From the IMG/VR virus record IMGVR_UViG_3300032931_001151, positions 1 to 64,000 of that record: a stretch of 64,000 nt of DNA. One strand, given 5' to 3'. The notes beneath the pieces are model-generated. The model searched no databases, was not told the origin of the DNA, and saw only the letters and a list, made by a program, of their open reading frames with translations. Position 1 is the first letter of the stretch, and the number at the start of each line of letters is the position of its first letter. Shown piece by piece: positions 1 through 64,000 of this stretch. Made by a program: the position numbers and the translations under genes.

Positions 1-744
1 TCACTTACGGTTATCCATCCATAGCCAAACAACTTTGATGTAATTATCCATAAAGTGATCTTTAATTGAGAATAAATCAAAATTCAACTTTTGTTTACCT
101 TTAATCCAATAAATTATTCTCTTCCAAAGGTTCATATACCCAATTTCTTTTCCATTATCATCCAATCTAATTTGATTACCGCAATGCTTATAATTAACCG
201 ATGGAACCATTGGAACTGCATCGTTATCATGAATAAATCGGAAATAGTCTATTTTCCTATTACTGAATATTTTAACAAACTTATCGTTTCCAACTCTAGG
301 TGAACCAAAAGTAACACATGATACTTTATTTACTAGTGGAAGATATATAGCACATAGAGTGGCTAAAGCACCCCCTAAACTATGTCCACAAACTACTATA
401 TCATAACCGCTATATGTTTGGTCTTCAAGTAATGAATTTACTTCATTTTTAACGGAATCATATGCTTTCCAAAATCCTTCGTGTACCTTACAAGTTGATC
501 CTAATATAATTACATCCTTTTGAATACACTTTAAGTCGGTTAATATATCATGTTCTCCTTGAGTGCCCCTAAAGGCAATGTAAAGTCTCTTAAAAGAAGC
601 ATCGGCCATAATGATACCTTGAGTATCTGTGGATTTATTACTAAGCCATTTAAGTTTAATTAATCCCGATACTACTACATCATTCTCTGATTGGTATATG
701 AGTGATGATAAAGTTAATGAATTCTGAATAATAGTATTGTCCAT
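1..744 (-). CDS. Lipase class 3 (alpha/beta hydrolase)
   Basis: IAFRGT, VHEGF, nucleophile elbow GHSLGGALA, TFGSPRVGN, DAVPMVP and a C-terminal His (DHFM). Confidence 0.93.
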   Translation of the reverse strand: MDNTIIQNSLTLSSLIYQSENDVVVSGLIKLKWLSNKSTDTQGIIMADASFKRLYIAFRGTQGEHDILTDLKCIQKDVIILGSTCKVHEGFWKAYDSVKNEVNSLLEDQTYSGYDIVVCGHSLGGALATLCAIYLPLVNKVSCVTFGSPRVGNDKFVKIFSNRKIDYFRFIHDNDAVPMVPSVNYKHCGNQIRLDDNGKEIGYMNLWKRIIYWIKGKQKLNFDLFSIKDHFMDNYIKVVWLWMDNRK

Positions 745-745
745 A

Positions 746-1405
746 TTATATTCCTTCTACTTTGAATATCTTTTTATTATTATCAATCGTTATACAATTA
801 CCACCCATAACTCCATTATCAAATACATACTCTATATTATCGTTCAAACTAGTTATTGTTTTATTATTTACAACATAACTACAAAACGATGGAAAATTAA
901 GAACATCTCCAACTTTATATTTGGGCACATATTTTTTAACAATAGATGCGCTATGCTTTGTAATGACCCATTGATATGGCATCTTGAACAATTCTTGTAA
1001 GGCATCTTGGAGATCCGTTTGATACTTTGGCGGTGGGCAATAGTAGCCTGGTTTTTCTATCTTAGATTGAATCTCCGATGAAGAGATAGTGACATTACCT
1101 TTATATCCCATAATAGGATCTATATTAGTGACATCTTGATACACTGTAAATTTTCCAAAAGTACCAGTTTTTTGTATTCCTACTTTAACATCACTTGAGA
1201 ATTTATTAAATGGTAGTCCATCAATCATACATTTAACAAATTCAAGAAATAATTCACTCTTAATAAAAATATCCGATTCTCCATATCTATTTTTAATAAC
1301 ATGAACAAATCTACTATTGTAACTATACGATACTATATCGGCTCTACATATGAAAGCATATTCTCCTCGGTCTAATTCTTCTTTTGAGTTGTAATGGATA
1401 ATCAT
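746..1405 (-). CDS. Hypothetical protein; central segment resembles the C-terminal part of T4 gp23/gp24 capsid proteins
   Basis: 219 aa ORF abutting both neighbours; GTFGKFTVYQD..MGYKG..GYYCP is similar to recalled gp23 GVLGGKYRVYID..VGYKG..GIYYAP. Confidence 0.45.
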   Translation of the reverse strand: MIIHYNSKEELDRGEYAFICRADIVSYSYNSRFVHVIKNRYGESDIFIKSELFLEFVKCMIDGLPFNKFSSDVKVGIQKTGTFGKFTVYQDVTNIDPIMGYKGNVTISSSEIQSKIEKPGYYCPPPKYQTDLQDALQELFKMPYQWVITKHSASIVKKYVPKYKVGDVLNFPSFCSYVVNNKTITSLNDNIEYVFDNGVMGGNCITIDNNKKIFKVEGI

Positions 1406-1740
1406 TTTAGTTCCCTTCTTAATTGATTTTTTAGATTTTTTAATTCATTTTCTTTAGTTGCTATCTCAACATTTAATTTGTCAATTTTAGATACATTTGT
1501 TTTTCCATACATAAAGAAATTATAAACTTGCATTTCCTCTTTTGGTGTTAAATTAACCTCTTCGCTATATAATACAAAAGAAATGAATTCCTTCGTCATA
1601 GACAAAGAAAATACTTTGTCACCTCCCGTAAAATCGTTAGATGGTTGAAGGCTCTTTAACTCTTTCCCATTCCTATATACCTTATGGCCCAACTCCGGCA
1701 AAAGAGTATTTGAATATGCATATGGATAAAATTTTAACAC
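1402..1740 (-). CDS. Hypothetical protein
   Basis: ORF in a tightly overlapping minus-strand run. Confidence 0.7.
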   Translation of the reverse strand: MLKFYPYAYSNTLLPELGHKVYRNGKELKSLQPSNDFTGGDKVFSLSMTKEFISFVLYSEEVNLTPKEEMQVYNFFMYGKTNVSKIDKLNVEIATKENELKNLKNQLRRELK

Positions 1741-1934
1741 TCAATCTCCTTAATAAATTCATTAAATACTTCGGAATATTCCGGATAACGTTCTTTTGCT
1801 CTATATGGCCCATTGTAATGCAACTCCGAAGCAACGGCATCTGGAAGAAATAGTATAAGCCTTTGTCTATCCAAATTAAGCAACTTTTTGTCTCTTATAT
1901 ACTTCTCAAGAGATAATTTGAGTTCATCATCCAT
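1734..1934 (-). CDS. Hypothetical protein
   Basis: 66 aa, overlaps both neighbours, AAGGA RBS. Confidence 0.65.
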   Translation of the reverse strand: MDDELKLSLEKYIRDKKLLNLDRQRLILFLPDAVASELHYNGPYRAKERYPEYSEVFNEFIKEIEC

Positions 1935-2397
1935 TTAGATATTCCTTATATTCTTTGATTAGATAAGAGAAGAGTTGAACAGTAGTTTTTGTTCTTCTCT
2001 CGTAGAAATATCTAGTTGATACGGCCCATTCATAGCATTCATGAGAATTATGAATTAGTTTTCCAAAATGGCCATAAATTCCACACGTCGGTTCAATAAA
2101 ATATACTTTATCTTTTAACTCACCATAACTTCCAATTGACATTAAGAATCGATAATGTGCTATATGTATTTCCAAGTACGATTGTCCATCTACACATATC
2201 TTATCTTTTATTTTTACGAATAATGCTGGTATTTTCTTTTTATTTTTCCAAAATAATATACCACTATTTTCCATTTTACTAAAATTTGCGTCAAGTATAT
2301 CTTTTAACTCATTGAATTTCTCAACAAGAGGATCAAAAGATTTATCAATTTCCTTTTGTATATCTATTGAATCTTGAAAGTCGGATTGTAGTGTCAT
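1927..2397 (-). CDS. Hypothetical protein
   Basis: 156 aa, ATGA overlap with the upstream gene. Confidence 0.7.
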   Translation of the reverse strand: MTLQSDFQDSIDIQKEIDKSFDPLVEKFNELKDILDANFSKMENSGILFWKNKKKIPALFVKIKDKICVDGQSYLEIHIAHYRFLMSIGSYGELKDKVYFIEPTCGIYGHFGKLIHNSHECYEWAVSTRYFYERRTKTTVQLFSYLIKEYKEYLNG

Positions 2398-2648
2398 GTT
2401 GTTTCCTTTTTATGGATTATATCAATTTGAATTTTCTTGTCAACCGATTTCTTAAACAATCTATAAGGCCATATAAGCAATAAACACGATAAGGATACTA
2501 TTATTGAAATTAATAATATACTTATGGAACATATAATAACCAATATAAGAATCCAAATAGGTAATAACCAAATAAACCATGGACCAGCAATATATACCAT
2601 TAATGCTAGGAGAGTAGTTATAGAGATGATATAGGCTACTTTGAGCAT
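2394..2648 (-). CDS. Hypothetical membrane protein
   Basis: 84 aa with long hydrophobic stretches and a basic C-terminal tail. Confidence 0.65.
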   Translation of the reverse strand: MLKVAYIISITTLLALMVYIAGPWFIWLLPIWILILVIICSISILLISIIVSLSCLLLIWPYRLFKKSVDKKIQIDIIHKKETT

Positions 2649-2830
2649 ATATTTTCCAATTGGAGATGAAATGATCTTAAGAATTGGAAAAAGTAAACTC
2701 CATACATGTATCCATCAAAGAATATAAGATATTTACTTTGTTCTGCCTGTTTTAATTGAGTATCATTGAAACTTAATAGTTCCATAATCTCTTTTCTACT
2801 ATACCTCTTAAATGGCTCTATATTAGTCAT
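2636..2830 (-). CDS. Hypothetical protein (possible small HTH)
   Basis: YSRKEIMELLSF; coupled in the minus-strand run. Confidence 0.55.
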   Translation of the reverse strand: MTNIEPFKRYSRKEIMELLSFNDTQLKQAEQSKYLIFFDGYMYGVYFFQFLRSFHLQLENICSK

Positions 2831-3434
2831 CTATTTTATCTATTGCCGCACGAAGTTGCTTAATCCACTTATTTCTACCATCAACTCTTTCGTTTTCCTC
2901 TTTGTCGTGTTTAATATTATATTCAATTGCATCTTGTAACATTTTTAATTCTTCTTTATGCCATTCCTCAAAAGTTAATTTTGAAACTCTTTTAATAGAA
3001 TCTACATAATATTTAGTATTACAATCAAAATCAATAGAACTAGTAATTTGTGATTCCATAAACTTCTTATATTCATCATGATCTGTAGATGGAGGTTCAA
3101 ATTTCCTTACTTTAGCGAGCATTATTTCATATTTATTTCTAAGGTTATTCATCTTATCAATTGATTTTTTAGACGAAGCAATGCTATTCTCTTTATATTC
3201 ATTAAAAGAGTCTAGTAATTCTTCTTGCGACGTTGTTATGAAATCTTCAAGTTTTCTTTTAGATTCTCCTATTTTATTTGAGTAATAGTCACTCTTAGGA
3301 AATTGTTCTGGTATTGGAGTATTTCTAGGCTCGTCTCGCATATCTACACAAGCACCAAAGGCTCTAGCACAACTTAGTGCATACTCTTTAAATGAAATTC
3401 CATTTTCAATGTCGTATGTGTATCCGGTGGGCAT
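2823..3434 (-). CDS. Conserved phage hypothetical protein
   Basis: Start moved to the ATG at 3434 (MPTGYT..CARAFGAC..MRD) after an AAGGA RBS; motif familiar from phage hypotheticals. Confidence 0.75.
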   Translation of the reverse strand: MPTGYTYDIENGISFKEYALSCARAFGACVDMRDEPRNTPIPEQFPKSDYYSNKIGESKRKLEDFITTSQEELLDSFNEYKENSIASSKKSIDKMNNLRNKYEIMLAKVRKFEPPSTDHDEYKKFMESQITSSIDFDCNTKYYVDSIKRVSKLTFEEWHKEELKMLQDAIEYNIKHDKEENERVDGRNKWIKQLRAAIDKIDD

Positions 3435-3519
3435 AATGTATTCCTTTAAAATGATTTTGTGAATATAGTTAAGTAACTCATGAATTGCAACCAACAATCT
3501 ATTATTAGTTCCTCTAGCA

Positions 3520-3924
3520 TTATAGATGTATGCACGTTCCACCACCATACCGAAGTACGTGACATTCTTTTTTAAAGTCTTCTTTGCTTATATCTTCTTT
3601 AATCCAATCATTTTCAATTGCAGTCCTAAACCACAATTTAGCTACAAAATGGACGACCATAGAAAATTCCGCATCATTTTTAAAATCAAGATTGTCACCT
3701 TCATCTACATTGCGTGCAATAGCAAACCCTTTAGCACACCATAGATTTTGAGCATTCATTTGTTCAACAATATATTCCTCTATATTCTCTACTGGAATCG
3801 TATCGGGGATCTTGGTTTCATCGGAATTGTCATAGTAGTACCATCTAACAAAGTATTCTATATACGGCTTAGGAAGATCCATAAGCGACTTATAATTTCC
3901 GTAAAGATATTCTGGGTATTTCAT
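3520..3924 (-). CDS. Hypothetical protein
   Basis: 134 aa in the minus-strand run. Confidence 0.7.
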   Translation of the reverse strand: MKYPEYLYGNYKSLMDLPKPYIEYFVRWYYYDNSDETKIPDTIPVENIEEYIVEQMNAQNLWCAKGFAIARNVDEGDNLDFKNDAEFSMVVHFVAKLWFRTAIENDWIKEDISKEDFKKECHVLRYGGGTCIHL

Positions 3925-3926
3925 AA

Positions 3927-4403
3927 TTAATTCCAGTATTGTACTACGCCAAATTTCGGACTTACTTCAAACCCTCTAACATTAGTAAGCCATTGAATAT
4001 AATCTGAATATTTTTTATGCAAAATACTAAGACATTCATCTCTAGTTCCATCCGATATTATACTAATCGGAGAATCTTCAAATGTCCCCAGAACTTCCCC
4101 AGATTTACGTTGATTAGGAAGTAAAATGATAAAATCCTCTTTTTGATCAACATCCGTTGATGCGATGTACATCTTATCAACCCATTCCTCTTTTTTACCA
4201 TCCCAATCACCCCAAATACTCTTTCTTATTTTTGCTTCTTTTGGTAATTTAACTATTTTAGAGCCACATTTTGGACAAAACTCCTCTTTAGTGTTTGGTT
4301 TGGATCCTCCGTGTTTTGGACATGCATCAACTTCTATCGTTTTAGTAGTAAAAATATTCCTAAGTTGAAGGAATGCTCCGACATATGTATATTTGTTATT
4401 CAT
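3927..4403 (-). CDS. Hypothetical zinc-ribbon protein
   Basis: CPKH...FCPKCGSKI. Confidence 0.65.
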   Translation of the reverse strand: MNNKYTYVGAFLQLRNIFTTKTIEVDACPKHGGSKPNTKEEFCPKCGSKIVKLPKEAKIRKSIWGDWDGKKEEWVDKMYIASTDVDQKEDFIILLPNQRKSGEVLGTFEDSPISIISDGTRDECLSILHKKYSDYIQWLTNVRGFEVSPKFGVVQYWN

Positions 4404-4612
4404 TTTCTTATTCCTTTATAGTTCGGATTCCTAATAAGTCCACCTTTAAATTTCTTCGGCTCATTCTTTGGCTTATCCCCACATTCCGAGCATTTGTTCA
4501 AAAACTTAATAGAGAAATCTAAATTATTATACTCGTCTTCGGTCATAGTAGATGAGTAAGAACATTTATTGCACTTCAACTCAAAAGATTTAATTTCTGC
4601 CACTTTTATCAT
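4400..4612 (-). CDS. Small zinc-ribbon protein
   Basis: CNKC...CSECG; directly downstream of promoter 4633-4660. Confidence 0.65.
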   Translation of the reverse strand: MIKVAEIKSFELKCNKCSYSSTMTEDEYNNLDFSIKFLNKCSECGDKPKNEPKKFKGGLIRNPNYKGIRK

Positions 4613-4632
4613 TTTAGGTTCCTCGGAAGTTG

Positions 4633-4660
4633 ATTATAAGTTGAAATTCTATAAAGTCAA
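4633..4660 (-). promoter_or_regulatory. Early sigma70-type promoter TTGACT-N16-TATAAT
   Basis: Boxes read directly; intergenic. Confidence 0.8.
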
Positions 4661-4884
4661 CCTTCAAATCTAATAGCTTCCCAACCGCATACTTTGCAAG
4701 ATTTATCGTAGTATTTAACTCCATGGAAGTCATATTTCCTAGTGTTTTTGGAAACTATATTAACTACTTTACAATTCTCGCAAATACCGTGCTTCTTATT
4801 AGCAAGAAAATATGACTTAGGAGAACTACTTTTTCCCATAATGCATATAATACTACCTTTAACAAATCCATTATGTTGATTCAT
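4657..4884 (-). CDS. Small Cys-rich hypothetical protein
   Basis: Start moved to the ATG at 4884, which overlaps the pspC-like stop (ATGA); CIIC, CENC, CKVC. Confidence 0.6.
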   Translation of the reverse strand: MNQHNGFVKGSIICIMGKSSSPKSYFLANKKHGICENCKVVNIVSKNTRKYDFHGVKYYDKSCKVCGWEAIRFEG

Positions 4885-5051
4885 TTGGCTACCGCAAAAA
4901 TACCGAGTAGTAGATAGATAACTAAAAATGTTCCAACGGAACTTAAAAGTAAAATAATAGCAATGCAACGGATGAGAAAAACATCAATTTCCGTTTTGTT
5001 GCTTATAGTAGCACATACGCCCATTAGAGTTGCTTCGGCTTTCTTGCTCAT
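4881..5051 (-). CDS. pspC: PspC-domain membrane protein (56 aa, absent from the ORF track)
   Basis: Manual translation MSKKAEATLMGVCATISNKTEIDVFLIRCIAIILLLSSVGTFLVIYLLLGIFAVAK fits the PspC pattern GVC..ID..L(I/V)R..TM..IYL; AAGGAG RBS. Confidence 0.8.
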   Translation of the reverse strand: MSKKAEATLMGVCATISNKTEIDVFLIRCIAIILLLSSVGTFLVIYLLLGIFAVAK

Positions 5052-5071
5052 TGATATCTCCTTATATTGGA

Positions 5072-5099
5072 ATTATAGTAAACAAAAAGTAGAAGTCAA
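5072..5099 (-). promoter_or_regulatory. Early promoter TTGACT-N16-TATAAT
   Basis: Upstream of the pspC-like gene. Confidence 0.8.
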
Positions 5100-5103
5100 G
5101 GAT

Positions 5104-5715
5104 TTAAATATTTCCAAATTCATTGGGATAGATGTAGTTTTGATCAAATCCCTTGTATTCTATGCATCTTAATATACTAAATAGTCCTTGTATTTCCTTA
5201 ATATACTCTTCAGAAGATACTATAGTCTCGTCACCAACATAGTTATCCGCTATATAATATTCTATGTAACATAGAGTTATCAAAGTTGCAATGCGTAACT
5301 CAGTTATTCTATCGAGATGATATGGTTTCCTTATAGAATTGAATGCTATCCCATTAGGATTGGCTTTATATTCTTCTTGACAATGAATTCTATTAATATA
5401 AGTCGTATAATCAAATTTGTATTGGTATAGAACTTGATCAATTTTACTACTATTCACCCGCCAACATGAATTCTTCATATCATCATTAGCCCAATAATCA
5501 TCTACACTCTCAAAGTCCTTTGGAATGTGGTCAAAGAAATATCGAAGTTTCTCTTTTGCTCTTTGGAGAGTGCAAATCAATGAAGGTTCATTATCAATGA
5601 TATACGGATTCTTTAATGGTGGTAAGTAGACACTTAAATCAATTTTAGAATAATCATTAAATGGATTTATGATTCCGGGAAGTGGATACGGGAAAATTGA
5701 TTTGTAGTCAAACAT
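5104..5715 (-). CDS. Hypothetical protein
   Basis: 203 aa, TAATG overlap. Confidence 0.7.
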   Translation of the reverse strand: MFDYKSIFPYPLPGIINPFNDYSKIDLSVYLPPLKNPYIIDNEPSLICTLQRAKEKLRYFFDHIPKDFESVDDYWANDDMKNSCWRVNSSKIDQVLYQYKFDYTTYINRIHCQEEYKANPNGIAFNSIRKPYHLDRITELRIATLITLCYIEYYIADNYVGDETIVSSEEYIKEIQGLFSILRCIEYKGFDQNYIYPNEFGNI

Positions 5716-6122
5716 TAGTGAAACTCCACATCTTCATTTGCTTGAATGGCTTTTTCCAATCCTTTAATAAATGATTTAGTTTTACCTATAAAATACTCAT
5801 TGAGTGGATCCATTAGAGGAAGTAACTCTTCTAACCTATCTTTAAGCGGTTTCAATTGCTCTATTTTAATACTACCCTCGCAATCACTATGACATATAAG
5901 AATCATAATAGGATCTTTAGGAGTTTCTTTCCACTTCCCTTTAATATTTTGTTTTGTATAAATTGACCAATCTATATCTGGTTCCATATACTTGTATTTA
6001 AATCCTAAATCCATTTCAAAAGATTTATATTGTATTCTTGCAAGTTCCCCTAAATATCTTCTCCACTGACTAAAAGATGAATAAGATCCGTGCCAACAAT
6101 CGTGAGAAGTATCAAGCCCCAT
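5715..6122 (-). CDS. Conserved phage hypothetical protein
   Basis: MGLDTSHDCWHGSYSSF..HSDCEG..VEFH pattern. Confidence 0.75.
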   Translation of the reverse strand: MGLDTSHDCWHGSYSSFSQWRRYLGELARIQYKSFEMDLGFKYKYMEPDIDWSIYTKQNIKGKWKETPKDPIMILICHSDCEGSIKIEQLKPLKDRLEELLPLMDPLNEYFIGKTKSFIKGLEKAIQANEDVEFH

Positions 6123-6396
6123 TTGAGATTCCTTTATAGTAAGGGTATCCTAATTCCATTAAAAGTTGATTATAAGAATCCATTTCGGCTTTTGAAGTAA
6201 TGACTTCTTCCAATGCAAAATCGTATGCTTGACTTCCGTCTTCACAGTCATTCTTTTCCTCTTTAGCCGATTCGGCATTAACCGAAGCAATGAAAATTTG
6301 TTGTCTAAGCCATTCTCCCAGTGACTTAACGGATACAAATTCTCTATCAACAAACCCATCTTTACTTGGAATATATTCTAAATTAATATGATGCAT
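6112..6396 (-). CDS. Hypothetical protein
   Basis: 94 aa, AAGGA RBS. Confidence 0.65.
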   Translation of the reverse strand: MHHINLEYIPSKDGFVDREFVSVKSLGEWLRQQIFIASVNAESAKEEKNDCEDGSQAYDFALEEVITSKAEMDSYNQLLMELGYPYYKGISNGA

Positions 6397-6405
6397 TTGA
6401 TCCTT

Positions 6406-6900
6406 TCAAAACGGTGGCTCATCGGTTTCTTGTAAATATTTAATTTCAATTGGCTTTTCAACTAAATTCATCCCAACAATTTTCTTGTTTTTCTCATATG
6501 CATCAATTGTTCTATCATATCCTTGGATTTCTACATCACCAAATTCATCTATTTCGGATGATAGCCACTTAATATCACCTAAATAGTGAGATTCGTGAGT
6601 TGTTTTATCATACGAAATATACATTGTATTTAATTGTTTATTTGGAATGACCATATATTCACCATTAATGACCCTATAATATTCTTTTCCGTCTTCCTTA
6701 TAAGCTGGTTCCAAAATAACATAAGTTCGTGAAGTAATAGAGCCGATAGTCCATAGTTCAACTAATTTTTCTTTAGTAATTGGTTCTATACTTTTAATAA
6801 TAGCATCCACTTTATTTGAAATATCATCTTGTTGAGTTTTAGTTAGTGGAAATTTCTTAAGTTTCTTTCTAATATTCTTTAATGGCTTCAATAAATCCAT
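6406..6900 (-). CDS. Hypothetical protein
   Basis: 164 aa after promoter 6921-6948; acidic EPPF C-terminus. Confidence 0.7.
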   Translation of the reverse strand: MDLLKPLKNIRKKLKKFPLTKTQQDDISNKVDAIIKSIEPITKEKLVELWTIGSITSRTYVILEPAYKEDGKEYYRVINGEYMVIPNKQLNTMYISYDKTTHESHYLGDIKWLSSEIDEFGDVEIQGYDRTIDAYEKNKKIVGMNLVEKPIEIKYLQETDEPPF

Positions 6901-6920
6901 AATTATTTTTCCTTTGCCAC

Positions 6921-6948
6921 ATTATAGGCATCGGAAGCAACTTGTCAA
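6921..6948 (-). promoter_or_regulatory. Early promoter TTGACA-N16-TATAAT
   Basis: Both boxes are perfect consensus. Confidence 0.85.
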
Positions 6949-6950
6949 GT

Positions 6951-7514
6951 TTATTTAAATAACTTAATTTTTACATTCGTTGATATTATCTCTTTAATAG
7001 CATTTTTTTCATATTTCATATTATGCCATGGAAGCATTTGATCGGATGTATTATAATAATGGCTATTATATCCACTAGCAAATCCATAAAGATTTAATTC
7101 TTTGAAAGAAATATTATTTACTATCCACCTAATCATTGTCAACCCGGTAGTTTCAAATCCACTCCGCATTTTCTTATTTAATAAAATTGTTGAAGGTATT
7201 TTATACGGAATATATTTACTAACATCATTTTGAATTTCTACACTACTCACAAACCAATGTTTTAAATTGGAAATGTCAAAAATTGGAGGAGTATTACAAT
7301 AAAAGTGACAATATACATCCAATTTACTTCCTATATGTATATTGATGTCATTAGATTTAATGTTTTTGTTGAATTCATTAAATCTAATGACAATATCATT
7401 AGAATCTATTGATTTCCCATAATTTGATTTCAAAAGACTATCGGAGTTGCTTACGACTCCGATAGATGCATTATGAAAGAAATTATAGTTACTATTAGTA
7501 AAAAGTAATTTCAA
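6951..7514 (-). CDS. Glycosyltransferase family 29 (sialyltransferase-like)
   Basis: Sialylmotif L-like VVSNSDSLLKSNYGKSIDSNDIVIRFN, GSK, S-like TTGL..LYGF, HYY, and VS-like HNMKYE. Confidence 0.8.
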   Translation of the reverse strand: MKLLFTNSNYNFFHNASIGVVSNSDSLLKSNYGKSIDSNDIVIRFNEFNKNIKSNDINIHIGSKLDVYCHFYCNTPPIFDISNLKHWFVSSVEIQNDVSKYIPYKIPSTILLNKKMRSGFETTGLTMIRWIVNNISFKELNLYGFASGYNSHYYNTSDQMLPWHNMKYEKNAIKEIISTNVKIKLFK

Positions 7515-8323
7515 TTAGATGTAACCGATTTTATAACCCAAAAGTCACATGCTAAATTTGGATTTGTTATATATGAATACGGCATCCAGAAATGTCCATT
7601 TATTCCCCATTTAGGACCCCAAGAATTTCTAATTAAGAATGCTTGTTTTTCATCCGAATAACCAACCGATGTCACGGCATGTCCACCGCAATGTCCTTCG
7701 CCTGGTTGTGGCATTCTTAATATGCCGCCCTTAGACATTTCTTCACTTTCAAAATATTGATACACTTGAAACCCGAATACGAAAGGATGGCCTTGGGCTA
7801 TACAAGCCTTTAGTTCATTTATATTTGTTCCATTAAGTGATGAATACTCTATACTTTTATGTAGCAGTGCATCTTGATAGGCTTGATCTATTGGTTTTGT
7901 AGCAAATTGAGATTCAATATATGGCCAAATTGTTTCTTTACATGCACCATAGACATTGACGGCTTTTATTCCATCACGAATGCAAGCGCCGCAATCTTGA
8001 TTTATAGTTCCTTCCATCATTCTTTCATTATAGTATATGAATAAACGGGAAGGAATGAAATCTAATAATTTATTTTGAGTTATTTGATCGTATTCTATGG
8101 CAGCCGCAATAGCATTTCCAGTACAACTTCCAACTTTACCTTGATCGTAAATAGTTGGTATTACGGTAGATAGATCGGCTTTAGTTGGAACGGGGATATA
8201 TTGAGATACTTTGAACTTCTTATCTCTTGTATCTATCTTATCCTTTTTCCACCCATATACTCTCTTCGTTTCCTTTTTGAAGAGACTCTTAAGAAACTTT
8301 ACCAATTTTTTGAGTAATACCAT
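7511..8323 (-). CDS. Papain-like C1 cysteine peptidase
   Basis: DQGKVGSCTGNA (Gln, Cys), GGHAV (His), IRNSWG (Asn). Confidence 0.95.
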   Translation of the reverse strand: MVLLKKLVKFLKSLFKKETKRVYGWKKDKIDTRDKKFKVSQYIPVPTKADLSTVIPTIYDQGKVGSCTGNAIAAAIEYDQITQNKLLDFIPSRLFIYYNERMMEGTINQDCGACIRDGIKAVNVYGACKETIWPYIESQFATKPIDQAYQDALLHKSIEYSSLNGTNINELKACIAQGHPFVFGFQVYQYFESEEMSKGGILRMPQPGEGHCGGHAVTSVGYSDEKQAFLIRNSWGPKWGINGHFWMPYSYITNPNLACDFWVIKSVTSN

Positions 8324-8330
8324 TTGAAAC

Positions 8331-8359
8331 CCCCTTTATATAGTATATTTATAAAGGGG
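8331..8359 (-). promoter_or_regulatory. T4-type late promoter TATAAATA (8346-8353) inside a 10-bp hairpin that pairs the peptidase RBS
   Basis: Perfect inverted repeat CCCCTTTATA-N9-TATAAAGGGG; the SD-like AAGGGGG lies 6 nt before the ATG. Confidence 0.75.
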
Positions 8360-8373
8360 TATTTAGTTAGAAA

Positions 8374-9036
8374 TTATTCCCAAAAAACTTCGTGCCATAT
8401 ACCGTTAACACGAGTCCCATATCCCATCTTATTAAGAGTGCTACATAAGTCAACATAAACCTCGTTAGATAGATACATACCAACTCCACGAATCCCCGTA
8501 TTACCGTAGTCACCAATAGAGTTTAATGTTGCGAAGTGTTTTCCATCTTTCTTTGCATCTTCAATTCTCTTTAATATTTCGTTTAATAGCCTATCACAAA
8601 CCTTTGATTCTTTATTTACATGCAAGGTGGCAACTTCAACAACTCCAAATTTCTTTTTAAGTCTTTCAAATTCTTCTTTATCCTTTCTATCTTGTGCATC
8701 TTGTTGCGCCTTTTTAATTTCCTCATCTTTTTTCTTTTGAAGATTATCAAAGTACTCAATAAGAGATTTTTTTGAAACTAATGCCTCAATTGGAATAACG
8801 TATGCATCACTATGGCAACCACCAAATGCTAAATCTTCAACTAATACAAAGTATACCGAATCATCTCTAACTTCTAATTCTTGAATTGAATAATAAGACT
8901 CAAAAAATCTATCATAAAGTCTATTATAGATTGGCCTTAAATTCTCATCAATTAGTGATTGAATATCTTTGAGTTGTTGCGAAGCCTTCTTGTAGTAGGC
9001 TTGGATCTCCTTAAGCCGTTCAATAGTAGTAATCAT
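8374..9036 (-). CDS. Hypothetical two-domain protein
   Basis: 220 aa; C-terminal domain resembles the 19994-20305 product. Confidence 0.7.
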   Translation of the reverse strand: MITTIERLKEIQAYYKKASQQLKDIQSLIDENLRPIYNRLYDRFFESYYSIQELEVRDDSVYFVLVEDLAFGGCHSDAYVIPIEALVSKKSLIEYFDNLQKKKDEEIKKAQQDAQDRKDKEEFERLKKKFGVVEVATLHVNKESKVCDRLLNEILKRIEDAKKDGKHFATLNSIGDYGNTGIRGVGMYLSNEVYVDLCSTLNKMGYGTRVNGIWHEVFWE

Positions 9037-9257
9037 GTAATGTCCTTCCCTAAATTTCTTGCCTCGTACTTATCAATACTTTTTTTGCAAATATAGGTGA
9101 TATATAGGCTTACGGCTATATTCAAAGCATCTTTTGATGGTATTTCTCCAATAGTTTTTGACTCCACTACGGCGAAATTTATACAAAGTATAGCATATAA
9201 ACCAAAAACCAATAAACCAATGGTTTGAGCATAATAATTGAATTTTTCAAAAGTCAT
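9033..9257 (-). CDS. Hypothetical membrane protein
   Basis: Two hydrophobic segments; ATGA overlaps. Confidence 0.6.
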   Translation of the reverse strand: MTFEKFNYYAQTIGLLVFGLYAILCINFAVVESKTIGEIPSKDALNIAVSLYITYICKKSIDKYEARNLGKDIT

Positions 9258-9487
9258 TGAGTTTCCTTATCAAGAATTTGAAGGATTTCTACTAGAAATG
9301 GATGGGTTTCTTCCATTTTAGACATGGTTTCATTTGAAGAATCCGCTTGCTTTTCATAGAATCCTTTAACATAGATAGACGGATTAGTTTCAAGAATATC
9401 TATGCAACATTGAAGGTTTCTTTGCTCATCCATGTATCTTTGAAGAATTTCTAGTCTACCCATTTTAGTATCCCGTACATTTTGCAA
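9254..9487 (-). CDS. Hypothetical protein (start uncertain)
   Basis: ORF in the run. Confidence 0.55.
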   Translation of the reverse strand: MQNVRDTKMGRLEILQRYMDEQRNLQCCIDILETNPSIYVKGFYEKQADSSNETMSKMEETHPFLVEILQILDKETQ

Positions 9488-9569
9488 TTGCTAGTAGAAT
9501 TAAAAACATTATTACTATTCCTATCATTAAATAGTTAGGATTTCCTTTAAATTTCATTTTAATTTCCTT

Positions 9570-9980
9570 TTAGTTTCTTGAAACTTTAAAATTCCAATTG
9601 CAATAGTCTCTACTATTGACATCAATTGGACCATATTGATTTAATAAACTATCAACATCATTTTGACATTGGGATATTATATTTGGAATTTGTGATTTGT
9701 CAATGGAGAAAATATATCCGAGTTGCTCTTTAATTCCATATTCTATAGGCCGTTCATTGTATGTTGCTCTACAAATCCTCACCAATACTTCTTTTGATGG
9801 TCTATATCCCTTAACGTCTTCATTATAAATTTCATTAGTTTCTTGTATTTGAAGAATTACCACCGACAATGCGGGATTATCGGGGATTGGCTCCAAAACA
9901 TCTATTAGATAGAAATCCAAGTACCCCTTGGACCACTTTGAACTACAAGATGTATTTACGGAGTAGATGTAATGTTTCAT
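9570..9980 (-). CDS. Hypothetical protein
   Basis: 136 aa abutting the upstream stop. Confidence 0.7.
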   Translation of the reverse strand: MKHYIYSVNTSCSSKWSKGYLDFYLIDVLEPIPDNPALSVVILQIQETNEIYNEDVKGYRPSKEVLVRICRATYNERPIEYGIKEQLGYIFSIDKSQIPNIISQCQNDVDSLLNQYGPIDVNSRDYCNWNFKVSRN

Positions 9981-10346
9981 TTATTTTCCCAAACTATTCA
10001 TTAAAGTGATTGCACAATTCCATCCAAAGTCGGTAGGCTCAAATCGAGCAATTGGAGAATGATACTTCTTATTGTTACAAAAGTGTGGATCTAACTTTTG
10101 TTGACACAACAATTTAACTAATGTAATGTCTTTGTATAACAAAATCTTATTGCCCTCATAATTAGTACAATCCGGGTAATTTATAAGCATTAGAAGATAA
10201 TCGCCAATTTGTTGAACTTTGACAATCTTATAGTTGCTTGGATTCGGATTAGGTAACTTTGATTGCTCTTCATAACTAGGAATTCTAGAAGAGCAAATTG
10301 ATTGCTCAAAAGTTGATCTTGATCTACTTCCTGGACCTATTCCCAT
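9981..10346 (-). CDS. Conserved phage hypothetical protein
   Basis: PNPNP..YPDCTNYEGNKILLY..LDPHF..SPIARFEPT; start moved to the ATG after AAGGAG. Confidence 0.75.
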   Translation of the reverse strand: MGIGPGSRSRSTFEQSICSSRIPSYEEQSKLPNPNPSNYKIVKVQQIGDYLLMLINYPDCTNYEGNKILLYKDITLVKLLCQQKLDPHFCNNKKYHSPIARFEPTDFGWNCAITLMNSLGK

Positions 10347-10375
10347 AATAAACTCCTTATATACTCTTATTGTAA

Positions 10376-10702
10376 TCAACTTTTAGGAAAAGTCAATGGG
10401 TTTCCATCGTTATCCCAAAGATCCTCGGAAGTCAATGGATCAATGTAACGACTAACTTGTCCATTCTCTAGGGCAATGAATGAACACGATTCACGACGAT
10501 AGAACGCTCCAAATTGGTCAATAAATCCTTGTTCTTCTTGTCGAACTCGTGGCAACCCTATTTCTCGCATGTGCCAAAGGATATGGGAATGTCTCCAACC
10601 CGTATAAACCGTGTCAAGATAACAAATTGCAGCTTTAACCAATCTAATATCTTCTACTCTCTTTTTAAGATCTGGCCTCTTGAAATCAATATGTTCAATC
10701 AT
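10376..10702 (-). CDS. Conserved phage hypothetical protein
   Basis: GWRH..QGFID..NGQ..LTSEDLW. Confidence 0.75.
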   Translation of the reverse strand: MIEHIDFKRPDLKKRVEDIRLVKAAICYLDTVYTGWRHSHILWHMREIGLPRVRQEEQGFIDQFGAFYRRESCSFIALENGQVSRYIDPLTSEDLWDNDGNPLTFPKS

Positions 10703-10721
10703 TGTATTTTTCCTTTTTGGA

Positions 10722-10766
10722 ATTATAATGAGTTATTAAGATTGTCAAGACGAAATCTTATAAATA
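10722..10766. promoter_or_regulatory. Divergent promoter pair: early TTGACA-N15-TATAAT (-, 10722-10748) and late TATAAATA (+, 10759-10766)
   Basis: Motifs read directly at the strand switch. Confidence 0.8.
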
Positions 10767-10786
10767 ATGGAATAAGGAAAAATCAT

Positions 10787-10978
10787 ATGGACTCCGACAA
10801 ACTAATGAATGAATTGAAGAAGGCTTGGATTAAACTTGACAATTCATTGGTAGCCCGTACACCTATAGAGGGACCTGCGATGGTTGAAGAAACCCCCAAA
10901 GAGGAACCCGAAGCACAACAAATAGCGGATAACCTAAGAACTCACTCAAAAGACATTCGTTTAGGCGATTTTAACTAA
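10787..10978 (+). CDS. Small late protein (putative head-internal protein)
   Basis: Start moved to the ATG at 10787 after the late promoter and AAGGA; ELKKAW motif. Confidence 0.65.
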   Translation: MDSDKLMNELKKAWIKLDNSLVARTPIEGPAMVEETPKEEPEAQQIADNLRTHSKDIRLGDFN

Positions 10979-10989
10979 AAGGACATAAA

Positions 10990-11451
10990 ATGTATCATAA
11001 TATAGAAGACCAAGATAAACTTAAGACACTTGAAGCAGCTTGGAGACAAGTTAATGAAACTAATACTAATGCAATAGAAACTTCTATAATAGAAGTATTT
11101 AATGCTTGCCCAATTGAAAATATTAAAATAGTTGCACATGATGTAGGAGAACAACAAGTTGAAGATGGCCCTTCAGCAACTTGGAATATATATAACATAG
11201 TAGTTCAACTTCCTATTGAATTACAAGGAAAATTAAAAGAATTCAATGATGTTGAAATTGACAATTCTCTTAAATCTCTATTAAATGCTCACTCAGAGAA
11301 AATAGGACAATTTATTCAAAATATTACAGATCTTATCAATGAAACCATAGGAAGTGTTGAAGACGTTGCTTTTGATAAAATTCAAGGAGAAGTCTTCATT
11401 AAAGTATATGGGGAACATAATGTTGGTGGTAATGAAATGGACTATGTTTAA
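10990..11451 (+). CDS. Acidic late protein (putative virion or internal protein)
   Basis: LEAAWRQVNE near the N-terminus; in the late operon. Confidence 0.65.
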   Translation: MYHNIEDQDKLKTLEAAWRQVNETNTNAIETSIIEVFNACPIENIKIVAHDVGEQQVEDGPSATWNIYNIVVQLPIELQGKLKEFNDVEIDNSLKSLLNAHSEKIGQFIQNITDLINETIGSVEDVAFDKIQGEVFIKVYGEHNVGGNEMDYV

Positions 11452-11633
11452 TGGTAAACAACGATAATATAGTTTTTAATGTTAAAGAAGATGATGCTCA
11501 TAGCATTGTCTATCTTCACCATGGAAAAGTTATCGTTGCGGTTGGAAGTGATAAATACGATGCAATAGAAAAACTAAATGCACAAATAGCAATAGAAGAA
11601 AGTAGAGAAGACAATGATACTTACAGAAGATAA
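11451..11633 (+). CDS. Hypothetical protein
   Basis: TAATG coupling. Confidence 0.55.
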   Translation: MVNNDNIVFNVKEDDAHSIVYLHHGKVIVAVGSDKYDAIEKLNAQIAIEESREDNDTYRR

Positions 11634-12156
11634 ATCCGATTCAATTTGTTATATGATTCGAGTTGATAAAGCAACCGAAGATAAACTAATTGCCATGCAA
11701 AAAGAACTAGGATTAAAAGGTGAGTTAGAAGATAAATTTCATACTACTATAAGATACATAACGACTAATAAGTCGCCCGATATGCTTATAGGATTCCTTG
11801 AAGGTAGTAAATTGCCTACTTTAAAAGGAAAGATATATGGATTTGACATATTTGGTCCAACTAAAGATACTTTAGTTCTAAGACTTGAATCAAAAGAAAT
11901 TAACGATTGGTTTAATAGATTTGATAAGTTTGCTATAAAGAATGGATATCCAAAATCTAAATATCCGACTTATAAGCCACATATATCGTTAACAATTGAC
12001 CCCGATATTGTTAAACCTAAATGGAAAGATAAGTATGCATTTGAGGTTAAGTTCAATATACATGTTGTTAGTAAGAACTATAAAGATATTTGGGTTAAAG
12101 ATGCTACTAAAATATCTTTAAAAGAATCTATAATAGAAACATTCATAAAAAGTTAA
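11614..12156 (+). CDS. 2H phosphoesterase, Acb1/T4 gp57B-like (candidate anti-CBASS nuclease)
   Basis: Two HxT/S motifs, KFHTTIRY and YPTYKPHISL, in a context like gp57B (HSTICY / YTPHITL). Confidence 0.75.
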   Translation: MILTEDKSDSICYMIRVDKATEDKLIAMQKELGLKGELEDKFHTTIRYITTNKSPDMLIGFLEGSKLPTLKGKIYGFDIFGPTKDTLVLRLESKEINDWFNRFDKFAIKNGYPKSKYPTYKPHISLTIDPDIVKPKWKDKYAFEVKFNIHVVSKNYKDIWVKDATKISLKESIIETFIKS

Positions 12157-12166
12157 AGGAAATAAC

Positions 12167-13153
12167 ATGGACGATAATACATACGAACTAGCCAAGGCTT
12201 GGAAACAAATTGAAGAGAACTTGGTTCAATCGGTTAATCTTAATCCGGAAATGAATGAGAATGCGTTTAACTTTAATGTAGTTAAAAAGCAACTTGACGA
12301 TTTATATACAAATGTTGGCAAATCGGCTCAAAGTGCCGAATTTGCTGGAAATGATGTGTGGCTAATTTCCGGAAACTATCCTTTAAAAAACATAGGAGCA
12401 TCGGCTATCTTCATATATGCTAATGATGATGTATATAGAGGTAGTGATACTTTTGATTTATTTAAGAGAGTCGTTCTACCTTCCACCGAATATGAAGATG
12501 CTACACTTGAGAGCGGATCTATTGAAGAAGTACTTAGTAAAGCACAAGAGATAAATGTCGGAAAGGCACTTAAAGAAGTTGATTCTCCCGATGAAGCCAT
12601 TGCTAGAAGAGATAGAGATGAACAATCTAAGAACAACTTAAAAACTATTAAATTAGATGGACGAGTTGCCGATTTACTTGATATGAATATGAAGGAAATG
12701 GGTAATACGGAGTGGACCGATGGATATCAAGGTGATGGGCCATATCTACCCAAAGAAGTTGAAGACTATATACTAAATGCTATTGGTAATGATACCGAAG
12801 AACCATTTAAGGTTAGATTCATCAAATACGGATCATCAAGCCCATTAGAAGGTCGTGGAAGCCCCCTTTATGTTGAATATGAACAAGAAACTACCCCAGG
12901 ACATACCGAGTTTGGATTAAGAGATATGACCGAGCAAAGCGAATTGCCAATTGGAGAATTACATAAGTTAGTTAAAGTAAACGATTTAGGTAGTACTATT
13001 GACATTAGTTTTGGAATTGTTAGAATAGCAACAATTGAGCAAGAAGAGGCTGGGTGGGATATTTACATCCACGGGAAGCCACTTGCCGTTACTTATAATA
13101 CAAAGGAAGATGCCTTTACGGCACTTGTTAATTATCTAAATGATGAGAAATAA
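12167..13153 (+). CDS. Acidic late protein (putative internal head protein)
   Basis: ELAKAWKQIEE at the N-terminus; several [ILM]-x-E sites. Confidence 0.65.
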   Translation: MDDNTYELAKAWKQIEENLVQSVNLNPEMNENAFNFNVVKKQLDDLYTNVGKSAQSAEFAGNDVWLISGNYPLKNIGASAIFIYANDDVYRGSDTFDLFKRVVLPSTEYEDATLESGSIEEVLSKAQEINVGKALKEVDSPDEAIARRDRDEQSKNNLKTIKLDGRVADLLDMNMKEMGNTEWTDGYQGDGPYLPKEVEDYILNAIGNDTEEPFKVRFIKYGSSSPLEGRGSPLYVEYEQETTPGHTEFGLRDMTEQSELPIGELHKLVKVNDLGSTIDISFGIVRIATIEQEEAGWDIYIHGKPLAVTYNTKEDAFTALVNYLNDEK

Positions 13154-13901
13154 AATATTACAATATTTCATAGAAGGTAAAACTGCTGGGGATAAGTACG
13201 GGGATTTTGTAATTCAAAATGGGAAGATGTTATTTAATAGAGTGGGCGGATTGGGTGCTAAATATCAAGACAATACATGGGCACCCGAAAAAAGAGGAAT
13301 TTGGGCATTTCCATATCCTTTATTTGAATCATTTTTTATAAGTGGTCCATTTAGTATGCCTTCCCAACATAGTCCTAAAAAGTCAAAAATAGTAAAAATT
13401 GATTCAAAATTAAGAAATCAATTAGAGAAAAGACTAAGAGGATTAAAAACAAAAATGGAAATCGGTATATCAAAATTAAAATCAACCGAAGATAACCCAT
13501 TCCCAAAATATTTTGGTCACGAAAAATATGAAATTGAAGATTTAGAAAAAGCATTAAAAGATGGTGAAATAGATTCAATTAAATTAAGTTCTTCAATGAA
13601 ACATAAGTATAAACCAACAAATAAAATTCGTAGATTTTATTGGGGTGGCCCAATTTGGGCAAGATTTGCACCAAAAGGAGAAGAAGTTACTGAAAATGGT
13701 TGGTACAAATATGATGATATATATAGTTATATCAAAGAATTAAGAAAATATTTATTTGAGTGGAGAAGAGATTCATTATATGGAAGTAAAGATAATAAAG
13801 GAATTTTGTATAAGATAGGAGTTCCAATAGCATCTAAAGATGCTAACATGAGCATGGATCATTTGGAAGTATTTTTACCTATGAGCGGAAATCGTGACTG
13901 A
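13140..13901 (+). CDS. Late hypothetical protein with the shared N-terminal motif
   Basis: MRNKILQYFIEG. Confidence 0.7.
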   Translation: MMRNKILQYFIEGKTAGDKYGDFVIQNGKMLFNRVGGLGAKYQDNTWAPEKRGIWAFPYPLFESFFISGPFSMPSQHSPKKSKIVKIDSKLRNQLEKRLRGLKTKMEIGISKLKSTEDNPFPKYFGHEKYEIEDLEKALKDGEIDSIKLSSSMKHKYKPTNKIRRFYWGGPIWARFAPKGEEVTENGWYKYDDIYSYIKELRKYLFEWRRDSLYGSKDNKGILYKIGVPIASKDANMSMDHLEVFLPMSGNRD

Positions 13902-14205
13902 AATTCAACATCTATACGATAGAGCAACTAAAATTCTAACTAATATAGAATGTATAAAGTCTATTACTCAAAAAATTATTGATGAAAAAGAAATGGGAAT
14001 CAAAATAGATAAGAAAGAAATTCTTAATTTAGCAAGTATAATAAAACAACTTATGGAAAGATATAATGCTATTCTTGAATGTATTGCTAAATCGCATATA
14101 TCATTTGAAGAGAAAGAAACTATTATGGATATGCTAGATACTTCTAGAAAATCTATAATGTCACTTAATAATGCTATTAATGTGGTTCAAAAAAAGATTA
14201 TTTAA
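13894..14205 (+). CDS. Hypothetical coiled-coil protein
   Basis: GTG start overlapping the upstream gene. Confidence 0.6.
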   Translation: MTEIQHLYDRATKILTNIECIKSITQKIIDEKEMGIKIDKKEILNLASIIKQLMERYNAILECIAKSHISFEEKETIMDMLDTSRKSIMSLNNAINVVQKKII

Positions 14206-14549
14206 CAATAAGAGTATAATATCCTATTAATGTCGTTAAAATCAAACTTATAAGCAAATACACCCATTATTTTTTTATTGTGATATAAATTGGTATATGA
14301 CAATCCTTCTACTGAATATTCTTCCAAGTGAAAACATTCTAGTATATCTCTATGAAATTCATCAAACGGGCCAAAAGATGGATATGTCATTAAAATATGA
14401 TGCCGGATCCATCTTTCTTTTAATGTATCAATTTGCTTCATATCTTTAAATAATGCTTCTTGAAAATCTATTAATTTATTGTCAAGTTGATTGACATCTT
14501 CTTGAAGTTTATTGTAATCAATGTTCACTTGATTTCCTCTATAGAACAA
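14202..14549 (-). CDS. Hypothetical protein (start uncertain)
   Basis: Ends convergently with the + island. Confidence 0.6.
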   Translation of the reverse strand: MFYRGNQVNIDYNKLQEDVNQLDNKLIDFQEALFKDMKQIDTLKERWIRHHILMTYPSFGPFDEFHRDILECFHLEEYSVEGLSYTNLYHNKKIMGVFAYKFDFNDINRILYSYC

Positions 14550-15178
14550 TCAATGGTTGCTCTACAAGTTACGAATGGATTTGGAATGTCGCCATCATGT
14601 GACAATGTACTAGTAATTAAACTCTTAAATTTTCCATTATCGTGACGGACATAGTATCTTTTAGCAACACTACCATCTCTTTTAAGTAAACAAATAGTAA
14701 AAGTAGGCATAGATTTAAAAAACTTATTAACGGAATCATTTTCGTCCATAAGAAACTCTATAGTTATAGAGTTTTGCGAATCAAATTTAATACTTCTTAC
14801 AAAACAAGTAACCAATTCATTCATCTTTCTATGCTCTTGTTGTTCTTCAATAGCGAAAAGATATGTTCTCAAGGGATCCTTAATTTTAAATTGATTAGTG
14901 ATAGTTGAATGGGAGATTGTTGAAGTTTCAAGATTTTTTATTACATTACTTTTCATTCTATTGAATTCATCAAAAGAAACCGTTATATTATTTTTAGTTA
15001 ATCTAGATTTAACAATGAATATTTGAATATCACCAATGGAGTTATAAATTATCATACCCGGCATATTAGACATGACTATAATTCCTACAAGATCCGCCTC
15101 TTGCACTTTTTTAAGTTGGTCTGGATCTTTATCAAAGTCATCTAGGTTAGCATACAAGTAAATAGTAGGTTCTCTCAT
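14525..15178 (-). CDS. Hypothetical protein; C-terminal half resembles a gp19-type tail tube
   Basis: ITIEFLMDENDSVNKFF..TICLLKRDGSVAKRY..LSHD..VT; N-terminal domain similar to that of 746-1405. Confidence 0.45.
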   Translation of the reverse strand: MREPTIYLYANLDDFDKDPDQLKKVQEADLVGIIVMSNMPGMIIYNSIGDIQIFIVKSRLTKNNITVSFDEFNRMKSNVIKNLETSTISHSTITNQFKIKDPLRTYLFAIEEQQEHRKMNELVTCFVRSIKFDSQNSITIEFLMDENDSVNKFFKSMPTFTICLLKRDGSVAKRYYVRHDNGKFKSLITSTLSHDGDIPNPFVTCRATIDCSIEEIK

Positions 15179-15381
15179 TTTATTTCCTTCCAAATATATT
15201 GTTTAGTCCCGTATTGTGAATCATATCTTATATCCAAAACTTTATGTTTCAAAGCGTCATCATAAACTTCTAATTTACCATGATGACATCCGAGAAGATA
15301 TGCGGGAATTCCAATAACTAATAGGCCCAAGCCAAGTCCACATATAAGAATAAATGGAAGTAATCCGTCAAGATTAAACAT
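15175..15381 (-). CDS. Small membrane protein
   Basis: N-terminal TM segment; GAGGA RBS. Confidence 0.65.
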   Translation of the reverse strand: MFNLDGLLPFILICGLGLGLLVIGIPAYLLGCHHGKLEVYDDALKHKVLDIRYDSQYGTKQYIWKEIK

Positions 15382-15393
15382 ACGTTATTCCTC

Positions 15394-16272
15394 TCAAAGA
15401 ACCCAAGTCGAGTGTTCACCATCAAAATTCATGGCTTTCTTATTGTGAAACTCATAAGAGTTAGTTTTAGTATCCAAAATAAACGGATTGACATACTTCT
15501 TATGGTCGGAACTATCAGTACTGCCAACACAAATAAATTCAATGTCACCAATCTTCTTATTGGCAACTCTATGAAAATGTCCATAGTACCACATACTAGG
15601 CTTCTTGATTAGCCCATTGTATAACATAGTTAATGGAGCATCCCCACAATCTAAATGATTAACTTCTCCATAACCATCTTCTACTATATATCGTTGAACT
15701 GACATATATAGTGCGGGATGTCCCTCCATGCCAATACCTAATCCGGAAGGGCATGAATGGGTAATAATAGTATCCATGCCACCAACACTGTTCCATTCCT
15801 CAATAGCCTTCTTTACTTGCTTATTAAGGATATAATTGGTAGTTTCTTTATCAATAGACCCTTCTTGCTTTCGATCTGCGTGAAGTCCACCACCCAAGAA
15901 TCCAATCTTATACCGATCAATATCTATCCAAGACCCACGAGGTTGATAATGGATATTGTACTTATCTTTCCACTCTTGATGGTTTGACTTTTTAATGAAT
16001 TCTCCAGAGTCATGATTTCCATCACATACTAGAACTTTCTTATGGAACTTCAATGCCGAGTACTCATAAGTGCATCCAATGGTACTTTGATTCTTTATTA
16101 ATTTGCTATTGAATGTGTCCAAATTAGCAAAAATGCTCGGGAAGAATCCGAAGTCGCCCACTTGAATTACAAAATTATACTTAATGTTGAGATTAAAATC
16201 AACATTCTTCATAACCGAGTTAAGATCCGCCCATTTACCGTGAACATCACCCAAGATTAATATTTTAGCCAT
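15394..16272 (-). CDS. Calcineurin-like metallophosphoesterase
   Basis: GDVHG, QVGDFG, GNHD, ITH, GHFH. Confidence 0.92.
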   Translation of the reverse strand: MAKILILGDVHGKWADLNSVMKNVDFNLNIKYNFVIQVGDFGFFPSIFANLDTFNSKLIKNQSTIGCTYEYSALKFHKKVLVCDGNHDSGEFIKKSNHQEWKDKYNIHYQPRGSWIDIDRYKIGFLGGGLHADRKQEGSIDKETTNYILNKQVKKAIEEWNSVGGMDTIITHSCPSGLGIGMEGHPALYMSVQRYIVEDGYGEVNHLDCGDAPLTMLYNGLIKKPSMWYYGHFHRVANKKIGDIEFICVGSTDSSDHKKYVNPFILDTKTNSYEFHNKKAMNFDGEHSTWVL

Positions 16273-16305
16273 CTTTAGTTTCCTTTAATTGCTTTTCTAC
16301 ATGGC

Positions 16306-16333
16306 ATTATAAGGAACATTGAAACAAATGCAA
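16306..16333 (-). promoter_or_regulatory. Early promoter TTGCAT-N16-TATAAT
   Basis: Intergenic, upstream of the phosphoesterase. Confidence 0.65.
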
Positions 16334-16343
16334 TTGAAATCTT

Positions 16344-16667
16344 CTATATTTTGCGACACTTGAAATCACCACTAGGAGTTGTTATAACCTCGGCTTTAGT
16401 GCCGTTAAAGTCATAAAATTGTTTAGTTTCCATAAGTTTGCCAAATTGATCATAAACTTCTACACAATTATCTTTAATTCCTTCAATTCCTCTTATGGCC
16501 ATTCCATAATAAAGATTGTTGTATTGTAATCCTTCAACTATTTCTTTAGTACCACAAATCATAGAATTATATGTGTTGGTACTAACTAATATAGAACTCG
16601 GAATTCTTCCTATTGATTTTGATAATTCTTCAAATTGCTTTTGAACTTTTTCTACAAGCTCGTTCAT
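16344..16667 (-). CDS. Hypothetical protein
   Basis: Start moved to the ATG at 16667 (ATGA overlap). Confidence 0.65.
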   Translation of the reverse strand: MNELVEKVQKQFEELSKSIGRIPSSILVSTNTYNSMICGTKEIVEGLQYNNLYYGMAIRGIEGIKDNCVEVYDQFGKLMETKQFYDFNGTKAEVITTPSGDFKCRKI

Positions 16668-17158
16668 AGGTGATCCGTAATATAATAGCATGCCCTATCT
16701 AAATCAGTATAAAGAGGAATCTCATATCTCTTACATACAATATCAACATTACCCTTCCTCCAAAACCCATTAGGGCAACAAACCAATAATTTTCTACTAT
16801 TCGCATACAACCCAAGTTCTAATAGGCTAATTGGGGATTTTGTATTTGGATCAAAGTACATTAGAATCTTTTTAGAAATATCTAATGCGGTTAATTCCCA
16901 ACTAACTTGTTCATTGAATTGAGGATTATCAATGGATTGCTCCCAAGACACGTCCCAATCAACTCTTCGTGGATTAAATATGTAATATTGTTCTTTGAAA
17001 GTTTTAATTTCATTGGCAATATGTTCTGTAACTTTTGCTTGCCAATCTTCGGCAGATCCTTGTTCAATACTTCCAGCTAAAAATATAGATTTAGGAACTA
17101 CCCCTTTAATTTTTTGGAACGGAAGAGCATTTGGTGGCTTAATGATAGTTAGTGGCAT
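16664..17158 (-). CDS. Nucleoside 2-deoxyribosyltransferase-like protein
   Basis: IFLAGSIE..DWQ, FNPRR.DW, QVSWEL, SPISLLELGL, GFWRKGNV. Confidence 0.85.
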   Translation of the reverse strand: MPLTIIKPPNALPFQKIKGVVPKSIFLAGSIEQGSAEDWQAKVTEHIANEIKTFKEQYYIFNPRRVDWDVSWEQSIDNPQFNEQVSWELTALDISKKILMYFDPNTKSPISLLELGLYANSRKLLVCCPNGFWRKGNVDIVCKRYEIPLYTDLDRACYYITDHL

Positions 17159-17168
17159 TTAAAAATCC

Positions 17169-17624
17169 TTATTGTTTGAATTCTACTAATGTATGGTCTT
17201 CACCTTCAAGTTCCTCTTCGATTATCTTTGAAATAATGTCCCAATTTCCTCGGGCAAGTCCCGCTCCTATTTTTGGATAAGCAATTCTTTTTCCACTAAA
17301 TTGCCTCTTAACTTCTTTGAAACATTTTCTCAAGGCATCATAATCGGCATTTACTTTATTAATATTACATCCATATTGTCCATATGCATTAACAACTATA
17401 AACTTAACATTCTTTCTTTCAATTTCAATTACTCCGATAGTTCCTAATTTGCTTGCATCACCACGTTTAGTATAGTTATCAGCAATAGCCGCTTCTGGCA
17501 ACTCAATGGCAATTTGTCGTGCTATACCCAACCCCATAGTATTAAAACAATTACATTGATGTACTATAACATCAAATTGACTTTGAAGTGCCAATTTGAT
17601 TAAGTCTCCTTGAACTACTTTCAT
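17169..17624 (-). CDS. Macrodomain (Appr-1''-p processing / ADP-ribosylhydrolase)
   Basis: GDL, IVHQCNCFNTMGLGIA, VNAYGQY, PKIGAGLARGNW. Confidence 0.92.
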   Translation of the reverse strand: MKVVQGDLIKLALQSQFDVIVHQCNCFNTMGLGIARQIAIELPEAAIADNYTKRGDASKLGTIGVIEIERKNVKFIVVNAYGQYGCNINKVNADYDALRKCFKEVKRQFSGKRIAYPKIGAGLARGNWDIISKIIEEELEGEDHTLVEFKQ

Positions 17625-17815
17625 ATACCTTTCCCCTCTAATTGTTTCTTTTCATTTGCCTCAAGCATCTTATTAATATCTCTACAAATATCTTCAACCG
17701 TCATTCCTTTTGGAAAATTCCAATTAGAAATCCAACTCGGAACAGCATTGAAGTCAATAGTTCCATTTTGAATTTTCTTTTCTACCCATCTATAAAGTTT
17801 ATCTTTCTGGTGCAT
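17621..17815 (-). CDS. Hypothetical protein
   Basis: 64 aa in the coupled run. Confidence 0.6.
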   Translation of the reverse strand: MHQKDKLYRWVEKKIQNGTIDFNAVPSWISNWNFPKGMTVEDICRDINKMLEANEKKQLEGKGI

Positions 17816-18029
17816 TTAGTCTCTTTTCCGCTTCCACCCAATACGATAGAGCCTCGCCCCTAAATCCATCTTGCTCAGCCAACAAATAGGCCAATTCCTC
17901 TACTTGGTTTTTTGGCGGCTTGCATGGAGGCATAGGCACTTCTATTTCCGACTTTGGTAACTCAAACTTCTCTTTGCATTTTCCACAAAAAAATGCTTTA
18001 ATTGCTGAAAGTATATGATGTTTGCACAT
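17799..18029 (-). CDS. DUF2934-like small protein
   Basis: C-terminal VEELAYLLAEQDG..YWVEAEKRL. Confidence 0.6.
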   Translation of the reverse strand: MCKHHILSAIKAFFCGKCKEKFELPKSEIEVPMPPCKPPKNQVEELAYLLAEQDGFRGEALSYWVEAEKRLNAPER

Positions 18030-18030
18030 G

Positions 18031-18375
18031 TTATTTTACCTTTATATCTTTGTATTTACCGTCAAGAACCTCGTACCAATAACCACCGTCTACATATGAA
18101 GGAATTACTTCGCCAATTTGGAAGCGTGTAATATTATCGGGATATCGATGCTCATTCATAATTTTCTTTAGAGCATCATAAGCATCCGTCTTATTATTCC
18201 ATAGGATCATATCCCGTGAATCTTGAATGCCGTCTAATGTTTTCCAAAGCAATGGACGACCCTTTCTACTTTGAATGAGATAAAACACTTCATTATCATT
18301 ACAAGCCCAAAACGCCCATAACTTGGGTAGATGGTCTTTAATAGTTGAACAAGTAGTCGGGTAAGTCTTAGACAT
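18031..18375 (-). CDS. Hypothetical protein
   Basis: 114 aa, AAGGA RBS. Confidence 0.65.
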   Translation of the reverse strand: MSKTYPTTCSTIKDHLPKLWAFWACNDNEVFYLIQSRKGRPLLWKTLDGIQDSRDMILWNNKTDAYDALKKIMNEHRYPDNITRFQIGEVIPSYVDGGYWYEVLDGKYKDIKVK

Positions 18376-18580
18376 TATTAAATTCCTTTAAAAGATAATT
18401 GACGGCGAATTCTTTATTAGAAAGTCCAACATATTTCCGAGAATCTATTGCTTCTTGCGGAACATCAATTTTAACACCATTATTATAGAAGTCAAGAGTT
18501 TGGATATCTAAGGCATTGAATTCTTTGATTATATTAAGAGCAAACTTGAGTGGCTCCAAGTCGTATTTTAGTTTATCCAC
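18368..18580 (-). CDS. Hypothetical protein (probable GTG start overlapping the radical SAM stop)
   Basis: The N-terminal extension in the track is just another frame of the GGCG tail. Confidence 0.55.
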   Translation of the reverse strand: MDKLKYDLEPLKFALNIIKEFNALDIQTLDFYNNGVKIDVPQEAIDSRKYVGLSNKEFAVNYLLKEFNNV

Positions 18581-19661
18581 ATCCACCCCCACACCCTCCA
18601 CCGCATGATGATGGCCTTGATCCACACCCACCACTATGATAATTACAAGTAGTTGACTTCGTGCTACCTAAAAGTTTCTTGTTAACTTCTTCAATTCCCG
18701 ACAACTTCTCAATTATCTTCTTATGAGAAGTTTCTTGAATCTCCTTATGTGCCTCAAATTCTTTTACGAGATTGGCCCATTTCTCATACCAAAAGGCTCC
18801 ATCGGGTGATGTAGGTTTCATATTAGTATCTACCTCTATCTTTCTAGACCAATCAGCATAAAGTTTGCCATTAGGATGGAATACAAGTTCATATAATTTG
18901 TTAAGGTATTGTGATGGTTCCGGATGTGATCCTTTCCACAATATTTGTTTATCTTTGCTAACTTGAATGGTTGTTCGACATACTGGACAATCATTACTTG
19001 ACTCAATACCCCATCTCTTCGTAAATATTTTTTCTACATTAGTTGGAGACACATCACCAGCCTCTTTACGGAATGAAATTGAACCAACTTCCAAATGTAC
19101 GAAAGCGTAGGCTATCATATGTTGAATAAATGCTTCGGTAGTTGAATCATTAATTATACAATTAATATTGAATTGATACTTATTTCCGTAATTCCTTATT
19201 ATATTCTTAATATTTGGCGTTGTTGGAACTACTTTACTCTTAAATATCTTTTGATTTTCATTATCATCAAAATGATGTCTTGAAATATTAATATGAGTAA
19301 CTACTTCCATAAGTTTCAAGTCATCTTTAAGCCAACTTTCTAATGCCGATCCATTAGTAGTTAGAACGACTCTATCCCATTTTCTATTTGAATTCTTTAT
19401 TGTATGTAGAATTGCACCAAGATGACCACTAATAGTTGGTTCCCCGCCAGAAATAGATAATGCCGGACAAATGCTATAAGGAATTTCATTAAATGCTTTA
19501 ATGAGGGATTGGATGTAATCGGAAGGTGGAACTATTTTACCGTCCTTACTATTCCAAAAACAAAACCCGCACTTAGCATTACAAAAGCCAGGTGTAATAA
19601 TGGTGAAATTAGGTTTATGACCACCTTCCGTGTATAAATCGGTTAGAATATTATATTTCAT
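18573..19661 (-). CDS. Radical SAM protein with a Gly/Cys-rich C-terminal tail
   Basis: CNAKCGFC (CX3CX2C), ISGGEPT, TTNG, NISRH; ends HSGGCGSRPSSCGGGCGGGCG. Confidence 0.9.
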   Translation of the reverse strand: MKYNILTDLYTEGGHKPNFTIITPGFCNAKCGFCFWNSKDGKIVPPSDYIQSLIKAFNEIPYSICPALSISGGEPTISGHLGAILHTIKNSNRKWDRVVLTTNGSALESWLKDDLKLMEVVTHINISRHHFDDNENQKIFKSKVVPTTPNIKNIIRNYGNKYQFNINCIINDSTTEAFIQHMIAYAFVHLEVGSISFRKEAGDVSPTNVEKIFTKRWGIESSNDCPVCRTTIQVSKDKQILWKGSHPEPSQYLNKLYELVFHPNGKLYADWSRKIEVDTNMKPTSPDGAFWYEKWANLVKEFEAHKEIQETSHKKIIEKLSGIEEVNKKLLGSTKSTTCNYHSGGCGSRPSSCGGGCGGGCG

Positions 19662-19990
19662 TTTTTCCTCTTATTAACTTCCTTTATTAGTCTTTCAACA
19701 TAATCCCCAAATATTACATCAACCCACTCTTTACTTGTTTTTTCATCTTTGAACACCTTAATAGCCATATCTACCCAAATTTCCTTTAAAGTAGCATCTT
19801 CATTTCGGAGCCACTTAAAGAAGATATCTTTTTCTTTCTTATCAAACTTCCATCCTTTTTTTCTTGGTTGTAGGAAATATTGAATATAGGATTGACTAAC
19901 GGCTTCTCCCCTTACAAGGAAAATAAATTCCATTAATTTATTAAGAGCATCGTCTTTCATCTCGGGAGTAACTTTAAGTTTCTTTTTCAT
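19658..19990 (-). CDS. Hypothetical protein
   Basis: 110 aa, ATGA overlap. Confidence 0.65.
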   Translation of the reverse strand: MKKKLKVTPEMKDDALNKLMEFIFLVRGEAVSQSYIQYFLQPRKKGWKFDKKEKDIFFKWLRNEDATLKEIWVDMAIKVFKDEKTSKEWVDVIFGDYVERLIKEVNKRKK

Positions 19991-19993
19991 ATA

Positions 19994-20305
19994 TCACCAT
20001 GTAAATTCGTGTAGTTCACGATCACATGGATGGCCAGGATCTTGAGATGCCGCATAATGATATTTAAACCCCTCAGCTTCAAACATCTTAACAAGAGTTT
20101 TAATTTGTTGGTCATTTAAACGGTGTGGCCAATCCCTAAAGCTAGAAGTTTCCCCATCAAAAGGATAGATTAAACTATCTTTTCCTTTACTAGCAGCATC
20201 TTCCATTCTTTGTCTAATAATTTCATATGCCTTTCTAACAGCCACCGAGTCTTCATTATAAGCTACTTTATTTGTTAATAACCTCATTTTATCTGCTAAT
20301 TTCAT
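19994..20305 (-). CDS. Hypothetical protein
   Basis: Start moved to the ATG at 20305 after AGGAG and promoter 20325-20352. Confidence 0.7.
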   Translation of the reverse strand: MKLADKMRLLTNKVAYNEDSVAVRKAYEIIRQRMEDAASKGKDSLIYPFDGETSSFRDWPHRLNDQQIKTLVKMFEAEGFKYHYAASQDPGHPCDRELHEFTW

Positions 20306-20324
20306 TTTATATCTCCTTTTAAGG

Positions 20325-20352
20325 ATTATAACAAGTGAAATTAGAAAGTCAA
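20325..20352 (-). promoter_or_regulatory. Early promoter TTGACT-N16-TATAAT
   Basis: Read directly. Confidence 0.8.
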
Positions 20353-20642
20353 TGCTTTGGTTTTGGGTCAACTTTCGGAGGAAGAATAGTCGCTATAATT
20401 TTTGATTCGGCGGCATATACAACATTAAACCATATATCTTTATACTTGACATGAATGTGATGCTTACCATATCCAAGATCTTTTTGATAATCTCTTGCCC
20501 ATGATTTTCCTTGACAAATTAAACTCATTTGTTTCAAATCATCATTATTTAACTCTACGCCATATCTCTCTTTAGCCCTCAAAGTTGCATGGGGGACTTT
20601 TGGAGTTTCGGAGTAGCCATAAATTTCTATTCCTTCTTCCAT
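20349..20642 (-). CDS. Hypothetical protein (HA..R..ER motif; RelE/DUF4258-like fold possible)
   Basis: HATLRAKERYG..NVVY..IATILP. Confidence 0.5.
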   Translation of the reverse strand: MEEGIEIYGYSETPKVPHATLRAKERYGVELNNDDLKQMSLICQGKSWARDYQKDLGYGKHHIHVKYKDIWFNVVYAAESKIIATILPPKVDPKPKH

Positions 20643-20815
20643 TTATCGCTTTCTATATGGCCCAGTCCAAGTATGCTTACTCTTTTCATATGGCGGCTTC
20701 TTATTATTAAGTTTAATAGAAAACGCACCCACATTGCTACCTTTGTTTTCCTCTTGTTCATTGAACAAATTTAAAAACCATTTTACTAACCACATATATT
20801 CTCCTTAAGTGATAT

Positions 20816-21274
20816 TTATCGTTTAAAAAGCCAACAAATATCTTCTTCTAACAATTCTTGAAATTCTATTTCACTCACATCAGTTTCAGAATCATATTCT
20901 CCTTCATGATTAGGACCCGTAGTAAACTCATGCAATTTTCCAACTATCTCGAAAAACTTTTCTCCCGTTGGTTTAACATAAGAATCTACAATATCTTGCA
21001 CAATACTTTCATTAAGAAGTTCGTGGCCATATTCCATATTAATTGCTCTTTGAGGGCTTGAAGGATCACGTTGGTTCATAATAAAATTAATAGTTCTACC
21101 AGTTTTTGATAGAAAATTGAAGCCGTGACTCCAAGTTTCCACTTTAAGAATCTCAATTTGCGATTTCTCCCATTCAATTTTCTCTTGGGTAGATTGATCA
21201 ACATCAAAATCCCAAGTATGGACTACAACCCTAAAATCGCAAAGATACGGTAGATTAGACATTTTTATCCTCAT
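20816..21274 (-). CDS. Hypothetical protein
   Basis: Acidic ORF in the run. Confidence 0.65.
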   Translation of the reverse strand: MRIKMSNLPYLCDFRVVVHTWDFDVDQSTQEKIEWEKSQIEILKVETWSHGFNFLSKTGRTINFIMNQRDPSSPQRAINMEYGHELLNESIVQDIVDSYVKPTGEKFFEIVGKLHEFTTGPNHEGEYDSETDVSEIEFQELLEEDICWLFKR

Positions 21275-21767
21275 GATAAGGTTTTATTGAAACAACTCTT
21301 CCGTTTGATTTGGCAATAGCATTATCCATGTCCCTATTAAATCCTTCAATCATTTCTTCATATATTTTCCCTTTAGCGGAGAAAGTATTTTTAAGTTGAT
21401 CCTTAACATCCGAACTAAATATGTAACTAAAGAATCTAGTTCCACATTTCCAATATGTTTGGTAGTTGAACGACTCGGAATTCAATGCTTCTAATAGAAA
21501 TGGAATATGTGTAACCATTAACTCAAAATTCGTATCACCTATAGTCTCTTTAACTATTGGAGTTCCTATTCTTAACATTCCACCAAAATCAAATAATATT
21601 TCTTTAATTGGAATTACTTTAAATTCGTCCCAACGATCAATAACATGAAGAGGATCCTTGTTATAGTTAGTATACTTGTCTTTGACTACTTGTAAACCAA
21701 TTTCGTCAACAAACCATCTACGTGATCCGCTAAATTCGTTAATTGGTGTAACTTTGTAAAAGTTCAT
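21255..21767 (-). CDS. Hypothetical protein
   Basis: 170 aa, ATGA overlap. Confidence 0.7.
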   Translation of the reverse strand: MNFYKVTPINEFSGSRRWFVDEIGLQVVKDKYTNYNKDPLHVIDRWDEFKVIPIKEILFDFGGMLRIGTPIVKETIGDTNFELMVTHIPFLLEALNSESFNYQTYWKCGTRFFSYIFSSDVKDQLKNTFSAKGKIYEEMIEGFNRDMDNAIAKSNGRVVSIKPYHEDKNV

Positions 21768-22797
21768 AGAATTTCCGTTATAGCATCGTCATCTATATAT
21801 GACAATATTGATGCTACGGTATTATTTGTTTCTCGTCTTACTCCAAGATAATCGTAATATGCCGTGTTACCTTCAATAATGATGAAGTTAGTGCCTAAAG
21901 GTGGAATTATATAGTCTTCCGAACTGTGTTGATTAAGAAAACTTAATATTATGTTCTTTTTAATTGAGAATTTTTTCATTTTGTTGGTTCCTTTATTAAT
22001 TCGACTTGATCGGTACTAACTGAAATAATGTTTCCATTCTTTAATCTAATTTTAAGAATCCTTGACGATCTATTAATAATAGTATCTAATACAACACCTT
22101 GCATAGATATAGAAGGAATGTTTACTTGTTTATCTTTCCAGGTTTTTTCAAAACTCTTTATTTGGTAAATAGATAGAAGAATTATACTAAAGAAAATTGA
22201 TATTAGGATAACAATTAATATTGAAGATTTTACCATAATCACAACTCCCATTGATAGTTTCTATAATATTCTTCAATTATATCAAGACAATTGGCAATGT
22301 CAACTTCATAAAATAATGTTGGATTATTAACTTCTCTCAAATAGTTAACAATGAACCATTGCCCAAACCTTAAATGGGCACTTTTAGGATCGGATCTATA
22401 TTGAAATAATAGTTTATTAAACGGTGGGGGATGCATTATTATTTTCGCTTATTAGTTTGTCAAGATACTTTTTTGATAAACATGAAGTATCTATGATTTT
22501 ATTTAAATTCTTTGCATTAGTCTCTTTTGCGGATAGTTCAATAAAATAAAAAGTACAATATTGTCTTAATGGGCTATCAACTAGATAAAGATAATAATTT
22601 CTAACAAATTCTACATTCCCATGTTTTAATAATGTGATTACTTCATCTTTTATACTTTCATCAAGTCTTGGGATGTTTAATTCTTCGCCTAATGCTGTAT
22701 ATAAAGATGGCCTATCTAATGAAATACAAACTCCTAGTGTTGTGCTAGTATGACCATTGGAATAAACCCAATTACCGTTTTTAATTATATATGTCAT
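21764..22797 (-). other. Run of four small hypothetical CDS (21764-21979, 21976-22251 with a TM segment, 22239-22436, 22417-22797)
   Basis: Overlapping start/stop codons, consistent strand. Confidence 0.6.
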
Positions 22798-22799
22798 TA

Positions 22800-23399
22800 T
22801 TACTTCCTCTTAATAAAGGTTATACCTTTATAGGTTGTTATTGACTCTAATGCGCTTTGAGTAGTGTGGAGATTATCTACTAACATACTAATAAATTGTG
22901 TTGCCGTGAAATTGTCTCTATTAAATCTAGAGGCTAAATCGCCACTCGTGTATGGCGGATAGGAGGTTTCTAGGTCTTCAATTATATAATATCCACCACT
23001 TTTTACCGAATAAAACATCTTCATAAATGTATATATAATATCTTGCGAATAGTGACTTCCATCATCAATACAAATATCAAATTTAGGAGATTCATTTAAA
23101 AGTGACGTAAGCAACTTCTCGTCTGTTTGTACACCATATCTAAATTTGATATTGGGATGATCTGGATATGAGTCCTTTAAGTCCCCTGAAGATCCATCAT
23201 CAACACCGTAAATCGTTCCATGAGGAAAAAACTCTCCCCACATCATCAATGAAGCACCTTTATGAACTCCAAATTCAACCATGGCAATCGGAAGAGATTG
23301 AAGGTGTTGAAGATGGTGGAAGTAGTGCTTAATGTATCCATGACATGATTCTTGCTTGTCGGTTCCATACTTAATAGCCAATTGTTCTAATTGGTTCAT
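22800..23399 (-). CDS. Class I SAM-dependent methyltransferase (sugar O-methyltransferase-like)
   Basis: YGTDK..HGY, VEFGVHKGASL, IDDGSH, GGYYIIED. Confidence 0.85.
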   Translation of the reverse strand: MNQLEQLAIKYGTDKQESCHGYIKHYFHHLQHLQSLPIAMVEFGVHKGASLMMWGEFFPHGTIYGVDDGSSGDLKDSYPDHPNIKFRYGVQTDEKLLTSLLNESPKFDICIDDGSHYSQDIIYTFMKMFYSVKSGGYYIIEDLETSYPPYTSGDLASRFNRDNFTATQFISMLVDNLHTTQSALESITTYKGITFIKRK

Positions 23400-23668
23400 T
23401 TCAATATTCCTTTTAATTTTCTTTCATAAGATTTAATATAAGCGATTTGATCTTCTTGATCAACATCATATCGTGGCATTGGATGAAAGTCAATAGGATT
23501 CTTTCCTTGACTTATAAGTTCTTGTTTTTCCTTTGAAATTAATTCAAGTACCTTATTATATTCTTTATTGACTAACTCTATAGTAGATGGATCTTTGCAA
23601 GAACAACAATACTTAAGCAATCCAATAAGCATTTGTTGTCGTAAAATTAAATCACTTAAAGTGGCCAC
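23396..23668 (-). CDS. Hypothetical protein
   Basis: 90 aa, coupled. Confidence 0.55.
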   Translation of the reverse strand: MATLSDLILRQQMLIGLLKYCCSCKDPSTIELVNKEYNKVLELISKEKQELISQGKNPIDFHPMPRYDVDQEDQIAYIKSYERKLKGILK

Positions 23669-24833
23669 AAAACCTCTTTAAATCTTCCGTATCATTATTT
23701 AATTGTCTAAACCAAATATTAGTTAACATTGCTCGTTGAGCAACCCCAATTTTTGACTTGTCTTTGGAATTGGAAATATCTAAAATAGAAATAATCTCTT
23801 CTCCGCTAATTTTTAACTCTTTAGGGGTTATTGCGAAATCCATCATATCTTGAATAATTAATACCACTTGGGTACTAACCTCTTGAAAAACACTTAATAA
23901 AATATGTAATTGTGGTTTTAAGTTGCCTATGATAGTATGTGGTAATGCCTTATCATCTACAATTCTTCTGGCTAACTCTACCACCTTAATGCAATTAGCA
24001 TCGGGCTTCATTATATTAAAGTCTCCACCATTTAAAAAGAATGCAACAAACATCCCAATTATCTTTTCTTCACCTTTTAACGAACTTAATTTAACTTTGA
24101 TAGGATTGAAAGTATCCCCAAAAACAACTTTCCCAATAGTTAATTCGTTTAATAAGTCAATTAATATAGAGGTATTTCCTTTAGTCCATGCTTTCTTTAA
24201 CTCATCAAAGATTCTCTCACCAGAAACACTCTTTAATGTGGGTGCTAACTCCTTAATAGCCTCTTTAGTTTCTTGGGAGATAGTAAAGCCTAAACGAGAA
24301 GAAAATTGAATTGCTCTTAAAATTCTTAAACTATCCTCAGAGAACCTATCAAATGGATTCCCAACCGTTCTAATGACTTTATTCTTAATATCTTCTAATC
24401 CATTATGAGGATCAATTAAACCACTTAAGTCATTATTAATGAAATTCCTTAATGGTAATGCCATTGAATTTATCGTGAAATCCCTACGAGATAAATCTGC
24501 TTCAATAGTAGCATTTGGGTCGGTTTGAACACTAAAATCCGTATGAGAGTTACCAGTTTTAATCTCTTTGATTCTTGGAATAGCAAAGTCAAATTCTTGA
24601 CCATGTACTACACCCTTAACGATGCCAAAAGATTGACCAACTTCTCCAGCTTTACCTATCTTATTAATAGCATTAGAAATTTGCTCTAAAGTTACTTTTC
24701 TAACTAAAAAGTCAATATCTTTAGGGATAATTCCTAATATCTTATCACGAATTGGTCCACCAACAACAAAGATTTCGGCACCAACTGACTCTAAGGTGCT
24801 TAAAATCTTCTCTAAAGTTTCTTTATTATCCAT
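23652..24833 (-). CDS. cca: CCA-adding enzyme / tRNA nucleotidyltransferase (class II)
   Basis: VGGPIRD, DIDF, DLSRRDFTINSMA, FSEDSLRILRAIQFSSRL, SGERI. Confidence 0.9.
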   Translation of the reverse strand: MDNKETLEKILSTLESVGAEIFVVGGPIRDKILGIIPKDIDFLVRKVTLEQISNAINKIGKAGEVGQSFGIVKGVVHGQEFDFAIPRIKEIKTGNSHTDFSVQTDPNATIEADLSRRDFTINSMALPLRNFINNDLSGLIDPHNGLEDIKNKVIRTVGNPFDRFSEDSLRILRAIQFSSRLGFTISQETKEAIKELAPTLKSVSGERIFDELKKAWTKGNTSILIDLLNELTIGKVVFGDTFNPIKVKLSSLKGEEKIIGMFVAFFLNGGDFNIMKPDANCIKVVELARRIVDDKALPHTIIGNLKPQLHILLSVFQEVSTQVVLIIQDMMDFAITPKELKISGEEIISILDISNSKDKSKIGVAQRAMLTNIWFRQLNNDTEDLKRFCGHFK

Positions 24834-24850
24834 TTTATATCCTTTAACGG

Positions 24851-24878
24851 ATTATATGAGAAACTTAAGAAAAGTCAA
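24851..24878 (-). promoter_or_regulatory. Early promoter TTGACT-N16-TATAAT
   Basis: Upstream of cca. Confidence 0.8.
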
Positions 24879-24884
24879 CCTATA

Positions 24885-25124
24885 TTAATTTTTGGGATCG
24901 TCAACATCTTCGGGAAATGTAATGTAAACCCGAGTGGAACACTCTAAACAAGCATTATATCCAAGTCGGTCACTCTTACAATACATCCTTGACACATGCC
25001 CATTCTCACACCTAAACTTTACAGGTTTAGCATCTAACCATCTCTCGGGAAGTCCAAGAAACCGTTCTCCGGTTTCTTTTAAATCGGCATCAATTATTAT
25101 TTGTGGTCGCATATAATTCCTCAA
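24885..25124 (-). CDS. Small zinc-ribbon protein
   Basis: RCENGH..CLEC..TFPED. Confidence 0.6.
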   Translation of the reverse strand: MRNYMRPQIIIDADLKETGERFLGLPERWLDAKPVKFRCENGHVSRMYCKSDRLGYNACLECSTRVYITFPEDVDDPKN

Positions 25125-25531
25125 AGTAATGGTAAGTGACCGGTAATAGCATCAATGATATCCGAGTTTCCCGGACCAATAGCACAACAAGTTACTGTTT
25201 TAACTCCTTTAAACTCGGTTAACCCATTATCATATTGTATATGAAATGGTATCCCTTGTTCTTTGGCTTTTTCACAAATATCAAATATTTCACGTTCGCT
25301 ATTAACAGAAACACAAATTTTCTTATAATCGCCAAAGATCCAATTGTCTAACGGAAGGGATGACTTCTTATGAACTGTTATTGTGTAAGTATACAAATCG
25401 CCCGATTCGGATATGCTTATATTACTATAATCTAATAGTGACCACATTACAGCATGACCGGCTTGTGCTGCTATTTTTCCTTTTCGCATATTGAGATCTT
25501 TTCTCATTACAATAACTTGCTTAGTTTCCAT
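25121..25531 (-). CDS. pth2: Peptidyl-tRNA hydrolase, Pth2 family
   Basis: KQVIVMRKDLNMRKGKIAAQAGHA, KKIC, DNGLTEF, TCCAIGP, ITGHLPLL. Confidence 0.95.
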   Translation of the reverse strand: METKQVIVMRKDLNMRKGKIAAQAGHAVMWSLLDYSNISISESGDLYTYTITVHKKSSLPLDNWIFGDYKKICVSVNSEREIFDICEKAKEQGIPFHIQYDNGLTEFKGVKTVTCCAIGPGNSDIIDAITGHLPLL

Positions 25532-26034
25532 TTTTAGCCTTCTTTCTTTTTAATCTTTCAACTCTCTTTATGAACTCGGGAGAATCATCGTAATGAGGAT
25601 TATCAATTCCTTTTCTTCTATGCATTAAACATTTACGGCACATATATCTTGAGAGAGAATCGGAATTCCTCCAATTCCACCAAGATACAAAATTATCGTC
25701 AATGTATTCGTTATTCATTTATAAGTTTTTCTAGTCCAACTTTTCTCATATCATGTGCCATCATACGGTTAAGTAGTTCAAGTATTTGATCAATTATAAT
25801 ACACTCAACGTTACTTTCTTGACCATCGTATTTTTTAATCTCCTTAACATATTGCTTAATAAGTCTTTTAACCTCTTTAACTTTATCAAAATTCTTACCT
25901 TGTTTTAGTCCTTGAGGATAGAATTCAATATCTCGATTCTCTTCAAAAACCTCTTTAATCTTCTTTGGAAGTTGTTTGAAGTCGTCTTCATGGATTGTGA
26001 AGTGCATTAATTCATCTACAAAATCTTTACTCAT
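25521..26034 (-). other. Two small hypothetical CDS (25521-25718, 25711-26034)
   Basis: Coupled ORFs between pncA and pth2. Confidence 0.6.
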
Positions 26035-26630
26035 ATAATAATAATTCCTTTATCTTTCATTGATTGGATTGCTACTTCAAGAGTGCCTTTAGGAGTATCT
26101 ACGGCTCGGCAAGCCCAAGTATTCACGCTTACTTTATATCCTAGATTAACCGCATCAATAGCCGTAAAAGCAACACAATAGTCGGTGGCTAGGCCAACAA
26201 TAGTAACTTCTGTTACTCCATTTTCCTTGAGAAATGCATCAAGACCAGTAGGATTCTTACCATCATTATCAAAGAACCCGGAGTAACTATCCACGGTTGG
26301 ATCCATTCCCTTACAAAACACGAATGGAATATCAAGAAGGTCGGGATGGAATTCAGCACCACGGCTATTTTGTACACAATGGTCGGGCCAAAGAACTTGT
26401 GGCTTACCGTTTAGAGTTCCAAGAGTAAACGGGGCTACTCCTTGGGTGGAAGCAAAACTACCATGTTCTTTAGGGTGCCAATCTTGAGTCGCAACAACCA
26501 AATCCCCTTCTTTAAATGCGGCGATCATCATTGCATTAATAAGGGGTACAATTCTATCCCCCCCATTAATGGCTAGTGACCCGCTTGGACAAAAGTCATT
26601 TTGAACATCAATAATTAATAGTGCTTTCAT
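26031..26630 (-). CDS. pncA: Nicotinamidase/pyrazinamidase
   Basis: IIDVQNDF, TQDWHP..H.SF, WPDHCVQ, KG..DSYSGF, GLATDYCV. Confidence 0.95.
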   Translation of the reverse strand: MKALLIIDVQNDFCPSGSLAINGGDRIVPLINAMMIAAFKEGDLVVATQDWHPKEHGSFASTQGVAPFTLGTLNGKPQVLWPDHCVQNSRGAEFHPDLLDIPFVFCKGMDPTVDSYSGFFDNDGKNPTGLDAFLKENGVTEVTIVGLATDYCVAFTAIDAVNLGYKVSVNTWACRAVDTPKGTLEVAIQSMKDKGIIII

Positions 26631-26647
26631 AAGTTTTCCTTTTTAGT

Positions 26648-26675
26648 ATTATATAAAGAATCTGCAATAAGTCAA
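26648..26675 (-). promoter_or_regulatory. Early promoter TTGACT-N16-TATAAT (pncA-pth2 operon)
   Basis: The -35 box overlaps the stop of the upstream gene. Confidence 0.8.
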
Positions 26676-27178
26676 TGATGACTTACTTTTATATGTGGAA
26701 TATGATTAAATAAATCGCCATGTTCAATTGCCGAATTTAACGGGCCATCATTATCTGAAAAATTAAGGGAAACTACAATTTTATCTTTATTTTTTTTCAT
26801 AAAATCTTTATATTTTTTCTCTATGAATTCTTCATGATCTTTTATATACTTCTCATAAGCATCTTTGTACTCTTTGGATTTATAGTCAAGCCCACTAGTA
26901 TATGTGCAATAATCCGGACCATCATCATAGTGGCCGCTTAACTCATTCTTTATTGATTCTTCATCGTTTGGCTTGGCGTCTTGAATTTCATTGTAAACTC
27001 TTTCGGCCACGTCATTTAAACTAAAACATTCCGAACTATAGCACGCCGAGTAAGCAACTTGATCTTTCTTAAAAAGTAACTTTTTAACTTCTTTAATAGT
27101 CGTTGGAAGTTTCTCTAAAGAAACAATAAAAGACGACGAACTTGAATTTGTTACAAACCCGTTACGAAATTTTGCCAT
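26672..27178 (-). CDS. FVTNSSSSSF-leader protein 4
   Basis: MAKFRNGFVTNSSSSSFIV. Confidence 0.85.
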   Translation of the reverse strand: MAKFRNGFVTNSSSSSFIVSLEKLPTTIKEVKKLLFKKDQVAYSACYSSECFSLNDVAERVYNEIQDAKPNDEESIKNELSGHYDDGPDYCTYTSGLDYKSKEYKDAYEKYIKDHEEFIEKKYKDFMKKNKDKIVVSLNFSDNDGPLNSAIEHGDLFNHIPHIKVSHH

Positions 27179-27179
27179 A

Positions 27180-27425
27180 TTATAATTCCTCTACTTTATA
27201 ATCTTTTGGGTTAATCTTTAATTTTTTGAAAAGCGTTTCAATACTATCATTTTCCATAAAAGTAGTACCTTTAAGTTCATTTTCTAAAAATGTAACTTCC
27301 CAAAAATCCCCACAAGTATTGATATATTTCAATATTTTAGTCATTTGGAGATCGGTTAGATTCTTCTTTTGTAGAATGAAACTACTTGAAGAAGAATTAG
27401 TTACAAAGTCACTTCTAAATTTCAT
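27180..27425 (-). CDS. FVTNSSSSSF-leader protein 3
   Basis: MKFRSDFVTNSSSSSFIL. Confidence 0.85.
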   Translation of the reverse strand: MKFRSDFVTNSSSSSFILQKKNLTDLQMTKILKYINTCGDFWEVTFLENELKGTTFMENDSIETLFKKLKINPKDYKVEEL

Positions 27426-27428
27426 ACA

Positions 27429-27794
27429 TTATTCCTTTATATATTTTGCAAAATCTTTATATGTTCCAAATTTCCCTTGTATTGTAGCAAGGATTGCCTC
27501 TTTTGTCAACCCTAGATCTTTCATAAGGAATTCCAAGATTGCATCTCTATCCATTTCTTTGAATTGGCAAATTGGGCAACATTTGATATCAACTTCGTAT
27601 GGATAGTCATCATTATCTTCTTTTGCTAAGTCTTCATCAATTAGATATTGTTCATCAAATGTGTGATTAGATTTACAAGTACACATTTGACAATCACTCA
27701 AAGATAGATCCATCCCCGATTCTATTCTACCGGTAACTTGGCAAATGAATGAAGATGAACTTGAATTAGTTACAAACCCGGCTCTGAATTTCAT
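27429..27794 (-). CDS. FVTNSSSSSF-leader protein 2, Cys-rich (probably metal-binding)
   Basis: MKFRAGFVTNSSSSSFICQ..CQMCTCKSNH..CCPICQ. Confidence 0.85.
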   Translation of the reverse strand: MKFRAGFVTNSSSSSFICQVTGRIESGMDLSLSDCQMCTCKSNHTFDEQYLIDEDLAKEDNDDYPYEVDIKCCPICQFKEMDRDAILEFLMKDLGLTKEAILATIQGKFGTYKDFAKYIKE

Positions 27795-27797
27795 GTA

Positions 27798-28193
27798 TTA
27801 TTCCTTTTCTAGTAGAATTATGTTTTTCCCGTCACATATATCATTCATTTGGTCATTAAGTATATCGTTATGATAACTAATGCACTTTTTGTATACCACA
27901 TACCCATCATTGATTAATTTTCTATATTTATCAATATCGGAAGTAGTCATACAAATATATTCTCTTTTTAAATAACTATTTAAGTCGGATTCAGTCGAAA
28001 ACAACTTTTCGGCCTCATGTGTATCATTACTATCTTCAAATTCAAACATTTGCTTAATAGAGTTAATAATAAACCTCTTCCAAATCTCATTGTCAACTTC
28101 AATAAACTTATCAATATTATCTAATCCACCTTTAACGGCTATAATGAAACTTGATGAACTTGAATTAGTTACAAAACCATTACGGATTTTCAT
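27798..28193 (-). CDS. FVTNSSSSSF-leader protein 1
   Basis: MKIRNGFVTNSSSSSFII; the ATG at 28193 overlaps the radical SAM stop (ATGA) after AAGGAG. Confidence 0.85.
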   Translation of the reverse strand: MKIRNGFVTNSSSSSFIIAVKGGLDNIDKFIEVDNEIWKRFIINSIKQMFEFEDSNDTHEAEKLFSTESDLNSYLKREYICMTTSDIDKYRKLINDGYVVYKKCISYHNDILNDQMNDICDGKNIILLEKE

Positions 28194-29308
28194 ATACACT
28201 CCTTATTACAAATGTTTATATCTGGAACTAGAACACAAGGCTTGCAAGTATCAATGTGGTGCTTGCACTTTTGACATTTACCAGATTCTAATCCAAATTG
28301 TTGTTTCTTCCTAAACAATTCAAATTGTAGACTCTCCCACGCATCTTCAAGAGATACATCATTTAGATTTACACCATATGCTTGTTTCTGATCAAATGAA
28401 CAAGGACAAAAAATACCATTTGGACTAATATATGCGGAGAAACATCCCGAGTCACAACTTGAGACACTTTGAGAAATAACATTCTTCATATATTTACCAA
28501 TAAACATACACGAACATGAGTCAAACCCAATCTTAAACGACAACGGTTTATCAAGCAACTCAAAAAGTTCATTCAAACTTGGTTCTTTACCGGTAATAAC
28601 ATTACTTAAATCACCTTGACCAATATTCTTATAGTTCAATATAATAAGAGCATTTACACCTTTAGGTACTTTATTCTCTTTAATAATTGAAATTAGTTCA
28701 TCAATTGTTTTATTGGATAGAACATAATGAATATTTGTGGTTACACCGGCATCAATGAATTTATTTAAAGCATTGATAGTATGATCTTGTCTCTGCCAAC
28801 TACACGCAACTGCGCCGGCATATTGTTTAGTAATTTGGACCTCTTCATCCGTTAATCCAATTCCACTTGTAGTGTAATTAGGGGCTATATGATTATCCCT
28901 ACACAACTTCATAAACTCTTTAAAGTTTTCATGTTTATTTGGGTCGCCACGACCCCCTAATGCTATTTCGTAAACCTTTCCAACACATTGACTTATGATT
29001 TTTGAAAACACATCATAAGTCATATTTGGCTCATCTTTAATAAAACCAGATTGATAACAATCAATCCCACCTTGCTTGCATACACCCCTTGCTTTACAGT
29101 GACCCATTATACCAATGTCAAGCAAGTGAGGAACCGAACTCATAAAAGGATCTTTCCCCGTATCTTTGCCATTCTCAATGATTCCACTACGGTAATAAAA
29201 CCCAGTAGTCATATTGAAGGATGACTTAAAGTTATAAATCTTGTCGTAAGAATGGATAACACCATCCTTAACAAAAGATGTAACTTTTTGGGTATCACAA
29301 AGGATCAT
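28190..29308 (-). CDS. Radical SAM protein with SPASM/twitch domain and an atypical cluster motif
   Basis: DIGIMGHCKARGVCKQGGIDCYQ (CX5CX6C), ALGGRGDP, YTTSG, GFDSC, SCDSGCFSAYISPNG..PCSF, CQKC..C..C. Confidence 0.88.
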   Translation of the reverse strand: MILCDTQKVTSFVKDGVIHSYDKIYNFKSSFNMTTGFYYRSGIIENGKDTGKDPFMSSVPHLLDIGIMGHCKARGVCKQGGIDCYQSGFIKDEPNMTYDVFSKIISQCVGKVYEIALGGRGDPNKHENFKEFMKLCRDNHIAPNYTTSGIGLTDEEVQITKQYAGAVACSWQRQDHTINALNKFIDAGVTTNIHYVLSNKTIDELISIIKENKVPKGVNALIILNYKNIGQGDLSNVITGKEPSLNELFELLDKPLSFKIGFDSCSCMFIGKYMKNVISQSVSSCDSGCFSAYISPNGIFCPCSFDQKQAYGVNLNDVSLEDAWESLQFELFRKKQQFGLESGKCQKCKHHIDTCKPCVLVPDINICNKECI

Positions 29309-30216
29309 GGAGTCCCTTCTTTTAGTACTTGAATTGTTTTATTTAGTTTATTAGTAACATTAGATAATATGGTTTGAGTTTTTCGCATTGACTCAACCTT
29401 AGTCAATCTTTCATATATATCCGACAACTCTTGAATGAGAACCTTTCTCTCCGTTTTGCTTACTAACTTATTCTCTTCAACAAATAGAATATCTTTAATT
29501 ATTTTTTTAATTCCGTCTTTATACTCCTTTAACTTAGTAACACACTCTTCATACGTGCCACGGAAAGAGCATACTTTCTCATAATTCTCTTTTGTAAAAA
29601 TATAATTTCCATTCATCTTGGCATACTTAATTCCAGAATGTGAAGCATTTTGAATATAATGACCTTTAGTTGATATTTTTTCATCATCGCTATAAAACTC
29701 AACTTCAAGTTCCTTACAAATCTCCTTTAAAGCATCTTGAGGGGAGATAGACATATTGCAAATAGGGTTATCAATTTCCCCACCCAATTGCGCCAATGGA
29801 ACGATTTCTTTATACTCCGAATAAATTACACCACTCACATTGAATGGAACATCTTCAAAAACCTCTTTATGTTGATAATGAGGTTCCCAAGTTTTAATGA
29901 ATTTCTTGTAAGCATATTCATCATCAAGGTTGTCAAACTCCCAATCTTCTTCTCCTTCATAACCTTTATTCTTTAATTCTTCACTCTCTTTTTTATATTC
30001 CATAATCATTTTAATAGACCCTTTCGGGCCATCATAATGAGTAATAGACGATATGGTAACTTTCTTAACTACTTTAATTGGAAGTATATGCAATTCATAT
30101 TCAACTGGATACCCATCACCTTTATCAATAGTGATTCTATCGTTAATAACATAGTTGCCATAATTTTTTAGAGTAAAAATGTAAGTACCCATGCGAGTCT
30201 TTAGAAAATTAATCAT
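29305..30216 (-). CDS. Hypothetical protein, first gene of the radical SAM/NSSSSS operon
   Basis: 303 aa; ATGA-coupled to the radical SAM gene. Confidence 0.75.
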   Translation of the reverse strand: MINFLKTRMGTYIFTLKNYGNYVINDRITIDKGDGYPVEYELHILPIKVVKKVTISSITHYDGPKGSIKMIMEYKKESEELKNKGYEGEEDWEFDNLDDEYAYKKFIKTWEPHYQHKEVFEDVPFNVSGVIYSEYKEIVPLAQLGGEIDNPICNMSISPQDALKEICKELEVEFYSDDEKISTKGHYIQNASHSGIKYAKMNGNYIFTKENYEKVCSFRGTYEECVTKLKEYKDGIKKIIKDILFVEENKLVSKTERKVLIQELSDIYERLTKVESMRKTQTILSNVTNKLNKTIQVLKEGTP

Positions 30217-30235
30217 TTATAGTTCCTTTAAGACT

Positions 30236-30262
30236 ATTATACGACGAATTAAGAGAAGTCAA
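30236..30262 (-). promoter_or_regulatory. Early promoter TTGACT-N15-TATAAT
   Basis: Heads the 30216-26672 operon. Confidence 0.75.
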
Positions 30263-30804
30263 GTCTCAAGGCGTCGTTTATCCGAAAAGAATTGTTGAAT
30301 TACCGTATCGTGGTTAAAAGCAAATTCGTAGTTACCCAATTGATCTAAAGTAGTCCATTTAGCATCGGCTACCTCGTTTGGCTCAGCGTCATTATTGGGA
30401 ATTAATTTAGGTAATTCAGTTACTTCAAGAACCTTAGCATATCTCAAAGTTACATTTTGACGGTTCTCATCCGGAGCAGTTTTGACGAACCACGGTTGAG
30501 TATCGTTATCAAATTTGCAATAATCATCCAAGTTGATTCCAATCTCTTCCCAAAGTTCTCTTTTAACGGCTTCTGGCCCAGATTCCGAAAAATCCAAATA
30601 TCCGCAAGGAAGGCACCATAGACCTTGCTTGTCTAATCCGGGGGCGGTTCCCCTCTTTTCAATAGCAATATAGAATTTATCGTCATTTGCTCTATATGCT
30701 ACAAGAACCATTACAACTGCTACCGATCGAGATAGCCAAATGGTTCTACCATCGGTAGTAGTTGTGCATTCATTTGGGATGTTCTTAAATATTGGAATAG
30801 TCAT
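30259..30804 (-). CDS. Nudix hydrolase
   Basis: Nudix box GYLDFSESGPEAVKRELWEEIG; FAFNH. Confidence 0.92.
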   Translation of the reverse strand: MTIPIFKNIPNECTTTTDGRTIWLSRSVAVVMVLVAYRANDDKFYIAIEKRGTAPGLDKQGLWCLPCGYLDFSESGPEAVKRELWEEIGINLDDYCKFDNDTQPWFVKTAPDENRQNVTLRYAKVLEVTELPKLIPNNDAEPNEVADAKWTTLDQLGNYEFAFNHDTVIQQFFSDKRRLET

Positions 30805-31240
30805 TTTATTTCCTTATTCATATAATCTTCATACTTTGAGAATAATTCACAATCGGCATAATGTTGTGGATCAACTTTTAAATTTCTTGTATTTTCAATA
30901 GGGCCGTAAATTGCTCTATTAAATGCTTTACAAAACATAAACTGAATATCGTGTATTTTTATATGGTGTGGTATAGTATTATTTGCCATTATGGCATTAA
31001 ACTCGTTAACCATTTTTTCGTAATTTGTCATTTGTCTTCCACAAGATTCATAAATGATTCAATATTATCTACATCGTCGGTTGTAATGACATATGTAGCT
31101 ACTTTAGCTTCTTCAAGATACATATTCTTCATTTCAGTATCAAGTACCCACCATTTCTTTGGTGGAACATTCCCTCTAACTACATCAATAAGATAATTCA
31201 TCCTAGCAAATGCTAAATCGTCTTCAAATCCGCTATTCAT
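30801..31240 (-). other. Two small hypothetical CDS (30801-31031, 31028-31240)
   Basis: ATGA-coupled, downstream of promoter 31260-31287. Confidence 0.6.
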
Positions 31241-31259
31241 TTTATATCTCCTTTTCATC

Positions 31260-31287
31260 ATTATATCTTGGAAAAGATAAAAGTCAA
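31260..31287 (-). promoter_or_regulatory. Early promoter TTGACT-N16-TATAAT
   Basis: Read directly. Confidence 0.8.
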
Positions 31288-31787
31288 ACACTATGTATGT
31301 CACCATCTTTTATGAGGATAGTAGGTCCTAATGGTTCTGGTTGAGTGGGATTCTTTAGTCTACCCAATGTCATATGGAATTTCAATTTTTTACCATTAGT
31401 GTATAACCCATAATATTCTCTCAAATCTGCCAATTCTTCACAATAAATATTCATCCAAGCATGTCTACCATTATTCCAAGAAATATAATTCCCATAATAG
31501 AATTCAACTTCTTTTCCATTGTTGAATCTCCATTTATCCACATTTTGTGTTGGAGTTTCCCCTTTCACGACGGAACTATGGAATCCCCAAAGAGTATTAG
31601 GCTTATGAATTGGCTCACCTTCCTTTTGCATAAACCAAGTATAATATTTGTATATTTCTTCGTCTAATTTTAGTAAGCACCAATACGGTGCGTAATGTTT
31701 AGTATTGATTCCTGGATCATATACCAAAACACCTTTTGATTTGAATTGGAATATATGATCTCCAACAATAAGAGGTTTAATGCTCAT
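31284..31787 (-). CDS. Phage protein with two HxS/T motifs (divergent 2H phosphoesterase-like)
   Basis: WGFHSSVVKGE and KFHMTLGR. Confidence 0.55.
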   Translation of the reverse strand: MSIKPLIVGDHIFQFKSKGVLVYDPGINTKHYAPYWCLLKLDEEIYKYYTWFMQKEGEPIHKPNTLWGFHSSVVKGETPTQNVDKWRFNNGKEVEFYYGNYISWNNGRHAWMNIYCEELADLREYYGLYTNGKKLKFHMTLGRLKNPTQPEPLGPTILIKDGDIHSV

Positions 31788-32740
31788 AGTACTTTCTTAA
31801 TAGCATTAAAGTATCCATCAAGCATCTCATCAAACTTATCATTTGGGTCAAATGTCTTTAATGACTTTCTAATATCATCGAATTTACTTAAATAGTTCTT
31901 AAATCCTTGTTCTAGTTGATACTCGGTCAAGTGTGGAACATATTCTATAAAATCAAAATTCTCAATTTCGGGAATAGGAACTCCGTAGTTTCCAACCATC
32001 TCATGCACTCCACCAGATTGTGCATAAAGAATCGGCAAACCACAACTAATGGCTTGAGGGACTGTTTTTGTTGCCGCATCTCTATAAGATAGGTTAACAA
32101 ATCCATCAGAAGAATTAAATATATTAGCCATTTCTTTAGGATCTGAAATATAGCCATATTTAGTTACATTACTTGAAGTTCTAATAAAATAACTATTTTT
32201 TCCTATCAAATTTAGAAGAAATTGATCTTTAAACATGGAAGCCAACTTAATAATACTCAAGTATCTCTTTTCTTCTCTATCCCAATCAGTAGCACTAGCA
32301 CATAATACAAGTTTTTTATTTAATGGGTATTCAAACCTACGAAATACTTTAGGATCTACCCAATGTCTAACTACACAATAATCCTTTAGGGGTTGATTAT
32401 AAGTATTGAAGAAACTATCACGGCTATAATTAGTTATAAAGATTACATTATCCGCTTGTTGAGCTGCCCTATTTAACGGGTGGTTTCTTTGAACAAAATC
32501 TTTATGCCAAAATACCCCATCCATTCTCTTTACTAGTGGTTTTTTTAAATCTAGAATATATTTTGGAAATACATCGTTAGTAATAATTACATCCGCAATA
32601 TGTGGATCATTGACAAATGTAAATCCATAATACTCACAATTTTCGTGTAAGTATCTCATAACATCATTAACAAGTGGGCCACCACCATTTCTATGTGGTG
32701 GCCTTTCACTTGAATTTGAGCAATCAAATATTTTTATCAT
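31784..32740 (-). CDS. Glycosyltransferase family 4 (GT-B)
   Basis: VKRMDG, ADNVIFITNYS, K-R motif EKRY, SYRDAATKTVPQAISCGLPILYAQSGGVHE. Confidence 0.85.
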   Translation of the reverse strand: MIKIFDCSNSSERPPHRNGGGPLVNDVMRYLHENCEYYGFTFVNDPHIADVIITNDVFPKYILDLKKPLVKRMDGVFWHKDFVQRNHPLNRAAQQADNVIFITNYSRDSFFNTYNQPLKDYCVVRHWVDPKVFRRFEYPLNKKLVLCASATDWDREEKRYLSIIKLASMFKDQFLLNLIGKNSYFIRTSSNVTKYGYISDPKEMANIFNSSDGFVNLSYRDAATKTVPQAISCGLPILYAQSGGVHEMVGNYGVPIPEIENFDFIEYVPHLTEYQLEQGFKNYLSKFDDIRKSLKTFDPNDKFDEMLDGYFNAIKKVL

Positions 32741-33695
32741 GAATACTCTTGAATTTATTATTGTATTCCGAACAAACATCCAAACATTGACGAGAACAAA
32801 TAGGGTCTTTATGTGTATCGTGATTTAGTCCCCATTCAACTCTCTCTTGTCGCATATTAGGACCAATCTTGCCGATTGGATTGCCATGCTCTCTCATATA
32901 GATTACACATGGGAAATGATAATCCCCACATACAACACTATCATCTTGAATTAGCCAGCAACGATGCGAATCGCCATCCTTTAATCCCCTAACATTAATA
33001 TCATTCTTAATGTTATTAACACGATACTTAAGAATTGGATGTGCATTAAGAATATCCTCGGAAATTCCAATAACACCTTTCAATACACTATTAAATTGTG
33101 CAGCGGAAATAATACGAATATCTGCAACCCCAAGACTATGAGCATATTCAACAATTCCTTGAATTTCCCCAACATTGGTTTCGGTTAAAACAACTCCTAC
33201 GGTAACATAAGTTCTTGAAGCAAGATACTTAATGTTATTTGAAATGGTATTAAACTTCCCAGATACTCCAGCCATAGCGTCGGCAAATGAAGAACAACAA
33301 GCATCTAGAGAAATTGAAAAGTCATTTGCTCCTGCATCAACTAATTTTTGATACATTTCCGTTGATGTGGAACCATTTGAAGAAATAGCAATATGCTCAA
33401 CATTGTTCTTTTTACAATGTTCAACTAATTCAATCAATCGAGGATATATGGTTGGTTCTCCACCAGAAAAACGAACATTCTTAAGTCCATCTTTAATCCA
33501 ATCATTTAGAACAAACATTGCTTTATCAAAATCCATATCTCCAAGGCAATCATTACGAAGCCCACGGCAATAAGGACATTTAAAATTGCAACGATTAGTC
33601 AAAATCATTTCAGTTCTATACATTGGCGAGGTTGGACTAGCCAACCTTGCTCTCTCATCCGATAGGGTATAGAATCCAATATTCTCAAGTTTCAT
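32724..33695 (-). CDS. Radical SAM protein with C-terminal Cys cluster (twitch-like)
   Basis: CNFKCPYC, RFSGGEPT, ISSNG, SISLD; CWL..FPCVIY..CSRQCLDVC. Confidence 0.92.
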   Translation of the reverse strand: MKLENIGFYTLSDERARLASPTSPMYRTEMILTNRCNFKCPYCRGLRNDCLGDMDFDKAMFVLNDWIKDGLKNVRFSGGEPTIYPRLIELVEHCKKNNVEHIAISSNGSTSTEMYQKLVDAGANDFSISLDACCSSFADAMAGVSGKFNTISNNIKYLASRTYVTVGVVLTETNVGEIQGIVEYAHSLGVADIRIISAAQFNSVLKGVIGISEDILNAHPILKYRVNNIKNDINVRGLKDGDSHRCWLIQDDSVVCGDYHFPCVIYMREHGNPIGKIGPNMRQERVEWGLNHDTHKDPICSRQCLDVCSEYNNKFKSIHDKNI

Positions 33696-33715
33696 AAAAC
33701 TCTCCTTATGAAATG

Positions 33716-33743
33716 ATTATAGTGAGAGTTTAGAGAAAGTCAA
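33716..33743 (-). promoter_or_regulatory. Early promoter TTGACT-N16-TATAAT
   Basis: Upstream of the radical SAM-GT4 genes. Confidence 0.8.
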
Positions 33744-33747
33744 GTAT

Positions 33748-33969
33748 TTAACCACCCCAAGGCATATGATTGGCCACTAATTTAATTTCCCAATGTTCAT
33801 CTCTTTCATTTGCTAACTTGTCCCCAAAATTTCTAGACTCGGGAGGATGTTCATTTTCTACAATAATTTTAATTCCAAGTTCTTCAAATGCTCTTTTAAT
33901 AACTTCCATTTCGTAATTTATACATCCCCCCAGCACCCATAACTATAATTGTAGTTTTTAGTTTCATAT
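33748..33969 (-). CDS. Hypothetical protein (5' end uncertain)
   Basis: ORF ending HMPWGG; a likely ATG near 33967 follows AAGGA. Confidence 0.5.
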
Positions 33970-33975
33970 AGTTCC

Positions 33976-34167
33976 TTAATGTTTTTGCTCTAATTGGGTT
34001 GGAACGTCATTCCAATGCCTTACTATCCCCGCAATTATAAAAATATTAGTTAATATATAAATCAATACTATGCAAGTTCTTATGGTAGCAACTATATCGG
34101 CCTCTTTGTCATTGGGTGTTGCTTTTTCACCCAGTGCTTTAGCCCATAATCTCCAAACGTATTTCAT
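33976..34167 (-). CDS. Conserved small phage membrane protein
   Basis: MKYVWRLWAKALGEKA..EAD.VA.IRT..TN.FIIAGIVRHW; start moved to 34167. Confidence 0.75.
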   Translation of the reverse strand: MKYVWRLWAKALGEKATPNDKEADIVATIRTCIVLIYILTNIFIIAGIVRHWNDVPTQLEQKH

Positions 34168-34183
34168 GCTAAATTCCTTTGAA

Positions 34184-35392
34184 TCAATAGTTTCTTCTAT
34201 AATATGATCTAATTGGAGTATCATCGTTGACATTCTTAATAAACTCAATTAGGAAATATCCACCTATTATAGATCCGATATGAATTATGAATATAATCCA
34301 TAGGTAATTCCAAGATATTTCAACTGATAAGTAATCAAACTTACTCCAATCTTTGATATCATATTCCTTTATGATAATATCTTTAATTAGTGGAAGAATA
34401 GTACTATCAATTTTATGGTCTAGCATTACATTTTGAAGTTGTACTTTAGCCAACTCGGACTCACTCCATCCAAATATTTTCACCCAATCGGCTTTATTGT
34501 TATTCCCGCTAGTTCCATAGCACATAACAATATCATTCTTTTTACCACCAACCCACTTAGCCCTTTGCCATTCGGCCATATCTTCACCTTTATTGCCGAA
34601 GTTAATCATAATAAGATTGACTTTCATCATTGGGCCTAAAGTAGCATTTAGTTGATCCCAATCACGAACGCTAATTGGTATAGGCCCAATTAATCTATTA
34701 GACACATAACGATTATCAATTTCCGGATACTCATACACATTAGTTCCTTCTGGAACTTTAGAGAATGAAAACACAGATGGTGCGGCTTTAATCTTATTAG
34801 TCCAACTACGAAGTTCGTGTACTGGATATACATAATTAGTAGAATTAATAGTTTGATAATCATTAGGATCACCCGATAACATCCTACTATTATGATCCCA
34901 AGTAGAACGAGTTCCGCTAGAAATACTTTCCGAATTGCCGAATAATCCTTTTATTTCATTATAGAATTCTTTAGAAATATCCTCTGAATGATCTAAAGTA
35001 TCATATTCAATAAATTTTTCGGGATGATTTCTCGTTGACGGTTCCCAATGATCAAATACTTGACGGCTCTTTGTTACCGTTCTATAACAAGTATTACCTT
35101 TAGAATCAGTATAACTCTCTTCCTCGGTGTAATATTCAGTTCTATAAACTGCATACTCATAATATTCTAACCAAGCCGGAATATGCTTCGCACAAGTCAC
35201 TTGACCTGACCACATTTCTTTATCGTTTGTCATATTAGAAACAGCAATTAGATGTACTACCCCACAAATAGCCAATCCAATAGCCGTCATAATAAGTGCA
35301 TGGAACCATTCAATTTTTTTAAAGAATAGCCATGCTACTCCGGCACAAATTAGCGGAATAAATGCCGTTAGCCAAACGAAAAGAATATCCAT
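34184..35392 (-). CDS. Membrane protein (two N-terminal TMs, large external domain, one C-terminal TM)
   Basis: Hydrophobic termini; WVGGKKNDIV; TAATG-coupled to the LemA-like gene. Confidence 0.75.
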   Translation of the reverse strand: MDILFVWLTAFIPLICAGVAWLFFKKIEWFHALIMTAIGLAICGVVHLIAVSNMTNDKEMWSGQVTCAKHIPAWLEYYEYAVYRTEYYTEEESYTDSKGNTCYRTVTKSRQVFDHWEPSTRNHPEKFIEYDTLDHSEDISKEFYNEIKGLFGNSESISSGTRSTWDHNSRMLSGDPNDYQTINSTNYVYPVHELRSWTNKIKAAPSVFSFSKVPEGTNVYEYPEIDNRYVSNRLIGPIPISVRDWDQLNATLGPMMKVNLIMINFGNKGEDMAEWQRAKWVGGKKNDIVMCYGTSGNNNKADWVKIFGWSESELAKVQLQNVMLDHKIDSTILPLIKDIIIKEYDIKDWSKFDYLSVEISWNYLWIIFIIHIGSIIGGYFLIEFIKNVNDDTPIRSYYRRNY

Positions 35393-35985
35393 TACTTCTT
35401 CTCAATACTCTTAGTGTTGCGTTTTGGTAGACCTAGATCGGTATTGTCATCAACACCCGTTCGGAAAGCCTCTTTTGTTTCCGACGAGGTGACAACAATA
35501 ATTTCAATTTCTTTACGACCTAAGATCATACATACAATGCTTCCCGGAAACAAAGTGACAACATCGGTATGGGCACGATTTAGATCAATAAGTTCTTTTT
35601 GTCGCATACTCCATGCTTCTCTTGAGGCAACCACTTGATTGTAAATCTTAGTGATGATACTCGTATCTACGTTTGGAATAGCCTCTTGTACAGTCTTCAT
35701 TGAGAAAATTGCACCACCACCTACCATTGCCTTTGATCGAGCATCGGCATTGCCAACGATAACATCAACTAACATTTGGGTTTGTGCATCTGTTAATTGG
35801 CAAATTTGAGTTAGAGTCTTTTTCATCTTGTCAAACTCATTAGTATTATCTACTTGCTTTGCTACTACAAGATTTCGCAACGATTGCTCTTTATTAGAGA
35901 GTGAAATTCCCCAAATGCCCAAAATAAGAGCAAGAGCGAAAACGCAAGCTAAAATCAAAGCCCCAATGATAAGAACATACTTCAT
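35392..35985 (-). CDS. LemA-like single-pass membrane protein
   Basis: N-terminal TM, helical body, EAIPNV..Y..V...R..Q..L.D...H....FP. Confidence 0.6.
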   Translation of the reverse strand: MKYVLIIGALILACVFALALILGIWGISLSNKEQSLRNLVVAKQVDNTNEFDKMKKTLTQICQLTDAQTQMLVDVIVGNADARSKAMVGGGAIFSMKTVQEAIPNVDTSIITKIYNQVVASREAWSMRQKELIDLNRAHTDVVTLFPGSIVCMILGRKEIEIIVVTSSETKEAFRTGVDDNTDLGLPKRNTKSIEKK

Positions 35986-36005
35986 AATAATCTCCTTTGG
36001 GGCTT

Positions 36006-36032
36006 ATTATATGGAAATTTTTAGAAAGTCAA
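36006..36032 (-). promoter_or_regulatory. Early promoter TTGACT-N15-TATAAT
   Basis: Read directly. Confidence 0.75.
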
Positions 36033-36547
36033 GGTGTTTGTTTTCTATCCTCAAAATCCCTTTTTAACTTTTTCTCAAATTCTTTTTGCTCTTTAATATA
36101 TCTTCTCAAGTAGTTTATGGCATTTCTAGGTGGGCAATCTAAAGAAATAAATTGCGGAGAGCTTGGAATATCTTCTTCTATGCAATCTCTATAATTATTT
36201 TCTTTATCTTCACCTATCTTATTCCAATCAACATAATCTTTACATTTCAAAGAAAGTCTTTTATAAACCCCTCGCATCTTTAATAGGCATACTTTTGGAA
36301 CTTCCGCATAATCAAATTCCTTTTGGAGTTCTAAACTCATATAATTCATAACTTTTTCAAAATTCGGAGGCATTTGAAAATTAGTATAATATGGATATGA
36401 GTCAAGTATCCCAACCGCAAAAGCAGTAATTAAAACGGATATGTGAATATATTCATTTGTAGTATATTCTGGATTTTTTACCATTCTTTCGGTGTCTTCA
36501 TAGTTTGCTTTTGCAAATAAATCCTCAAAACTGTTAAATCCTTCCAT
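36029..36547 (-). CDS. Hypothetical protein
   Basis: 172 aa abutting the upstream gene. Confidence 0.65.
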   Translation of the reverse strand: MEGFNSFEDLFAKANYEDTERMVKNPEYTTNEYIHISVLITAFAVGILDSYPYYTNFQMPPNFEKVMNYMSLELQKEFDYAEVPKVCLLKMRGVYKRLSLKCKDYVDWNKIGEDKENNYRDCIEEDIPSSPQFISLDCPPRNAINYLRRYIKEQKEFEKKLKRDFEDRKQTP

Positions 36548-37111
36548 TTAATATCCCTTTGTTAATAAGTTAGCCAAAACGAAAGCGTGTCCCATTTTTC
36601 TCGTTGAGTCATTTATAACATCTTTAAATGACATTCCCAATTTAATGTAATCATAACCATCAAAATCCCATATATGCAAGTCTTTTCTTTCTTTATACAA
36701 TTCTCTTAATTTTTTATATGAATCCGTTTGTATAACTGATTTGGAATACAATGGGACATATATTTTCTTTCTTGCCTCAACATATATTAACTTTTCCCCA
36801 TTCCACCAAGAATATAAAGGAATTTTGCCTTTTCCCATAGGATATCGAATGGCTTGGGGATTTGACCAACCTTCTATTGCCCAATTGAAATATTCTTTGG
36901 AAGGATTTCCACCGGAATCTATATAACCTTTGTATACTTTAGAAAATTGCCAAGCATTTTCAACATTAGTAGAAACATATTCGTTATATAACTCGCATGG
37001 GCCTAGAAAGAACGGCGATAATCCTTTAGACCAATTAAGTGACCTTGAAGTAGTATTAATTACTTCAATTCCATCGGGTGCCTTATCTTTAGGTCCCCAA
37101 ATATAAATCAC
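36548..37111 (-). CDS. DUF6939-like / NADAR-like protein
   Basis: INTTSRS..LSPF..NVENAWQFSKVY..EARKKIYVPLY..GHAFVL; the LSPF and VE..WQ..K spacing recalls NADAR. Confidence 0.5.
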   Translation of the reverse strand: MIYIWGPKDKAPDGIEVINTTSRSLNWSKGLSPFFLGPCELYNEYVSTNVENAWQFSKVYKGYIDSGGNPSKEYFNWAIEGWSNPQAIRYPMGKGKIPLYSWWNGEKLIYVEARKKIYVPLYSKSVIQTDSYKKLRELYKERKDLHIWDFDGYDYIKLGMSFKDVINDSTRKMGHAFVLANLLTKGY

Positions 37112-37917
37112 TCATCATCTTTCGTTTGATCTTCAATCTCTTTAATGGTTTCTTTTCTTTGTTTACGATGCTTCTCCTTTTTTGCTTCTCTTTTAGCACT
37201 ATCGGAAAACTTTTCTTCAGGTTCCCCTTTAATGTTAACGGCATGCTTATATTTTCCTTTTTCTACTAATTCTTTTTCTTTTTTAGTTAGTTTTTTAAGT
37301 GGGATGTTTCTTTTAGTTCTTGACATATTATTTTCCTTCTTGAATAAATCCACAAGTTGGACATACTAAATAAGTTTTTCCATTACTTGTTATTCTTGGT
37401 ACTAATGCGGAATGCGCCGAATCAACTCCACATGTTAATCCGTGAGCATATGGGTGGCATTGACTAACTATTATGCTAATAAAAAATCCTTTGAAATTAT
37501 CATTTAAAGGGCTATTCCATTTTTCATTAAAATCCGAATTTATATAATTATCAATTTCCTTTTCAATTCTTGTCATAGAAGGTCTAAGACTAATAGGAAT
37601 TTCCTTATTACATATTAGTTGTAAAGCTTCTTCAATCCATTCTTGTGGTATTTTCAAAGTATTTCCTCTATTTCTATTTTAATTTTTAGTTTTGATTTTC
37701 CGTCAAAGAATATGCTAGGATCAATAAACCACTCCGTAGGCTCTATAAATGGTATAGCACTTGGTCCGGTGAAAACCTCATTATGCCATAATTTTTGATA
37801 CTCTAACTCTTGCTTATAGAACTCTACACCACGAATACGTATAAATGTCTCTTTATCTACAACGAAATGGAAACATTCACCATTTCCTCCGGGAATTCCT
37901 TCAAATTCAAATTTCAT
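37108..37917 (-). other. Three small hypothetical CDS (37108-37353 basic, 37328-37657 with a CPTC zinc knuckle, 37654-37917)
   Basis: Coupled ORFs. Confidence 0.6.
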
Positions 37918-38447
37918 ATTTTTACCCCATCGTTTTTATCGTTAACAACTTCAAGATTTTGTTGCTTTACTAATTCCCTATATTCATCCCACCAATAGGG
38001 AACTTGAGTTTTCCAAGTTGCTATACGGTACTTACTACCCGCATAGTATAATCTATATGAGTGTACCGAATTATCGGTCATAAACTGGGTTGGCATAGCC
38101 AACTTCATTGGGGTTTCTTCGCCATTAGGTATTGACATAGATTCGCATTCGGCTCTATCAATAAGAGGATAACATCTGTGATGTTTACCATATCTCTTAG
38201 TGTATTCGGCACAAAGGGCTTTTCCGTGCCTTACAAGCCACTTAAAGTTATCCCTTGATTCACTAGCCCATAAACAACTAGGGTGCTTAGGATTAAATGA
38301 CTTATACATCCAACTAGCCTCAACGCCATGTTTTCTAAGAGACGTGTGTAAAATTTGTGTCGTTTCCAAGGACATTTTTATACAATGACGGTCTATAGCC
38401 ATAGAAGCCGCAATAATTGGATCCGTGTCAAGTGCGAAAATATTCAT
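37914..38447 (-). CDS. Pyrimidine dimer DNA glycosylase / endonuclease V-like protein
   Basis: MNIFALD.DP..AA...DRH.IKM.LE..QIL, HPSCLW, EYTKRYGK.H, AMP, YR.YY. Confidence 0.8.
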   Translation of the reverse strand: MNIFALDTDPIIAASMAIDRHCIKMSLETTQILHTSLRKHGVEASWMYKSFNPKHPSCLWASESRDNFKWLVRHGKALCAEYTKRYGKHHRCYPLIDRAECESMSIPNGEETPMKLAMPTQFMTDNSVHSYRLYYAGSKYRIATWKTQVPYWWDEYRELVKQQNLEVVNDKNDGVKI

Positions 38448-38468
38448 TTAGTATTCCTCGTTGTCTTA

Positions 38469-38496
38469 ATTATAACCATAAGAAACAAAAAGTCAA
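38469..38496 (-). promoter_or_regulatory. Early promoter TTGACT-N16-TATAAT
   Basis: Read directly. Confidence 0.8.
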
Positions 38497-38502
38497 ATAC
38501 AC

Positions 38503-39600
38503 TTATTCGTAGTTCCTTATAGCAACAATATATGGGAATCTCGGAATACCATCGGGAGTTCTCTTAAAGTGTCTAACCGTAGCCATTTGGCCTTTGACTT
38601 CACTAGCACTTTCAAGTAACTCCTTAAGCCATTCTTGATTACCTTTAATATTACTCTTGCACATTCTACCATCTTCTAATCTAATGGTGGCATATCCGGC
38701 CATACCAGTTCTATTACCTTCTCCCTCAAATATATCAATTATTTCAAATTCGGTATCGTCAAATTCTTTTCTCTTGAGAAGATTCTTTGATCTCTTATGC
38801 TCATATGGCTTATCGAGCCGAATTATTTGACCTTCATATCCACCTTGAATATATTGCCCATTTAATTCATCTAATTTTTGTTGACTATCAACTTTAGTTG
38901 CCTCAACTATAACTAATGATGGATGTAAATCTTTAATATCTTCGATAATTCTCTCATATCTTTTACTAAATGGCAACTTACCTTCACTAATATAATCATA
39001 TATCCAATATTGAATAACCTTTGAACTTTCTTCTAAATCTTGCGATGTTGGCTTAGTTTTCTTAACAAGAGACATTATTTTATTAAAATCGTTACATAGT
39101 TTGTGGCAATATAATTCTCCATCAAAAATAGCATTTGGGTTTTTATCAAATATTGGTTGAAGTGCTTTTCTAATATGTGGAGCAGATAAAATGGGCTTGC
39201 CATTTCTTGACCACATTCCATCATTTTTACATACACACCTCGACCCATCAAGCTTGACGTTAGACCAAATTGGGAACATACTTTCATCAAATTCATCTTC
39301 GTATTTCTTCGCAAGCATAGGTTCAACAAATTTTTGCACATCAATCTTCGTAATATCCTCATAGTAGCCCGAATCAACTTTCTTTTGCCACTTTGAAGTT
39401 GCTTCCGCTACTGCTTGATCTTGTGGAGTTGTTTCGTTTGCTCTTCCTACATTTTTCGATTCGCAAATAGTTGGCATTGAAGTAGTTATCTTGCCGTCTT
39501 TAAGTCCTTCATGAGTCTTGAATGTATTATCAATGACTTCAATAGTCCATTGTTGGATTGCACCATTAGAGGTTCTAGAATATAATGTGGGCAATTTCAT
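38503..39600 (-). CDS. lig: ATP-dependent DNA ligase with an N-terminal WGR-like domain
   Basis: PMLA, motif I KLDGSR, FDGELY, YD, YEGQIIR, KRSKNLLKRK, PRFP. Confidence 0.95.
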   Translation of the reverse strand: MKLPTLYSRTSNGAIQQWTIEVIDNTFKTHEGLKDGKITTSMPTICESKNVGRANETTPQDQAVAEATSKWQKKVDSGYYEDITKIDVQKFVEPMLAKKYEDEFDESMFPIWSNVKLDGSRCVCKNDGMWSRNGKPILSAPHIRKALQPIFDKNPNAIFDGELYCHKLCNDFNKIMSLVKKTKPTSQDLEESSKVIQYWIYDYISEGKLPFSKRYERIIEDIKDLHPSLVIVEATKVDSQQKLDELNGQYIQGGYEGQIIRLDKPYEHKRSKNLLKRKEFDDTEFEIIDIFEGEGNRTGMAGYATIRLEDGRMCKSNIKGNQEWLKELLESASEVKGQMATVRHFKRTPDGIPRFPYIVAIRNYE

Positions 39601-39609
39601 TTTGTTTCC

Positions 39610-40168
39610 TTATTTAATTAAAAATCTACTTGTATTATCTCTTATGGCTATAATAAATTGGCCGCACAACAAACTAGCATAAACACTGACAAATATTGTC
39701 ATTACAACTCCAAAAATTCCATATCCAAAAAATGGAATATTGGATACTATAACTATCATAGTTATAATTGCCATCATAATTGGTGGAAGATAATATCTCA
39801 TTTTAATTCCTTTATAATATTTAAGCCCATTCGGACGTTCCACCGGTTTTTCTATACTCTTCATTATCTCTATATATCTCATTTAGTCTTTTTTCTTTTT
39901 CTTCTTCCGTCATATACGAAGAGCCTCTTTTTAAATCTTTGACCATAGTATCTCTATGATCAGCCCAATTATCCCCTCTTAGTGATATTTTGTATATTCT
40001 ATAATCTTGAACTCCCTCATATACAATTTTAATATATACAACATCAAATGGATTTGATTTGAATAAACCACGTTCAACACTCGCATTTGGAATATTTTCT
40101 ACTTTTACTTTTGGATAATATTTATTTACCTCTGAAATAATTTCTTTAATCTTGTTATCTCGTGCCAT
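39610..40168 (-). other. Two hypothetical CDS (39610-39882 with two TMs; 39821-40168)
   Basis: ORF track and hydrophobicity. Confidence 0.55.
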
Positions 40169-40259
40169 TTTTTATCTTCCATAATTTTTATGTTTCCTTC
40201 TTTATTTCGTACTTGTTCTTGGTTTGGTGAAAATATATTATATATGCTAGTAATTAATG

Positions 40260-41069
40260 TCATTTTAATTCCTTTATAATATTTTCCCAAATCCAATCTT
40301 CGGCTATTTGGTACTTTTTTGCTTCTTCAAAGTTGCTCAAGACATTATCAAATCTCTTCTCATACTCTACATCCAAATTCATACTAGTCAATAGAGTAGA
40401 TAAGTCACTTACTCCATTAAATTGAATAATATCTTTAAAGAATCTTGAAATTGACGGGCAGCCCCAATAGATGGGAATGCATCCACATAAAAGAGGATTA
40501 ACTATCTTTTCCGTTACCCAATAATCGTACTTATCGTTTTCTATAACTATCGTAAACTTGTAATCTCTATATGCTTGCAAGACAGAATCTATTCTATTAT
40601 ACCCATTACCATATACATCAATTCCTTTTATATTCCTAATAACTTCATGCCGAAGTTTATGGCCTTCTAAATCCGCTTTTGAAGATGCAACTATTGATAC
40701 ATCTTTTGTTTTTGGATAGACTTTTTGCTCATTGGCATATAGCCAAGAGCCGCCATAGGGATAAAATACGAATTTTGGCGATAAAGAAAGCAATTGGCTA
40801 TCATGGGTAAGTACATAATCAAATAGGTTATAATTATGCTTAATCCAATGATACCATTGTGGTACGAACCCTCTTGGTTCAATTAGCATGCCAATTTTAA
40901 CTTTTTCGGTTATTAGATGTACTCTATTAAACCATGATTCTGTTATAAATGCAAAATTAGAATCTTGTAATGTTCTTGACCATTCAAAATATTTTGATTT
41001 AATTTCTAACCCCCCATTAGCCATTGTATGAGCATGGGGAAATTGTTCATCATATATTTTTATTTGCAT
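40260..41069 (-). CDS. Glycosyltransferase family 10 (alpha-1,3-fucosyltransferase-like)
   Basis: IEP, YKFTIVIEN..YWVTEKI..PL..GCIPIYWG. Confidence 0.85.
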   Translation of the reverse strand: MQIKIYDEQFPHAHTMANGGLEIKSKYFEWSRTLQDSNFAFITESWFNRVHLITEKVKIGMLIEPRGFVPQWYHWIKHNYNLFDYVLTHDSQLLSLSPKFVFYPYGGSWLYANEQKVYPKTKDVSIVASSKADLEGHKLRHEVIRNIKGIDVYGNGYNRIDSVLQAYRDYKFTIVIENDKYDYWVTEKIVNPLLCGCIPIYWGCPSISRFFKDIIQFNGVSDLSTLLTSMNLDVEYEKRFDNVLSNFEEAKKYQIAEDWIWENIIKELK

Positions 41070-41857
41070 TAGTTTGTTTTCTTAAAAAATGTTTTATAAT
41101 GATCTAACCAATTTTGAGAAATGTGTTTAGGCTTCATTGTATCTAAAAAGTGGTTTCTCCACATAAGAATAAACTCTTCAATATTGTTTCCTTTTTCAAG
41201 ATATCTCTCCATAAAGATAGTATCTCTAGTATCAAAATATGTATCCGATGGGATATCATGGTACTCCATTACGACGGCTTCTTCTAATGTGATGTTATAT
41301 CCAACATGCTTGCCTAAATTCTTCAACAATCCATCTATTGCCGATTGCGAAAGATCCTTAAATTTCTCTTTTAATGTATAAAGAATCCCATTGATGGCGA
41401 TTATAGTCTTATTTTGATTCTCAATACCTTGTAGTGGAATGTCATATTTCTTATGAAGAGAATCTTTTAATTTGTTTGCCTCATCTTCATAAGTCTCATG
41501 GCAGTCAAGACATACACAAAGTATATCAAAGTGGTTTGAGTTCTTATAGTCATCGGGAAGTACTTTGCGATATTGATATGGAACTATATGATGCTTGCTC
41601 AAATGTTCTTTTGCTCCGCAAACTACACAATGATTAGGCAATTTCTCCAAAAAGAATGGATTTGTATTTCCTGGGCCTTTTGGTTCAAATTTAAGTCTAT
41701 AAGTATGTGCCTCGATATGAGTTACGAGATCCTTTTTAATATACCAATTTACTTTCTTTTTATCACAAAGGAATAATACTTTACCCCTAGGATCTTGCAT
41801 CTCATAGGAATCGTATATATTTCCTTGAGATTCTTGAAGATAGTTATCGTTTTTCAT
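41069..41857 (-). CDS. HNH-type protein homologous to the C-terminal domain of eukaryotic EXD2
   Basis: Y.....P.G..L..CD.KK..WY..K..LKFEP.G..N.CVVCG......HHIVP..YRK..P...K..N..D.L..C..CH and WR.HFLD.M.PKH....W. Confidence 0.8.
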   Translation of the reverse strand: MKNDNYLQESQGNIYDSYEMQDPRGKVLFLCDKKKVNWYIKKDLVTHIEAHTYRLKFEPKGPGNTNPFFLEKLPNHCVVCGAKEHLSKHHIVPYQYRKVLPDDYKNSNHFDILCVCLDCHETYEDEANKLKDSLHKKYDIPLQGIENQNKTIIAINGILYTLKEKFKDLSQSAIDGLLKNLGKHVGYNITLEEAVVMEYHDIPSDTYFDTRDTIFMERYLEKGNNIEEFILMWRNHFLDTMKPKHISQNWLDHYKTFFKKTN

Positions 41858-42410
41858 AATGAGTGTTCCAATAGTCGTACATGTATTTGGTTAAAATGTT
41901 TATTTTTCTATCTTGATCGGTTTTGCCTTTGTGCAATAGTGGTGCTTTTTTAATAAACTTTAAACTTGGTATTCTCGTATTATTGTCCAAAACATATATA
42001 AGTCCAGCATAGGTTGGAACATCTTTAATATCTATTATATTTTCCGGACACACAAAATAGAAATAGTTTGGGCCTTTAAATTCGTCCATATGAGTAGTTT
42101 GTTGTATTCCGGTGAAATTTGGAGTAAATTGATCAACTACTTTTTCATTCTTTCCATATTCAGCTTCAGTAAGCAATTCGCCGTTTCTTTTACCTTTGAA
42201 CCATTCGTGCTTTACCTTTTTAGCAGTGAAATCTCTTTTAAAGTCGCTTTTAGATTGTTTGATTTCAAATTCCATAAGGTATCCCGCCTTTGAAATTGCC
42301 ATAAAATCAACTTCAAACCAATAATGAAGGTGCTTATTAGACACCATAAATTCGTTTTGGCGGCATTTACAATAGAAATAAATTGCTTTTTGAATATCTT
42401 TAGTTTCCAT
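41844..42410 (-). CDS. MmcB-like PD-(D/E)XK nuclease
   Basis: EVDFMAI..EFEIKQSKSDFKRDF..K; PNYFYFVCP; YAGLI. Confidence 0.75.
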   Translation of the reverse strand: METKDIQKAIYFYCKCRQNEFMVSNKHLHYWFEVDFMAISKAGYLMEFEIKQSKSDFKRDFTAKKVKHEWFKGKRNGELLTEAEYGKNEKVVDQFTPNFTGIQQTTHMDEFKGPNYFYFVCPENIIDIKDVPTYAGLIYVLDNNTRIPSLKFIKKAPLLHKGKTDQDRKINILTKYMYDYWNTHYEKR

Positions 42411-42430
42411 TCAATTAATCCTTTGACCCA

Positions 42431-42477
42431 ATTATAGTGCCAACAACGAAAAGTCAATCAATAAATTTTGATAAATA
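42431..42477. promoter_or_regulatory. Divergent promoters: early TTGACT-N15-TATAAT (-, 42431-42457) and late-like GATAAATA (+, 42470-42477)
   Basis: At the strand switch. Confidence 0.7.
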
Positions 42478-42491
42478 AGGTTGAGGTAATT

Positions 42492-43160
42492 ATGTCACTA
42501 AGAAATAAAATAATTAATTTATTTGAGGCTCATGACTTGTTTGATCAACAAGGAAGTATTAATGTGGACCACGGAGAAATCGGAAATAGAGATCAAATGG
42601 GTAGTATGTGGCATTCTTATCCAAGCATTGATTATGCCATGCTTGAAGATGGAGAAAAACCAAGAATATACATTGATATGGATAGTGTTTTATGCGATTT
42701 TGTTAAATCTTTCAAAGAAAAAGTCGGAATTTCCCCCGAAGAGTATGAAGCAACTAACGGAAAAAATGCTTTTTGGGATATTATAGAGTCTTGGGGAGAG
42801 GATTTTTGGGAAACTCTACCGTGGATGCCAGATGGAAAAGAACTTTGGAATTATGTATCTAAATATAATCCCATAATACTATCTGCTGCAATGGCTGGAT
42901 ATCAAAGAAGAGGAAAATCAAAGTGGCTTCAAAAAGAAATAGGATATTCCGATACTCCTATAGTTAATCCAAGTAATTGGAAAGGCCAATCTAAAGTAAT
43001 ATTTCATAAAGACAAATGGAGATTTATTCTAGAAAAAAACGAAATATTAATTGATGACACCGAAAGCAAGATTGAACCTTGGCACGATAATGGCGGAATC
43101 GGTATACTTCACACATCCGCTAAAAATACTATAGAGTATTTGAAAAAAATTGGATTATAA
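42492..43160 (+). CDS. HAD-family 5'(3')-deoxyribonucleotidase with an N-terminal late-protein extension
   Basis: IYIDMDSVLCDF, FWETLPWMPDG, ILS, K, ILIDD; start at the ATG 42492 after GAGG (MSLRNKIINLFEA). Confidence 0.85.
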   Translation: MSLRNKIINLFEAHDLFDQQGSINVDHGEIGNRDQMGSMWHSYPSIDYAMLEDGEKPRIYIDMDSVLCDFVKSFKEKVGISPEEYEATNGKNAFWDIIESWGEDFWETLPWMPDGKELWNYVSKYNPIILSAAMAGYQRRGKSKWLQKEIGYSDTPIVNPSNWKGQSKVIFHKDKWRFILEKNEILIDDTESKIEPWHDNGGIGILHTSAKNTIEYLKKIGL

Positions 43161-43163
43161 ATA
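43156..43163 (+). promoter_or_regulatory. T4-type late promoter TATAAATA
   Basis: About 20 nt upstream of the ATG at 43183. Confidence 0.7.
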
Positions 43164-43182
43164 CTATTAATTGGAGACGAAA

Positions 43183-46100
43183 ATGCCAGCCATTAAAATA
43201 GATCAAGTAACTTTTGCTAAAAAAGACACTTATAATAGTGTCCTCCCAAATGAGTTATCTATAATTGCCACGTCGGATAATAAATTAAAATATATAGATT
43301 CTCTAAACAATTCACATGAATTAATGTCTAATACATCCGTGGCTCCTTTAACTGGTAGTTTACAATATCAAATAAATGCATTATCAGATAGTAATACGGA
43401 TTCAACTTCAATAACGGAAGATACTATGACAAACACTATTTTAGAGTTAAATAGAATTGGTTCTATGCCGGATGTAGCATCAACTTTGTTAATTGGATCC
43501 GGAACTACCGATTTCTCCCCAACTACCTCCTCTACGGTATTAACTGTCGGCGGAAAATCAAAGTTGCCTGGGAGAATTTATATAGAAAATAGATCTTTCA
43601 TGAATACCGATCAAACACAATATTTAAATGGTGTTAATACTCCATGGAATGTATGGAATGAATTCGGCTCAATATCTAACACTTATGATCATGATTGGTG
43701 GGATGCAGAATTTGCAAGGTTAGTAAATCGTGGAATTAATGCTACTCGTGTGTGGATAAATGATAGTCCAGGAAATGAAGGTGTAACTCTAAATTCGGAT
43801 GGCTCATGCAACCCACCAACCGCAAAATTTTGGCAAGATGTTGATGATTTAATGGCCCTTGCCGCAACTCATAAAATATTTGTTATGCCAACTGTTATGT
43901 CGTTTGATCATTTTAGTTGGAATAATACGGGATCCGAACGTTATCACTTTATGATGGGTAAAGAAAGTAATGTACAAAGTTTTATTGATAACTTTTTGGT
44001 CCCTTTAGCTGAAAGATATATTGACAATCCTTGGGTTTGGTCTATTGATTTAGGAAACGAAATTGACGGTATGCCAGAAAATATGGAGACATCTACTCCT
44101 AGAACCGTAACAGCAACTCCGGTTGGTGGCGGATCAAAAGTTGTAAATTTTAGTGATAGATTATCGGACTATGTTGTAGGTACACGTTTATGGGTTAATG
44201 GAACCGACATGGGGTTAGTCACAATAAGAAATAGCGATACACAATGTACCGCAACCAATGCATATTCGGGGGCATCTCAAACCTTTGGATTATATGGTTG
44301 GGGATTTTACGGTATGAATTGGGCGACCTTACAAAGATATGCTGCAATGGCTTCTAAAAGTATACATTCGTTAGACATATCACCTCTCGTGACAATCGGA
44401 ATGCAATCAATTAAATATGTCTCTGGCAATTATAGTGGAGATTATTTCTCCGATACTATTCTTTTGGGCTACACAAATAGCCCGAAATCAAAATTAGACT
44501 ACCACCAAATTCATTGGTATAATTGGGCCGAGCCTTGGTATAGACTTATGCTATCACCAACTGCACACGGACTTTCAGTAAAGCCTGCGGTAATGGGAGA
44601 ATTTCCAGCCGCTTGGGCTAACATGAATGTACCAGGAGTGTATACGTGGTATCCACAAACATATTTCTCTTTAGGACAATATGTTTATGGTAAAGATGAT
44701 GGCCTATTATATGTATGCTCTCAAGCCGGCTTAAGTGGACCTGTTAATGGTGTAGCCGGTGGAGATAGAGGGCCTGGCGGTGGCGGGAATGGTATAACAG
44801 ACGGTTCCGCTAAATGGGATCATTGTGTAAATGATAGTACTTGGAAATCTGAAACAAGTTATAGTGTTTATAATATGATTATTGGAGATCAAGGAACTAA
44901 AACGTATATTTGCACGGAAGCGGGAACGTCGGCGGCTAATAGTAGCGGACCATATGGAACAACTCCACCAGTAGACGGGACTGTCACTTGGGAATTCGTA
45001 AGAAATGTGGTAAAAAATGAAAAAGTAGTTTTGGATTTCTTCATTTCTAGTGGATGGGCTGGAGCAATGCCGTGGAATAGTAATATGTTTAGTACAAATG
45101 GCGGATTATATGAAGTAAATTTACAAAATAAAATTTTTGACAATTGGGGTGCATTGACAGACTACTATGTTAATAGCGAAATTTTAAATGATGGCTACAA
45201 AGTATATAGGTGTTTAGCCCAAGGAAAGAGTGCGGCTAGCGGCGGCCCAACCGGAACAGGTCAATCAATATCTGATGGTGGAGTTACATGGAGCTATACA
45301 AGAGAAATATCTGGAAATCCCGCATGGACTACTTTTGGATTGGCAATTAAAGAAACATCCGATGAGAATGTGGTATCTATATATCCAAATACTAATATAA
45401 CACCCGATAACTCAGGAAAATCAATACGCCAAACTATGAGTAGAGCATGGTATAAATCCGGATTTGACATGCAATCCGCACAGGTATTTAAATTTGATAA
45501 GCCTTTAGATAGTACAATTCAAAATGTTGGATTTTTTGATGATGATGACGGTTATTTTTTAAGTTATAATAATGGTGATTTGCAAATAGGCGTTAGATCA
45601 AATGGATCTTCTTTACTTGTTGATAGATCTAATTGGAATATTGACAAGTTTGATGGGTCAGGCCCATCTACATTAACACTAGATATAACTGGAACCATGA
45701 ATACCGTGTTAATAAATTCGGGATGGATACATGGCGGAAAAAATTTGGTAGGATTTATTTTTAATAACAAAAAGTATTGGGCACATGAGTTTGAACATTC
45801 GTCAATATATCCCTCAAATCCGAATTTACCGTTAAGATGGGAAATCGAGGCGACGGCCCCAATTGATGAGACGAGAGCTATTGAATCATTTATGGGATAT
45901 GTTACTACTCAAAATAACTATAATATTACACAAAAAAGAACTAATGGTAGAGCAGACTATGCTATTCAACTTAATGGCGGTATTACACAAGAGGCTATAT
46001 CAATTAGAATTCCATCCACATATCAAAAATATAGTACTCTAAGACCAATTAGAATAAAAGTATTGGATACCACCGGGTCCGAATTCCAAGTATTCCATTG

Positions 46101-46380
46101 GAAGTTAATTTTAAATCCATATGAAACCGGTACGGGGGCTTGGATACAATCTTCAAATGGCATATCCGAATATAATTTAACTCGGTCTACGGAACAAGGT
46201 ACTGGAATAGTCATAACTCAAGGATATAATAGGGGAGATTGCGATGTTGTTCTTGAAAATCTTCCATATTTGGGGGCAACTATAGATGGTACTAGTGATG
46301 TATATAGTCTACAAATAACTAACCTAACTCAATCCTCAACTTATTACTTCGTGAGTATGGATTGGGAAGAAATTAAATAA
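43183..46380 (+). CDS. Virion/tail-associated protein with a GH5-like glycoside hydrolase and CBM5/12-like repeats
   Basis: GVNTPW, GINATRVW, acid/base GNEID, HWY, nucleophile VMGEF, GAMPW; three W..Y...Y.C..AG.S...GP.G...DG...W repeats; start at the ATG 43183 after GGAG. Confidence 0.8.
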   Translation: MPAIKIDQVTFAKKDTYNSVLPNELSIIATSDNKLKYIDSLNNSHELMSNTSVAPLTGSLQYQINALSDSNTDSTSITEDTMTNTILELNRIGSMPDVASTLLIGSGTTDFSPTTSSTVLTVGGKSKLPGRIYIENRSFMNTDQTQYLNGVNTPWNVWNEFGSISNTYDHDWWDAEFARLVNRGINATRVWINDSPGNEGVTLNSDGSCNPPTAKFWQDVDDLMALAATHKIFVMPTVMSFDHFSWNNTGSERYHFMMGKESNVQSFIDNFLVPLAERYIDNPWVWSIDLGNEIDGMPENMETSTPRTVTATPVGGGSKVVNFSDRLSDYVVGTRLWVNGTDMGLVTIRNSDTQCTATNAYSGASQTFGLYGWGFYGMNWATLQRYAAMASKSIHSLDISPLVTIGMQSIKYVSGNYSGDYFSDTILLGYTNSPKSKLDYHQIHWYNWAEPWYRLMLSPTAHGLSVKPAVMGEFPAAWANMNVPGVYTWYPQTYFSLGQYVYGKDDGLLYVCSQAGLSGPVNGVAGGDRGPGGGGNGITDGSAKWDHCVNDSTWKSETSYSVYNMIIGDQGTKTYICTEAGTSAANSSGPYGTTPPVDGTVTWEFVRNVVKNEKVVLDFFISSGWAGAMPWNSNMFSTNGGLYEVNLQNKIFDNWGALTDYYVNSEILNDGYKVYRCLAQGKSAASGGPTGTGQSISDGGVTWSYTREISGNPAWTTFGLAIKETSDENVVSIYPNTNITPDNSGKSIRQTMSRAWYKSGFDMQSAQVFKFDKPLDSTIQNVGFFDDDDGYFLSYNNGDLQIGVRSNGSSLLVDRSNWNIDKFDGSGPSTLTLDITGTMNTVLINSGWIHGGKNLVGFIFNNKKYWAHEFEHSSIYPSNPNLPLRWEIEATAPIDETRAIESFMGYVTTQNNYNITQKRTNGRADYAIQLNGGITQEAISIRIPSTYQKYSTLRPIRIKVLDTTGSEFQVFHWKLILNPYETGTGAWIQSSNGISEYNLTRSTEQGTGIVITQGYNRGDCDVVLENLPYLGATIDGTSDVYSLQITNLTQSSTYYFVSMDWEEIK

Positions 46381-46394
46381 TAGGAATTAATCTT

Positions 46395-46985
46395 GTGGAT
46401 CCAATAAATAATACCCAAACTTTTACACAATTAGCAAAAAGTAGATCTCCGCAAAATGCAAGATCTGATTTGGAAATTGACTTATATAGTCCTCAAGGAA
46501 TTATAACTAGATTATCGGAATTAGAATCTACTACTACTACTACTACCACTTCAATATCTTCTCAAAATAACTCAATAAACACTCTTTATTCTAATTATAC
46601 AAACATCTCAACTACACACTCAATATCGGCAGGATTACAAGAACAATTAGATTCAATTAATATAGTTGCAGGTTCAAATGTTACGGTAGTTCAAAATCCA
46701 AATAAGACTTGGACTATTTCAAGTATTGGAGGAAGTGGTGGCGGTGGTGGCACTGGGAATGGTTGGACACCAATTGCCGGAACAGGGATGTCTATAACCG
46801 CTCCAACTACTTCAAGTTACTTGTTTAGCGTGGACGATTATATCGGAGCAACAGAAGTTGCCTCTATATCGTCCGGATTACAATCACAACTTGACTCTAT
46901 GTTGTCTAGAATTACTATACTTGAACAAAACTTAACCCCATTAGCCATAAATACTTTTGACATGGTTTCCCCATTCGTAATATAA
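46395..46985 (+). CDS. Tail-fibre-like structural protein
   Basis: SISAGLQEQL and SISSGLQSQL repeats, AGSNVTV and AGTGMSI fibre motifs, Gly linker. Confidence 0.6.
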   Translation: MDPINNTQTFTQLAKSRSPQNARSDLEIDLYSPQGIITRLSELESTTTTTTTSISSQNNSINTLYSNYTNISTTHSISAGLQEQLDSINIVAGSNVTVVQNPNKTWTISSIGGSGGGGGTGNGWTPIAGTGMSITAPTTSSYLFSVDDYIGATEVASISSGLQSQLDSMLSRITILEQNLTPLAINTFDMVSPFVI

Positions 46986-47004
46986 AAAGTTATAAGGATT
47001 TTTA

Positions 47005-48285
47005 ATGACCGCCCTTACAACATCCACGACCTCTATAACCGCAGATATAAGTGGAATTTTAACTTTTGGTCATTTAGCCCAGCATCCGGCGGCGGGGGCT
47101 ATACATGCTATAGGTGGAACATATCCACTAGATTCGTATTTGTCTCCATTAAATTTTACAACTTTTAGATCTACACAATCAAAAATAGTATCTAATATAT
47201 CAAGATATAGATCTTACGGCATGAAATTAGTTCCAGTTATGTCTGATGATTTTGGATATTATGTTACTAATTTCCCAGGAGATCCGGCATATCCTCTATC
47301 AACTTGGGAATCTTGGGTAACTAATTATGTAAATCAAATGGTTTCTAATGGATTTGTAGATGCTTGGTGTATTGATATTTGGAATGAACCCAATTTATCC
47401 CAATTTTGGCCTAGACCTTTTAGTCAATTTTGTGATGTGTGGATCACGGCAGCGGCTACAATAAAATCCCTACAACCTACTTGGAAAGTTTGCGGCCCAT
47501 CATTGTCTCAATATGATGGCACTTTAATAGGGCAATTTTTTAATGCATGTAAAAATGCCGGCGTATATCCTGATGTTATTAGCTTCCATCAAACCGCCAT
47601 TCAGTATTTTAATCTAAATGAGCCGTGGGAATTTCCGACGAATCTTGAAACAACTAATACTATGGCAACTTCAGCCGGAATTTCGGGAAAACCATTTTTT
47701 CTTGGAGAATACATTTCTTCGGGTCTTGATATAACACGGCCTGGGCCGGCAGCTTCTTGGATGATATCAATGGATTCGGCTGGAACAAATGCAGTTTCAG
47801 CGGCGTGCCACTCAACCTTTCCGGAATCGGATTATGCGGATCCTTTATTAAATACCGGAGATAATATAGACAATAGCACTAGAGATACATTGTGTGGCAT
47901 CTTATCACCGGATAATATGCCTAGGGCCGTATGGTTTTTATATAGAGATTATGCAAATATGACCGGGATTATGGCTTCCGACTTATCAGCCGCAATATTA
48001 GTAAACGTCGATAATGAAAAAAAAGAATTTAATGCTATATATTGTGCTAAAAGCCCAACTACTAAAAGACAATTTATAATAATCAAAAATTTTGGCGAGG
48101 TTTTTTCTCCAAATAGAATTATGTATACTATAATAAAATATCAAGATAGTGCTTGGGCCAAATGCTCAACACCTCCATTAGTGGAATATGGAACTATTCT
48201 TAATAATTTTGATAATATTATATTGAGAATTCCTCCGTTTTCAGCTGGAACAGAAGCAATACACATAAAAATGGTTTCAAGGTGA
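47005..48285 (+). CDS. Clan GH-A glycoside hydrolase (GH39-like)
   Basis: DIWNEPNL..FW, KVCGPS, DVISFH, FLGEY, GIL....PR. Confidence 0.75.
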   Translation: MTALTTSTTSITADISGILTFGHLAQHPAAGAIHAIGGTYPLDSYLSPLNFTTFRSTQSKIVSNISRYRSYGMKLVPVMSDDFGYYVTNFPGDPAYPLSTWESWVTNYVNQMVSNGFVDAWCIDIWNEPNLSQFWPRPFSQFCDVWITAAATIKSLQPTWKVCGPSLSQYDGTLIGQFFNACKNAGVYPDVISFHQTAIQYFNLNEPWEFPTNLETTNTMATSAGISGKPFFLGEYISSGLDITRPGPAASWMISMDSAGTNAVSAACHSTFPESDYADPLLNTGDNIDNSTRDTLCGILSPDNMPRAVWFLYRDYANMTGIMASDLSAAILVNVDNEKKEFNAIYCAKSPTTKRQFIIIKNFGEVFSPNRIMYTIIKYQDSAWAKCSTPPLVEYGTILNNFDNIILRIPPFSAGTEAIHIKMVSR

Positions 48286-48288
48286 CAT

Positions 48289-51200
48289 ATGACTATAATA
48301 AATACGGTACAATATGCGTTTGACGGATCTAGAACTTTATTAGACACAACTTGCTATAGTTTTCTATCCTATAGCACGGAAGACGGATATGCCGATTACA
48401 CGGAAGAGTCAAAAACTGGATATGGCGCTGGGGATTATATAATTTTTAATAATGTTGTAGGATCCGAGTGGTATATAGGATCGGATGTTTCATTTCAATC
48501 TTTATATATGGCACTTAATACTATAGGAGTAAAGGGAACTGGAAATATAGTTTGGGAATACGCATCCGGCCCAAGCACTTGGTCTACCTTAACGATGGCT
48601 GGTTCTGGAACAGCCGATTTAACATCCCCAACTTATGAGGCGGCATTAGATTGGGATACTCCTAGCGATTGGGTTGATTCTACTGTTAATGAAATATCGG
48701 CAAGATGGATTAGATGCAGAATGACCTCTACATATACTACTCCACCAGCTATAATATTTGCTAGTATTGGTAGAACTACTTATTGGTCTAAAACTATAGA
48801 TATTCCATATACTTCAATAAATTGGCAATCTACATATTTAGATTGGAGTTTATATTTAAATAATAATTATGGGGCTATTAGATTCGTTGCGGTATATGCT
48901 AGATTGGGCGGAACTGGATCTTGGGTTAGATTAACTAGTCCAAGTACGGGATATACCGGAACAAATAATCAAATGTCCATAAAAAATATAATTGATTTAT
49001 ATCCACTATTCAAATTAAATTGGATTGCGGGAGATACTCAACTATTAGAAATTAGATTTGCTATAACCGCCATTTCTTCTAATAATGGATCGGATTACGT
49101 AACAGAGTTAGCAGGAAGATTAAATCTAACCTATCAATACGATGCGACGGAAAACAACGATACAATAATAAAAACTATTAGAATTCCGTTGAAAAGTTTA
49201 CCAAATGGAATATCAAATATAGATCAATTAGTTGATACTATTCCCGCATTAAATACATTTTTGCCAGAATCAAGTAAAATAATAAAAGATTGGTGGATAG
49301 AAGTAGAAGGAAATAATTGTAACAACGAATCTGATAATTCGGTATACGGATTACAAGCACACATTGATAATCTATCTAGTGAGTATTTAATAAATTGTGT
49401 AAATACTTCTTTTAGTAGTTCTTATCATTGGTCGGTATATAGTTTAAATAGTTTAGATTTAGATACTTCTAATTCTCATTCTTTCTATCTTATGGCAACC
49501 GAGCCGAATAACTTATTTAATACGGTCAATAGTGTCGTTTATGTTACATATACTTATAGTAAATCGTTATCTACTACCGTATTACAATCCTTAATAATAC
49601 CACTTGGATATGCTTCAACTCCATTAAGAACTTCAGATGCTATTAATAGTGATGGACAGCAATTCAACTTAACTAGACCTATATGGATAGCAGAGCCTGG
49701 AAATATAACTATACAAAAATCGGGCATAAGAATAACTTGCGAAGAACTAACTTATGCCTCAAATGCACAAGTATATGCAATACAAACTGTTGGAGATTCC
49801 GCATTTACCGAGTATCAAATCGGAACTAGAGGGAACCCGGCTGGACAAATTAGTATCATGCATCCGCTAGATAATCTAAGTCTTATTCATGGTAAAAATT
49901 ATATTGGATTAACCATGTATTCTTTATATAATGACTTCGTTAGTAGAGGTAGAAGTCATGTCTTATACTTAAATTATACATCAAATGTAGACCCAAAAGG
50001 AGAATGGAGGCATAATAAAACTATTATGTCATTATTAATGAATATGAGTTATGTTGAAGGAACGTGGGCAAATTATGCAAATTTTTGTAGCATTGGAACA
50101 TCCGAACAAAGTAACTATTTAATAAACGACGCTTCTTTAATGATATACGAAACTGGCCAAGTATCTCAACCATTCAATTTATATGCTACTATATACAATG
50201 ATACAAGCCAACATACCGCATTACAATGGAGTATGGAACATAGTGGACCAATAAAGTTCTTAACTACGGAACATACAAGTCAATTCTATGTTCCAGTTCT
50301 TGAATGGTTTTCTCAAATTAGTGATGGAATAAAACCTATAAGTAATGTAAGTGGAAAAATGAAACCATATATAGGAAATGGATATGGAATCATAGCAACC
50401 CAAAACTCATTAAAAAGTTTAATTGGCATGACAACTTTCCATAGTATATCAACGGATATTTCGGGGCGCATGTATAGAATGCCCGGAACACCAAATGAAG
50501 TTATATTAATTTCATCGGATGTACAAGATTTAGGTTGTATAACTAAACAAGCCACCATTAATAGTGATGGTACATATAGCATTTCATGGCCAGATGACTC
50601 TGCCGATATCGCTATATTGGCACACTATTCTGGATCGGCATATGCTATAACTCAAAGAAATAAATCGTCTATACCAAAGTATATCCCACCCGCACAACCA
50701 CTACCATTTAAAATGCTAATTGATACCACTAAAGATGGATCGGCAACAAATCACTTCATACTACCGTTGGATGGTGTATCTACATATAACTTTGATATAG
50801 ATTGGGGCGACTCAAATATACAAACAATAACATCAAATACATCTATTGATCATACATATTCCGCTCCTGGGGTATATACTATTAGCATCACCGAAAATGT
50901 AGTAGGCGGATTCCCAACTATCTACTTCAATAATATGGGCGATTGTCTCAAGCTTATGCAGATTTCTCAATGGGGTACTAATAAGTGGGTATCACTCATT
51001 AGATCGTTTAATGGATGTAGTAATATGAATATCGTCGCCACCGATGTAGCGACTGCTAATACTAGTTCTATTACTAGTTTAAGTTATGCATGGCGTAATT
51101 GTTCCGGGTTGACTTCGTTCCCACTCATCAATACATCAAATGTTACGGACTTTGAAGGTGCGTGGTGGAATTGTTCCGGGTTGACTTCGTTCCCACTCAT

Positions 51201-53646
51201 CAATACATCAAATGGCACCGGATTCTCCGGTGCTTGGTATGGATGTTCCGGGTTGACTTCGTTCCCACTCATTAACACCGCAAACGGCATCAACTTCTCG
51301 TATACTTGGGGTAATTGTACCAATTTAACATCAGTCCCGCTTCTTAACATGCGGAAGATCACTAACGGCTCTCAATGTTTCTTAAACGACACTTTAGACA
51401 CCACTTCGTATAGTGACTTGTTGATCGACATGGCACTTGGGGTCACAACTAGTGTAACATTTGATGGTGGCAATAGTAAATACAACACTGCGGGTTCTAC
51501 TGCTCGCTCTACACTAGAAGGTCGTGATTGGACTATTATTGATGGTGGTGTCGCACCCGTAGTGTCCAGTCCAATGATATTAATTGTTGATACGACCAAG
51601 ACTGGTAGTGCTAATAATATATTCATATTACCATGTAATGGTTCTGGTTATGACGCCCAAATTGACTGGGGGGACGGAGACGTTGAAACTATTACCGGAT
51701 CACCTGGAAATGTAACTCACGAATATTCCTCTTCCGGCATCTATAATGTATCAATTTTAGAAAATGTTGTAGGTGGATTCCCAACCATATACTTCAATAA
51801 TAGTGGTGACTGTCTCAAGCTTATGCAACTTTCTCAATGGGGTACTAACAAATGGATCTCGTTCGTCCATTCATTCCATGGATGTGGTAATTTAACTATT
51901 ACCGCTACCGATTCCGCAACCGCCAACACTGGATCCGTTGAGAATTTCAGTTTTGCTTGGCGTAGTTGTTCTAGCATGATATCCTTCCCACTCATTGATA
52001 CAAGTAGCGGCACTGATTTTAGTTATACTTGGGCGCAATGTAGTGGTTTGACATCCTTCCCTTTACTAGATACAAGTAATGTAATTAATTTTTCCGGCTC
52101 GTGGTTTCTTTGCAGTGGGTTGACATCCTTCCCACTCATTAACACGAGTAACGGAACTACCTTTACTTCTTCGTGGTCTAATTGTGGTAATTTGCTAGAA
52201 TTCCCATTACTAGATACCGCTAAGGGGACGGCTTTCAACGCCGCATGGCAAAATTGTTATTCTCTAACTTCATTCCCAGTATTAGATGTTGGCGAAGGAA
52301 TTAATTTCGCATCTACTTGGGGTGGTATTGGAGCGGCCACATTCCCACTATTGGATACAAGTAAGGGAACCGACTTCTCTAGTGCTTGGGTTAGTTCTAA
52401 CTTAACAGAATTCCCACTATTGGATACAAGTAAGGGAACCGACTTCTCTAGTGCTTGGAATGCTTGCACTAGTTTAACCTCATTCCCACTATTGGATACA
52501 AGTAATGGTACAAATTTTGATAGCACTTGGGCTTCTTGTTCAAATTTAACTAGTTTCCCAACTCTCAATCTACGAAAAATTACCACTGGATCGAGTTGTT
52601 TCAACAATACTCCTATTGGTACGGAATCATATAGCAACTTGCTAATTGATATGGCTCTCGGTGCAACTACGGGAGTGAACTTTGGAGCTGGAAGCAATAA
52701 ATACAGTGCTGCTGGCGCAACTGCTCGTGCCACATTAGTAGGACGTAGTTGGAATATTAGCGATGGCGGATCCGCCGCTTCAATGATCATTACAGTGGAT
52801 ACAACCCAACTTGGTAGTTCAGCATCTGACGCATTCACATTGCCTTGTTACGGATCAGACTATAATGCCACGATTAATTGGGGTGATGAATCTAGTCAAA
52901 CCATTACCGGTTCACCTGGCGATGTTACACACGTCTATAGTGACTATGGCGAAGGCACATACAATATTACGATTACCGAAAACGTAGTAGGCGGCTTCCC
53001 GACAATCTACTTCAATAATAGTGGTGATTGTCTCAAGCTTATGCAAATTTCTCAATGGGGAACCAACAAGTGGCTAGATATGAAGAATGCATTTTATGGA
53101 TGTAGAAATATGACTATAACTGCTACTGATGGAGCAACGGCTAATACGGGAGCAGTTACTAACTTCTCTTCCGCTTGGTTATATTGTTCTGGATTAACAT
53201 CATTCCCGCTCATTGATACTAGTAGTGGCATCAACTTCTCCGGAACTTGGGGGGGATGCTCTAACTTGACATCGTTCCCACTCATTAACACCGCCAACGG
53301 CACCGACTTCTCCTACACTTGGAATAGTTGTTATAATTTGGAATCGTTCTCACTCATTAACACCACCAATGGCACTAACTTCACCGGGACTTGGGCTTAT
53401 TGTGTTAAGTTGACATCATTCCCAACGATTAACCTACAGAATATTATATATGGCAATGGATGCTTCACTTCGGACACTCTAGATACCGACTCATATAGCA
53501 ACTTGCTAATCAACATGGCTCTTGGTGCTACTACTGGTGTTACTTTTGACGGTGGTAATAGTAAGTATAATACGGCAGGTGCTACCGCTCGTTCTACACT
53601 AGATGGTAGGAGTTGGATAATTACCGATGGTGGTGCCGCACCATAA
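48289..53646 (+). CDS. Large virion/receptor-binding protein (1785 aa) with three PKD + BspA/DUF285-like leucine-rich-repeat modules
   Basis: IDWGD...H.Y...G.Y.I.I (PKD) three times; about 22-aa repeats FS.AW..CSGLTSFPLIDTS.GT. Confidence 0.8.
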   Translation: MTIINTVQYAFDGSRTLLDTTCYSFLSYSTEDGYADYTEESKTGYGAGDYIIFNNVVGSEWYIGSDVSFQSLYMALNTIGVKGTGNIVWEYASGPSTWSTLTMAGSGTADLTSPTYEAALDWDTPSDWVDSTVNEISARWIRCRMTSTYTTPPAIIFASIGRTTYWSKTIDIPYTSINWQSTYLDWSLYLNNNYGAIRFVAVYARLGGTGSWVRLTSPSTGYTGTNNQMSIKNIIDLYPLFKLNWIAGDTQLLEIRFAITAISSNNGSDYVTELAGRLNLTYQYDATENNDTIIKTIRIPLKSLPNGISNIDQLVDTIPALNTFLPESSKIIKDWWIEVEGNNCNNESDNSVYGLQAHIDNLSSEYLINCVNTSFSSSYHWSVYSLNSLDLDTSNSHSFYLMATEPNNLFNTVNSVVYVTYTYSKSLSTTVLQSLIIPLGYASTPLRTSDAINSDGQQFNLTRPIWIAEPGNITIQKSGIRITCEELTYASNAQVYAIQTVGDSAFTEYQIGTRGNPAGQISIMHPLDNLSLIHGKNYIGLTMYSLYNDFVSRGRSHVLYLNYTSNVDPKGEWRHNKTIMSLLMNMSYVEGTWANYANFCSIGTSEQSNYLINDASLMIYETGQVSQPFNLYATIYNDTSQHTALQWSMEHSGPIKFLTTEHTSQFYVPVLEWFSQISDGIKPISNVSGKMKPYIGNGYGIIATQNSLKSLIGMTTFHSISTDISGRMYRMPGTPNEVILISSDVQDLGCITKQATINSDGTYSISWPDDSADIAILAHYSGSAYAITQRNKSSIPKYIPPAQPLPFKMLIDTTKDGSATNHFILPLDGVSTYNFDIDWGDSNIQTITSNTSIDHTYSAPGVYTISITENVVGGFPTIYFNNMGDCLKLMQISQWGTNKWVSLIRSFNGCSNMNIVATDVATANTSSITSLSYAWRNCSGLTSFPLINTSNVTDFEGAWWNCSGLTSFPLINTSNGTGFSGAWYGCSGLTSFPLINTANGINFSYTWGNCTNLTSVPLLNMRKITNGSQCFLNDTLDTTSYSDLLIDMALGVTTSVTFDGGNSKYNTAGSTARSTLEGRDWTIIDGGVAPVVSSPMILIVDTTKTGSANNIFILPCNGSGYDAQIDWGDGDVETITGSPGNVTHEYSSSGIYNVSILENVVGGFPTIYFNNSGDCLKLMQLSQWGTNKWISFVHSFHGCGNLTITATDSATANTGSVENFSFAWRSCSSMISFPLIDTSSGTDFSYTWAQCSGLTSFPLLDTSNVINFSGSWFLCSGLTSFPLINTSNGTTFTSSWSNCGNLLEFPLLDTAKGTAFNAAWQNCYSLTSFPVLDVGEGINFASTWGGIGAATFPLLDTSKGTDFSSAWVSSNLTEFPLLDTSKGTDFSSAWNACTSLTSFPLLDTSNGTNFDSTWASCSNLTSFPTLNLRKITTGSSCFNNTPIGTESYSNLLIDMALGATTGVNFGAGSNKYSAAGATARATLVGRSWNISDGGSAASMIITVDTTQLGSSASDAFTLPCYGSDYNATINWGDESSQTITGSPGDVTHVYSDYGEGTYNITITENVVGGFPTIYFNNSGDCLKLMQISQWGTNKWLDMKNAFYGCRNMTITATDGATANTGAVTNFSSAWLYCSGLTSFPLIDTSSGINFSGTWGGCSNLTSFPLINTANGTDFSYTWNSCYNLESFSLINTTNGTNFTGTWAYCVKLTSFPTINLQNIIYGNGCFTSDTLDTDSYSNLLINMALGATTGVTFDGGNSKYNTAGATARSTLDGRSWIITDGGAAP
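50704..53643 (+). repeat. Three tandem modules of about 0.85-1.2 kb, each containing tandem repeats of about 66-72 nt
   Basis: ENVVGGFPTIYFNN.GDCLKLMQ.SQWGTNKW three times; identical DNA blocks such as ATTCCCACTATTGGATACAAGTAAGGGAACCGACTTCTCTAGTGCTTGG at about 52341 and 52410. Confidence 0.9.
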
Positions 53647-53648
53647 AA

Positions 53649-54434
53649 TCATCCATTTAGCGGATACTTAGAGATATCAAAAGTATTTTCTCCAAGCGGA
53701 ATATGTGACATTCCGTTATAGTTATGGATGATATAAGATTGAACTATATTTGATACAAATGAATTAACTTTATCATAATCCGGCTTTTCCGGAAGTTTTG
53801 AAGATGCAAAAGCATCATTCATTTCATTGATATTGTTATTAAGGAAAGATAAACATTCCTCTTTAGTATAATCATAATTTCTCATTTTGGAAACAATATC
53901 TTTATCAACCCCCTTAAGAGTTGGGTCAAGTTTTCCTTCCGACATTAGCATAACGCATTGTTTAGCTAGACGATATGCATTTGATGCAAACTTTCCGTCA
54001 TAACCATAAGTATCAAATAAATCTTTCCTCTTACCTACACGAATAGAAGTGGTGAATTCTTTTATTTGACTATAGTGATAATTGAAAAATGGAAGAAATA
54101 GATGCTTTGTTATCATATTATCACGAACAAATCTAGCAACTATTTCCCCAATCGGAGTAGTATGTAAAACAAATTTTGAATCGGCACAAAATGGCTCCAA
54201 AATTGTTGGATTTCCTTTAAAAAGTAAATTGAAGCATCTACGAACTTCATAAATAGTCCCATTAAAATTTTCATTGCCTAGTTTCCCATTTGAATAGTCT
54301 TGTTGCTCTTTGGATTTTAGTCCACAATATTCGTCAATTTCATTGAGGCCGACGCCTTTTACGTCAAAATCCGAGTCATCCTTATTAGTACCATAAAGGC
54401 GGGATCCAACGATAGCAATGTAAATGGGTTTCAT
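53649..54434 (-). CDS. Pol-beta-superfamily nucleotidyltransferase (RlaP/PF10127-like)
   Basis: VGSRLYGTN...SDFDVKGV, GNPTILE, GYDGK.A..A.RL. Confidence 0.85.
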   Translation of the reverse strand: MKPIYIAIVGSRLYGTNKDDSDFDVKGVGLNEIDEYCGLKSKEQQDYSNGKLGNENFNGTIYEVRRCFNLLFKGNPTILEPFCADSKFVLHTTPIGEIVARFVRDNMITKHLFLPFFNYHYSQIKEFTTSIRVGKRKDLFDTYGYDGKFASNAYRLAKQCVMLMSEGKLDPTLKGVDKDIVSKMRNYDYTKEECLSFLNNNINEMNDAFASSKLPEKPDYDKVNSFVSNIVQSYIIHNYNGMSHIPLGENTFDISKYPLNG

Positions 54435-54467
54435 TTTACTTCCTTAAAAGCTAATTGTATTGACCTC

Positions 54468-54495
54468 ATTATATTGATATTTTTCAAAGAGTCAA
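54468..54495 (-). promoter_or_regulatory. Early promoter TTGACT-N16-TATAAT
   Basis: Read directly. Confidence 0.75.
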
Positions 54496-54638
54496 TTGCC
54501 AATTTTCTTTACTTTCTTTAGAAAGTTTATTGCCTAAAACTAGAATAGCGAAATAAAGTTGTGCTATATCCTTGGTTACTTCATCTCCATTTTTTATGGA
54601 CTCATATATTTCCATAGCGTGTTCAAGATTTTCCATGT

Positions 54639-54887
54639 TTATTTCCAATTTGTATATGTGTGAGAGTCTTCATTAGTTTTCTCGTTAATTTGATTCAATG
54701 CGGCTCTACACATAATTTGTATTTCTTCAAGAACTTCGGGCGAAATTGCTAATCTAATCTCCCTTTCCCCTTTTATACTATAGTGGTTAATTATTAAAAA
54801 TAATTCTTTATTTTTTGATTCAACAAATAGATCAAATTCCTCATCATTATCATTGACAAAACCACGACTAGCGATAATATCATCCAT
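54639..54887 (-). CDS. Hypothetical protein
   Basis: 82 aa, AGGAG RBS. Confidence 0.6.
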   Translation of the reverse strand: MDDIIASRGFVNDNDEEFDLFVESKNKELFLIINHYSIKGEREIRLAISPEVLEEIQIMCRAALNQINEKTNEDSHTYTNWK

Positions 54888-54888
54888 T

Positions 54889-55560
54889 TTATTTTTCTCC
54901 TAGATTTTTAACGGCATTATAATACTCATTAGCACTATTAATATATCTTCTATAATTAGAAGGTCCAACATTATACATACCAATAGCAATTTTCCAATTT
55001 TCATGCGCAGGGCCATTATATAAGTACATTAGATATCTAATAGTTAATTCTTCGGCATATTTAGTATCTTTTTCTAATTTCCAAAATTGTTCATTTGATT
55101 TATGTATAACCTCAAAACAAATCCTTTTCATTTGGAATGGACCTCTCTCCCCCGACGAACCCCTACGTTTATCAACATATATTATAGATCCTATAGAAGA
55201 ATAATAAGAAGTAGTCTCCCTCATTAACATGCCTTTTAGAACCCAAGGAGGGATAAGAGATTTAGGAGTTTCAATAATTGGAATCGTAGGTGCTACTATA
55301 GATACTATTGGATTTGGAATATCTAATTTGTCATAATATATAGTAGGAATTTCAATTTTATTATTAATTCTATAATTATATGCATCTTTATAGAATTGAT
55401 ATTCGGAATAGTAGATAAAACGGGATTCTATCTTTATTGGGGAGTCTTCATCTAAATTTGTCGTTGTTAAAGATGAAAAAGAAGAAAGACAAACTAGACA
55501 AAATATACCTAAACATATATTTATCAACGATTTAAGAATTTTTTTAGTAATTTCATTCAT
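54889..55560 (-). CDS. Lysozyme-like / lytic transglycosylase with an N-terminal membrane anchor
   Basis: Catalytic-type MRETT, GERGPFQM, YL..LY, AIGMYNVGP. Confidence 0.7.
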   Translation of the reverse strand: MNEITKKILKSLINICLGIFCLVCLSSFSSLTTTNLDEDSPIKIESRFIYYSEYQFYKDAYNYRINNKIEIPTIYYDKLDIPNPIVSIVAPTIPIIETPKSLIPPWVLKGMLMRETTSYYSSIGSIIYVDKRRGSSGERGPFQMKRICFEVIHKSNEQFWKLEKDTKYAEELTIRYLMYLYNGPAHENWKIAIGMYNVGPSNYRRYINSANEYYNAVKNLGEK

Positions 55561-55588
55561 GTTGGTGAATATTTTCCTTATGAGATTG

Positions 55589-55630
55589 ATTATAGTCCAA
55601 AAATTAAGATGTCAATAGTTGCTATAAATA
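55589..55630. promoter_or_regulatory. Divergent promoters: early TTGACA-N15-TATAAT (-, 55589-55615) and late TATAAATA (+, 55623-55630)
   Basis: At the strand switch. Confidence 0.78.
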
Positions 55631-55645
55631 TCTATTGGGGAATTT

Positions 55646-55801
55646 ATGAGAAATAAAATAATAAAAGTATTTATTGAAAGAAAAAAGAAATCATTAATTA
55701 ATGATATGGTCAATATTGACCCTAATTCTAAAAGTGATCATATTCAACAACATATGATTCAAAAGCCCATTCAATCTGGATATTCAATAAACATTCCTTA
55801 A
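55646..55801 (+). CDS. 51-aa late protein with the shared N-terminal motif (absent from the ORF track)
   Basis: MRNKIIKVFIERKKKSLINDM.. after TATAAATA and GGGG RBS. Confidence 0.65.
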   Translation: MRNKIIKVFIERKKKSLINDMVNIDPNSKSDHIQQHMIQKPIQSGYSINIP

Positions 55802-55857
55802 AAAATGGTTTCCATGTGATATAATAGTAAAACATATTCAATTGAAAGGAATATATT

Positions 55858-56109
55858 ATGTCAGAACCATCACCAACTCAACTTAACATTGGCCATTTAA
55901 AGAATGTCCTTTTATTAGCAAGACATGGAATTGCGGCAATTGGCGCAAAATTACCAGCACAAGAGGGTAAAGCCGCATTTGAAAGTCTCGGTGAAGTTGA
56001 AAAATTTGTTATTGATTTTGAAAAAATGCAACAAACACAACAACAAGTTCAAAGTCAACCCGCACAAGTTGAGGAACCATTTGAAGTTCATACTGTAAAA
56101 ATTCAATAA
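55858..56109 (+). CDS. Hypothetical protein
   Basis: 83 aa, AAGGA RBS. Confidence 0.7.
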   Translation: MSEPSPTQLNIGHLKNVLLLARHGIAAIGAKLPAQEGKAAFESLGEVEKFVIDFEKMQQTQQQVQSQPAQVEEPFEVHTVKIQ

Positions 56110-56115
56110 GAACTT

Positions 56116-56166
56116 TAATCCCCTATAATTATAAATAGGTTATAGAAGAACTATTTTAGGGGGTTA
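56116..56166 (+). promoter_or_regulatory. Late promoter TATAAATA (56130-56137) in the loop of an RBS-sequestering hairpin
   Basis: TAATCCCCTA (56116-56125) pairs with TAGGGGGTTA (56157-56166); ATG at 56169. Confidence 0.72.
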
Positions 56167-56168
56167 TA

Positions 56169-57077
56169 ATGGATATTAATAGAATAAGAAAAGCCTTACA
56201 AGAGGATGGGGGTGCGGTTGCCGCTGGAACTTCTTCTACCCCCGCCAATTCGGGTCCGGGATTAAATAGTCAAGGTATTGCGCCATTTAAAGCTAAAATG
56301 GGGTCTTGGAGAAGACAACAAGACGAAGAAGTAGATCCCCAATCCCCAGGAGTTGTTCAAAGTACCCAACATGCTTCCGATGCACAACTAATCAATCCTT
56401 GGGCTGGTAAACTTTCCGAAGTTACCCATGAAGTAGTTAATCTATTTGACGAAGAGCGAATGAATTACAAAGAAACTAGGTTAACCCCTTTTAGTGGATT
56501 ACAATTGGAAGATTTTGAAGTTGGAATAGAAAACATATACAATAAACTATCAAAGATTATTCATTACAATATAATGAATACTACGGATACTTCTAATAAA
56601 GATATTCATAAGTTAAAAAATAAATATAATATATTGAAGAGACAAGCATTACAACAAATTGAAGATGCTATTTACACTATAGAAGGTGGAACATCAACAA
56701 TATTAGAAGACGATTTAAATCTCGGTGATATATTCTTTGTAATGTGCATGATGAATGCATATAGTAGCGATGAAGGATATGACCCTCTTAAATATGCCGA
56801 TTCACAAGTTGATAGATTACTTGAAATTTCTAAAGATGATGCAATTGAGTTGGTTCACCATTTATATAAAACTTTAATTCCAACTTTAAAACCAACAAAA
56901 TCTTCAAAATTAGGAATAGCATCGGAAACTTTAGATGCTATTAATAAAGAAAAATGGGGAGAAGCATTATTTTGGAATAAACTCCGAAAAACTCTTGAAG
57001 TCATGACACCAACCAACGACTCTAACGAATATGATACCGAATTACCACAAGAAGAACCGGAAGAAGAAAATGTTTAA
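56169..57077 (+). CDS. Late hypothetical protein (putative virion/internal protein)
   Basis: MDINRIRKALQEDGGAVAAG.. Confidence 0.7.
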   Translation: MDINRIRKALQEDGGAVAAGTSSTPANSGPGLNSQGIAPFKAKMGSWRRQQDEEVDPQSPGVVQSTQHASDAQLINPWAGKLSEVTHEVVNLFDEERMNYKETRLTPFSGLQLEDFEVGIENIYNKLSKIIHYNIMNTTDTSNKDIHKLKNKYNILKRQALQQIEDAIYTIEGGTSTILEDDLNLGDIFFVMCMMNAYSSDEGYDPLKYADSQVDRLLEISKDDAIELVHHLYKTLIPTLKPTKSSKLGIASETLDAINKEKWGEALFWNKLRKTLEVMTPTNDSNEYDTELPQEEPEEENV

Positions 57078-57528
57078 AAATAAAATATTAAAGTTGTTTG
57101 AAAGCCCTAACGATTCGTTTCCCGGATCGGTTTCGAGAATTGGTATAGGAAGCCAATCGTCAACTCAAAGCGGATTACAATCTCGTTGTCCTTCTTTTCC
57201 ATTACAAGGAAATCAATCAATACACGAAGAAGAAATCCCACAAGATGCCATTGAACCTCTACAATTAAATGATATAACTATTGAAGGCTACATTGTTGTT
57301 AAAAATGGAACCCCAACCAATATTAGATATAAATTAATAAAAAATGGGGTTCCTTTACCCGTAGATCCAACTAAAGAAAAAAGTAAAAATATAGGACACA
57401 CATCCCATCAAGTATTAAAAAAATTATCAATGTTGTCAAATAAGATTCAATTAATTAAAAAATTCATTCAATATGACAGAAAGAACATTATTAATTTAAA
57501 AACTAAACAACAATCGAAAATTGGATAA
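57070..57528 (+). CDS. Late protein with the shared N-terminal motif
   Basis: Start moved to the ATG at 57070: MFKNKILKLFES. Confidence 0.7.
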   Translation: MFKNKILKLFESPNDSFPGSVSRIGIGSQSSTQSGLQSRCPSFPLQGNQSIHEEEIPQDAIEPLQLNDITIEGYIVVKNGTPTNIRYKLIKNGVPLPVDPTKEKSKNIGHTSHQVLKKLSMLSNKIQLIKKFIQYDRKNIINLKTKQQSKIG

Positions 57529-57531
57529 TAT

Positions 57532-58956
57532 ATGTCCCCCGTGACTCCTATAATAAATACTAATTTTTATGGATTTGATTATTATGAGGTTGCATATACT
57601 TGTGTGGGCGTGCAATATCCAGTTTTGGGGGATGTGATATTCCCTAATATAACATTTTCTAAAGCACCCTATCAAGAATTAATAGCCAATATATCCGTAA
57701 AAGATTGCCCCACTCCGCAAACCGTTGATCAACTATTTACAACTAGTTTATCAAGTAGGTCTACCATTACAATAAACGACATAAGAGCAAACAATATAAT
57801 AGCAGACAATATAGGAATTCAATTCTATACTACAAATTGGGAAGATTCTTTAATTCTTTGCGACGAAATAAATAATGCACACACTTTAAACATTAGTATT
57901 GATGGAAGTTATGCAACCGCCGAACAATTAGAACTTGCTAAAGAACAAAATTGGGATACTTGGTGGAATACACTATTATCTATGAAAGTTGACTTGACCG
58001 ACTATTTCCAAATGGGAGACACTCAACTTTATAGTGGAGGTTCAAAAAGAGATTCGCTAAATTTAGTTGGTAGACTTATAGTTCCAAGCCATACAATAGT
58101 CTCAAGAAGTGGAGTTACAACTATAAGTGCAGGAGATATATTTAATGCTTGTAGTAATAATTATACTATTTCTATAGGCTATGAGGCTTTTACACAATAT
58201 TTTGAATCGCCATATGGAAGTTGTTGCATTATACAAAATGACATGCAAAAAAATTGGACTATTTCAACAAGCATGTCTTCGCCATATAACATTACTATTA
58301 CCCCCCTACATATGAATGATACTAATGGTCAAATACTATTAAATATACCTTCTAAGTTTTTTGACGATATAAGATCGAATCCGTCGCTATTAAATCAACA
58401 ATTTACACTTCAATGGACTATTAATCTAACAGTTCAAGGCGATTGTTTAGCCAATGCCATGGTAGATAAGTATATTAACACATTGTATCCATATAGCAAC
58501 CAAGGACAATTATATTATCAACCCGGATGTGGTATAATTTTCAATAATGCACAAGAGTATGCTTCAACTATTTTAGCCACTTTAGATACTATGAAAACTA
58601 CCATTAGAAGTTTATTTTCAACTACTTATAATTGCTATGTTCGATTATTGTCGCAAACCGATATGTATGGGGATATTATTATTGGCAAAGGTAGATTCTA
58701 CAATCACCACGGCTCGGAATGTTCTTTCTTATTAAAACAAGTTCTTAGACCAATAATAAATGTTCCAACTTCTAATGAAACTACAAAAGGGCTTACGTTA
58801 CCAAACTCTAATGCCGTAGTACCAACTATTCAAACTAGTACTATAATTCCTACTACATTAGCACCTAATATTAGTCCAACTACCTTTTCTAATCTATTCA
58901 AGAAAACCGGCAATAAATTATGTCAAGTTTTACCAACAAATCTCAAATATAAATAA
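57532..58956 (+). CDS. Putative structural protein
   Basis: 474 aa, Thr/Ile/Asn-rich, in the late operon. Confidence 0.65.
   Translation: MSPVTPIINTNFYGFDYYEVAYTCVGVQYPVLGDVIFPNITFSKAPYQELIANISVKDCPTPQTVDQLFTTSLSSRSTITINDIRANNIIADNIGIQFYTTNWEDSLILCDEINNAHTLNISIDGSYATAEQLELAKEQNWDTWWNTLLSMKVDLTDYFQMGDTQLYSGGSKRDSLNLVGRLIVPSHTIVSRSGVTTISAGDIFNACSNNYTISIGYEAFTQYFESPYGSCCIIQNDMQKNWTISTSMSSPYNITITPLHMNDTNGQILLNIPSKFFDDIRSNPSLLNQQFTLQWTINLTVQGDCLANAMVDKYINTLYPYSNQGQLYYQPGCGIIFNNAQEYASTILATLDTMKTTIRSLFSTTYNCYVRLLSQTDMYGDIIIGKGRFYNHHGSECSFLLKQVLRPIINVPTSNETTKGLTLPNSNAVVPTIQTSTIIPTTLAPNISPTTFSNLFKKTGNKLCQVLPTNLKYK
58948..58955 (+). promoter_or_regulatory. Late promoter TATAAATA
   Basis: About 22 nt upstream of the ATG at 58978. 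Confidence 0.65.
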
Positions 58957-58977
58957 TAGAATAAAAGGATATTTTCA

Positions 58978-59952
58978 ATGGACCTGAAAAGTAGAATTAA
59001 ATCATTATTTACAGAGGGCTTACTAATAGAAAAAGCCGATGTAAGTAATATTATTGGTAAAAAGAAAATACTAAAGAAACAATCGGTGAAAAAAAGTAAG
59101 ATAAAAAGCAAAAGAAAAAATAACTTTAAAACTCAAGATGCAAGAAGAATATTGGCATCTAAACACGGTGTTAGCAATGCTTTAAAGAAAATGGAAAATA
59201 AATATGTAATGGATTATGCAGAAATTGCAAAACTAATGAGGAAATATAGTTATACCTTCAATAAAGACAAGGGAAGTTGGCTAAAGAAGAAAGATGTCGG
59301 ATCCGAAGTCAAATCAACGTCTACTAAAGCAACTATTGAGCCAACTTCAAATAAACCCGAAACTTCTAAACCAAAAGAGTCTAAAAAGGCAAAAATTAAA
59401 GTTGCTAAAATTGATGATATTGAAGATAAATTAAAATCCGATAAATCTTCAAGTATGAAGAAGTCTTCAAATATTGAAGATAAAAATGTTATAAGTAATG
59501 AGAGTATGAAGAGTTATCAAGGAAGATTAATATCCTATTTATTAAATTCAAATAATGAAGAGGGTGGATGGCTTGATGCTATACAAATAGTTGACGAAGA
59601 GCCTTTAGAATTCTATCTACCAAAAGAATCCATTTACGAGTACCTATCAAATCAAGATATTACTTGGATAGAAGATCGTAAAGTGTGGGTTGACATAGAC
59701 GGAGATTACCCAATTTCCAACGAAATTCATAATGGTAGAATAGGAATAACCGCAAGAGCAATATTGGCTAATAACGGATTTATTAATTTCCTTAATGTTG
59801 ATGAAGTAAGTGATGAAGAAACTCTTGACTCTATACGAGAACTGGGATATAATTGGGGCGATGGCATGTGGGTTAAACCCGAAATAACCACCGAAATTGT
59901 TAAAAGACAATTCCCCGAATTAGTAACCAATGACATTATAGGCACAATATAA
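58978..59952 (+). CDS. Late protein with a Lys-rich N-half (putative DNA-binding internal protein)
   Basis: MDLKSRIKSLFTEGLLIEK; basic N-half and acidic C-half. Confidence 0.7.
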   Translation: MDLKSRIKSLFTEGLLIEKADVSNIIGKKKILKKQSVKKSKIKSKRKNNFKTQDARRILASKHGVSNALKKMENKYVMDYAEIAKLMRKYSYTFNKDKGSWLKKKDVGSEVKSTSTKATIEPTSNKPETSKPKESKKAKIKVAKIDDIEDKLKSDKSSSMKKSSNIEDKNVISNESMKSYQGRLISYLLNSNNEEGGWLDAIQIVDEEPLEFYLPKESIYEYLSNQDITWIEDRKVWVDIDGDYPISNEIHNGRIGITARAILANNGFINFLNVDEVSDEETLDSIRELGYNWGDGMWVKPEITTEIVKRQFPELVTNDIIGTI

Positions 59953-59956
59953 ACAC

Positions 59957-59984
59957 TTGACTTATCATTATAGGCAACTATAAT
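59957..59984 (+). promoter_or_regulatory. Early promoter TTGACT-N16-TATAAT
   Basis: Upstream of the RNA ligase. Confidence 0.82.
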
Positions 59985-60005
59985 AAGGCCAAGGAATAAA
60001 AATAT

Positions 60006-61211
60006 ATGTCTCTTCAAGATTATCTAACAAAGTATTTTCCCAACGGTCCTATTGGTGAATTTGAAAGCCAAAAATGTGAAATTATTTCACATTTCATAGA
60101 TCGTTTTGGTGTCAATGTGAAAAATGTAGGGAATTTATATCTATTTAAATATGATCAACTATTAGTTAAATTTACTATTCCATTAACAAAGGAATGCCGT
60201 GGCCATATTTATCAATATATAAATGGCAATTGGTTGCGAGTATGTAATGCTATGGATAAATTTTGGAATTTTGACGAAGGATTTTGTCCTATCTTTGAGG
60301 AATCAGAATTTCAACAATATATAAACCAAATTGAACTAAAAAATAAAGAAGATGGTAGTCTTATACATCTTTATTGGCTTGAAGATCAACAAAAGTGGAA
60401 TTTATCCACTTCAGGTTCAATTGTGTGTTTTACCGTTGGAGATTCGTCGCTCACTTTTGACCAACTATTTTGGAAGACACTTAATAAAGATGTTACCGAG
60501 TTTACTTCTAAACTTGATAAAAACTACGTTTATATTTTTGAATTATGCTCAACTCTTAATCAAATAGTGTCTATGTATAAAAATGATAGAATTTATCTAT
60601 TAAACGTTCGCCATAACCGATATGGCACATATCTTCCTATTGATTCTATTGCTCAAGAGTTGGGTCTTCTTATTCCAACTTCAACTTTCCTATATCAATT
60701 AGATATTAATACTAAAAATGATATGGTAATGTGGGTTGAAAAAAATTGCGTTGACGATGTTGATTGTAAGAATAAAGAGGGATTCGTTGGTTATATCAAT
60801 GGGGTTCCATCTTTTAAGATTAAAACCAATCGTTATAAGTTCTTACACTCATTCAAAGGTAATAACGAGAAAGAGACTCGTAATAACATCATTGATGCTT
60901 ATTTCACCGATACTATTGACGATGTTTATAATGACCTCCACGAATCAAGCAAAATGTTTGTTGAATCATTAAGAATCAAAGTATTAAACCTTCTAAATGA
61001 TGTCAATTTGGCAATCGTCAAAATGAATGGCTTGAAATTTGAAACCCAAAAAGAATATGCGTTATTTGTGATTGCGAATACTCCTAAAATGGTAAATGGG
61101 TTCTTTTTCGCCAATAAGGAAATAATTCTTAAGAGTGAAGGTATTACCGAATTATTTACCAATTGGATTAAGCAACATCATAAAAAATATGAAGATTATT
61201 GGAAATCTTAA
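60006..61211 (+). CDS. RNA ligase, T4 Rnl1-like
   Basis: LFKY, ECRG, DKFWN..E, motif I KEDGSLI, FEL, EGFV, FKIKT..Y. Confidence 0.88.
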   Translation: MSLQDYLTKYFPNGPIGEFESQKCEIISHFIDRFGVNVKNVGNLYLFKYDQLLVKFTIPLTKECRGHIYQYINGNWLRVCNAMDKFWNFDEGFCPIFEESEFQQYINQIELKNKEDGSLIHLYWLEDQQKWNLSTSGSIVCFTVGDSSLTFDQLFWKTLNKDVTEFTSKLDKNYVYIFELCSTLNQIVSMYKNDRIYLLNVRHNRYGTYLPIDSIAQELGLLIPTSTFLYQLDINTKNDMVMWVEKNCVDDVDCKNKEGFVGYINGVPSFKIKTNRYKFLHSFKGNNEKETRNNIIDAYFTDTIDDVYNDLHESSKMFVESLRIKVLNLLNDVNLAIVKMNGLKFETQKEYALFVIANTPKMVNGFFFANKEIILKSEGITELFTNWIKQHHKKYEDYWKS

Positions 61212-61219
61212 TATGGTAG

Positions 61220-61247
61220 TTGACAATACTAGTTGTTTAGTTATAAT
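61220..61247 (+). promoter_or_regulatory. Early promoter TTGACA-N16-TATAAT
   Basis: Both boxes are perfect consensus. Confidence 0.85.
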
Positions 61248-61271
61248 GAACTTATGTGAAAGGAACATTAA

Positions 61272-61760
61272 ATGCACAAAGTAAGAACAATCTTTAGTCC
61301 AGGTGTAGCAATGGTTTACACTATCCATAACCTAAAAACAGGCGAGGATCATCCCGCTGCTACTTGTGGAGTTAAGGACGTGGATTGTAAGCCTTGGAGA
61401 TCACCTAAAGGAACCGCTCAAGGTAAAGAGTTCTTTAAGATGAAACTTGGAAGTAAAAAGAAGGGATTTGAAATAATTACATTTTTAAACTCAAGTTTAC
61501 ATAGTCAATGCCTTTCTGAAGATGGCGAGTGGGAGTTCCGAGGATTGCGACCCGATGGTGGTATTTTGCCACGACTTTCTAATGATAAGTCAAGTAAAAA
61601 AGAAGTACAAAAGTATATTCCCATAAATGATAAGAAAACTAAAGCCATTATACAACAAGTTGATGATAATAAAGTTTATGCTACAATTGAAGAAATCCAC
61701 AATACCATTGAAAACGAAGAATTCGTTGATATGGATGAAATGAACAAGATTTTAAATTAA
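61272..61760 (+). CDS. Hypothetical protein
   Basis: 162 aa, AAGGA RBS. Confidence 0.7.
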   Translation: MHKVRTIFSPGVAMVYTIHNLKTGEDHPAATCGVKDVDCKPWRSPKGTAQGKEFFKMKLGSKKKGFEIITFLNSSLHSQCLSEDGEWEFRGLRPDGGILPRLSNDKSSKKEVQKYIPINDKKTKAIIQQVDDNKVYATIEEIHNTIENEEFVDMDEMNKILN

Positions 61761-61774
61761 GGAGAAAGAATGTT

Positions 61775-61981
61775 ATGAGTCACGAAGAAGAAGATTTTGA
61801 CATCCCCAAAGAATTAGTTGAAAAGAAGCGAAGGGAGTGTAAAAAAGATCATTCTAAAGATAAAAAGCAAGTTGATGAACTTGAGAGAAAAAAAGCAAAT
61901 CTACATAAACGTAGAATTGCGGAACTTCAAGAAGAAGACCTTGATGATGACGAAGAAGAGTATAAACATTTGTGGAAGTGA
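61775..61981 (+). CDS. Small charged hypothetical protein
   Basis: AAGGAG RBS. Confidence 0.65.
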   Translation: MSHEEEDFDIPKELVEKKRRECKKDHSKDKKQVDELERKKANLHKRRIAELQEEDLDDDEEEYKHLWK

Positions 61982-62038
61982 TTCATTTTGGACTTATAAT
62001 AAGAAAAGAAACAAAATAACTCGTGAAAGGAGATTATT

Positions 62039-62218
62039 ATGAAGTATATCGTAAGAAGCCGTACAACTGGTGGTAGATATCTCGTTGAGAGAGAAACCGG
62101 AAAAAAGGCATACCGTTGGACCAAAAGAGCCGCTAAGGTTGCTCATCGTTTTACATCATATGATGCTGCCCAAAAAGCATCACAAAGATATAACGGCGAA
62201 TTGATTAGCGTTAAGTAA
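62039..62218 (+). CDS. 59-aa basic hypothetical protein (absent from the ORF track)
   Basis: MKYIVRSRTTGGRYLV..; AAGGAG RBS. Confidence 0.65.
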   Translation: MKYIVRSRTTGGRYLVERETGKKAYRWTKRAAKVAHRFTSYDAAQKASQRYNGELISVK

Positions 62219-62220
62219 TT

Positions 62221-62409
62221 ATGCCGAGATATGACTATCAATGTGAAAAGTGTGAACACATTCAAGAGGAATCGCATCCTATAAACGGACCTATTGAATG
62301 TATTATTTGTGAAAATTGTAAGTCTAAAAAGATGGTAAAAGTAGTTTCCGCCCCCTATGTGCGATTCATAGGGGACTGGCAAACTAATGATGTTAGAAAA
62401 ACTAATTAA
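62221..62409 (+). CDS. FmdB-family zinc-ribbon protein
   Basis: MPRYDYQCEKCEH..E....CENC......VSAP..F.G.W..ND. Confidence 0.85.
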   Translation: MPRYDYQCEKCEHIQEESHPINGPIECIICENCKSKKMVKVVSAPYVRFIGDWQTNDVRKTN

Positions 62410-62418
62410 GGAAATACA

Positions 62419-62724
62419 ATGAATAAAAAGATTTTTCTTGTAATGCGGGATCCCAAAACCGAACTAGAAACTCATATGGAATGGGAAGGACATGATTCAT
62501 TAGAAGATGCCAAAAAAGAATATACCAATATTCGTAATATGTCTATGCAAGAAGGAGTAAAACCAATTGATGGTTTCGTGTATGAGGCCGATATCCCAGA
62601 GTATGGCAATGTTGCCGAGAAACTTGATATGGCGGAATTAGCCAAACATTACGAGAATAAAGTAATGGATATGAACTTCTCGGATCCTCTTACTCCACAG
62701 TTTGAAGTAATTAACAATGACTAA
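62419..62724 (+). CDS. Hypothetical protein
   Basis: 101 aa, AAGGA RBS. Confidence 0.65.
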   Translation: MNKKIFLVMRDPKTELETHMEWEGHDSLEDAKKEYTNIRNMSMQEGVKPIDGFVYEADIPEYGNVAEKLDMAELAKHYENKVMDMNFSDPLTPQFEVINND

Positions 62725-63238
62725 TTACCTAAAAGGTAAAACGGTTTATTTGGCCGGAAGTATTCACCACAACGACGAAGATTCGGGTGTTGGTTGGAGA
62801 GAATCTATAACCCCAAAATTAGAAAAATTTGGAGTTAATGTACAAGATCCATGTAAAAAAACTATTAATGGGGTTGGGGAAGTTGGCGACGATAAAAAAG
62901 AATTAATAGATTTAATTAAAAGAAAGAAATTTTTGGATGTTAAAGAGAGATTTTTTCCAATACTAAAAGCAGATTTAAGATGTGTGGACATATCGCATTT
63001 CGTTATTGTCAATTATAGACCAAAAATTAGGCATATTGGAACCATCCATGAACTAGTTATGGCAAATATAGAACGCAAGCCTATACTTCTTTATTATCCC
63101 GAAAATGAATTAGAAGATTTCAATCCGTGGATAGCATGTCTTATTAAATCCAATCACATTTTCGACGATTGGAATAAAATGTTTGATTATTTAACTGAAG
63201 TAGACAAGGGAAACTTTGATACCTCTTTATGGTACTAA
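62717..63238 (+). CDS. Nucleoside 2-deoxyribosyltransferase-like / nucleotide N-glycosidase
   Basis: VYLAGSI, GWRE, DP, DLRCVD.S, GTIHEL..A. Confidence 0.8.
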   Translation: MTNYLKGKTVYLAGSIHHNDEDSGVGWRESITPKLEKFGVNVQDPCKKTINGVGEVGDDKKELIDLIKRKKFLDVKERFFPILKADLRCVDISHFVIVNYRPKIRHIGTIHELVMANIERKPILLYYPENELEDFNPWIACLIKSNHIFDDWNKMFDYLTEVDKGNFDTSLWY

Positions 63239-63628
63239 AAGGAACTATATGTTAAAAATACCATTACTAAAGGGTTGCGACGATTTAGATTTAATTAGAA
63301 TGAGATCCTTATTAGAATCTACTCTAAAATCCGTTGAAGTTGAAATATACGATAGACTAATTCCCAAACAAGTTGTAACTCACAATAGTAAAACGTTAAC
63401 TCTTCAATATATCATTGAAGACCATGAAATAGAACTTAATTTTAAATAAAGGAATCTAAAATGAAAATGAAGACAACCCAAATAGTATCGGTAACAAATG
63501 AAGAAGTTATTAGATACCTCACTAAAGTAGTTGAGAAGAAAACGGGAAAGAAAGTAGTTAAAGTAACCGAACCTTTTGATTTCCATCTTCAAGATGAGGA
63601 AGCCGATCTAGATAAGGAGCAAGCTTAA
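63216..63628 (+). other. Two small hypothetical CDS (about 63249-63449 and 63461-63628)
   Basis: AAGGA RBS before each ATG. Confidence 0.55.
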
Positions 63629-63629
63629 T

Positions 63630-63917
63630 ATGCCTTATATCAAACAAGAAGATCGCACTAAGTTTAACGAAGATGCCGTTAGACTTGGAACAAAAGCGGA
63701 ATGTGCAGGCGATTTAAACTATGCCATCACCGTTATATTGCACACTTATCTTAAAAAGAAGGGTATTAGATACTCCAATCTCAATGAGGTAATTGGAATG
63801 CTTGATTGTGCAAAGATGGAATTATATAGATCAATTGCGGGTCCTTACGAAGATATTAAAATTAAAGAATCTGGTCTAGTAGGTCTAATATCCGAATTTG
63901 GCGGCCCAACCCCATAA
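63630..63917 (+). CDS. Conserved phage protein (DUF6899-like)
   Basis: MPYIKQEDR..GDLNYAIT..Y...NEVIG.L.CAKMELYR....PYED.KI...G. Confidence 0.7.
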   Translation: MPYIKQEDRTKFNEDAVRLGTKAECAGDLNYAITVILHTYLKKKGIRYSNLNEVIGMLDCAKMELYRSIAGPYEDIKIKESGLVGLISEFGGPTP

Positions 63918-63962
63918 TAATTAATCCCTTTTTGATATAATATATGTAAGAAGGGATTTGAT

Positions 63963-64000
63963 ATGGAACAACTTGTTTGTACTTTAGAATCGGTATCGGG
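63963..64000 (+). CDS. Partial CDS truncated by the window end
   Basis: ATG after AAGGGA (MEQLVCTLES..). Confidence 0.45.
   Translation, partial: MEQLVCTLESVS

What the first reader, a model, noticed from the sequence alone, without database searches (positions are those of the whole stretch)
13140..59040. Shared N-terminal signal on late proteins: candidate capsid-targeting / prohead-protease leader
Seen: unrelated plus-strand genes downstream of TATAAATA-type promoters begin MRNKILQYFIE (13143), MSLRNKIINLFE (42492), MRNKIIKVFIE (55646), MFKNKILKLFE (57070), MDLKSRIKSLFTE (58978) and, more loosely, MDINRIRKALQE (56169). The 2H enzyme carries a similar string at its C-terminus (SLKESIIETFIK). 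Known: T4 internal proteins have an approximately 10-aa capsid targeting sequence removed by the gp21 protease after Glu. Inference: consensus [KR]-N-K-I-[IL]-x-[LVY]-F-x(0,1)-E is a packaging signal for injected proteins and could be used to load cargo.
Basis: partly seen in the sequence, partly recalled or inferred. Interest (0 to 1): 0.7.

Follow-up and report, generated by a model that had tools for sequence, protein, structure and literature searches.

The report
Capsid-targeting leader in divergent T4-like phage
Seven otherwise unrelated late proteins of an uncultured T4-like phage begin with the same 11-13 residue tag, which copies the start of the phage's own head scaffold and ends at a predicted head-protease cut site. 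It is most likely this lineage's version of the T4 signal that loads proteins into the capsid.

Summary
All six N-terminal strings are at the stated coordinates. A strict form of the motif hits five times in the six-frame translation of the whole 214 kb genome (0.15 expected), each time at an ORF start. A seventh carrier lies outside the window.

The genome is a deeply divergent T4-like phage: its gp23 is about 35% identical to any cultured phage. It has a gp21-type prohead protease, and its own gp21, gp22 and gp23 carry the same hydrophobic-x-Glu strings at their N-termini or at the predicted maturation site.

The leader is kept in orthologues at about 60% identity through synonymous codon changes. 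It also sits on other, unrelated proteins in phages whose gp23 is only 56-66% identical. It is modular: the closest homologues of one cargo keep it, while the next closest have it precisely deleted, and one of those genes sits in an early-type gene row.

One carrier lies two genes downstream of the 57B/Acb1 homologue, echoing T4's 57B-ipI order.

Best reading: a clade-specific capsid-targeting and prohead-protease propeptide, a new variant of the T4 CTS. Packaging, cleavage and injection are inferred, not shown. The C-terminal string on the 2H enzyme is not supported as a signal.

The parts
13143..13175 (+). Leader MRNKILQYFIE of ORF 13143-13901 (252 aa, basic, no known family). Predicted cut after Glu11, before Gly.
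   Evidence: The two closest homologues keep the leader; the next five (53-60% id) have a 6-residue deletion exactly over it. AlphaFold gives helix 3-12 at low confidence.
42492..42527 (+). Leader MSLRNKIINLFE of ORF 42492-43160, an NT5C/HAD 5'(3')-deoxyribonucleotidase-like enzyme with a ~55 aa N-terminal extension. A possible second site, YAMLE, lies just before the HAD domain.
   Evidence: phrog_2643 at 8e-25. Fourteen closest homologues keep the leader and extension; distant PF06941 homologues lack them.
55646..55678 (+). Leader MRNKIIKVFIE of the 51 aa ORF 55646-55801 (mature 40 aa, pI 9.7).
   Evidence: Orthologues in L036 and L037 begin MKHKILKIFIE and MKDKIIKVFIE.
56169..56204 (+). Looser leader MDINRIRKALQE of ORF 56169-57077 (302 aa). 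Residues 16-41 copy the maturation site and mature N-terminus of gp23.
   Evidence: Orthologues begin MDISRIRKALHE and MDIKRIKNAFFE. Similar MDI.(E/R)IRK N-termini occur in distant members of the 118579 family.
57070..57102 (+). Leader MFKNKILKLFE of ORF 57070-57528 (152 aa, pI 9.7). Its start overlaps the end of the preceding gene.
   Evidence: Orthologues begin MNKRIAQIFE and MRDRIAKIFE.
58978..59016 (+). Leader MDLKSRIKSLFTE of ORF 58978-59952 (324 aa, very basic N-terminal third). A second L-x-E follows at residues 16-18.
   Evidence: M1, I7, F11 and E13 are invariant in 16 homologues, while the residue between F and E varies freely. Codons change synonymously.
55623..55630 (+). T4-type late promoter box TATAAATA upstream of 55646. 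Further boxes at 56130-56137, 58948-58955, 10759-10766 and 43156-43163; near-consensus GATAAATA at 42470-42477.
   Evidence: The octamer is rarer than composition predicts (15 and 25 per strand against about 35 expected).
11614..12156 (+). Acb1 / T4 57B homologue (2H phosphoesterase), two genes upstream of the leader gene 13143 in the same orientation. Context, not a carrier of the signal.
   Evidence: PF23474 at 1.7e-12. T4 gene order is 57A-57B-ipI.
59845..59943 (+). C-terminal tail of the 58978 protein, which resembles gp23 residues 55-86 (FPELV.NDxxG).
   Evidence: Conserved in the full-length homologues.

Best explanation
The shared N-terminus is this phage lineage's capsid-targeting propeptide, the functional counterpart of the T4 CTS.

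Proposed mechanism:
- A short N-terminal helix with consensus [KR]-[NS]-[KR]-I-[KI]-x-[LI]-F-(x)-Glu imitates the N-terminus of the scaffold protein gp22.
- Late in infection it takes the protein into the assembling prohead core.
- The gp21-type serine protease then cuts after the Glu, before a small residue (Ala, Gly or Ser).
- The mature protein is released inside the head, to stay with the DNA or, for core-like members, to be degraded further.

The tag is modular. It has been gained or lost on individual proteins and marks different cargo in related phages, including an NT5C-type nucleotidase here.

Shown: the motif, its N-terminal restriction, its conservation and modularity, the protease gene, and the matching strings in gp21, gp22 and gp23.

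Inferred: binding to the core, cleavage, retention and injection.
For: 1. Non-random and N-terminal only: 5 hits against 0.15 expected, all at ORF starts, plus a seventh carrier at genome 118579(-) beginning MSNKIKSLFYE.

2. The machinery is present. Peptidase_S77 scores 89.5 bits at genome 146718-147176(-), and gp23 is found at 2.2e-100. The presumed catalytic His and Ser columns are invariant in an 18-sequence alignment that includes T4 gp21.

3. The phage's own head proteins carry the same string:
- gp22 starts MEKTVIEKLFE followed by N.
- gp21 has KLIVE and IIKVFTE before the catalytic domain.
- gp23 has KYFAE followed by AAGTSS where T4 gp23 is cut.
- Across 25 related loci gp22 starts ..K[IV]LAKLFE-G or ..LLE-G, and gp21 starts M.KLI[TV]E.
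- T4 shows the same relation: CTS MKTYQEFIAE (PMC8442874), gp22 MLKEQLIAE, gp21 MNEPQLLIE.

4. Protein-level conservation. Orthologues at about 60% identity keep the leader with synonymous codon changes. In 49 collected leaders, I at -4 is present in 47 of 49, F is fixed by the anchoring pattern, and P1' is A, G or S in 39 of 49. Many of these 49 are orthologues, so they are not independent.

5. Modularity.
- In the 13143 family the two closest homologues carry the leader and five have it exactly deleted. One leaderless copy sits in a row of ligase/NAPRTase/NAD-synthase genes with no TATAAATA upstream.
- NT5C homologues carry the extension only in the closest 14.
- Unrelated proteins in phages with 56-66% gp23 identity start with the same leader: DUF5661/GNAT-type proteins and unknowns.

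6. Late context. TATAAATA or a near-consensus lies upstream of 5 of the 7 carriers; the other two, 13143 and 57070, lie in plus-strand operons behind one. No copy is in the minus-strand ligase / radical-SAM / poly(A)-polymerase genes.

7. Synteny with T4's 57B-ipI.

8. Redundant second sites just downstream (LIE in 58978, IIAE in 118579, YAMLE in 42492), as reported for giant-phage propeptides (PMC9026906).
Against: - No experimental datum exists: no virion proteome, no N-terminal sequence and no cultured relative (nearest cultured gp23 about 35% identical).
- The leader has no sequence identity with the T4 CTS beyond the hydrophobic pattern and the terminal Glu.
- P3 is often Phe rather than the Leu/Ile of T4 sites.
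- The 55.6-60 kb operon is conserved and syntenic in relatives. That fits essential core proteins better than fast-evolving injected effectors.
- The complex prediction of gp21 with the 51 aa carrier gave no verdict.
- Amphipathicity of the leader is only modestly above background.
Confidence: 0.72

Rival explanations
1. The tag is a prohead-protease propeptide, but the carriers are core or scaffold accessory proteins (functional analogues of T4 gp67, gp68 and the internal peptides). They would be built into the core and then degraded or expelled, not kept and injected as effectors.
For: - The 55.6-60 kb operon is syntenic and conserved at about 60% identity in relatives.
- Only one ORF (351 aa, starting MPEEIIKKFQD) lies between portal and protease, where T4 has gp67 and gp68.
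- The 118579 family is widespread, with 34 representatives and an acidic low-complexity region.
- The leader equals the N-terminus of the scaffold itself.
Against: - Several carriers are basic like the T4 IPs (pI 9.1-9.7).
- One is an intact-looking enzyme with the HAD DxDxV motif, which has no obvious role as scaffold.
- The leader is gained and lost on single proteins.
- This rival probably applies to some carriers and not to others.
Confidence: 0.3
2. The N-terminal helix serves a purpose unrelated to the head, such as membrane association, binding of an assembly chaperone, or targeting to tail or baseplate. The terminal Glu would then be incidental.
For: - In several relatives the leader-bearing gene sits among baseplate-like genes.
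- The window carriers lie near putative fibre or structural genes.
Against: - The same string is at the N-terminus of gp22 and gp21 and at the gp23 maturation site.
- Glu and the small P1' residue are conserved while the residue between F and E is free.
- No protease is known for T4-type tails (general knowledge).
Confidence: 0.08
3. The similarity is selected at the nucleotide level: an A-rich translation-initiation region or a recombination cassette shared by late genes. It would not be a peptide signal.
For: Three leaders share AGAAATAAAATA. AT-rich, Lys/Asn-rich starts are common in AT-rich genomes.
Against: - Orthologues keep the residues through synonymous changes: Leu CTG/CTA/TTA, Ser AGT/TCT, Phe TTT/TTC, Glu GAG/GAA.
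- The hydrophobic and Glu positions are the conserved ones.
- The motif is absent from all other genes, including other late genes such as 57532 and 43171.
Confidence: 0.03

Closest known systems
T4 capsid targeting sequence (CTS) of internal proteins IPI, IPII, IPIII and Alt, removed by the gp21 prohead protease
   Same: - A roughly 10-13 residue N-terminal tag on unrelated late proteins, ending in hydrophobic-x-Glu and cut before a small residue.
- It resembles the N-termini of the phage's own gp22 and gp21.
- A gp21-family protease is encoded in the genome.
- One carrier lies just downstream of the 57B homologue, as ipI does in T4.
- Cargo varies between related phages.
(PMC9026906, PMC8442874, PMC3012670)
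   Different: - No sequence identity to MKTYQEFIAE. The consensus here is [KR]N[KR]I[KI]x[LI]F(x)E, with an N-terminal basic triplet and Phe or Leu at P3.
- There are at least seven carriers, scattered in four late units rather than in one IP locus.
- The cargo includes an NT5C-type nucleotidase.
- The host phage shares only about 35% gp23 identity with any cultured phage.
- Nothing has been verified experimentally.
Propeptides of head and inner-body proteins of giant phages (phiKZ gp175, 201phi2-1, SPN3US gp245 substrates)
   Same: - Many head proteins are cut after Glu by a gp21-related protease.
- Propeptides contain redundant cleavage sites.
- Ejected proteins are among the substrates (PMC9026906).
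   Different: - Those sites have almost no determinants beyond Glu and share no common N-terminal leader.
- Here a defined 10-residue leader is shared.
- The phage is a T4-type genome with gp20-21-22-23 synteny.
T4 prohead core proteins gp67 and gp68 and the gp22 N-terminus
   Same: - Core components are cut at L/I-x-Glu.
- The gp22 N-terminus has the leader-like string in both phages.
   Different: No sequence homologue of gp67 or gp68 was detected. The carriers here are encoded far from the head module, about 85-130 kb away.

Membership tests
T4-type CTS / gp21 propeptide system | Short N-terminal sequence (about 10 aa) ending in Glu, on late proteins whose mature parts are unrelated | tested here: met
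   Leaders are 11-13 aa. Mature parts are unrelated.
T4-type CTS / gp21 propeptide system | Cleavage motif with hydrophobic P3 (L/I in T4), any P2, Glu at P1 and a small P1' residue | tested here: met
   P3 is Leu or Phe in all seven carriers. P1' is A, G or S in 39 of 49 collected leaders. The T4 motif is taken from PMC9026906.
T4-type CTS / gp21 propeptide system | gp21-family (Peptidase_S77) prohead protease in the same genome, with catalytic His and Ser | tested here: met
   PF03420 scores 89.5 bits against a cut-off of 27; phrog_207 at 2e-53. H85 and S138 are invariant in an alignment that includes T4 gp21. That these are the catalytic residues is my own knowledge.
T4-type CTS / gp21 propeptide system | Same type of site in the phage's own gp22, gp21 and gp23 | tested here: met
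   The sites are predicted by alignment to T4, not measured.
T4-type CTS / gp21 propeptide system | Late transcription | tested here: inconclusive
   TATAAATA or a near-consensus lies upstream, or the carrier lies in an operon downstream of one, for all seven carriers. No expression data were examined.
T4-type CTS / gp21 propeptide system | Sequence similarity to the T4 CTS MKTYQEFIAE | tested here: not met
   Only the hydrophobic spacing and the terminal Glu are shared (PMC8442874). It therefore works like a CTS but is not the same sequence family.
T4-type CTS / gp21 propeptide system | Physical encapsidation, removal of the leader and delivery into the host | not testable with these tools
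   No cultured relative and no proteome. The complex prediction gave no verdict.
T4-like phage (gp20-21-22-23 head module) | Portal, protease, scaffold and major capsid protein in T4 order | tested here: met
   Genome 143997-149985 on the minus strand.

The most novel reading that the evidence does not exclude
The tag marks a set of pre-packaged enzymes that are injected with the DNA and act before any phage gene is expressed: an NT5C-type nucleotidase here, and a 2H phosphoesterase and DUF5661/GNAT proteins in relatives. One possible target is host nucleotide-based immune signalling or nucleotide pools. In addition, two carriers (56169 and 58978) may dock to the inner capsid wall through copied pieces of the gp23 N-terminal arm.
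Probability: 0.15. Interest if true: 0.75.

Novelty: new variant of a known kind. Interest (0 to 1): 0.55.

Why it matters
It extends the T4 capsid-targeting principle to a deeply divergent, uncultured T4-like lineage and gives a simple rule: the tag copies the scaffold's own N-terminus. That rule could be used to predict encapsidated proteins from sequence alone in other T4-type phages.

It also yields a concrete list of candidate virion-internal proteins. The list includes an enzyme and cases where the tag was gained or lost on an otherwise conserved protein. These are natural experiments on how phages recruit proteins for co-injection. A defined short tag is also a practical handle for loading cargo into such capsids.

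Tried and rejected
- **Complex prediction** of gp21 (17-row alignment) with the 51 aa carrier: no verdict, score 0.00. This counts neither for nor against.
- **Fold of the 13143 protein:** pLDDT 67, no PDB match with E below 0.5.
- **Fold of the 58978 protein:** pLDDT 56, too poor to search.
- **Pfam and PHROGs:** nothing for 13143, 55646, 56169, 57070, 57532, 58978, 118579 or the 351 aa ORF.
- **The search for related loci in IMG/VR** with the 13143, 58978 (single sequence and alignment) and Acb1 proteins: no relatives. Megablast against cultured phages found no match.
- **Whole records behind the Logan/ENA loci** could not be scanned.
- **Helical hydrophobic moment** of the leaders is only modestly above background, so it is not used as evidence.
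- **C-terminal string of the 2H enzyme** rejected as a signal. It has no terminal Glu, it is C-terminal, and its conservation is untestable.
- **Chance and nucleotide-level explanations** rejected.
- **Literature:** no paper found describing a CTS outside the T-even group or a virion-associated deoxyribonucleotidase in T4-like phages.


Full report
**What the window is**

The window is the first 64 kb of a 214,200 bp IMG/VR virus record with about 32% G+C. The genome encodes a Peptidase_S77 (T4 gp21) prohead protease and a gp23 major capsid protein. These lie in a T4-order head module: portal, a 351 aa ORF, protease, scaffold, capsid protein, at genome 143997-149985 on the minus strand.

No cultured phage is close. 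Megablast finds nothing. By tblastn the best cultured gp23 is about 35% identical (Kyanoviridae-type cyanophages). The nearest uncultured IMG/VR contigs reach 56-66%.

In the window the minus strand carries metabolic, early-type genes: DNA ligase, three radical-SAM enzymes, a poly(A)-polymerase-like enzyme and a glycosyltransferase. Three plus-strand blocks (10.5-14.2, 42.5-53.6 and 55.6-64 kb) carry the genes discussed here, together with a virion structural protein, a PKD-rich 1785 aa protein and an RNA ligase/gp63 homologue.

**The observation**

- A strict pattern derived from them occurs five times in the six-frame translation of the whole genome, each time at the start of a plus-strand ORF in the window.
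- It occurs zero times in reversed sequences and 0.15 times on average in residue shuffles.
- A small profile finds a seventh carrier outside the window: a 446 aa ORF at genome 117239-118579 (minus strand) beginning MSNKIKSLFYE, with TATAAATA 47 bp upstream.
- An unbiased all-against-all comparison of N-termini puts the leader pairs on top once true paralogues are set aside.
- After the leader the seven proteins show no similarity to one another.

**Link to the head machinery**

The phage's own head proteins carry the same string.

- The scaffold gp22 begins MEKTVIEKLFE followed by N.
- The protease has KLIVE at residues 5-9 and IIKVFTE at residues 20-26, ahead of the catalytic domain.
- gp23 has KYFAE followed by AAGTSS at the place where T4 gp23 is cut.
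- In 25 related loci gp22 begins with ..K[IV]LAKLFE-G or ..LLE-G, and gp21 begins with M.KLI[TV]E.

T4 shows the same relation. Its CTS is MKTYQEFIAE (PMC8442874). From the T4 record, gp22 begins MLKEQLIAE and gp21 begins MNEPQLLIE. T4 gp21 cuts after L/I-x-Glu. In the T4 CTS, residues 4 and 7 serve targeting and residues 8 and 10 serve processing (PMC9026906).

Here the constant core is I-[KI]-x-[LI]-F, followed by Glu directly or after one free residue. P3 is therefore Leu or Phe. P1' is Ala, Gly or Ser in 39 of 49 collected leaders.

**Conservation**

Two Logan contigs (L036, L037) carry the syntenic operon at about 60% amino-acid identity. Orthologues of 55646, 56169, 57070 and 58978 all keep their leaders behind TATAAATA boxes. 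The non-leader genes 55858 and 57532 have none. The codons of conserved leader residues differ synonymously, so selection acts on the peptide.

In 16 homologues of the 58978 protein, M1, I7, F11 and E13 are invariant, and the residue between F and E is free. The 14 closest homologues of the 42492 protein keep both the leader and a roughly 50-residue linker ending YAM[LI]E. More distant NT5C (PF06941) enzymes start directly at the HAD domain.

**Modularity**

In the 13143 family the query and its two closest homologues carry the leader. The next five (53-60% identical) have a six-residue deletion exactly over it. One of these leaderless genes lies on a 204 kb contig in a co-directional row of ligase, NAPRTase and NAD-synthase genes, with no TATAAATA in the 240 bp upstream.

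Conversely, the same leader heads unrelated proteins in IMG/VR phages with 56-66% gp23 identity. Examples are MKKYLRNKIKSLFIE, MKKQIRNKIKSLFTE, MDLKNKIKELFIE, MKYLKNKIIDIFSE and ..KNKIIQLFTE. These sit on DUF5661-containing proteins, one with a weak, sub-threshold GNAT match, and on proteins without a family. A weaker leader-like start sits on a 2H phosphoesterase in L004.

The 118579 family has 34 representatives. Most full-length members begin with a lineage-specific helix ending in hydrophobic-x-Glu, followed by an acidic region.

**Genomic context**

The 13143 gene lies two genes downstream of an Acb1/57B homologue, in the same operon orientation. In T4 the order is 57A-57B-ipI. This positional echo supports the view that 13143 occupies an IP-type slot.

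**Interpretation**

The simplest account of all this is a clade-specific capsid-targeting and prohead-protease propeptide. The tag resembles the scaffold's own N-terminus, so I infer that it uses the same contacts to enter the core. The protease then removes it.

Which carriers stay in the head and are injected, and which are core components that get degraded, cannot be decided from sequence.

- The basic proteins (13143, 55646, 57070, 58978; pI 9.1-9.7) resemble the T4 IPs.
- The conserved, syntenic operon and the widespread acidic 118579 family look more like core proteins.
- The NT5C-type enzyme keeps the HAD motif I (DMDSV). It is the most interesting candidate for a delivered enzyme.

I put 0.72 on the propeptide and targeting reading as a whole. 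I put much less on injection of any given carrier.

**What is not supported**

The C-terminal SLKESIIETFIKS of the Acb1-like protein lacks the Glu and sits at the wrong end. I could not test its conservation.

**Side finding**

Two carriers contain pieces of gp23.

- Residues 16-41 of the 56169 protein match gp23 residues 40-65 (73% identity, genome-wide tblastn E 3e-8). This stretch covers the maturation site and the first 25 residues of mature gp23.
- The last 33 residues of the 58978 protein match gp23 residues 55-86 (45% identity, E 0.002 genome-wide). This tail, FPELVT.DIIG, is conserved in the family.

The first piece may simply be a borrowed cleavage cassette. The second suggests docking to the capsid protein. 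Neither idea was tested further.

**Novelty**

The principle has been known in T4 since the 1990s, and CTS-like sequences are noted for T-even relatives (PMC9026906, PMC3012670). I found no report outside that group.

This is therefore a new variant of a known kind. It has a different consensus, a clear identity with the scaffold N-terminus, documented gain and loss, and enzyme cargo, all in a lineage without cultured members.

Noticed in passing
window 56214-56291 and 59845-59943; gp23 at genome 143997-145352 (-): Two leader-bearing proteins contain copies of adjacent pieces of the gp23 N-terminal region. One covers the maturation site plus the mature N-terminus; the other covers the FPELV.ND..G strand. 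They are the only such copies in the genome, and the second is conserved across its family.
   Followed up: partly
window 11614-12156 (+): Acb1 / T4 57B-type anti-CBASS 2H phosphoesterase in a late-oriented operon. It has a roughly 20-30 residue C-terminal extension beyond the Pfam domain. Gene order echoes T4 57B-ipI.
   Followed up: partly
window 26672-28199 (-), next to 28190-29308 (-): Four tandem small paralogues share the N-terminus K(F/I)R.(G/D)FVTNSSSS. They lie directly beside a SPASM-domain protein (radical-SAM-associated). Two further radical-SAM genes lie at 18573-19661 and 32724-33695.
   Followed up: no
window 42492-43160 (+): An NT5C/HAD nucleotidase with a conserved roughly 50-residue linker (AHDLFD.QGS ... 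WHSYPS.DYAM[LI]E) between leader and catalytic domain. In Pelagibacter phage HTVC008M and Methylophilales phage Melnitz the homologous gene sits among structural-looking genes.
   Followed up: partly
genome 147269-148324 (-), outside the window: The only ORF between portal and protease (351 aa) starts MPEEIIKKFQD. This is leader-like but ends in Asp where the leaders have Glu. In T4 an Asp at that position allows targeting without cleavage (PMC9026906).
   Followed up: no
window 33748-33909 (-): A small ORF starts MEVIKRAFEELG, resembling the gp22 N-terminus, with TATAAATT just upstream. It lies within the otherwise early-type minus-strand block.
   Followed up: no
L004 8838-9299; L005 to L010 at about 10.4-11.8 kb: In related phages a variable slot after a baseplate-like gene holds leader-bearing proteins with different domains: DUF5661 alone, DUF5661 plus a weak GNAT-like match, or a 2H-SAK phosphoesterase with a weaker leader.
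   Followed up: partly
window 43171-53646 (+): A late block of large proteins, probably a fibre or host-recognition module: a 1069 aa virion structural protein (phrog_1645), a GH39-like 426 aa protein, and a 1785 aa protein with PKD repeats.
   Followed up: no
window 23652-24833 (-): A poly(A) polymerase / CCA-adding-type nucleotidyltransferase gene. No tRNA genes were found in the window.
   Followed up: no

Follow-up and report, generated by a model that had tools for sequence, protein, structure and literature searches.

The close examination of a phage operon has led us to a pairing of one enzyme with one short N-terminal tag that proves to be very widespread, and for which no description was found in Pfam, NCBIfam, PADLOC or the literature. 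In a 64,000-nucleotide stretch of viral DNA (positions 1 to 64,000 of IMGVR_UViG_3300032931_001151, hereafter the window), one radical SAM/SPASM enzyme is encoded with four unrelated proteins which all start with the same 16-residue serine-run tag, and the same pairing of enzyme and tag occurs in phages, bacteria and archaea. Based on our results, we infer that the enzyme is a dedicated maturase that recognises the tag and modifies its serine run, most likely in the setting of phage-host conflict. We give this reading a probability of about 0.6, as gene linkage demonstrates functional coupling and not that the tag is the substrate, and the chemistry remains an inference without biochemical or mass-spectrometry support.

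Results

Six tightly packed genes lie on the minus strand between 30216 and 26672, as the sequence-only reading had placed them. The first (30216-29305) encodes a 303-aa protein of unknown function which overlaps the start of the enzyme gene as ATGA. It has only a weak hit to phrog_17099 and, although it is conserved at 75% identity in the syntenic relative L333, it is absent from all other loci, and is probably not a core part of the system. The second gene (29308-28190) encodes the 372-aa radical SAM enzyme, and the four tagged proteins, which we call clients, follow at 28193-27798 (131 aa), 27794-27429 (121 aa), 27425-27180 (81 aa) and 27178-26672 (168 aa). For the 131-aa client the open reading frame list offers a GTG start at 28199, but the ATG at 28193 gives the family-typical N-terminus and overlaps the stop codon of the enzyme as ATGA. 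The remaining gaps between genes are 1-3 nt. The sequence-only reading had also proposed that one transcription unit is bounded by promoters, and here our data are weaker. The candidate at the 3' end of the operon (26675-26648, minus strand), ahead of a nicotinamidase-like gene, is TTGACT-16-TATAAT with 11 of 12 matches, whereas the candidate upstream of the 303-aa gene (30262-30233, minus strand) matches only 9 of 12 in the scan (TTGACT/AATAGT), or TTGACT-15-TATAAT by eye. The region holds no more promoter-like sites than shuffled sequence (22 against 23.2 +/- 4.5) and an equally good site lies inside the 121-aa gene, so that the boundaries of the transcription unit are plausible but not shown.

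The four clients start M-(A)-K-[IF]-R-x-[GD]-F-V-T-N-S-S-S-S-S-F, with the tag encoded at 28193-28146, 27794-27747, 27425-27378 and 27178-27128, respectively. The back-translated F-V-[ST]-N-S5-F pattern occurs 4 times in the window against 0.00 expected in 100 shuffles. We confirmed that the serine runs use different mixes of TCN and AGY codons, and the syntenic relative L333 keeps the tag through synonymous changes. Between the window and L333 the enzyme is 90% identical and the clients 56-75%, in line with purifying selection. The claim that the four proteins share no similarity beyond about residue 18 holds at profile level, as hhalign and jackhmmer place them in disjoint families. The 131-aa client belongs to a family of ~125-140 aa that is the commonest neighbour of the enzyme in bacteria (hhalign probability 92-94% to clusters 2 and 5; 83 jackhmmer hits in 82 loci). 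The Cys-rich, zinc-ribbon-like 121-aa client and the 81-aa client belong to families that recur in 60 and 67 loci. The 168-aa client matches phrog_7397 over its full length (E 1.4e-13) and has 60 homologues, 50 of which were aligned to reveal an invariant S-D-N-D-G ... E-H-G ... S-H-H end. Its AF2 model is a predicted alpha/beta domain (pLDDT 90.9) without fold match in PDB or BFVD. Each of the four families is usually present once per locus, and the clients are not freely interchangeable, contrary to the sequence-only reading.

The enzyme carries C71-X5-C77-X6-C84, and these cysteines are invariant in 42 of 42 homologues. Most of the family has CX3-to-n-CX2C followed by Y-K, while the clade of the window has CX5-7CX6C followed by Y-Q. 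Pfam SPASM (PF13186) matches residues 285-349 at 30.2 bits against a cut-off of 21.5 (E 5.6e-7), and the protein also matches phrog_7293. Seven C-terminal cysteines (C265, C285, C303, C345, C348, C358 and C367) are each conserved in 59-60 of 60 members of the subclade, with C285-X12-G-X4-C303 followed by C345-X2-C348 ... C358 and C367, in agreement with the SPASM pattern for two auxiliary clusters. The window has CX2CX6CX2C where its relatives have CX2CX5CX3C. Importantly, in the wider family only four of these cysteines are invariant, and the chemistry may thus differ between clades. The AF2 model (pLDDT 90, pTM 0.90) is a predicted partial TIM barrel; all 50 listed Foldseek matches are radical SAM enzymes, and the best are the peptide- and protein-modifying SPASM/twitch enzymes SuiB (E 7.5e-14), PqqE, anSME (anSMEcpe, E 1.5e-10), CteB, SkfB and BtrN.

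The sequence-only reading had proposed to ask whether tag genes co-occur with this radical SAM subfamily, and the answer is a strong yes in both directions. Of 80 viral loci fetched by the enzyme alone, 74 carry 1-7 tag genes; 231 of 232 of these genes are on the strand of the enzyme and nearly all lie downstream. Four of the 6 exceptions have under 0.5 kb of downstream flank and the other two have 3.2-3.7 kb. Conversely, the enzyme is found in 44 of 114 viral loci and in 82 of 117 bacterial and archaeal loci fetched by the tag alone, in the latter usually directly adjacent, and no other neighbour recurs as widely. However, 10 of 20 viral tag-gene clusters with at least 3 kb of flank on both sides have no enzyme nearby, and in phage KP27 the enzyme lies 19 kb from the tag genes, so that clients can be encoded far from the enzyme. 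Interestingly, the cluster loop of the enzyme covaries with the tag: enzymes with a CX2C-YK loop go with tags carrying S9 (38 against 0) and G6, and those with a CX6C-YQ loop, as in the window, go with T9 (153 against 3) and mostly D6, although this covariation is confounded by shared ancestry.

A profile search found about 25,500 tag-bearing protein clusters (50% identity, E <= 1e-3), and in the listed hits that were checked the tag is at residue 1. Asn sits at residue 10 in 393 of 416 proteins, position 6 is G in 57% and D in 41%, and internal copies of the tag are nearly always preceded by Met. Beyond the tag we found more than 100 unrelated sequence groups, including LRR (LRR_5), TIR (TIR_2), HIRAN, BRCT and zinc-ribbon domains, in proteins with a median length of about 130 aa and reaching 1814 aa. 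The tag is found on chromosome-sized contigs of Veillonella and Sporomusa, in many other bacteria, and in archaea; the system is not specific to phages, contrary to the sequence-only reading. The four bacterial gene neighbourhoods examined lie beside defence- or immunity-type genes, and in one of them the client carries a TIR domain.

In the model of the 168-aa client, tag residues 1-11 have pLDDT below 50 while the rest scores 85-98, and residues 14-21, with most of the serine run, form the first core beta-strand. The conservation of residues 1-11 is therefore not explained by packing within the domain. One could argue that the tag is an ordinary structural or catalytic element of one very divergent fold, with the enzyme as a mere syntenic neighbour: the 168-aa family has invariant D, H, H and E residues that could form a site together with the serines, and several families end in acidic D-x-D-G-like motifs. 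We consider this very unlikely, as profile-profile comparison finds no relation between most families, the tag precedes LRR, TIR, HIRAN and BRCT domains that fold on their own, and the linkage to the enzyme across phages, bacteria and archaea goes far beyond synteny.

Discussion

Our favoured hypothesis is that one radical SAM/SPASM enzyme recognises the tag, M-K-hydrophobic-R-x-[G/D]-[F/Y]-V-[S/T]-N-S-S-S-S-S-[F/Y], on otherwise unrelated proteins and modifies it after translation. We infer that the first ~10 residues, free and flexible, would dock on the enzyme as an extended strand, possibly on its N-terminal beta-domain (residues 1-50), and that this would place the N-S-S-S(-S-S) stretch between the SAM cluster and the auxiliary clusters. 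The 5'-deoxyadenosyl radical would then abstract a hydrogen from a Ser or Thr, with either oxidation (anSME/BtrN-like, Ser to aldehyde) or a crosslink to a flanking aromatic residue as the outcome. As part of the serine run is predicted to be the first core strand, modification would have to precede or accompany folding. In this T4-like phage the enzyme would serve four clients from four recurrent families, expressed as one tightly coupled early-type gene block.

Other roles for the tag are possible but less likely. The tag could be a docking peptide that tethers sensor or adaptor proteins to the enzyme, which would then act on something else, for example a nucleotide as viperin does, or a host or phage protein chosen by the adaptor. 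Many clients are indeed binding modules, the bacterial loci lie among defence genes, bacterial homologues of the enzyme give superfamily-level hits to prokaryotic viperin models (PADLOC pVip, E 4e-14), and viperins are among the structural matches at about 1e-8. Nevertheless, SuiB, PqqE and anSME match better, a SPASM domain with its full Cys set is typical of peptide- and protein-modifying enzymes and is lacking in viperins, and a docking peptide would not obviously need five invariant serines. This alternative is the strongest, though still improbable. The tag could also be a homotypic assembly or signalling strand through which proteins encoded side by side co-assemble, by the same logic as the shared short motifs and effector-associated domains of other conflict systems, with the enzyme as co-effector or regulator. 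The sharing of a short, strand-prone motif of hydrophobic-polar-hydrophobic make-up by neighbouring genes in conflict islands, the predicted strand at residues 14-21, and the presence of one copy of each of several families per locus would fit this idea. We find it unlikely, as the enzyme itself lacks the tag, 86 of the 117 bacterial and archaeal loci have only one tagged protein and hence no partner to assemble with, and the near-invariance of 12 of 16 residues and the fixed distance from Met1 go beyond what strand pairing needs. Finally, the tag could be a targeting signal, either for packaging into the capsid, as in T4-like phages, where polymorphic small internal proteins appear to share a short N-terminal sequence, or for non-classical export of the LRR proteins. 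BspA-type LRR proteins are usually surface proteins, yet here they carry the tag where a signal peptide would normally sit, although signal peptides were not tested for. This possibility is remote: the tag occurs in bacterial chromosomes and archaea, is linked to a radical SAM enzyme and not to a protease, a capsid gene or a transporter, has no hydrophobic signal-peptide core, and is encoded in an early-type block rather than among structural genes.

Importantly, there are clear differences between this pairing and the systems closest to it. Like anSME, the enzyme would act on a short motif near the N-terminus of full-size proteins, but the anSME target motif (C/S)-x-(P/A)-x-R is absent, as the tag consensus has no Pro or Arg after the serines; no sulfatase domain was found in 81 long clients or in the four of the window; no anSME model is among the NCBIfam hits; and the motif sits at the extreme N-terminus ahead of unrelated domains. 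The RiPP maturases of SuiB/SuiA, PqqE/PqqA, CteB and SkfB match best in predicted fold (SkfB also by sequence profile, 4e-6), and there too a conserved N-terminal recognition segment comes before a variable part and several substrate genes follow the enzyme. Here, however, the clients are proteins of 81 to 1814 aa rather than short precursor peptides with leader and core, and no leader protease or exporter recurs in the loci. No RRE/PqqD domain was found in the enzyme; the only hit, on the 168-aa client, is sub-threshold (E 0.0077, 17 bits against a cut-off of 23.4) and is not backed by the fold search. In the FXSXX-COOH (Fxs) and other peptide-processing modules of conflict systems (Kaur et al. 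2020, PMC7159879), a radical SAM/SPASM enzyme is likewise tied to a short terminal motif on variable proteins, but that motif is C-terminal, differs in sequence and belongs to vWA-MoxR ternary systems, whose partners do not occur here, and no FxsB model is among the listed NCBIfam hits. QhpD, which seems to crosslink a protein subunit (QhpC, in quinohemoprotein amine dehydrogenase maturation) rather than a peptide that is later released, has a single dedicated client and makes Cys-to-Asp/Glu thioethers, whereas the tag has no conserved Cys. A glycyl-radical enzyme and its activase do not fit either, as position 6 is not an invariant Gly, the motif is N-terminal and the enzyme has a SPASM domain. 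In sortase/LPXTG and exosortase/PEP-CTERM the logic is the same, with a short terminal tag on many unrelated proteins read by one dedicated enzyme that is often encoded nearby, but those tags are C-terminal and the enzymes are transpeptidases acting at the membrane, while here the enzyme is a cytoplasmic radical SAM protein.

It is about as likely as not that the pairing represents a general, previously unrecognised protein-maturation pathway, in which the tag marks tens of thousands of otherwise unrelated proteins for new radical chemistry on a Ser/Thr stretch, used by both sides of phage-host conflict. If the enzyme does modify the tag, this is a large new class of radical SAM protein substrates, in which the target would be whole folded proteins marked by a portable N-terminal tag rather than short peptides, and the tag might also serve as a compact, genetically encodable handle with a matching enzyme. 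The tag-bearing clusters carry it without any annotation. Such a modification would name and connect thousands of "hypothetical" genes in large phages and in bacterial defence islands, and would also point to new serine chemistry.

Results

Organization and conservation of the operon

The six genes of the operon are packed head to tail on the minus strand and encode a 303-aa protein of unknown function (30216-29305), the 372-aa radical SAM enzyme (29308-28190), and proteins of 131 aa (m131, 28193-27798), 121 aa (m121, Cys-rich, 27794-27429), 81 aa (m81, 27425-27180) and 168 aa (m168, 27178-26672). The first two junctions are ATGA overlaps and the other gaps are 1-3 nt. The last four genes begin MKIRNGFVTNSSSSSF, MKFRAGFVTNSSSSSF, MKFRSDFVTNSSSSSF and MAKFRNGFVTNSSSSSF, and the back-translated core of this motif occurs four times in the window against none expected in shuffles. 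The serine codons differ between copies, exactly as described in the sequence-only reading. The two promoter-like sites which that reading placed at the boundaries of the transcription unit also exist, but such sites are no more frequent here than in shuffled sequence, so the unit boundaries are only plausible. A further strong promoter-like site (TTGACA-17-TACAAT with an upstream TG, 11 of 12 matches) lies inside the 121-aa client gene (27481-27509, minus strand) and could drive the last two clients separately.

The window comes from a T4-like phage. It encodes an RnlA-like RNA ligase, a DNA ligase and a CCA-adding enzyme, has about 33% G+C, and has no near-identical DNA or close DNA relative among GenBank phages. 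The closest relative is a 386-kb metagenomic contig (L333) that carries the same block, namely NUDIX, 303 aa, enzyme, 132, 125, 81 and 168 aa, and an isochorismatase-type gene. The enzyme is 90% identical there and the clients 56-75%, and synonymous changes fall inside the tag codons while the tag peptide is kept. The genes are thus real and under selection. The 303-aa gene was tested as a possible core component, but it recurs only in this closest relative.

In the window, the operon is flanked by a NUDIX hydrolase (30259-30804, minus strand) and an isochorismatase/nicotinamidase-type gene (26031-26630, minus strand), followed by a PTH2 peptidyl-tRNA hydrolase (25121-25531, minus strand) and the CCA-adding enzyme (23652-24833, minus strand). 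In other tag loci, NAMPT, NAD synthase and RlaP-type genes recur nearby. A link to NAD metabolism is possible. Interestingly, the same 64 kb contain two further radical SAM genes (32724-33695 and 18573-19661, both on the minus strand; Pfam PF04055, E 1.5e-20 and 5.4e-11), neither of which has a SPASM hit, and three oxygen-sensitive enzymes in one window suggest a phage of an anaerobic host. The window also encodes a papain-family cysteine protease (Peptidase_C1, E 7.8e-14; 7511-8323, minus strand), which is unusual for a phage, and a 1785-aa ORF (48289-53646, plus strand) with six repeated stretches matching phrog_34853 (unknown function), near a 1069-aa virion structural protein (43171-46380).

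Co-occurrence of the tag and the enzyme

The sequence-only reading had proposed that co-occurrence of the motif with this radical SAM subfamily be tested, and we did so in several ways. Starting from the tag in viral contigs, we found 261 N-terminal tag genes, in arrays of up to about six and with a median length of 130 aa. A homologue of the window's enzyme was present in 44 of 114 such loci, with the tag genes always on its strand and mostly just downstream of it, and it was the only widely recurrent neighbour. Starting instead from the enzyme alone in viral contigs, 74 of 80 loci carry 1-7 tag genes, 231 of 232 of them on the same strand. Of the six loci without tag genes, four have under 0.5 kb of downstream flank and the other two have 3.2-3.7 kb. 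Importantly, the system is not confined to viruses. In cellular genomes the same pattern hit at least 120 stretches, including Clostridia, Veillonella, Sporomusa, Flavobacteriia, Pirellulales, candidate phyla, Methanoculleus and Asgard archaea, and 82 of 117 loci have the enzyme in the same locus, usually adjacent.

Nevertheless, linkage is not absolute. Among viral tag clusters with at least 3 kb on both sides, 10 of 20 have the enzyme in view, and in Klebsiella phage KP27 the two tag genes lie about 19 kb from the enzyme gene (L001 4004-4519 and 7904-8374; L002 3962-5131, the stretches concerned), so linkage can be at genome level only. In some phages, homing endonuclease genes sit at or inside the enzyme gene: next to it on the opposite strand in Vibrio phage D479 (locus L003, 6091-6819) and at the region of Klebsiella phage Kpn35c1 where the gene is split in two (PMC9960720).

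Sequence of the tag

To define the tag, ORFs of enzyme-anchored loci were screened only for an N-terminal run of four or more Ser/Thr, and about 150 of the 160 that passed read M-K-x-R-x-[DG]-[FY]-V-T-N-S-S-S-S-[S/A/C]-[FY]. Asn is residue 10 in 393 of 416 proteins. The R-x-G-F start of the tag was considered as a glycyl-radical motif, which was rejected because Gly alternates with Asp. When two copies occur in one predicted protein (P0171, P0176, P0177, P0178, P0180, P0182, P0188 and P0192), the inner copy is usually preceded by Met, so these look like neighbouring tag genes fused by a missing or reassigned stop codon, or by gene calling. A profile built from 49 diverse tagged proteins was searched against 1.84 billion representatives and found 25,500 with E <= 1e-3 and 1,072 with E <= 1e-10. 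Of the best 149 hits read back, 146 carry Asn at residue 10, but only these listed hits could be inspected, so the total rests on HMMER's statistics for a serine-rich profile. The enzyme's cluster-loop type covaries with the tag: CX2C-YK enzymes go with G6 and S9 (38 against 0), and CX6C-YQ enzymes, as in the window, go with T9 (153 against 3) and mostly D6. This fits an interacting pair, although it is confounded by shared ancestry.

Diversity of the client proteins

With the tag removed, the proteins fall into more than 100 BLAST groups, of which profile-profile comparison joins only a few. The window's four belong to four disjoint, recurrent families, each usually present once per locus: m131 to the ~125-140-aa family that is the usual enzyme neighbour in bacteria (82 loci), m121 to a zinc-ribbon-like family (60 loci), m81 to a family that recurs in 67 loci and m168 to one that recurs in 86 loci. 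We looked for a universal core client, but no single client family is present in all loci. Long clients carry BspA-type LRR (24 of 81 scanned), HIRAN, BRCT, TIR and FNIP domains. These domain fusions, together with the distribution across bacteria and archaea, largely exclude two rival explanations, namely that the tag is an ordinary strand of one fold or that it is a targeting signal. None of the clients tested against Pfam, NCBIfam or PADLOC matched a family that covers the tag, and public names are "hypothetical protein".

The 168-aa family has invariant N11, S12-S16, F17, D142, H153 and H168, and a conserved S-D-N-D-G ... E-H-G ... S-H-H end. Its AF2 model is confident (pLDDT 90.9) except for residues 1-11, which score below 50, and residues 14-21, covering serines 3-5 of the run plus F-I-V-S-L, form the first strand of a small sheet in this model. 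A sequence profile of the family against PDB gave only chance hits such as apolipoprotein, and fold searches of the model against PDB and BFVD gave nothing below E 0.09. A weak PqqD hit on m168 raised the possibility of a peptide-binding chaperone, but it is below threshold and has no structural support.

Features of the enzyme

C71, C77 and C84 of the enzyme are invariant. Most of the family reads CX3-to-n-CX2C-Y-K, while the window's clade reads CX5-7CX6C-Y-Q. The subclade conserves seven C-terminal Cys in a SPASM pattern, of which the wider family conserves only four. The AF2 model (pLDDT 90) has a beta-rich N-terminal domain (residues 1-50), the barrel, and the Cys-rich tail. Its best structural matches are SuiB, PqqE, anSMEcpe, CteB, BtrN, TigE, SkfB and ChlB, with viperins ranking lower, and bacterial homologues gave only superfamily-level viperin hits in PADLOC. 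By sequence profile the nearest solved proteins are SkfB and BtrN, a pentatricopeptide-repeat hit to the enzyme profile being a repeat artefact. No NCBIfam equivalog comes near its cut-off.

Genomic context in bacteria

Veillonella and Sporomusa chromosomes share a six-gene cassette (loci L323 5606-12394 and L326 5648-12349) composed of a metallo-beta-lactamase fold, a ~925-aa protein (named "serine protease" by some sources), a ~136-aa protein, a tagged 137-138-aa protein, the enzyme and a ~302-aa protein (PF21648 in Sporomusa). It sits beside SUKH, DMP19, Macro, SIR2 or SocA-type genes and is an uncharacterised candidate conflict system. A module of a 124-aa client, enzyme and HTH lies in an island with serine recombinases, AAA_21+RloB and PycTM. 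In another locus (L332 171-3417), the enzyme is directly followed by a 743-aa tagged protein with a TIR domain, and a ThsA_Macro gene and a NUDIX gene lie next to them.

Discussion

The system described here works like a radical SAM/SPASM maturase with linked substrates, as known from anSME-sulfatase, RiPP systems and the Fxs modules (PMC7159879), yet it fails the defining features of each of these families. It is large and unannotated, it is directly testable, and our literature searches found no description of the motif or of the system.

Our data fit a dedicated maturase that reads a portable N-terminal tag, in which the flexible first ten residues would serve recognition and the invariant Asn-Ser run would be the site of chemistry. 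Besides the two explanations largely excluded by the client data, we considered that the tag could serve for docking only, or that it could be a strand for homotypic assembly. Three chemistries, none of which is shown, are compatible with the fold family. The first is oxidation of Ser or Thr, as in anSME and BtrN. The second is a crosslink between an aromatic residue and Ser/Thr; residues 7 and 16 are aromatic, and residue 9 covaries with the enzyme. The third is epimerisation. Finally, the settings of the bacterial loci suggest, by inference, a role in conflict systems.
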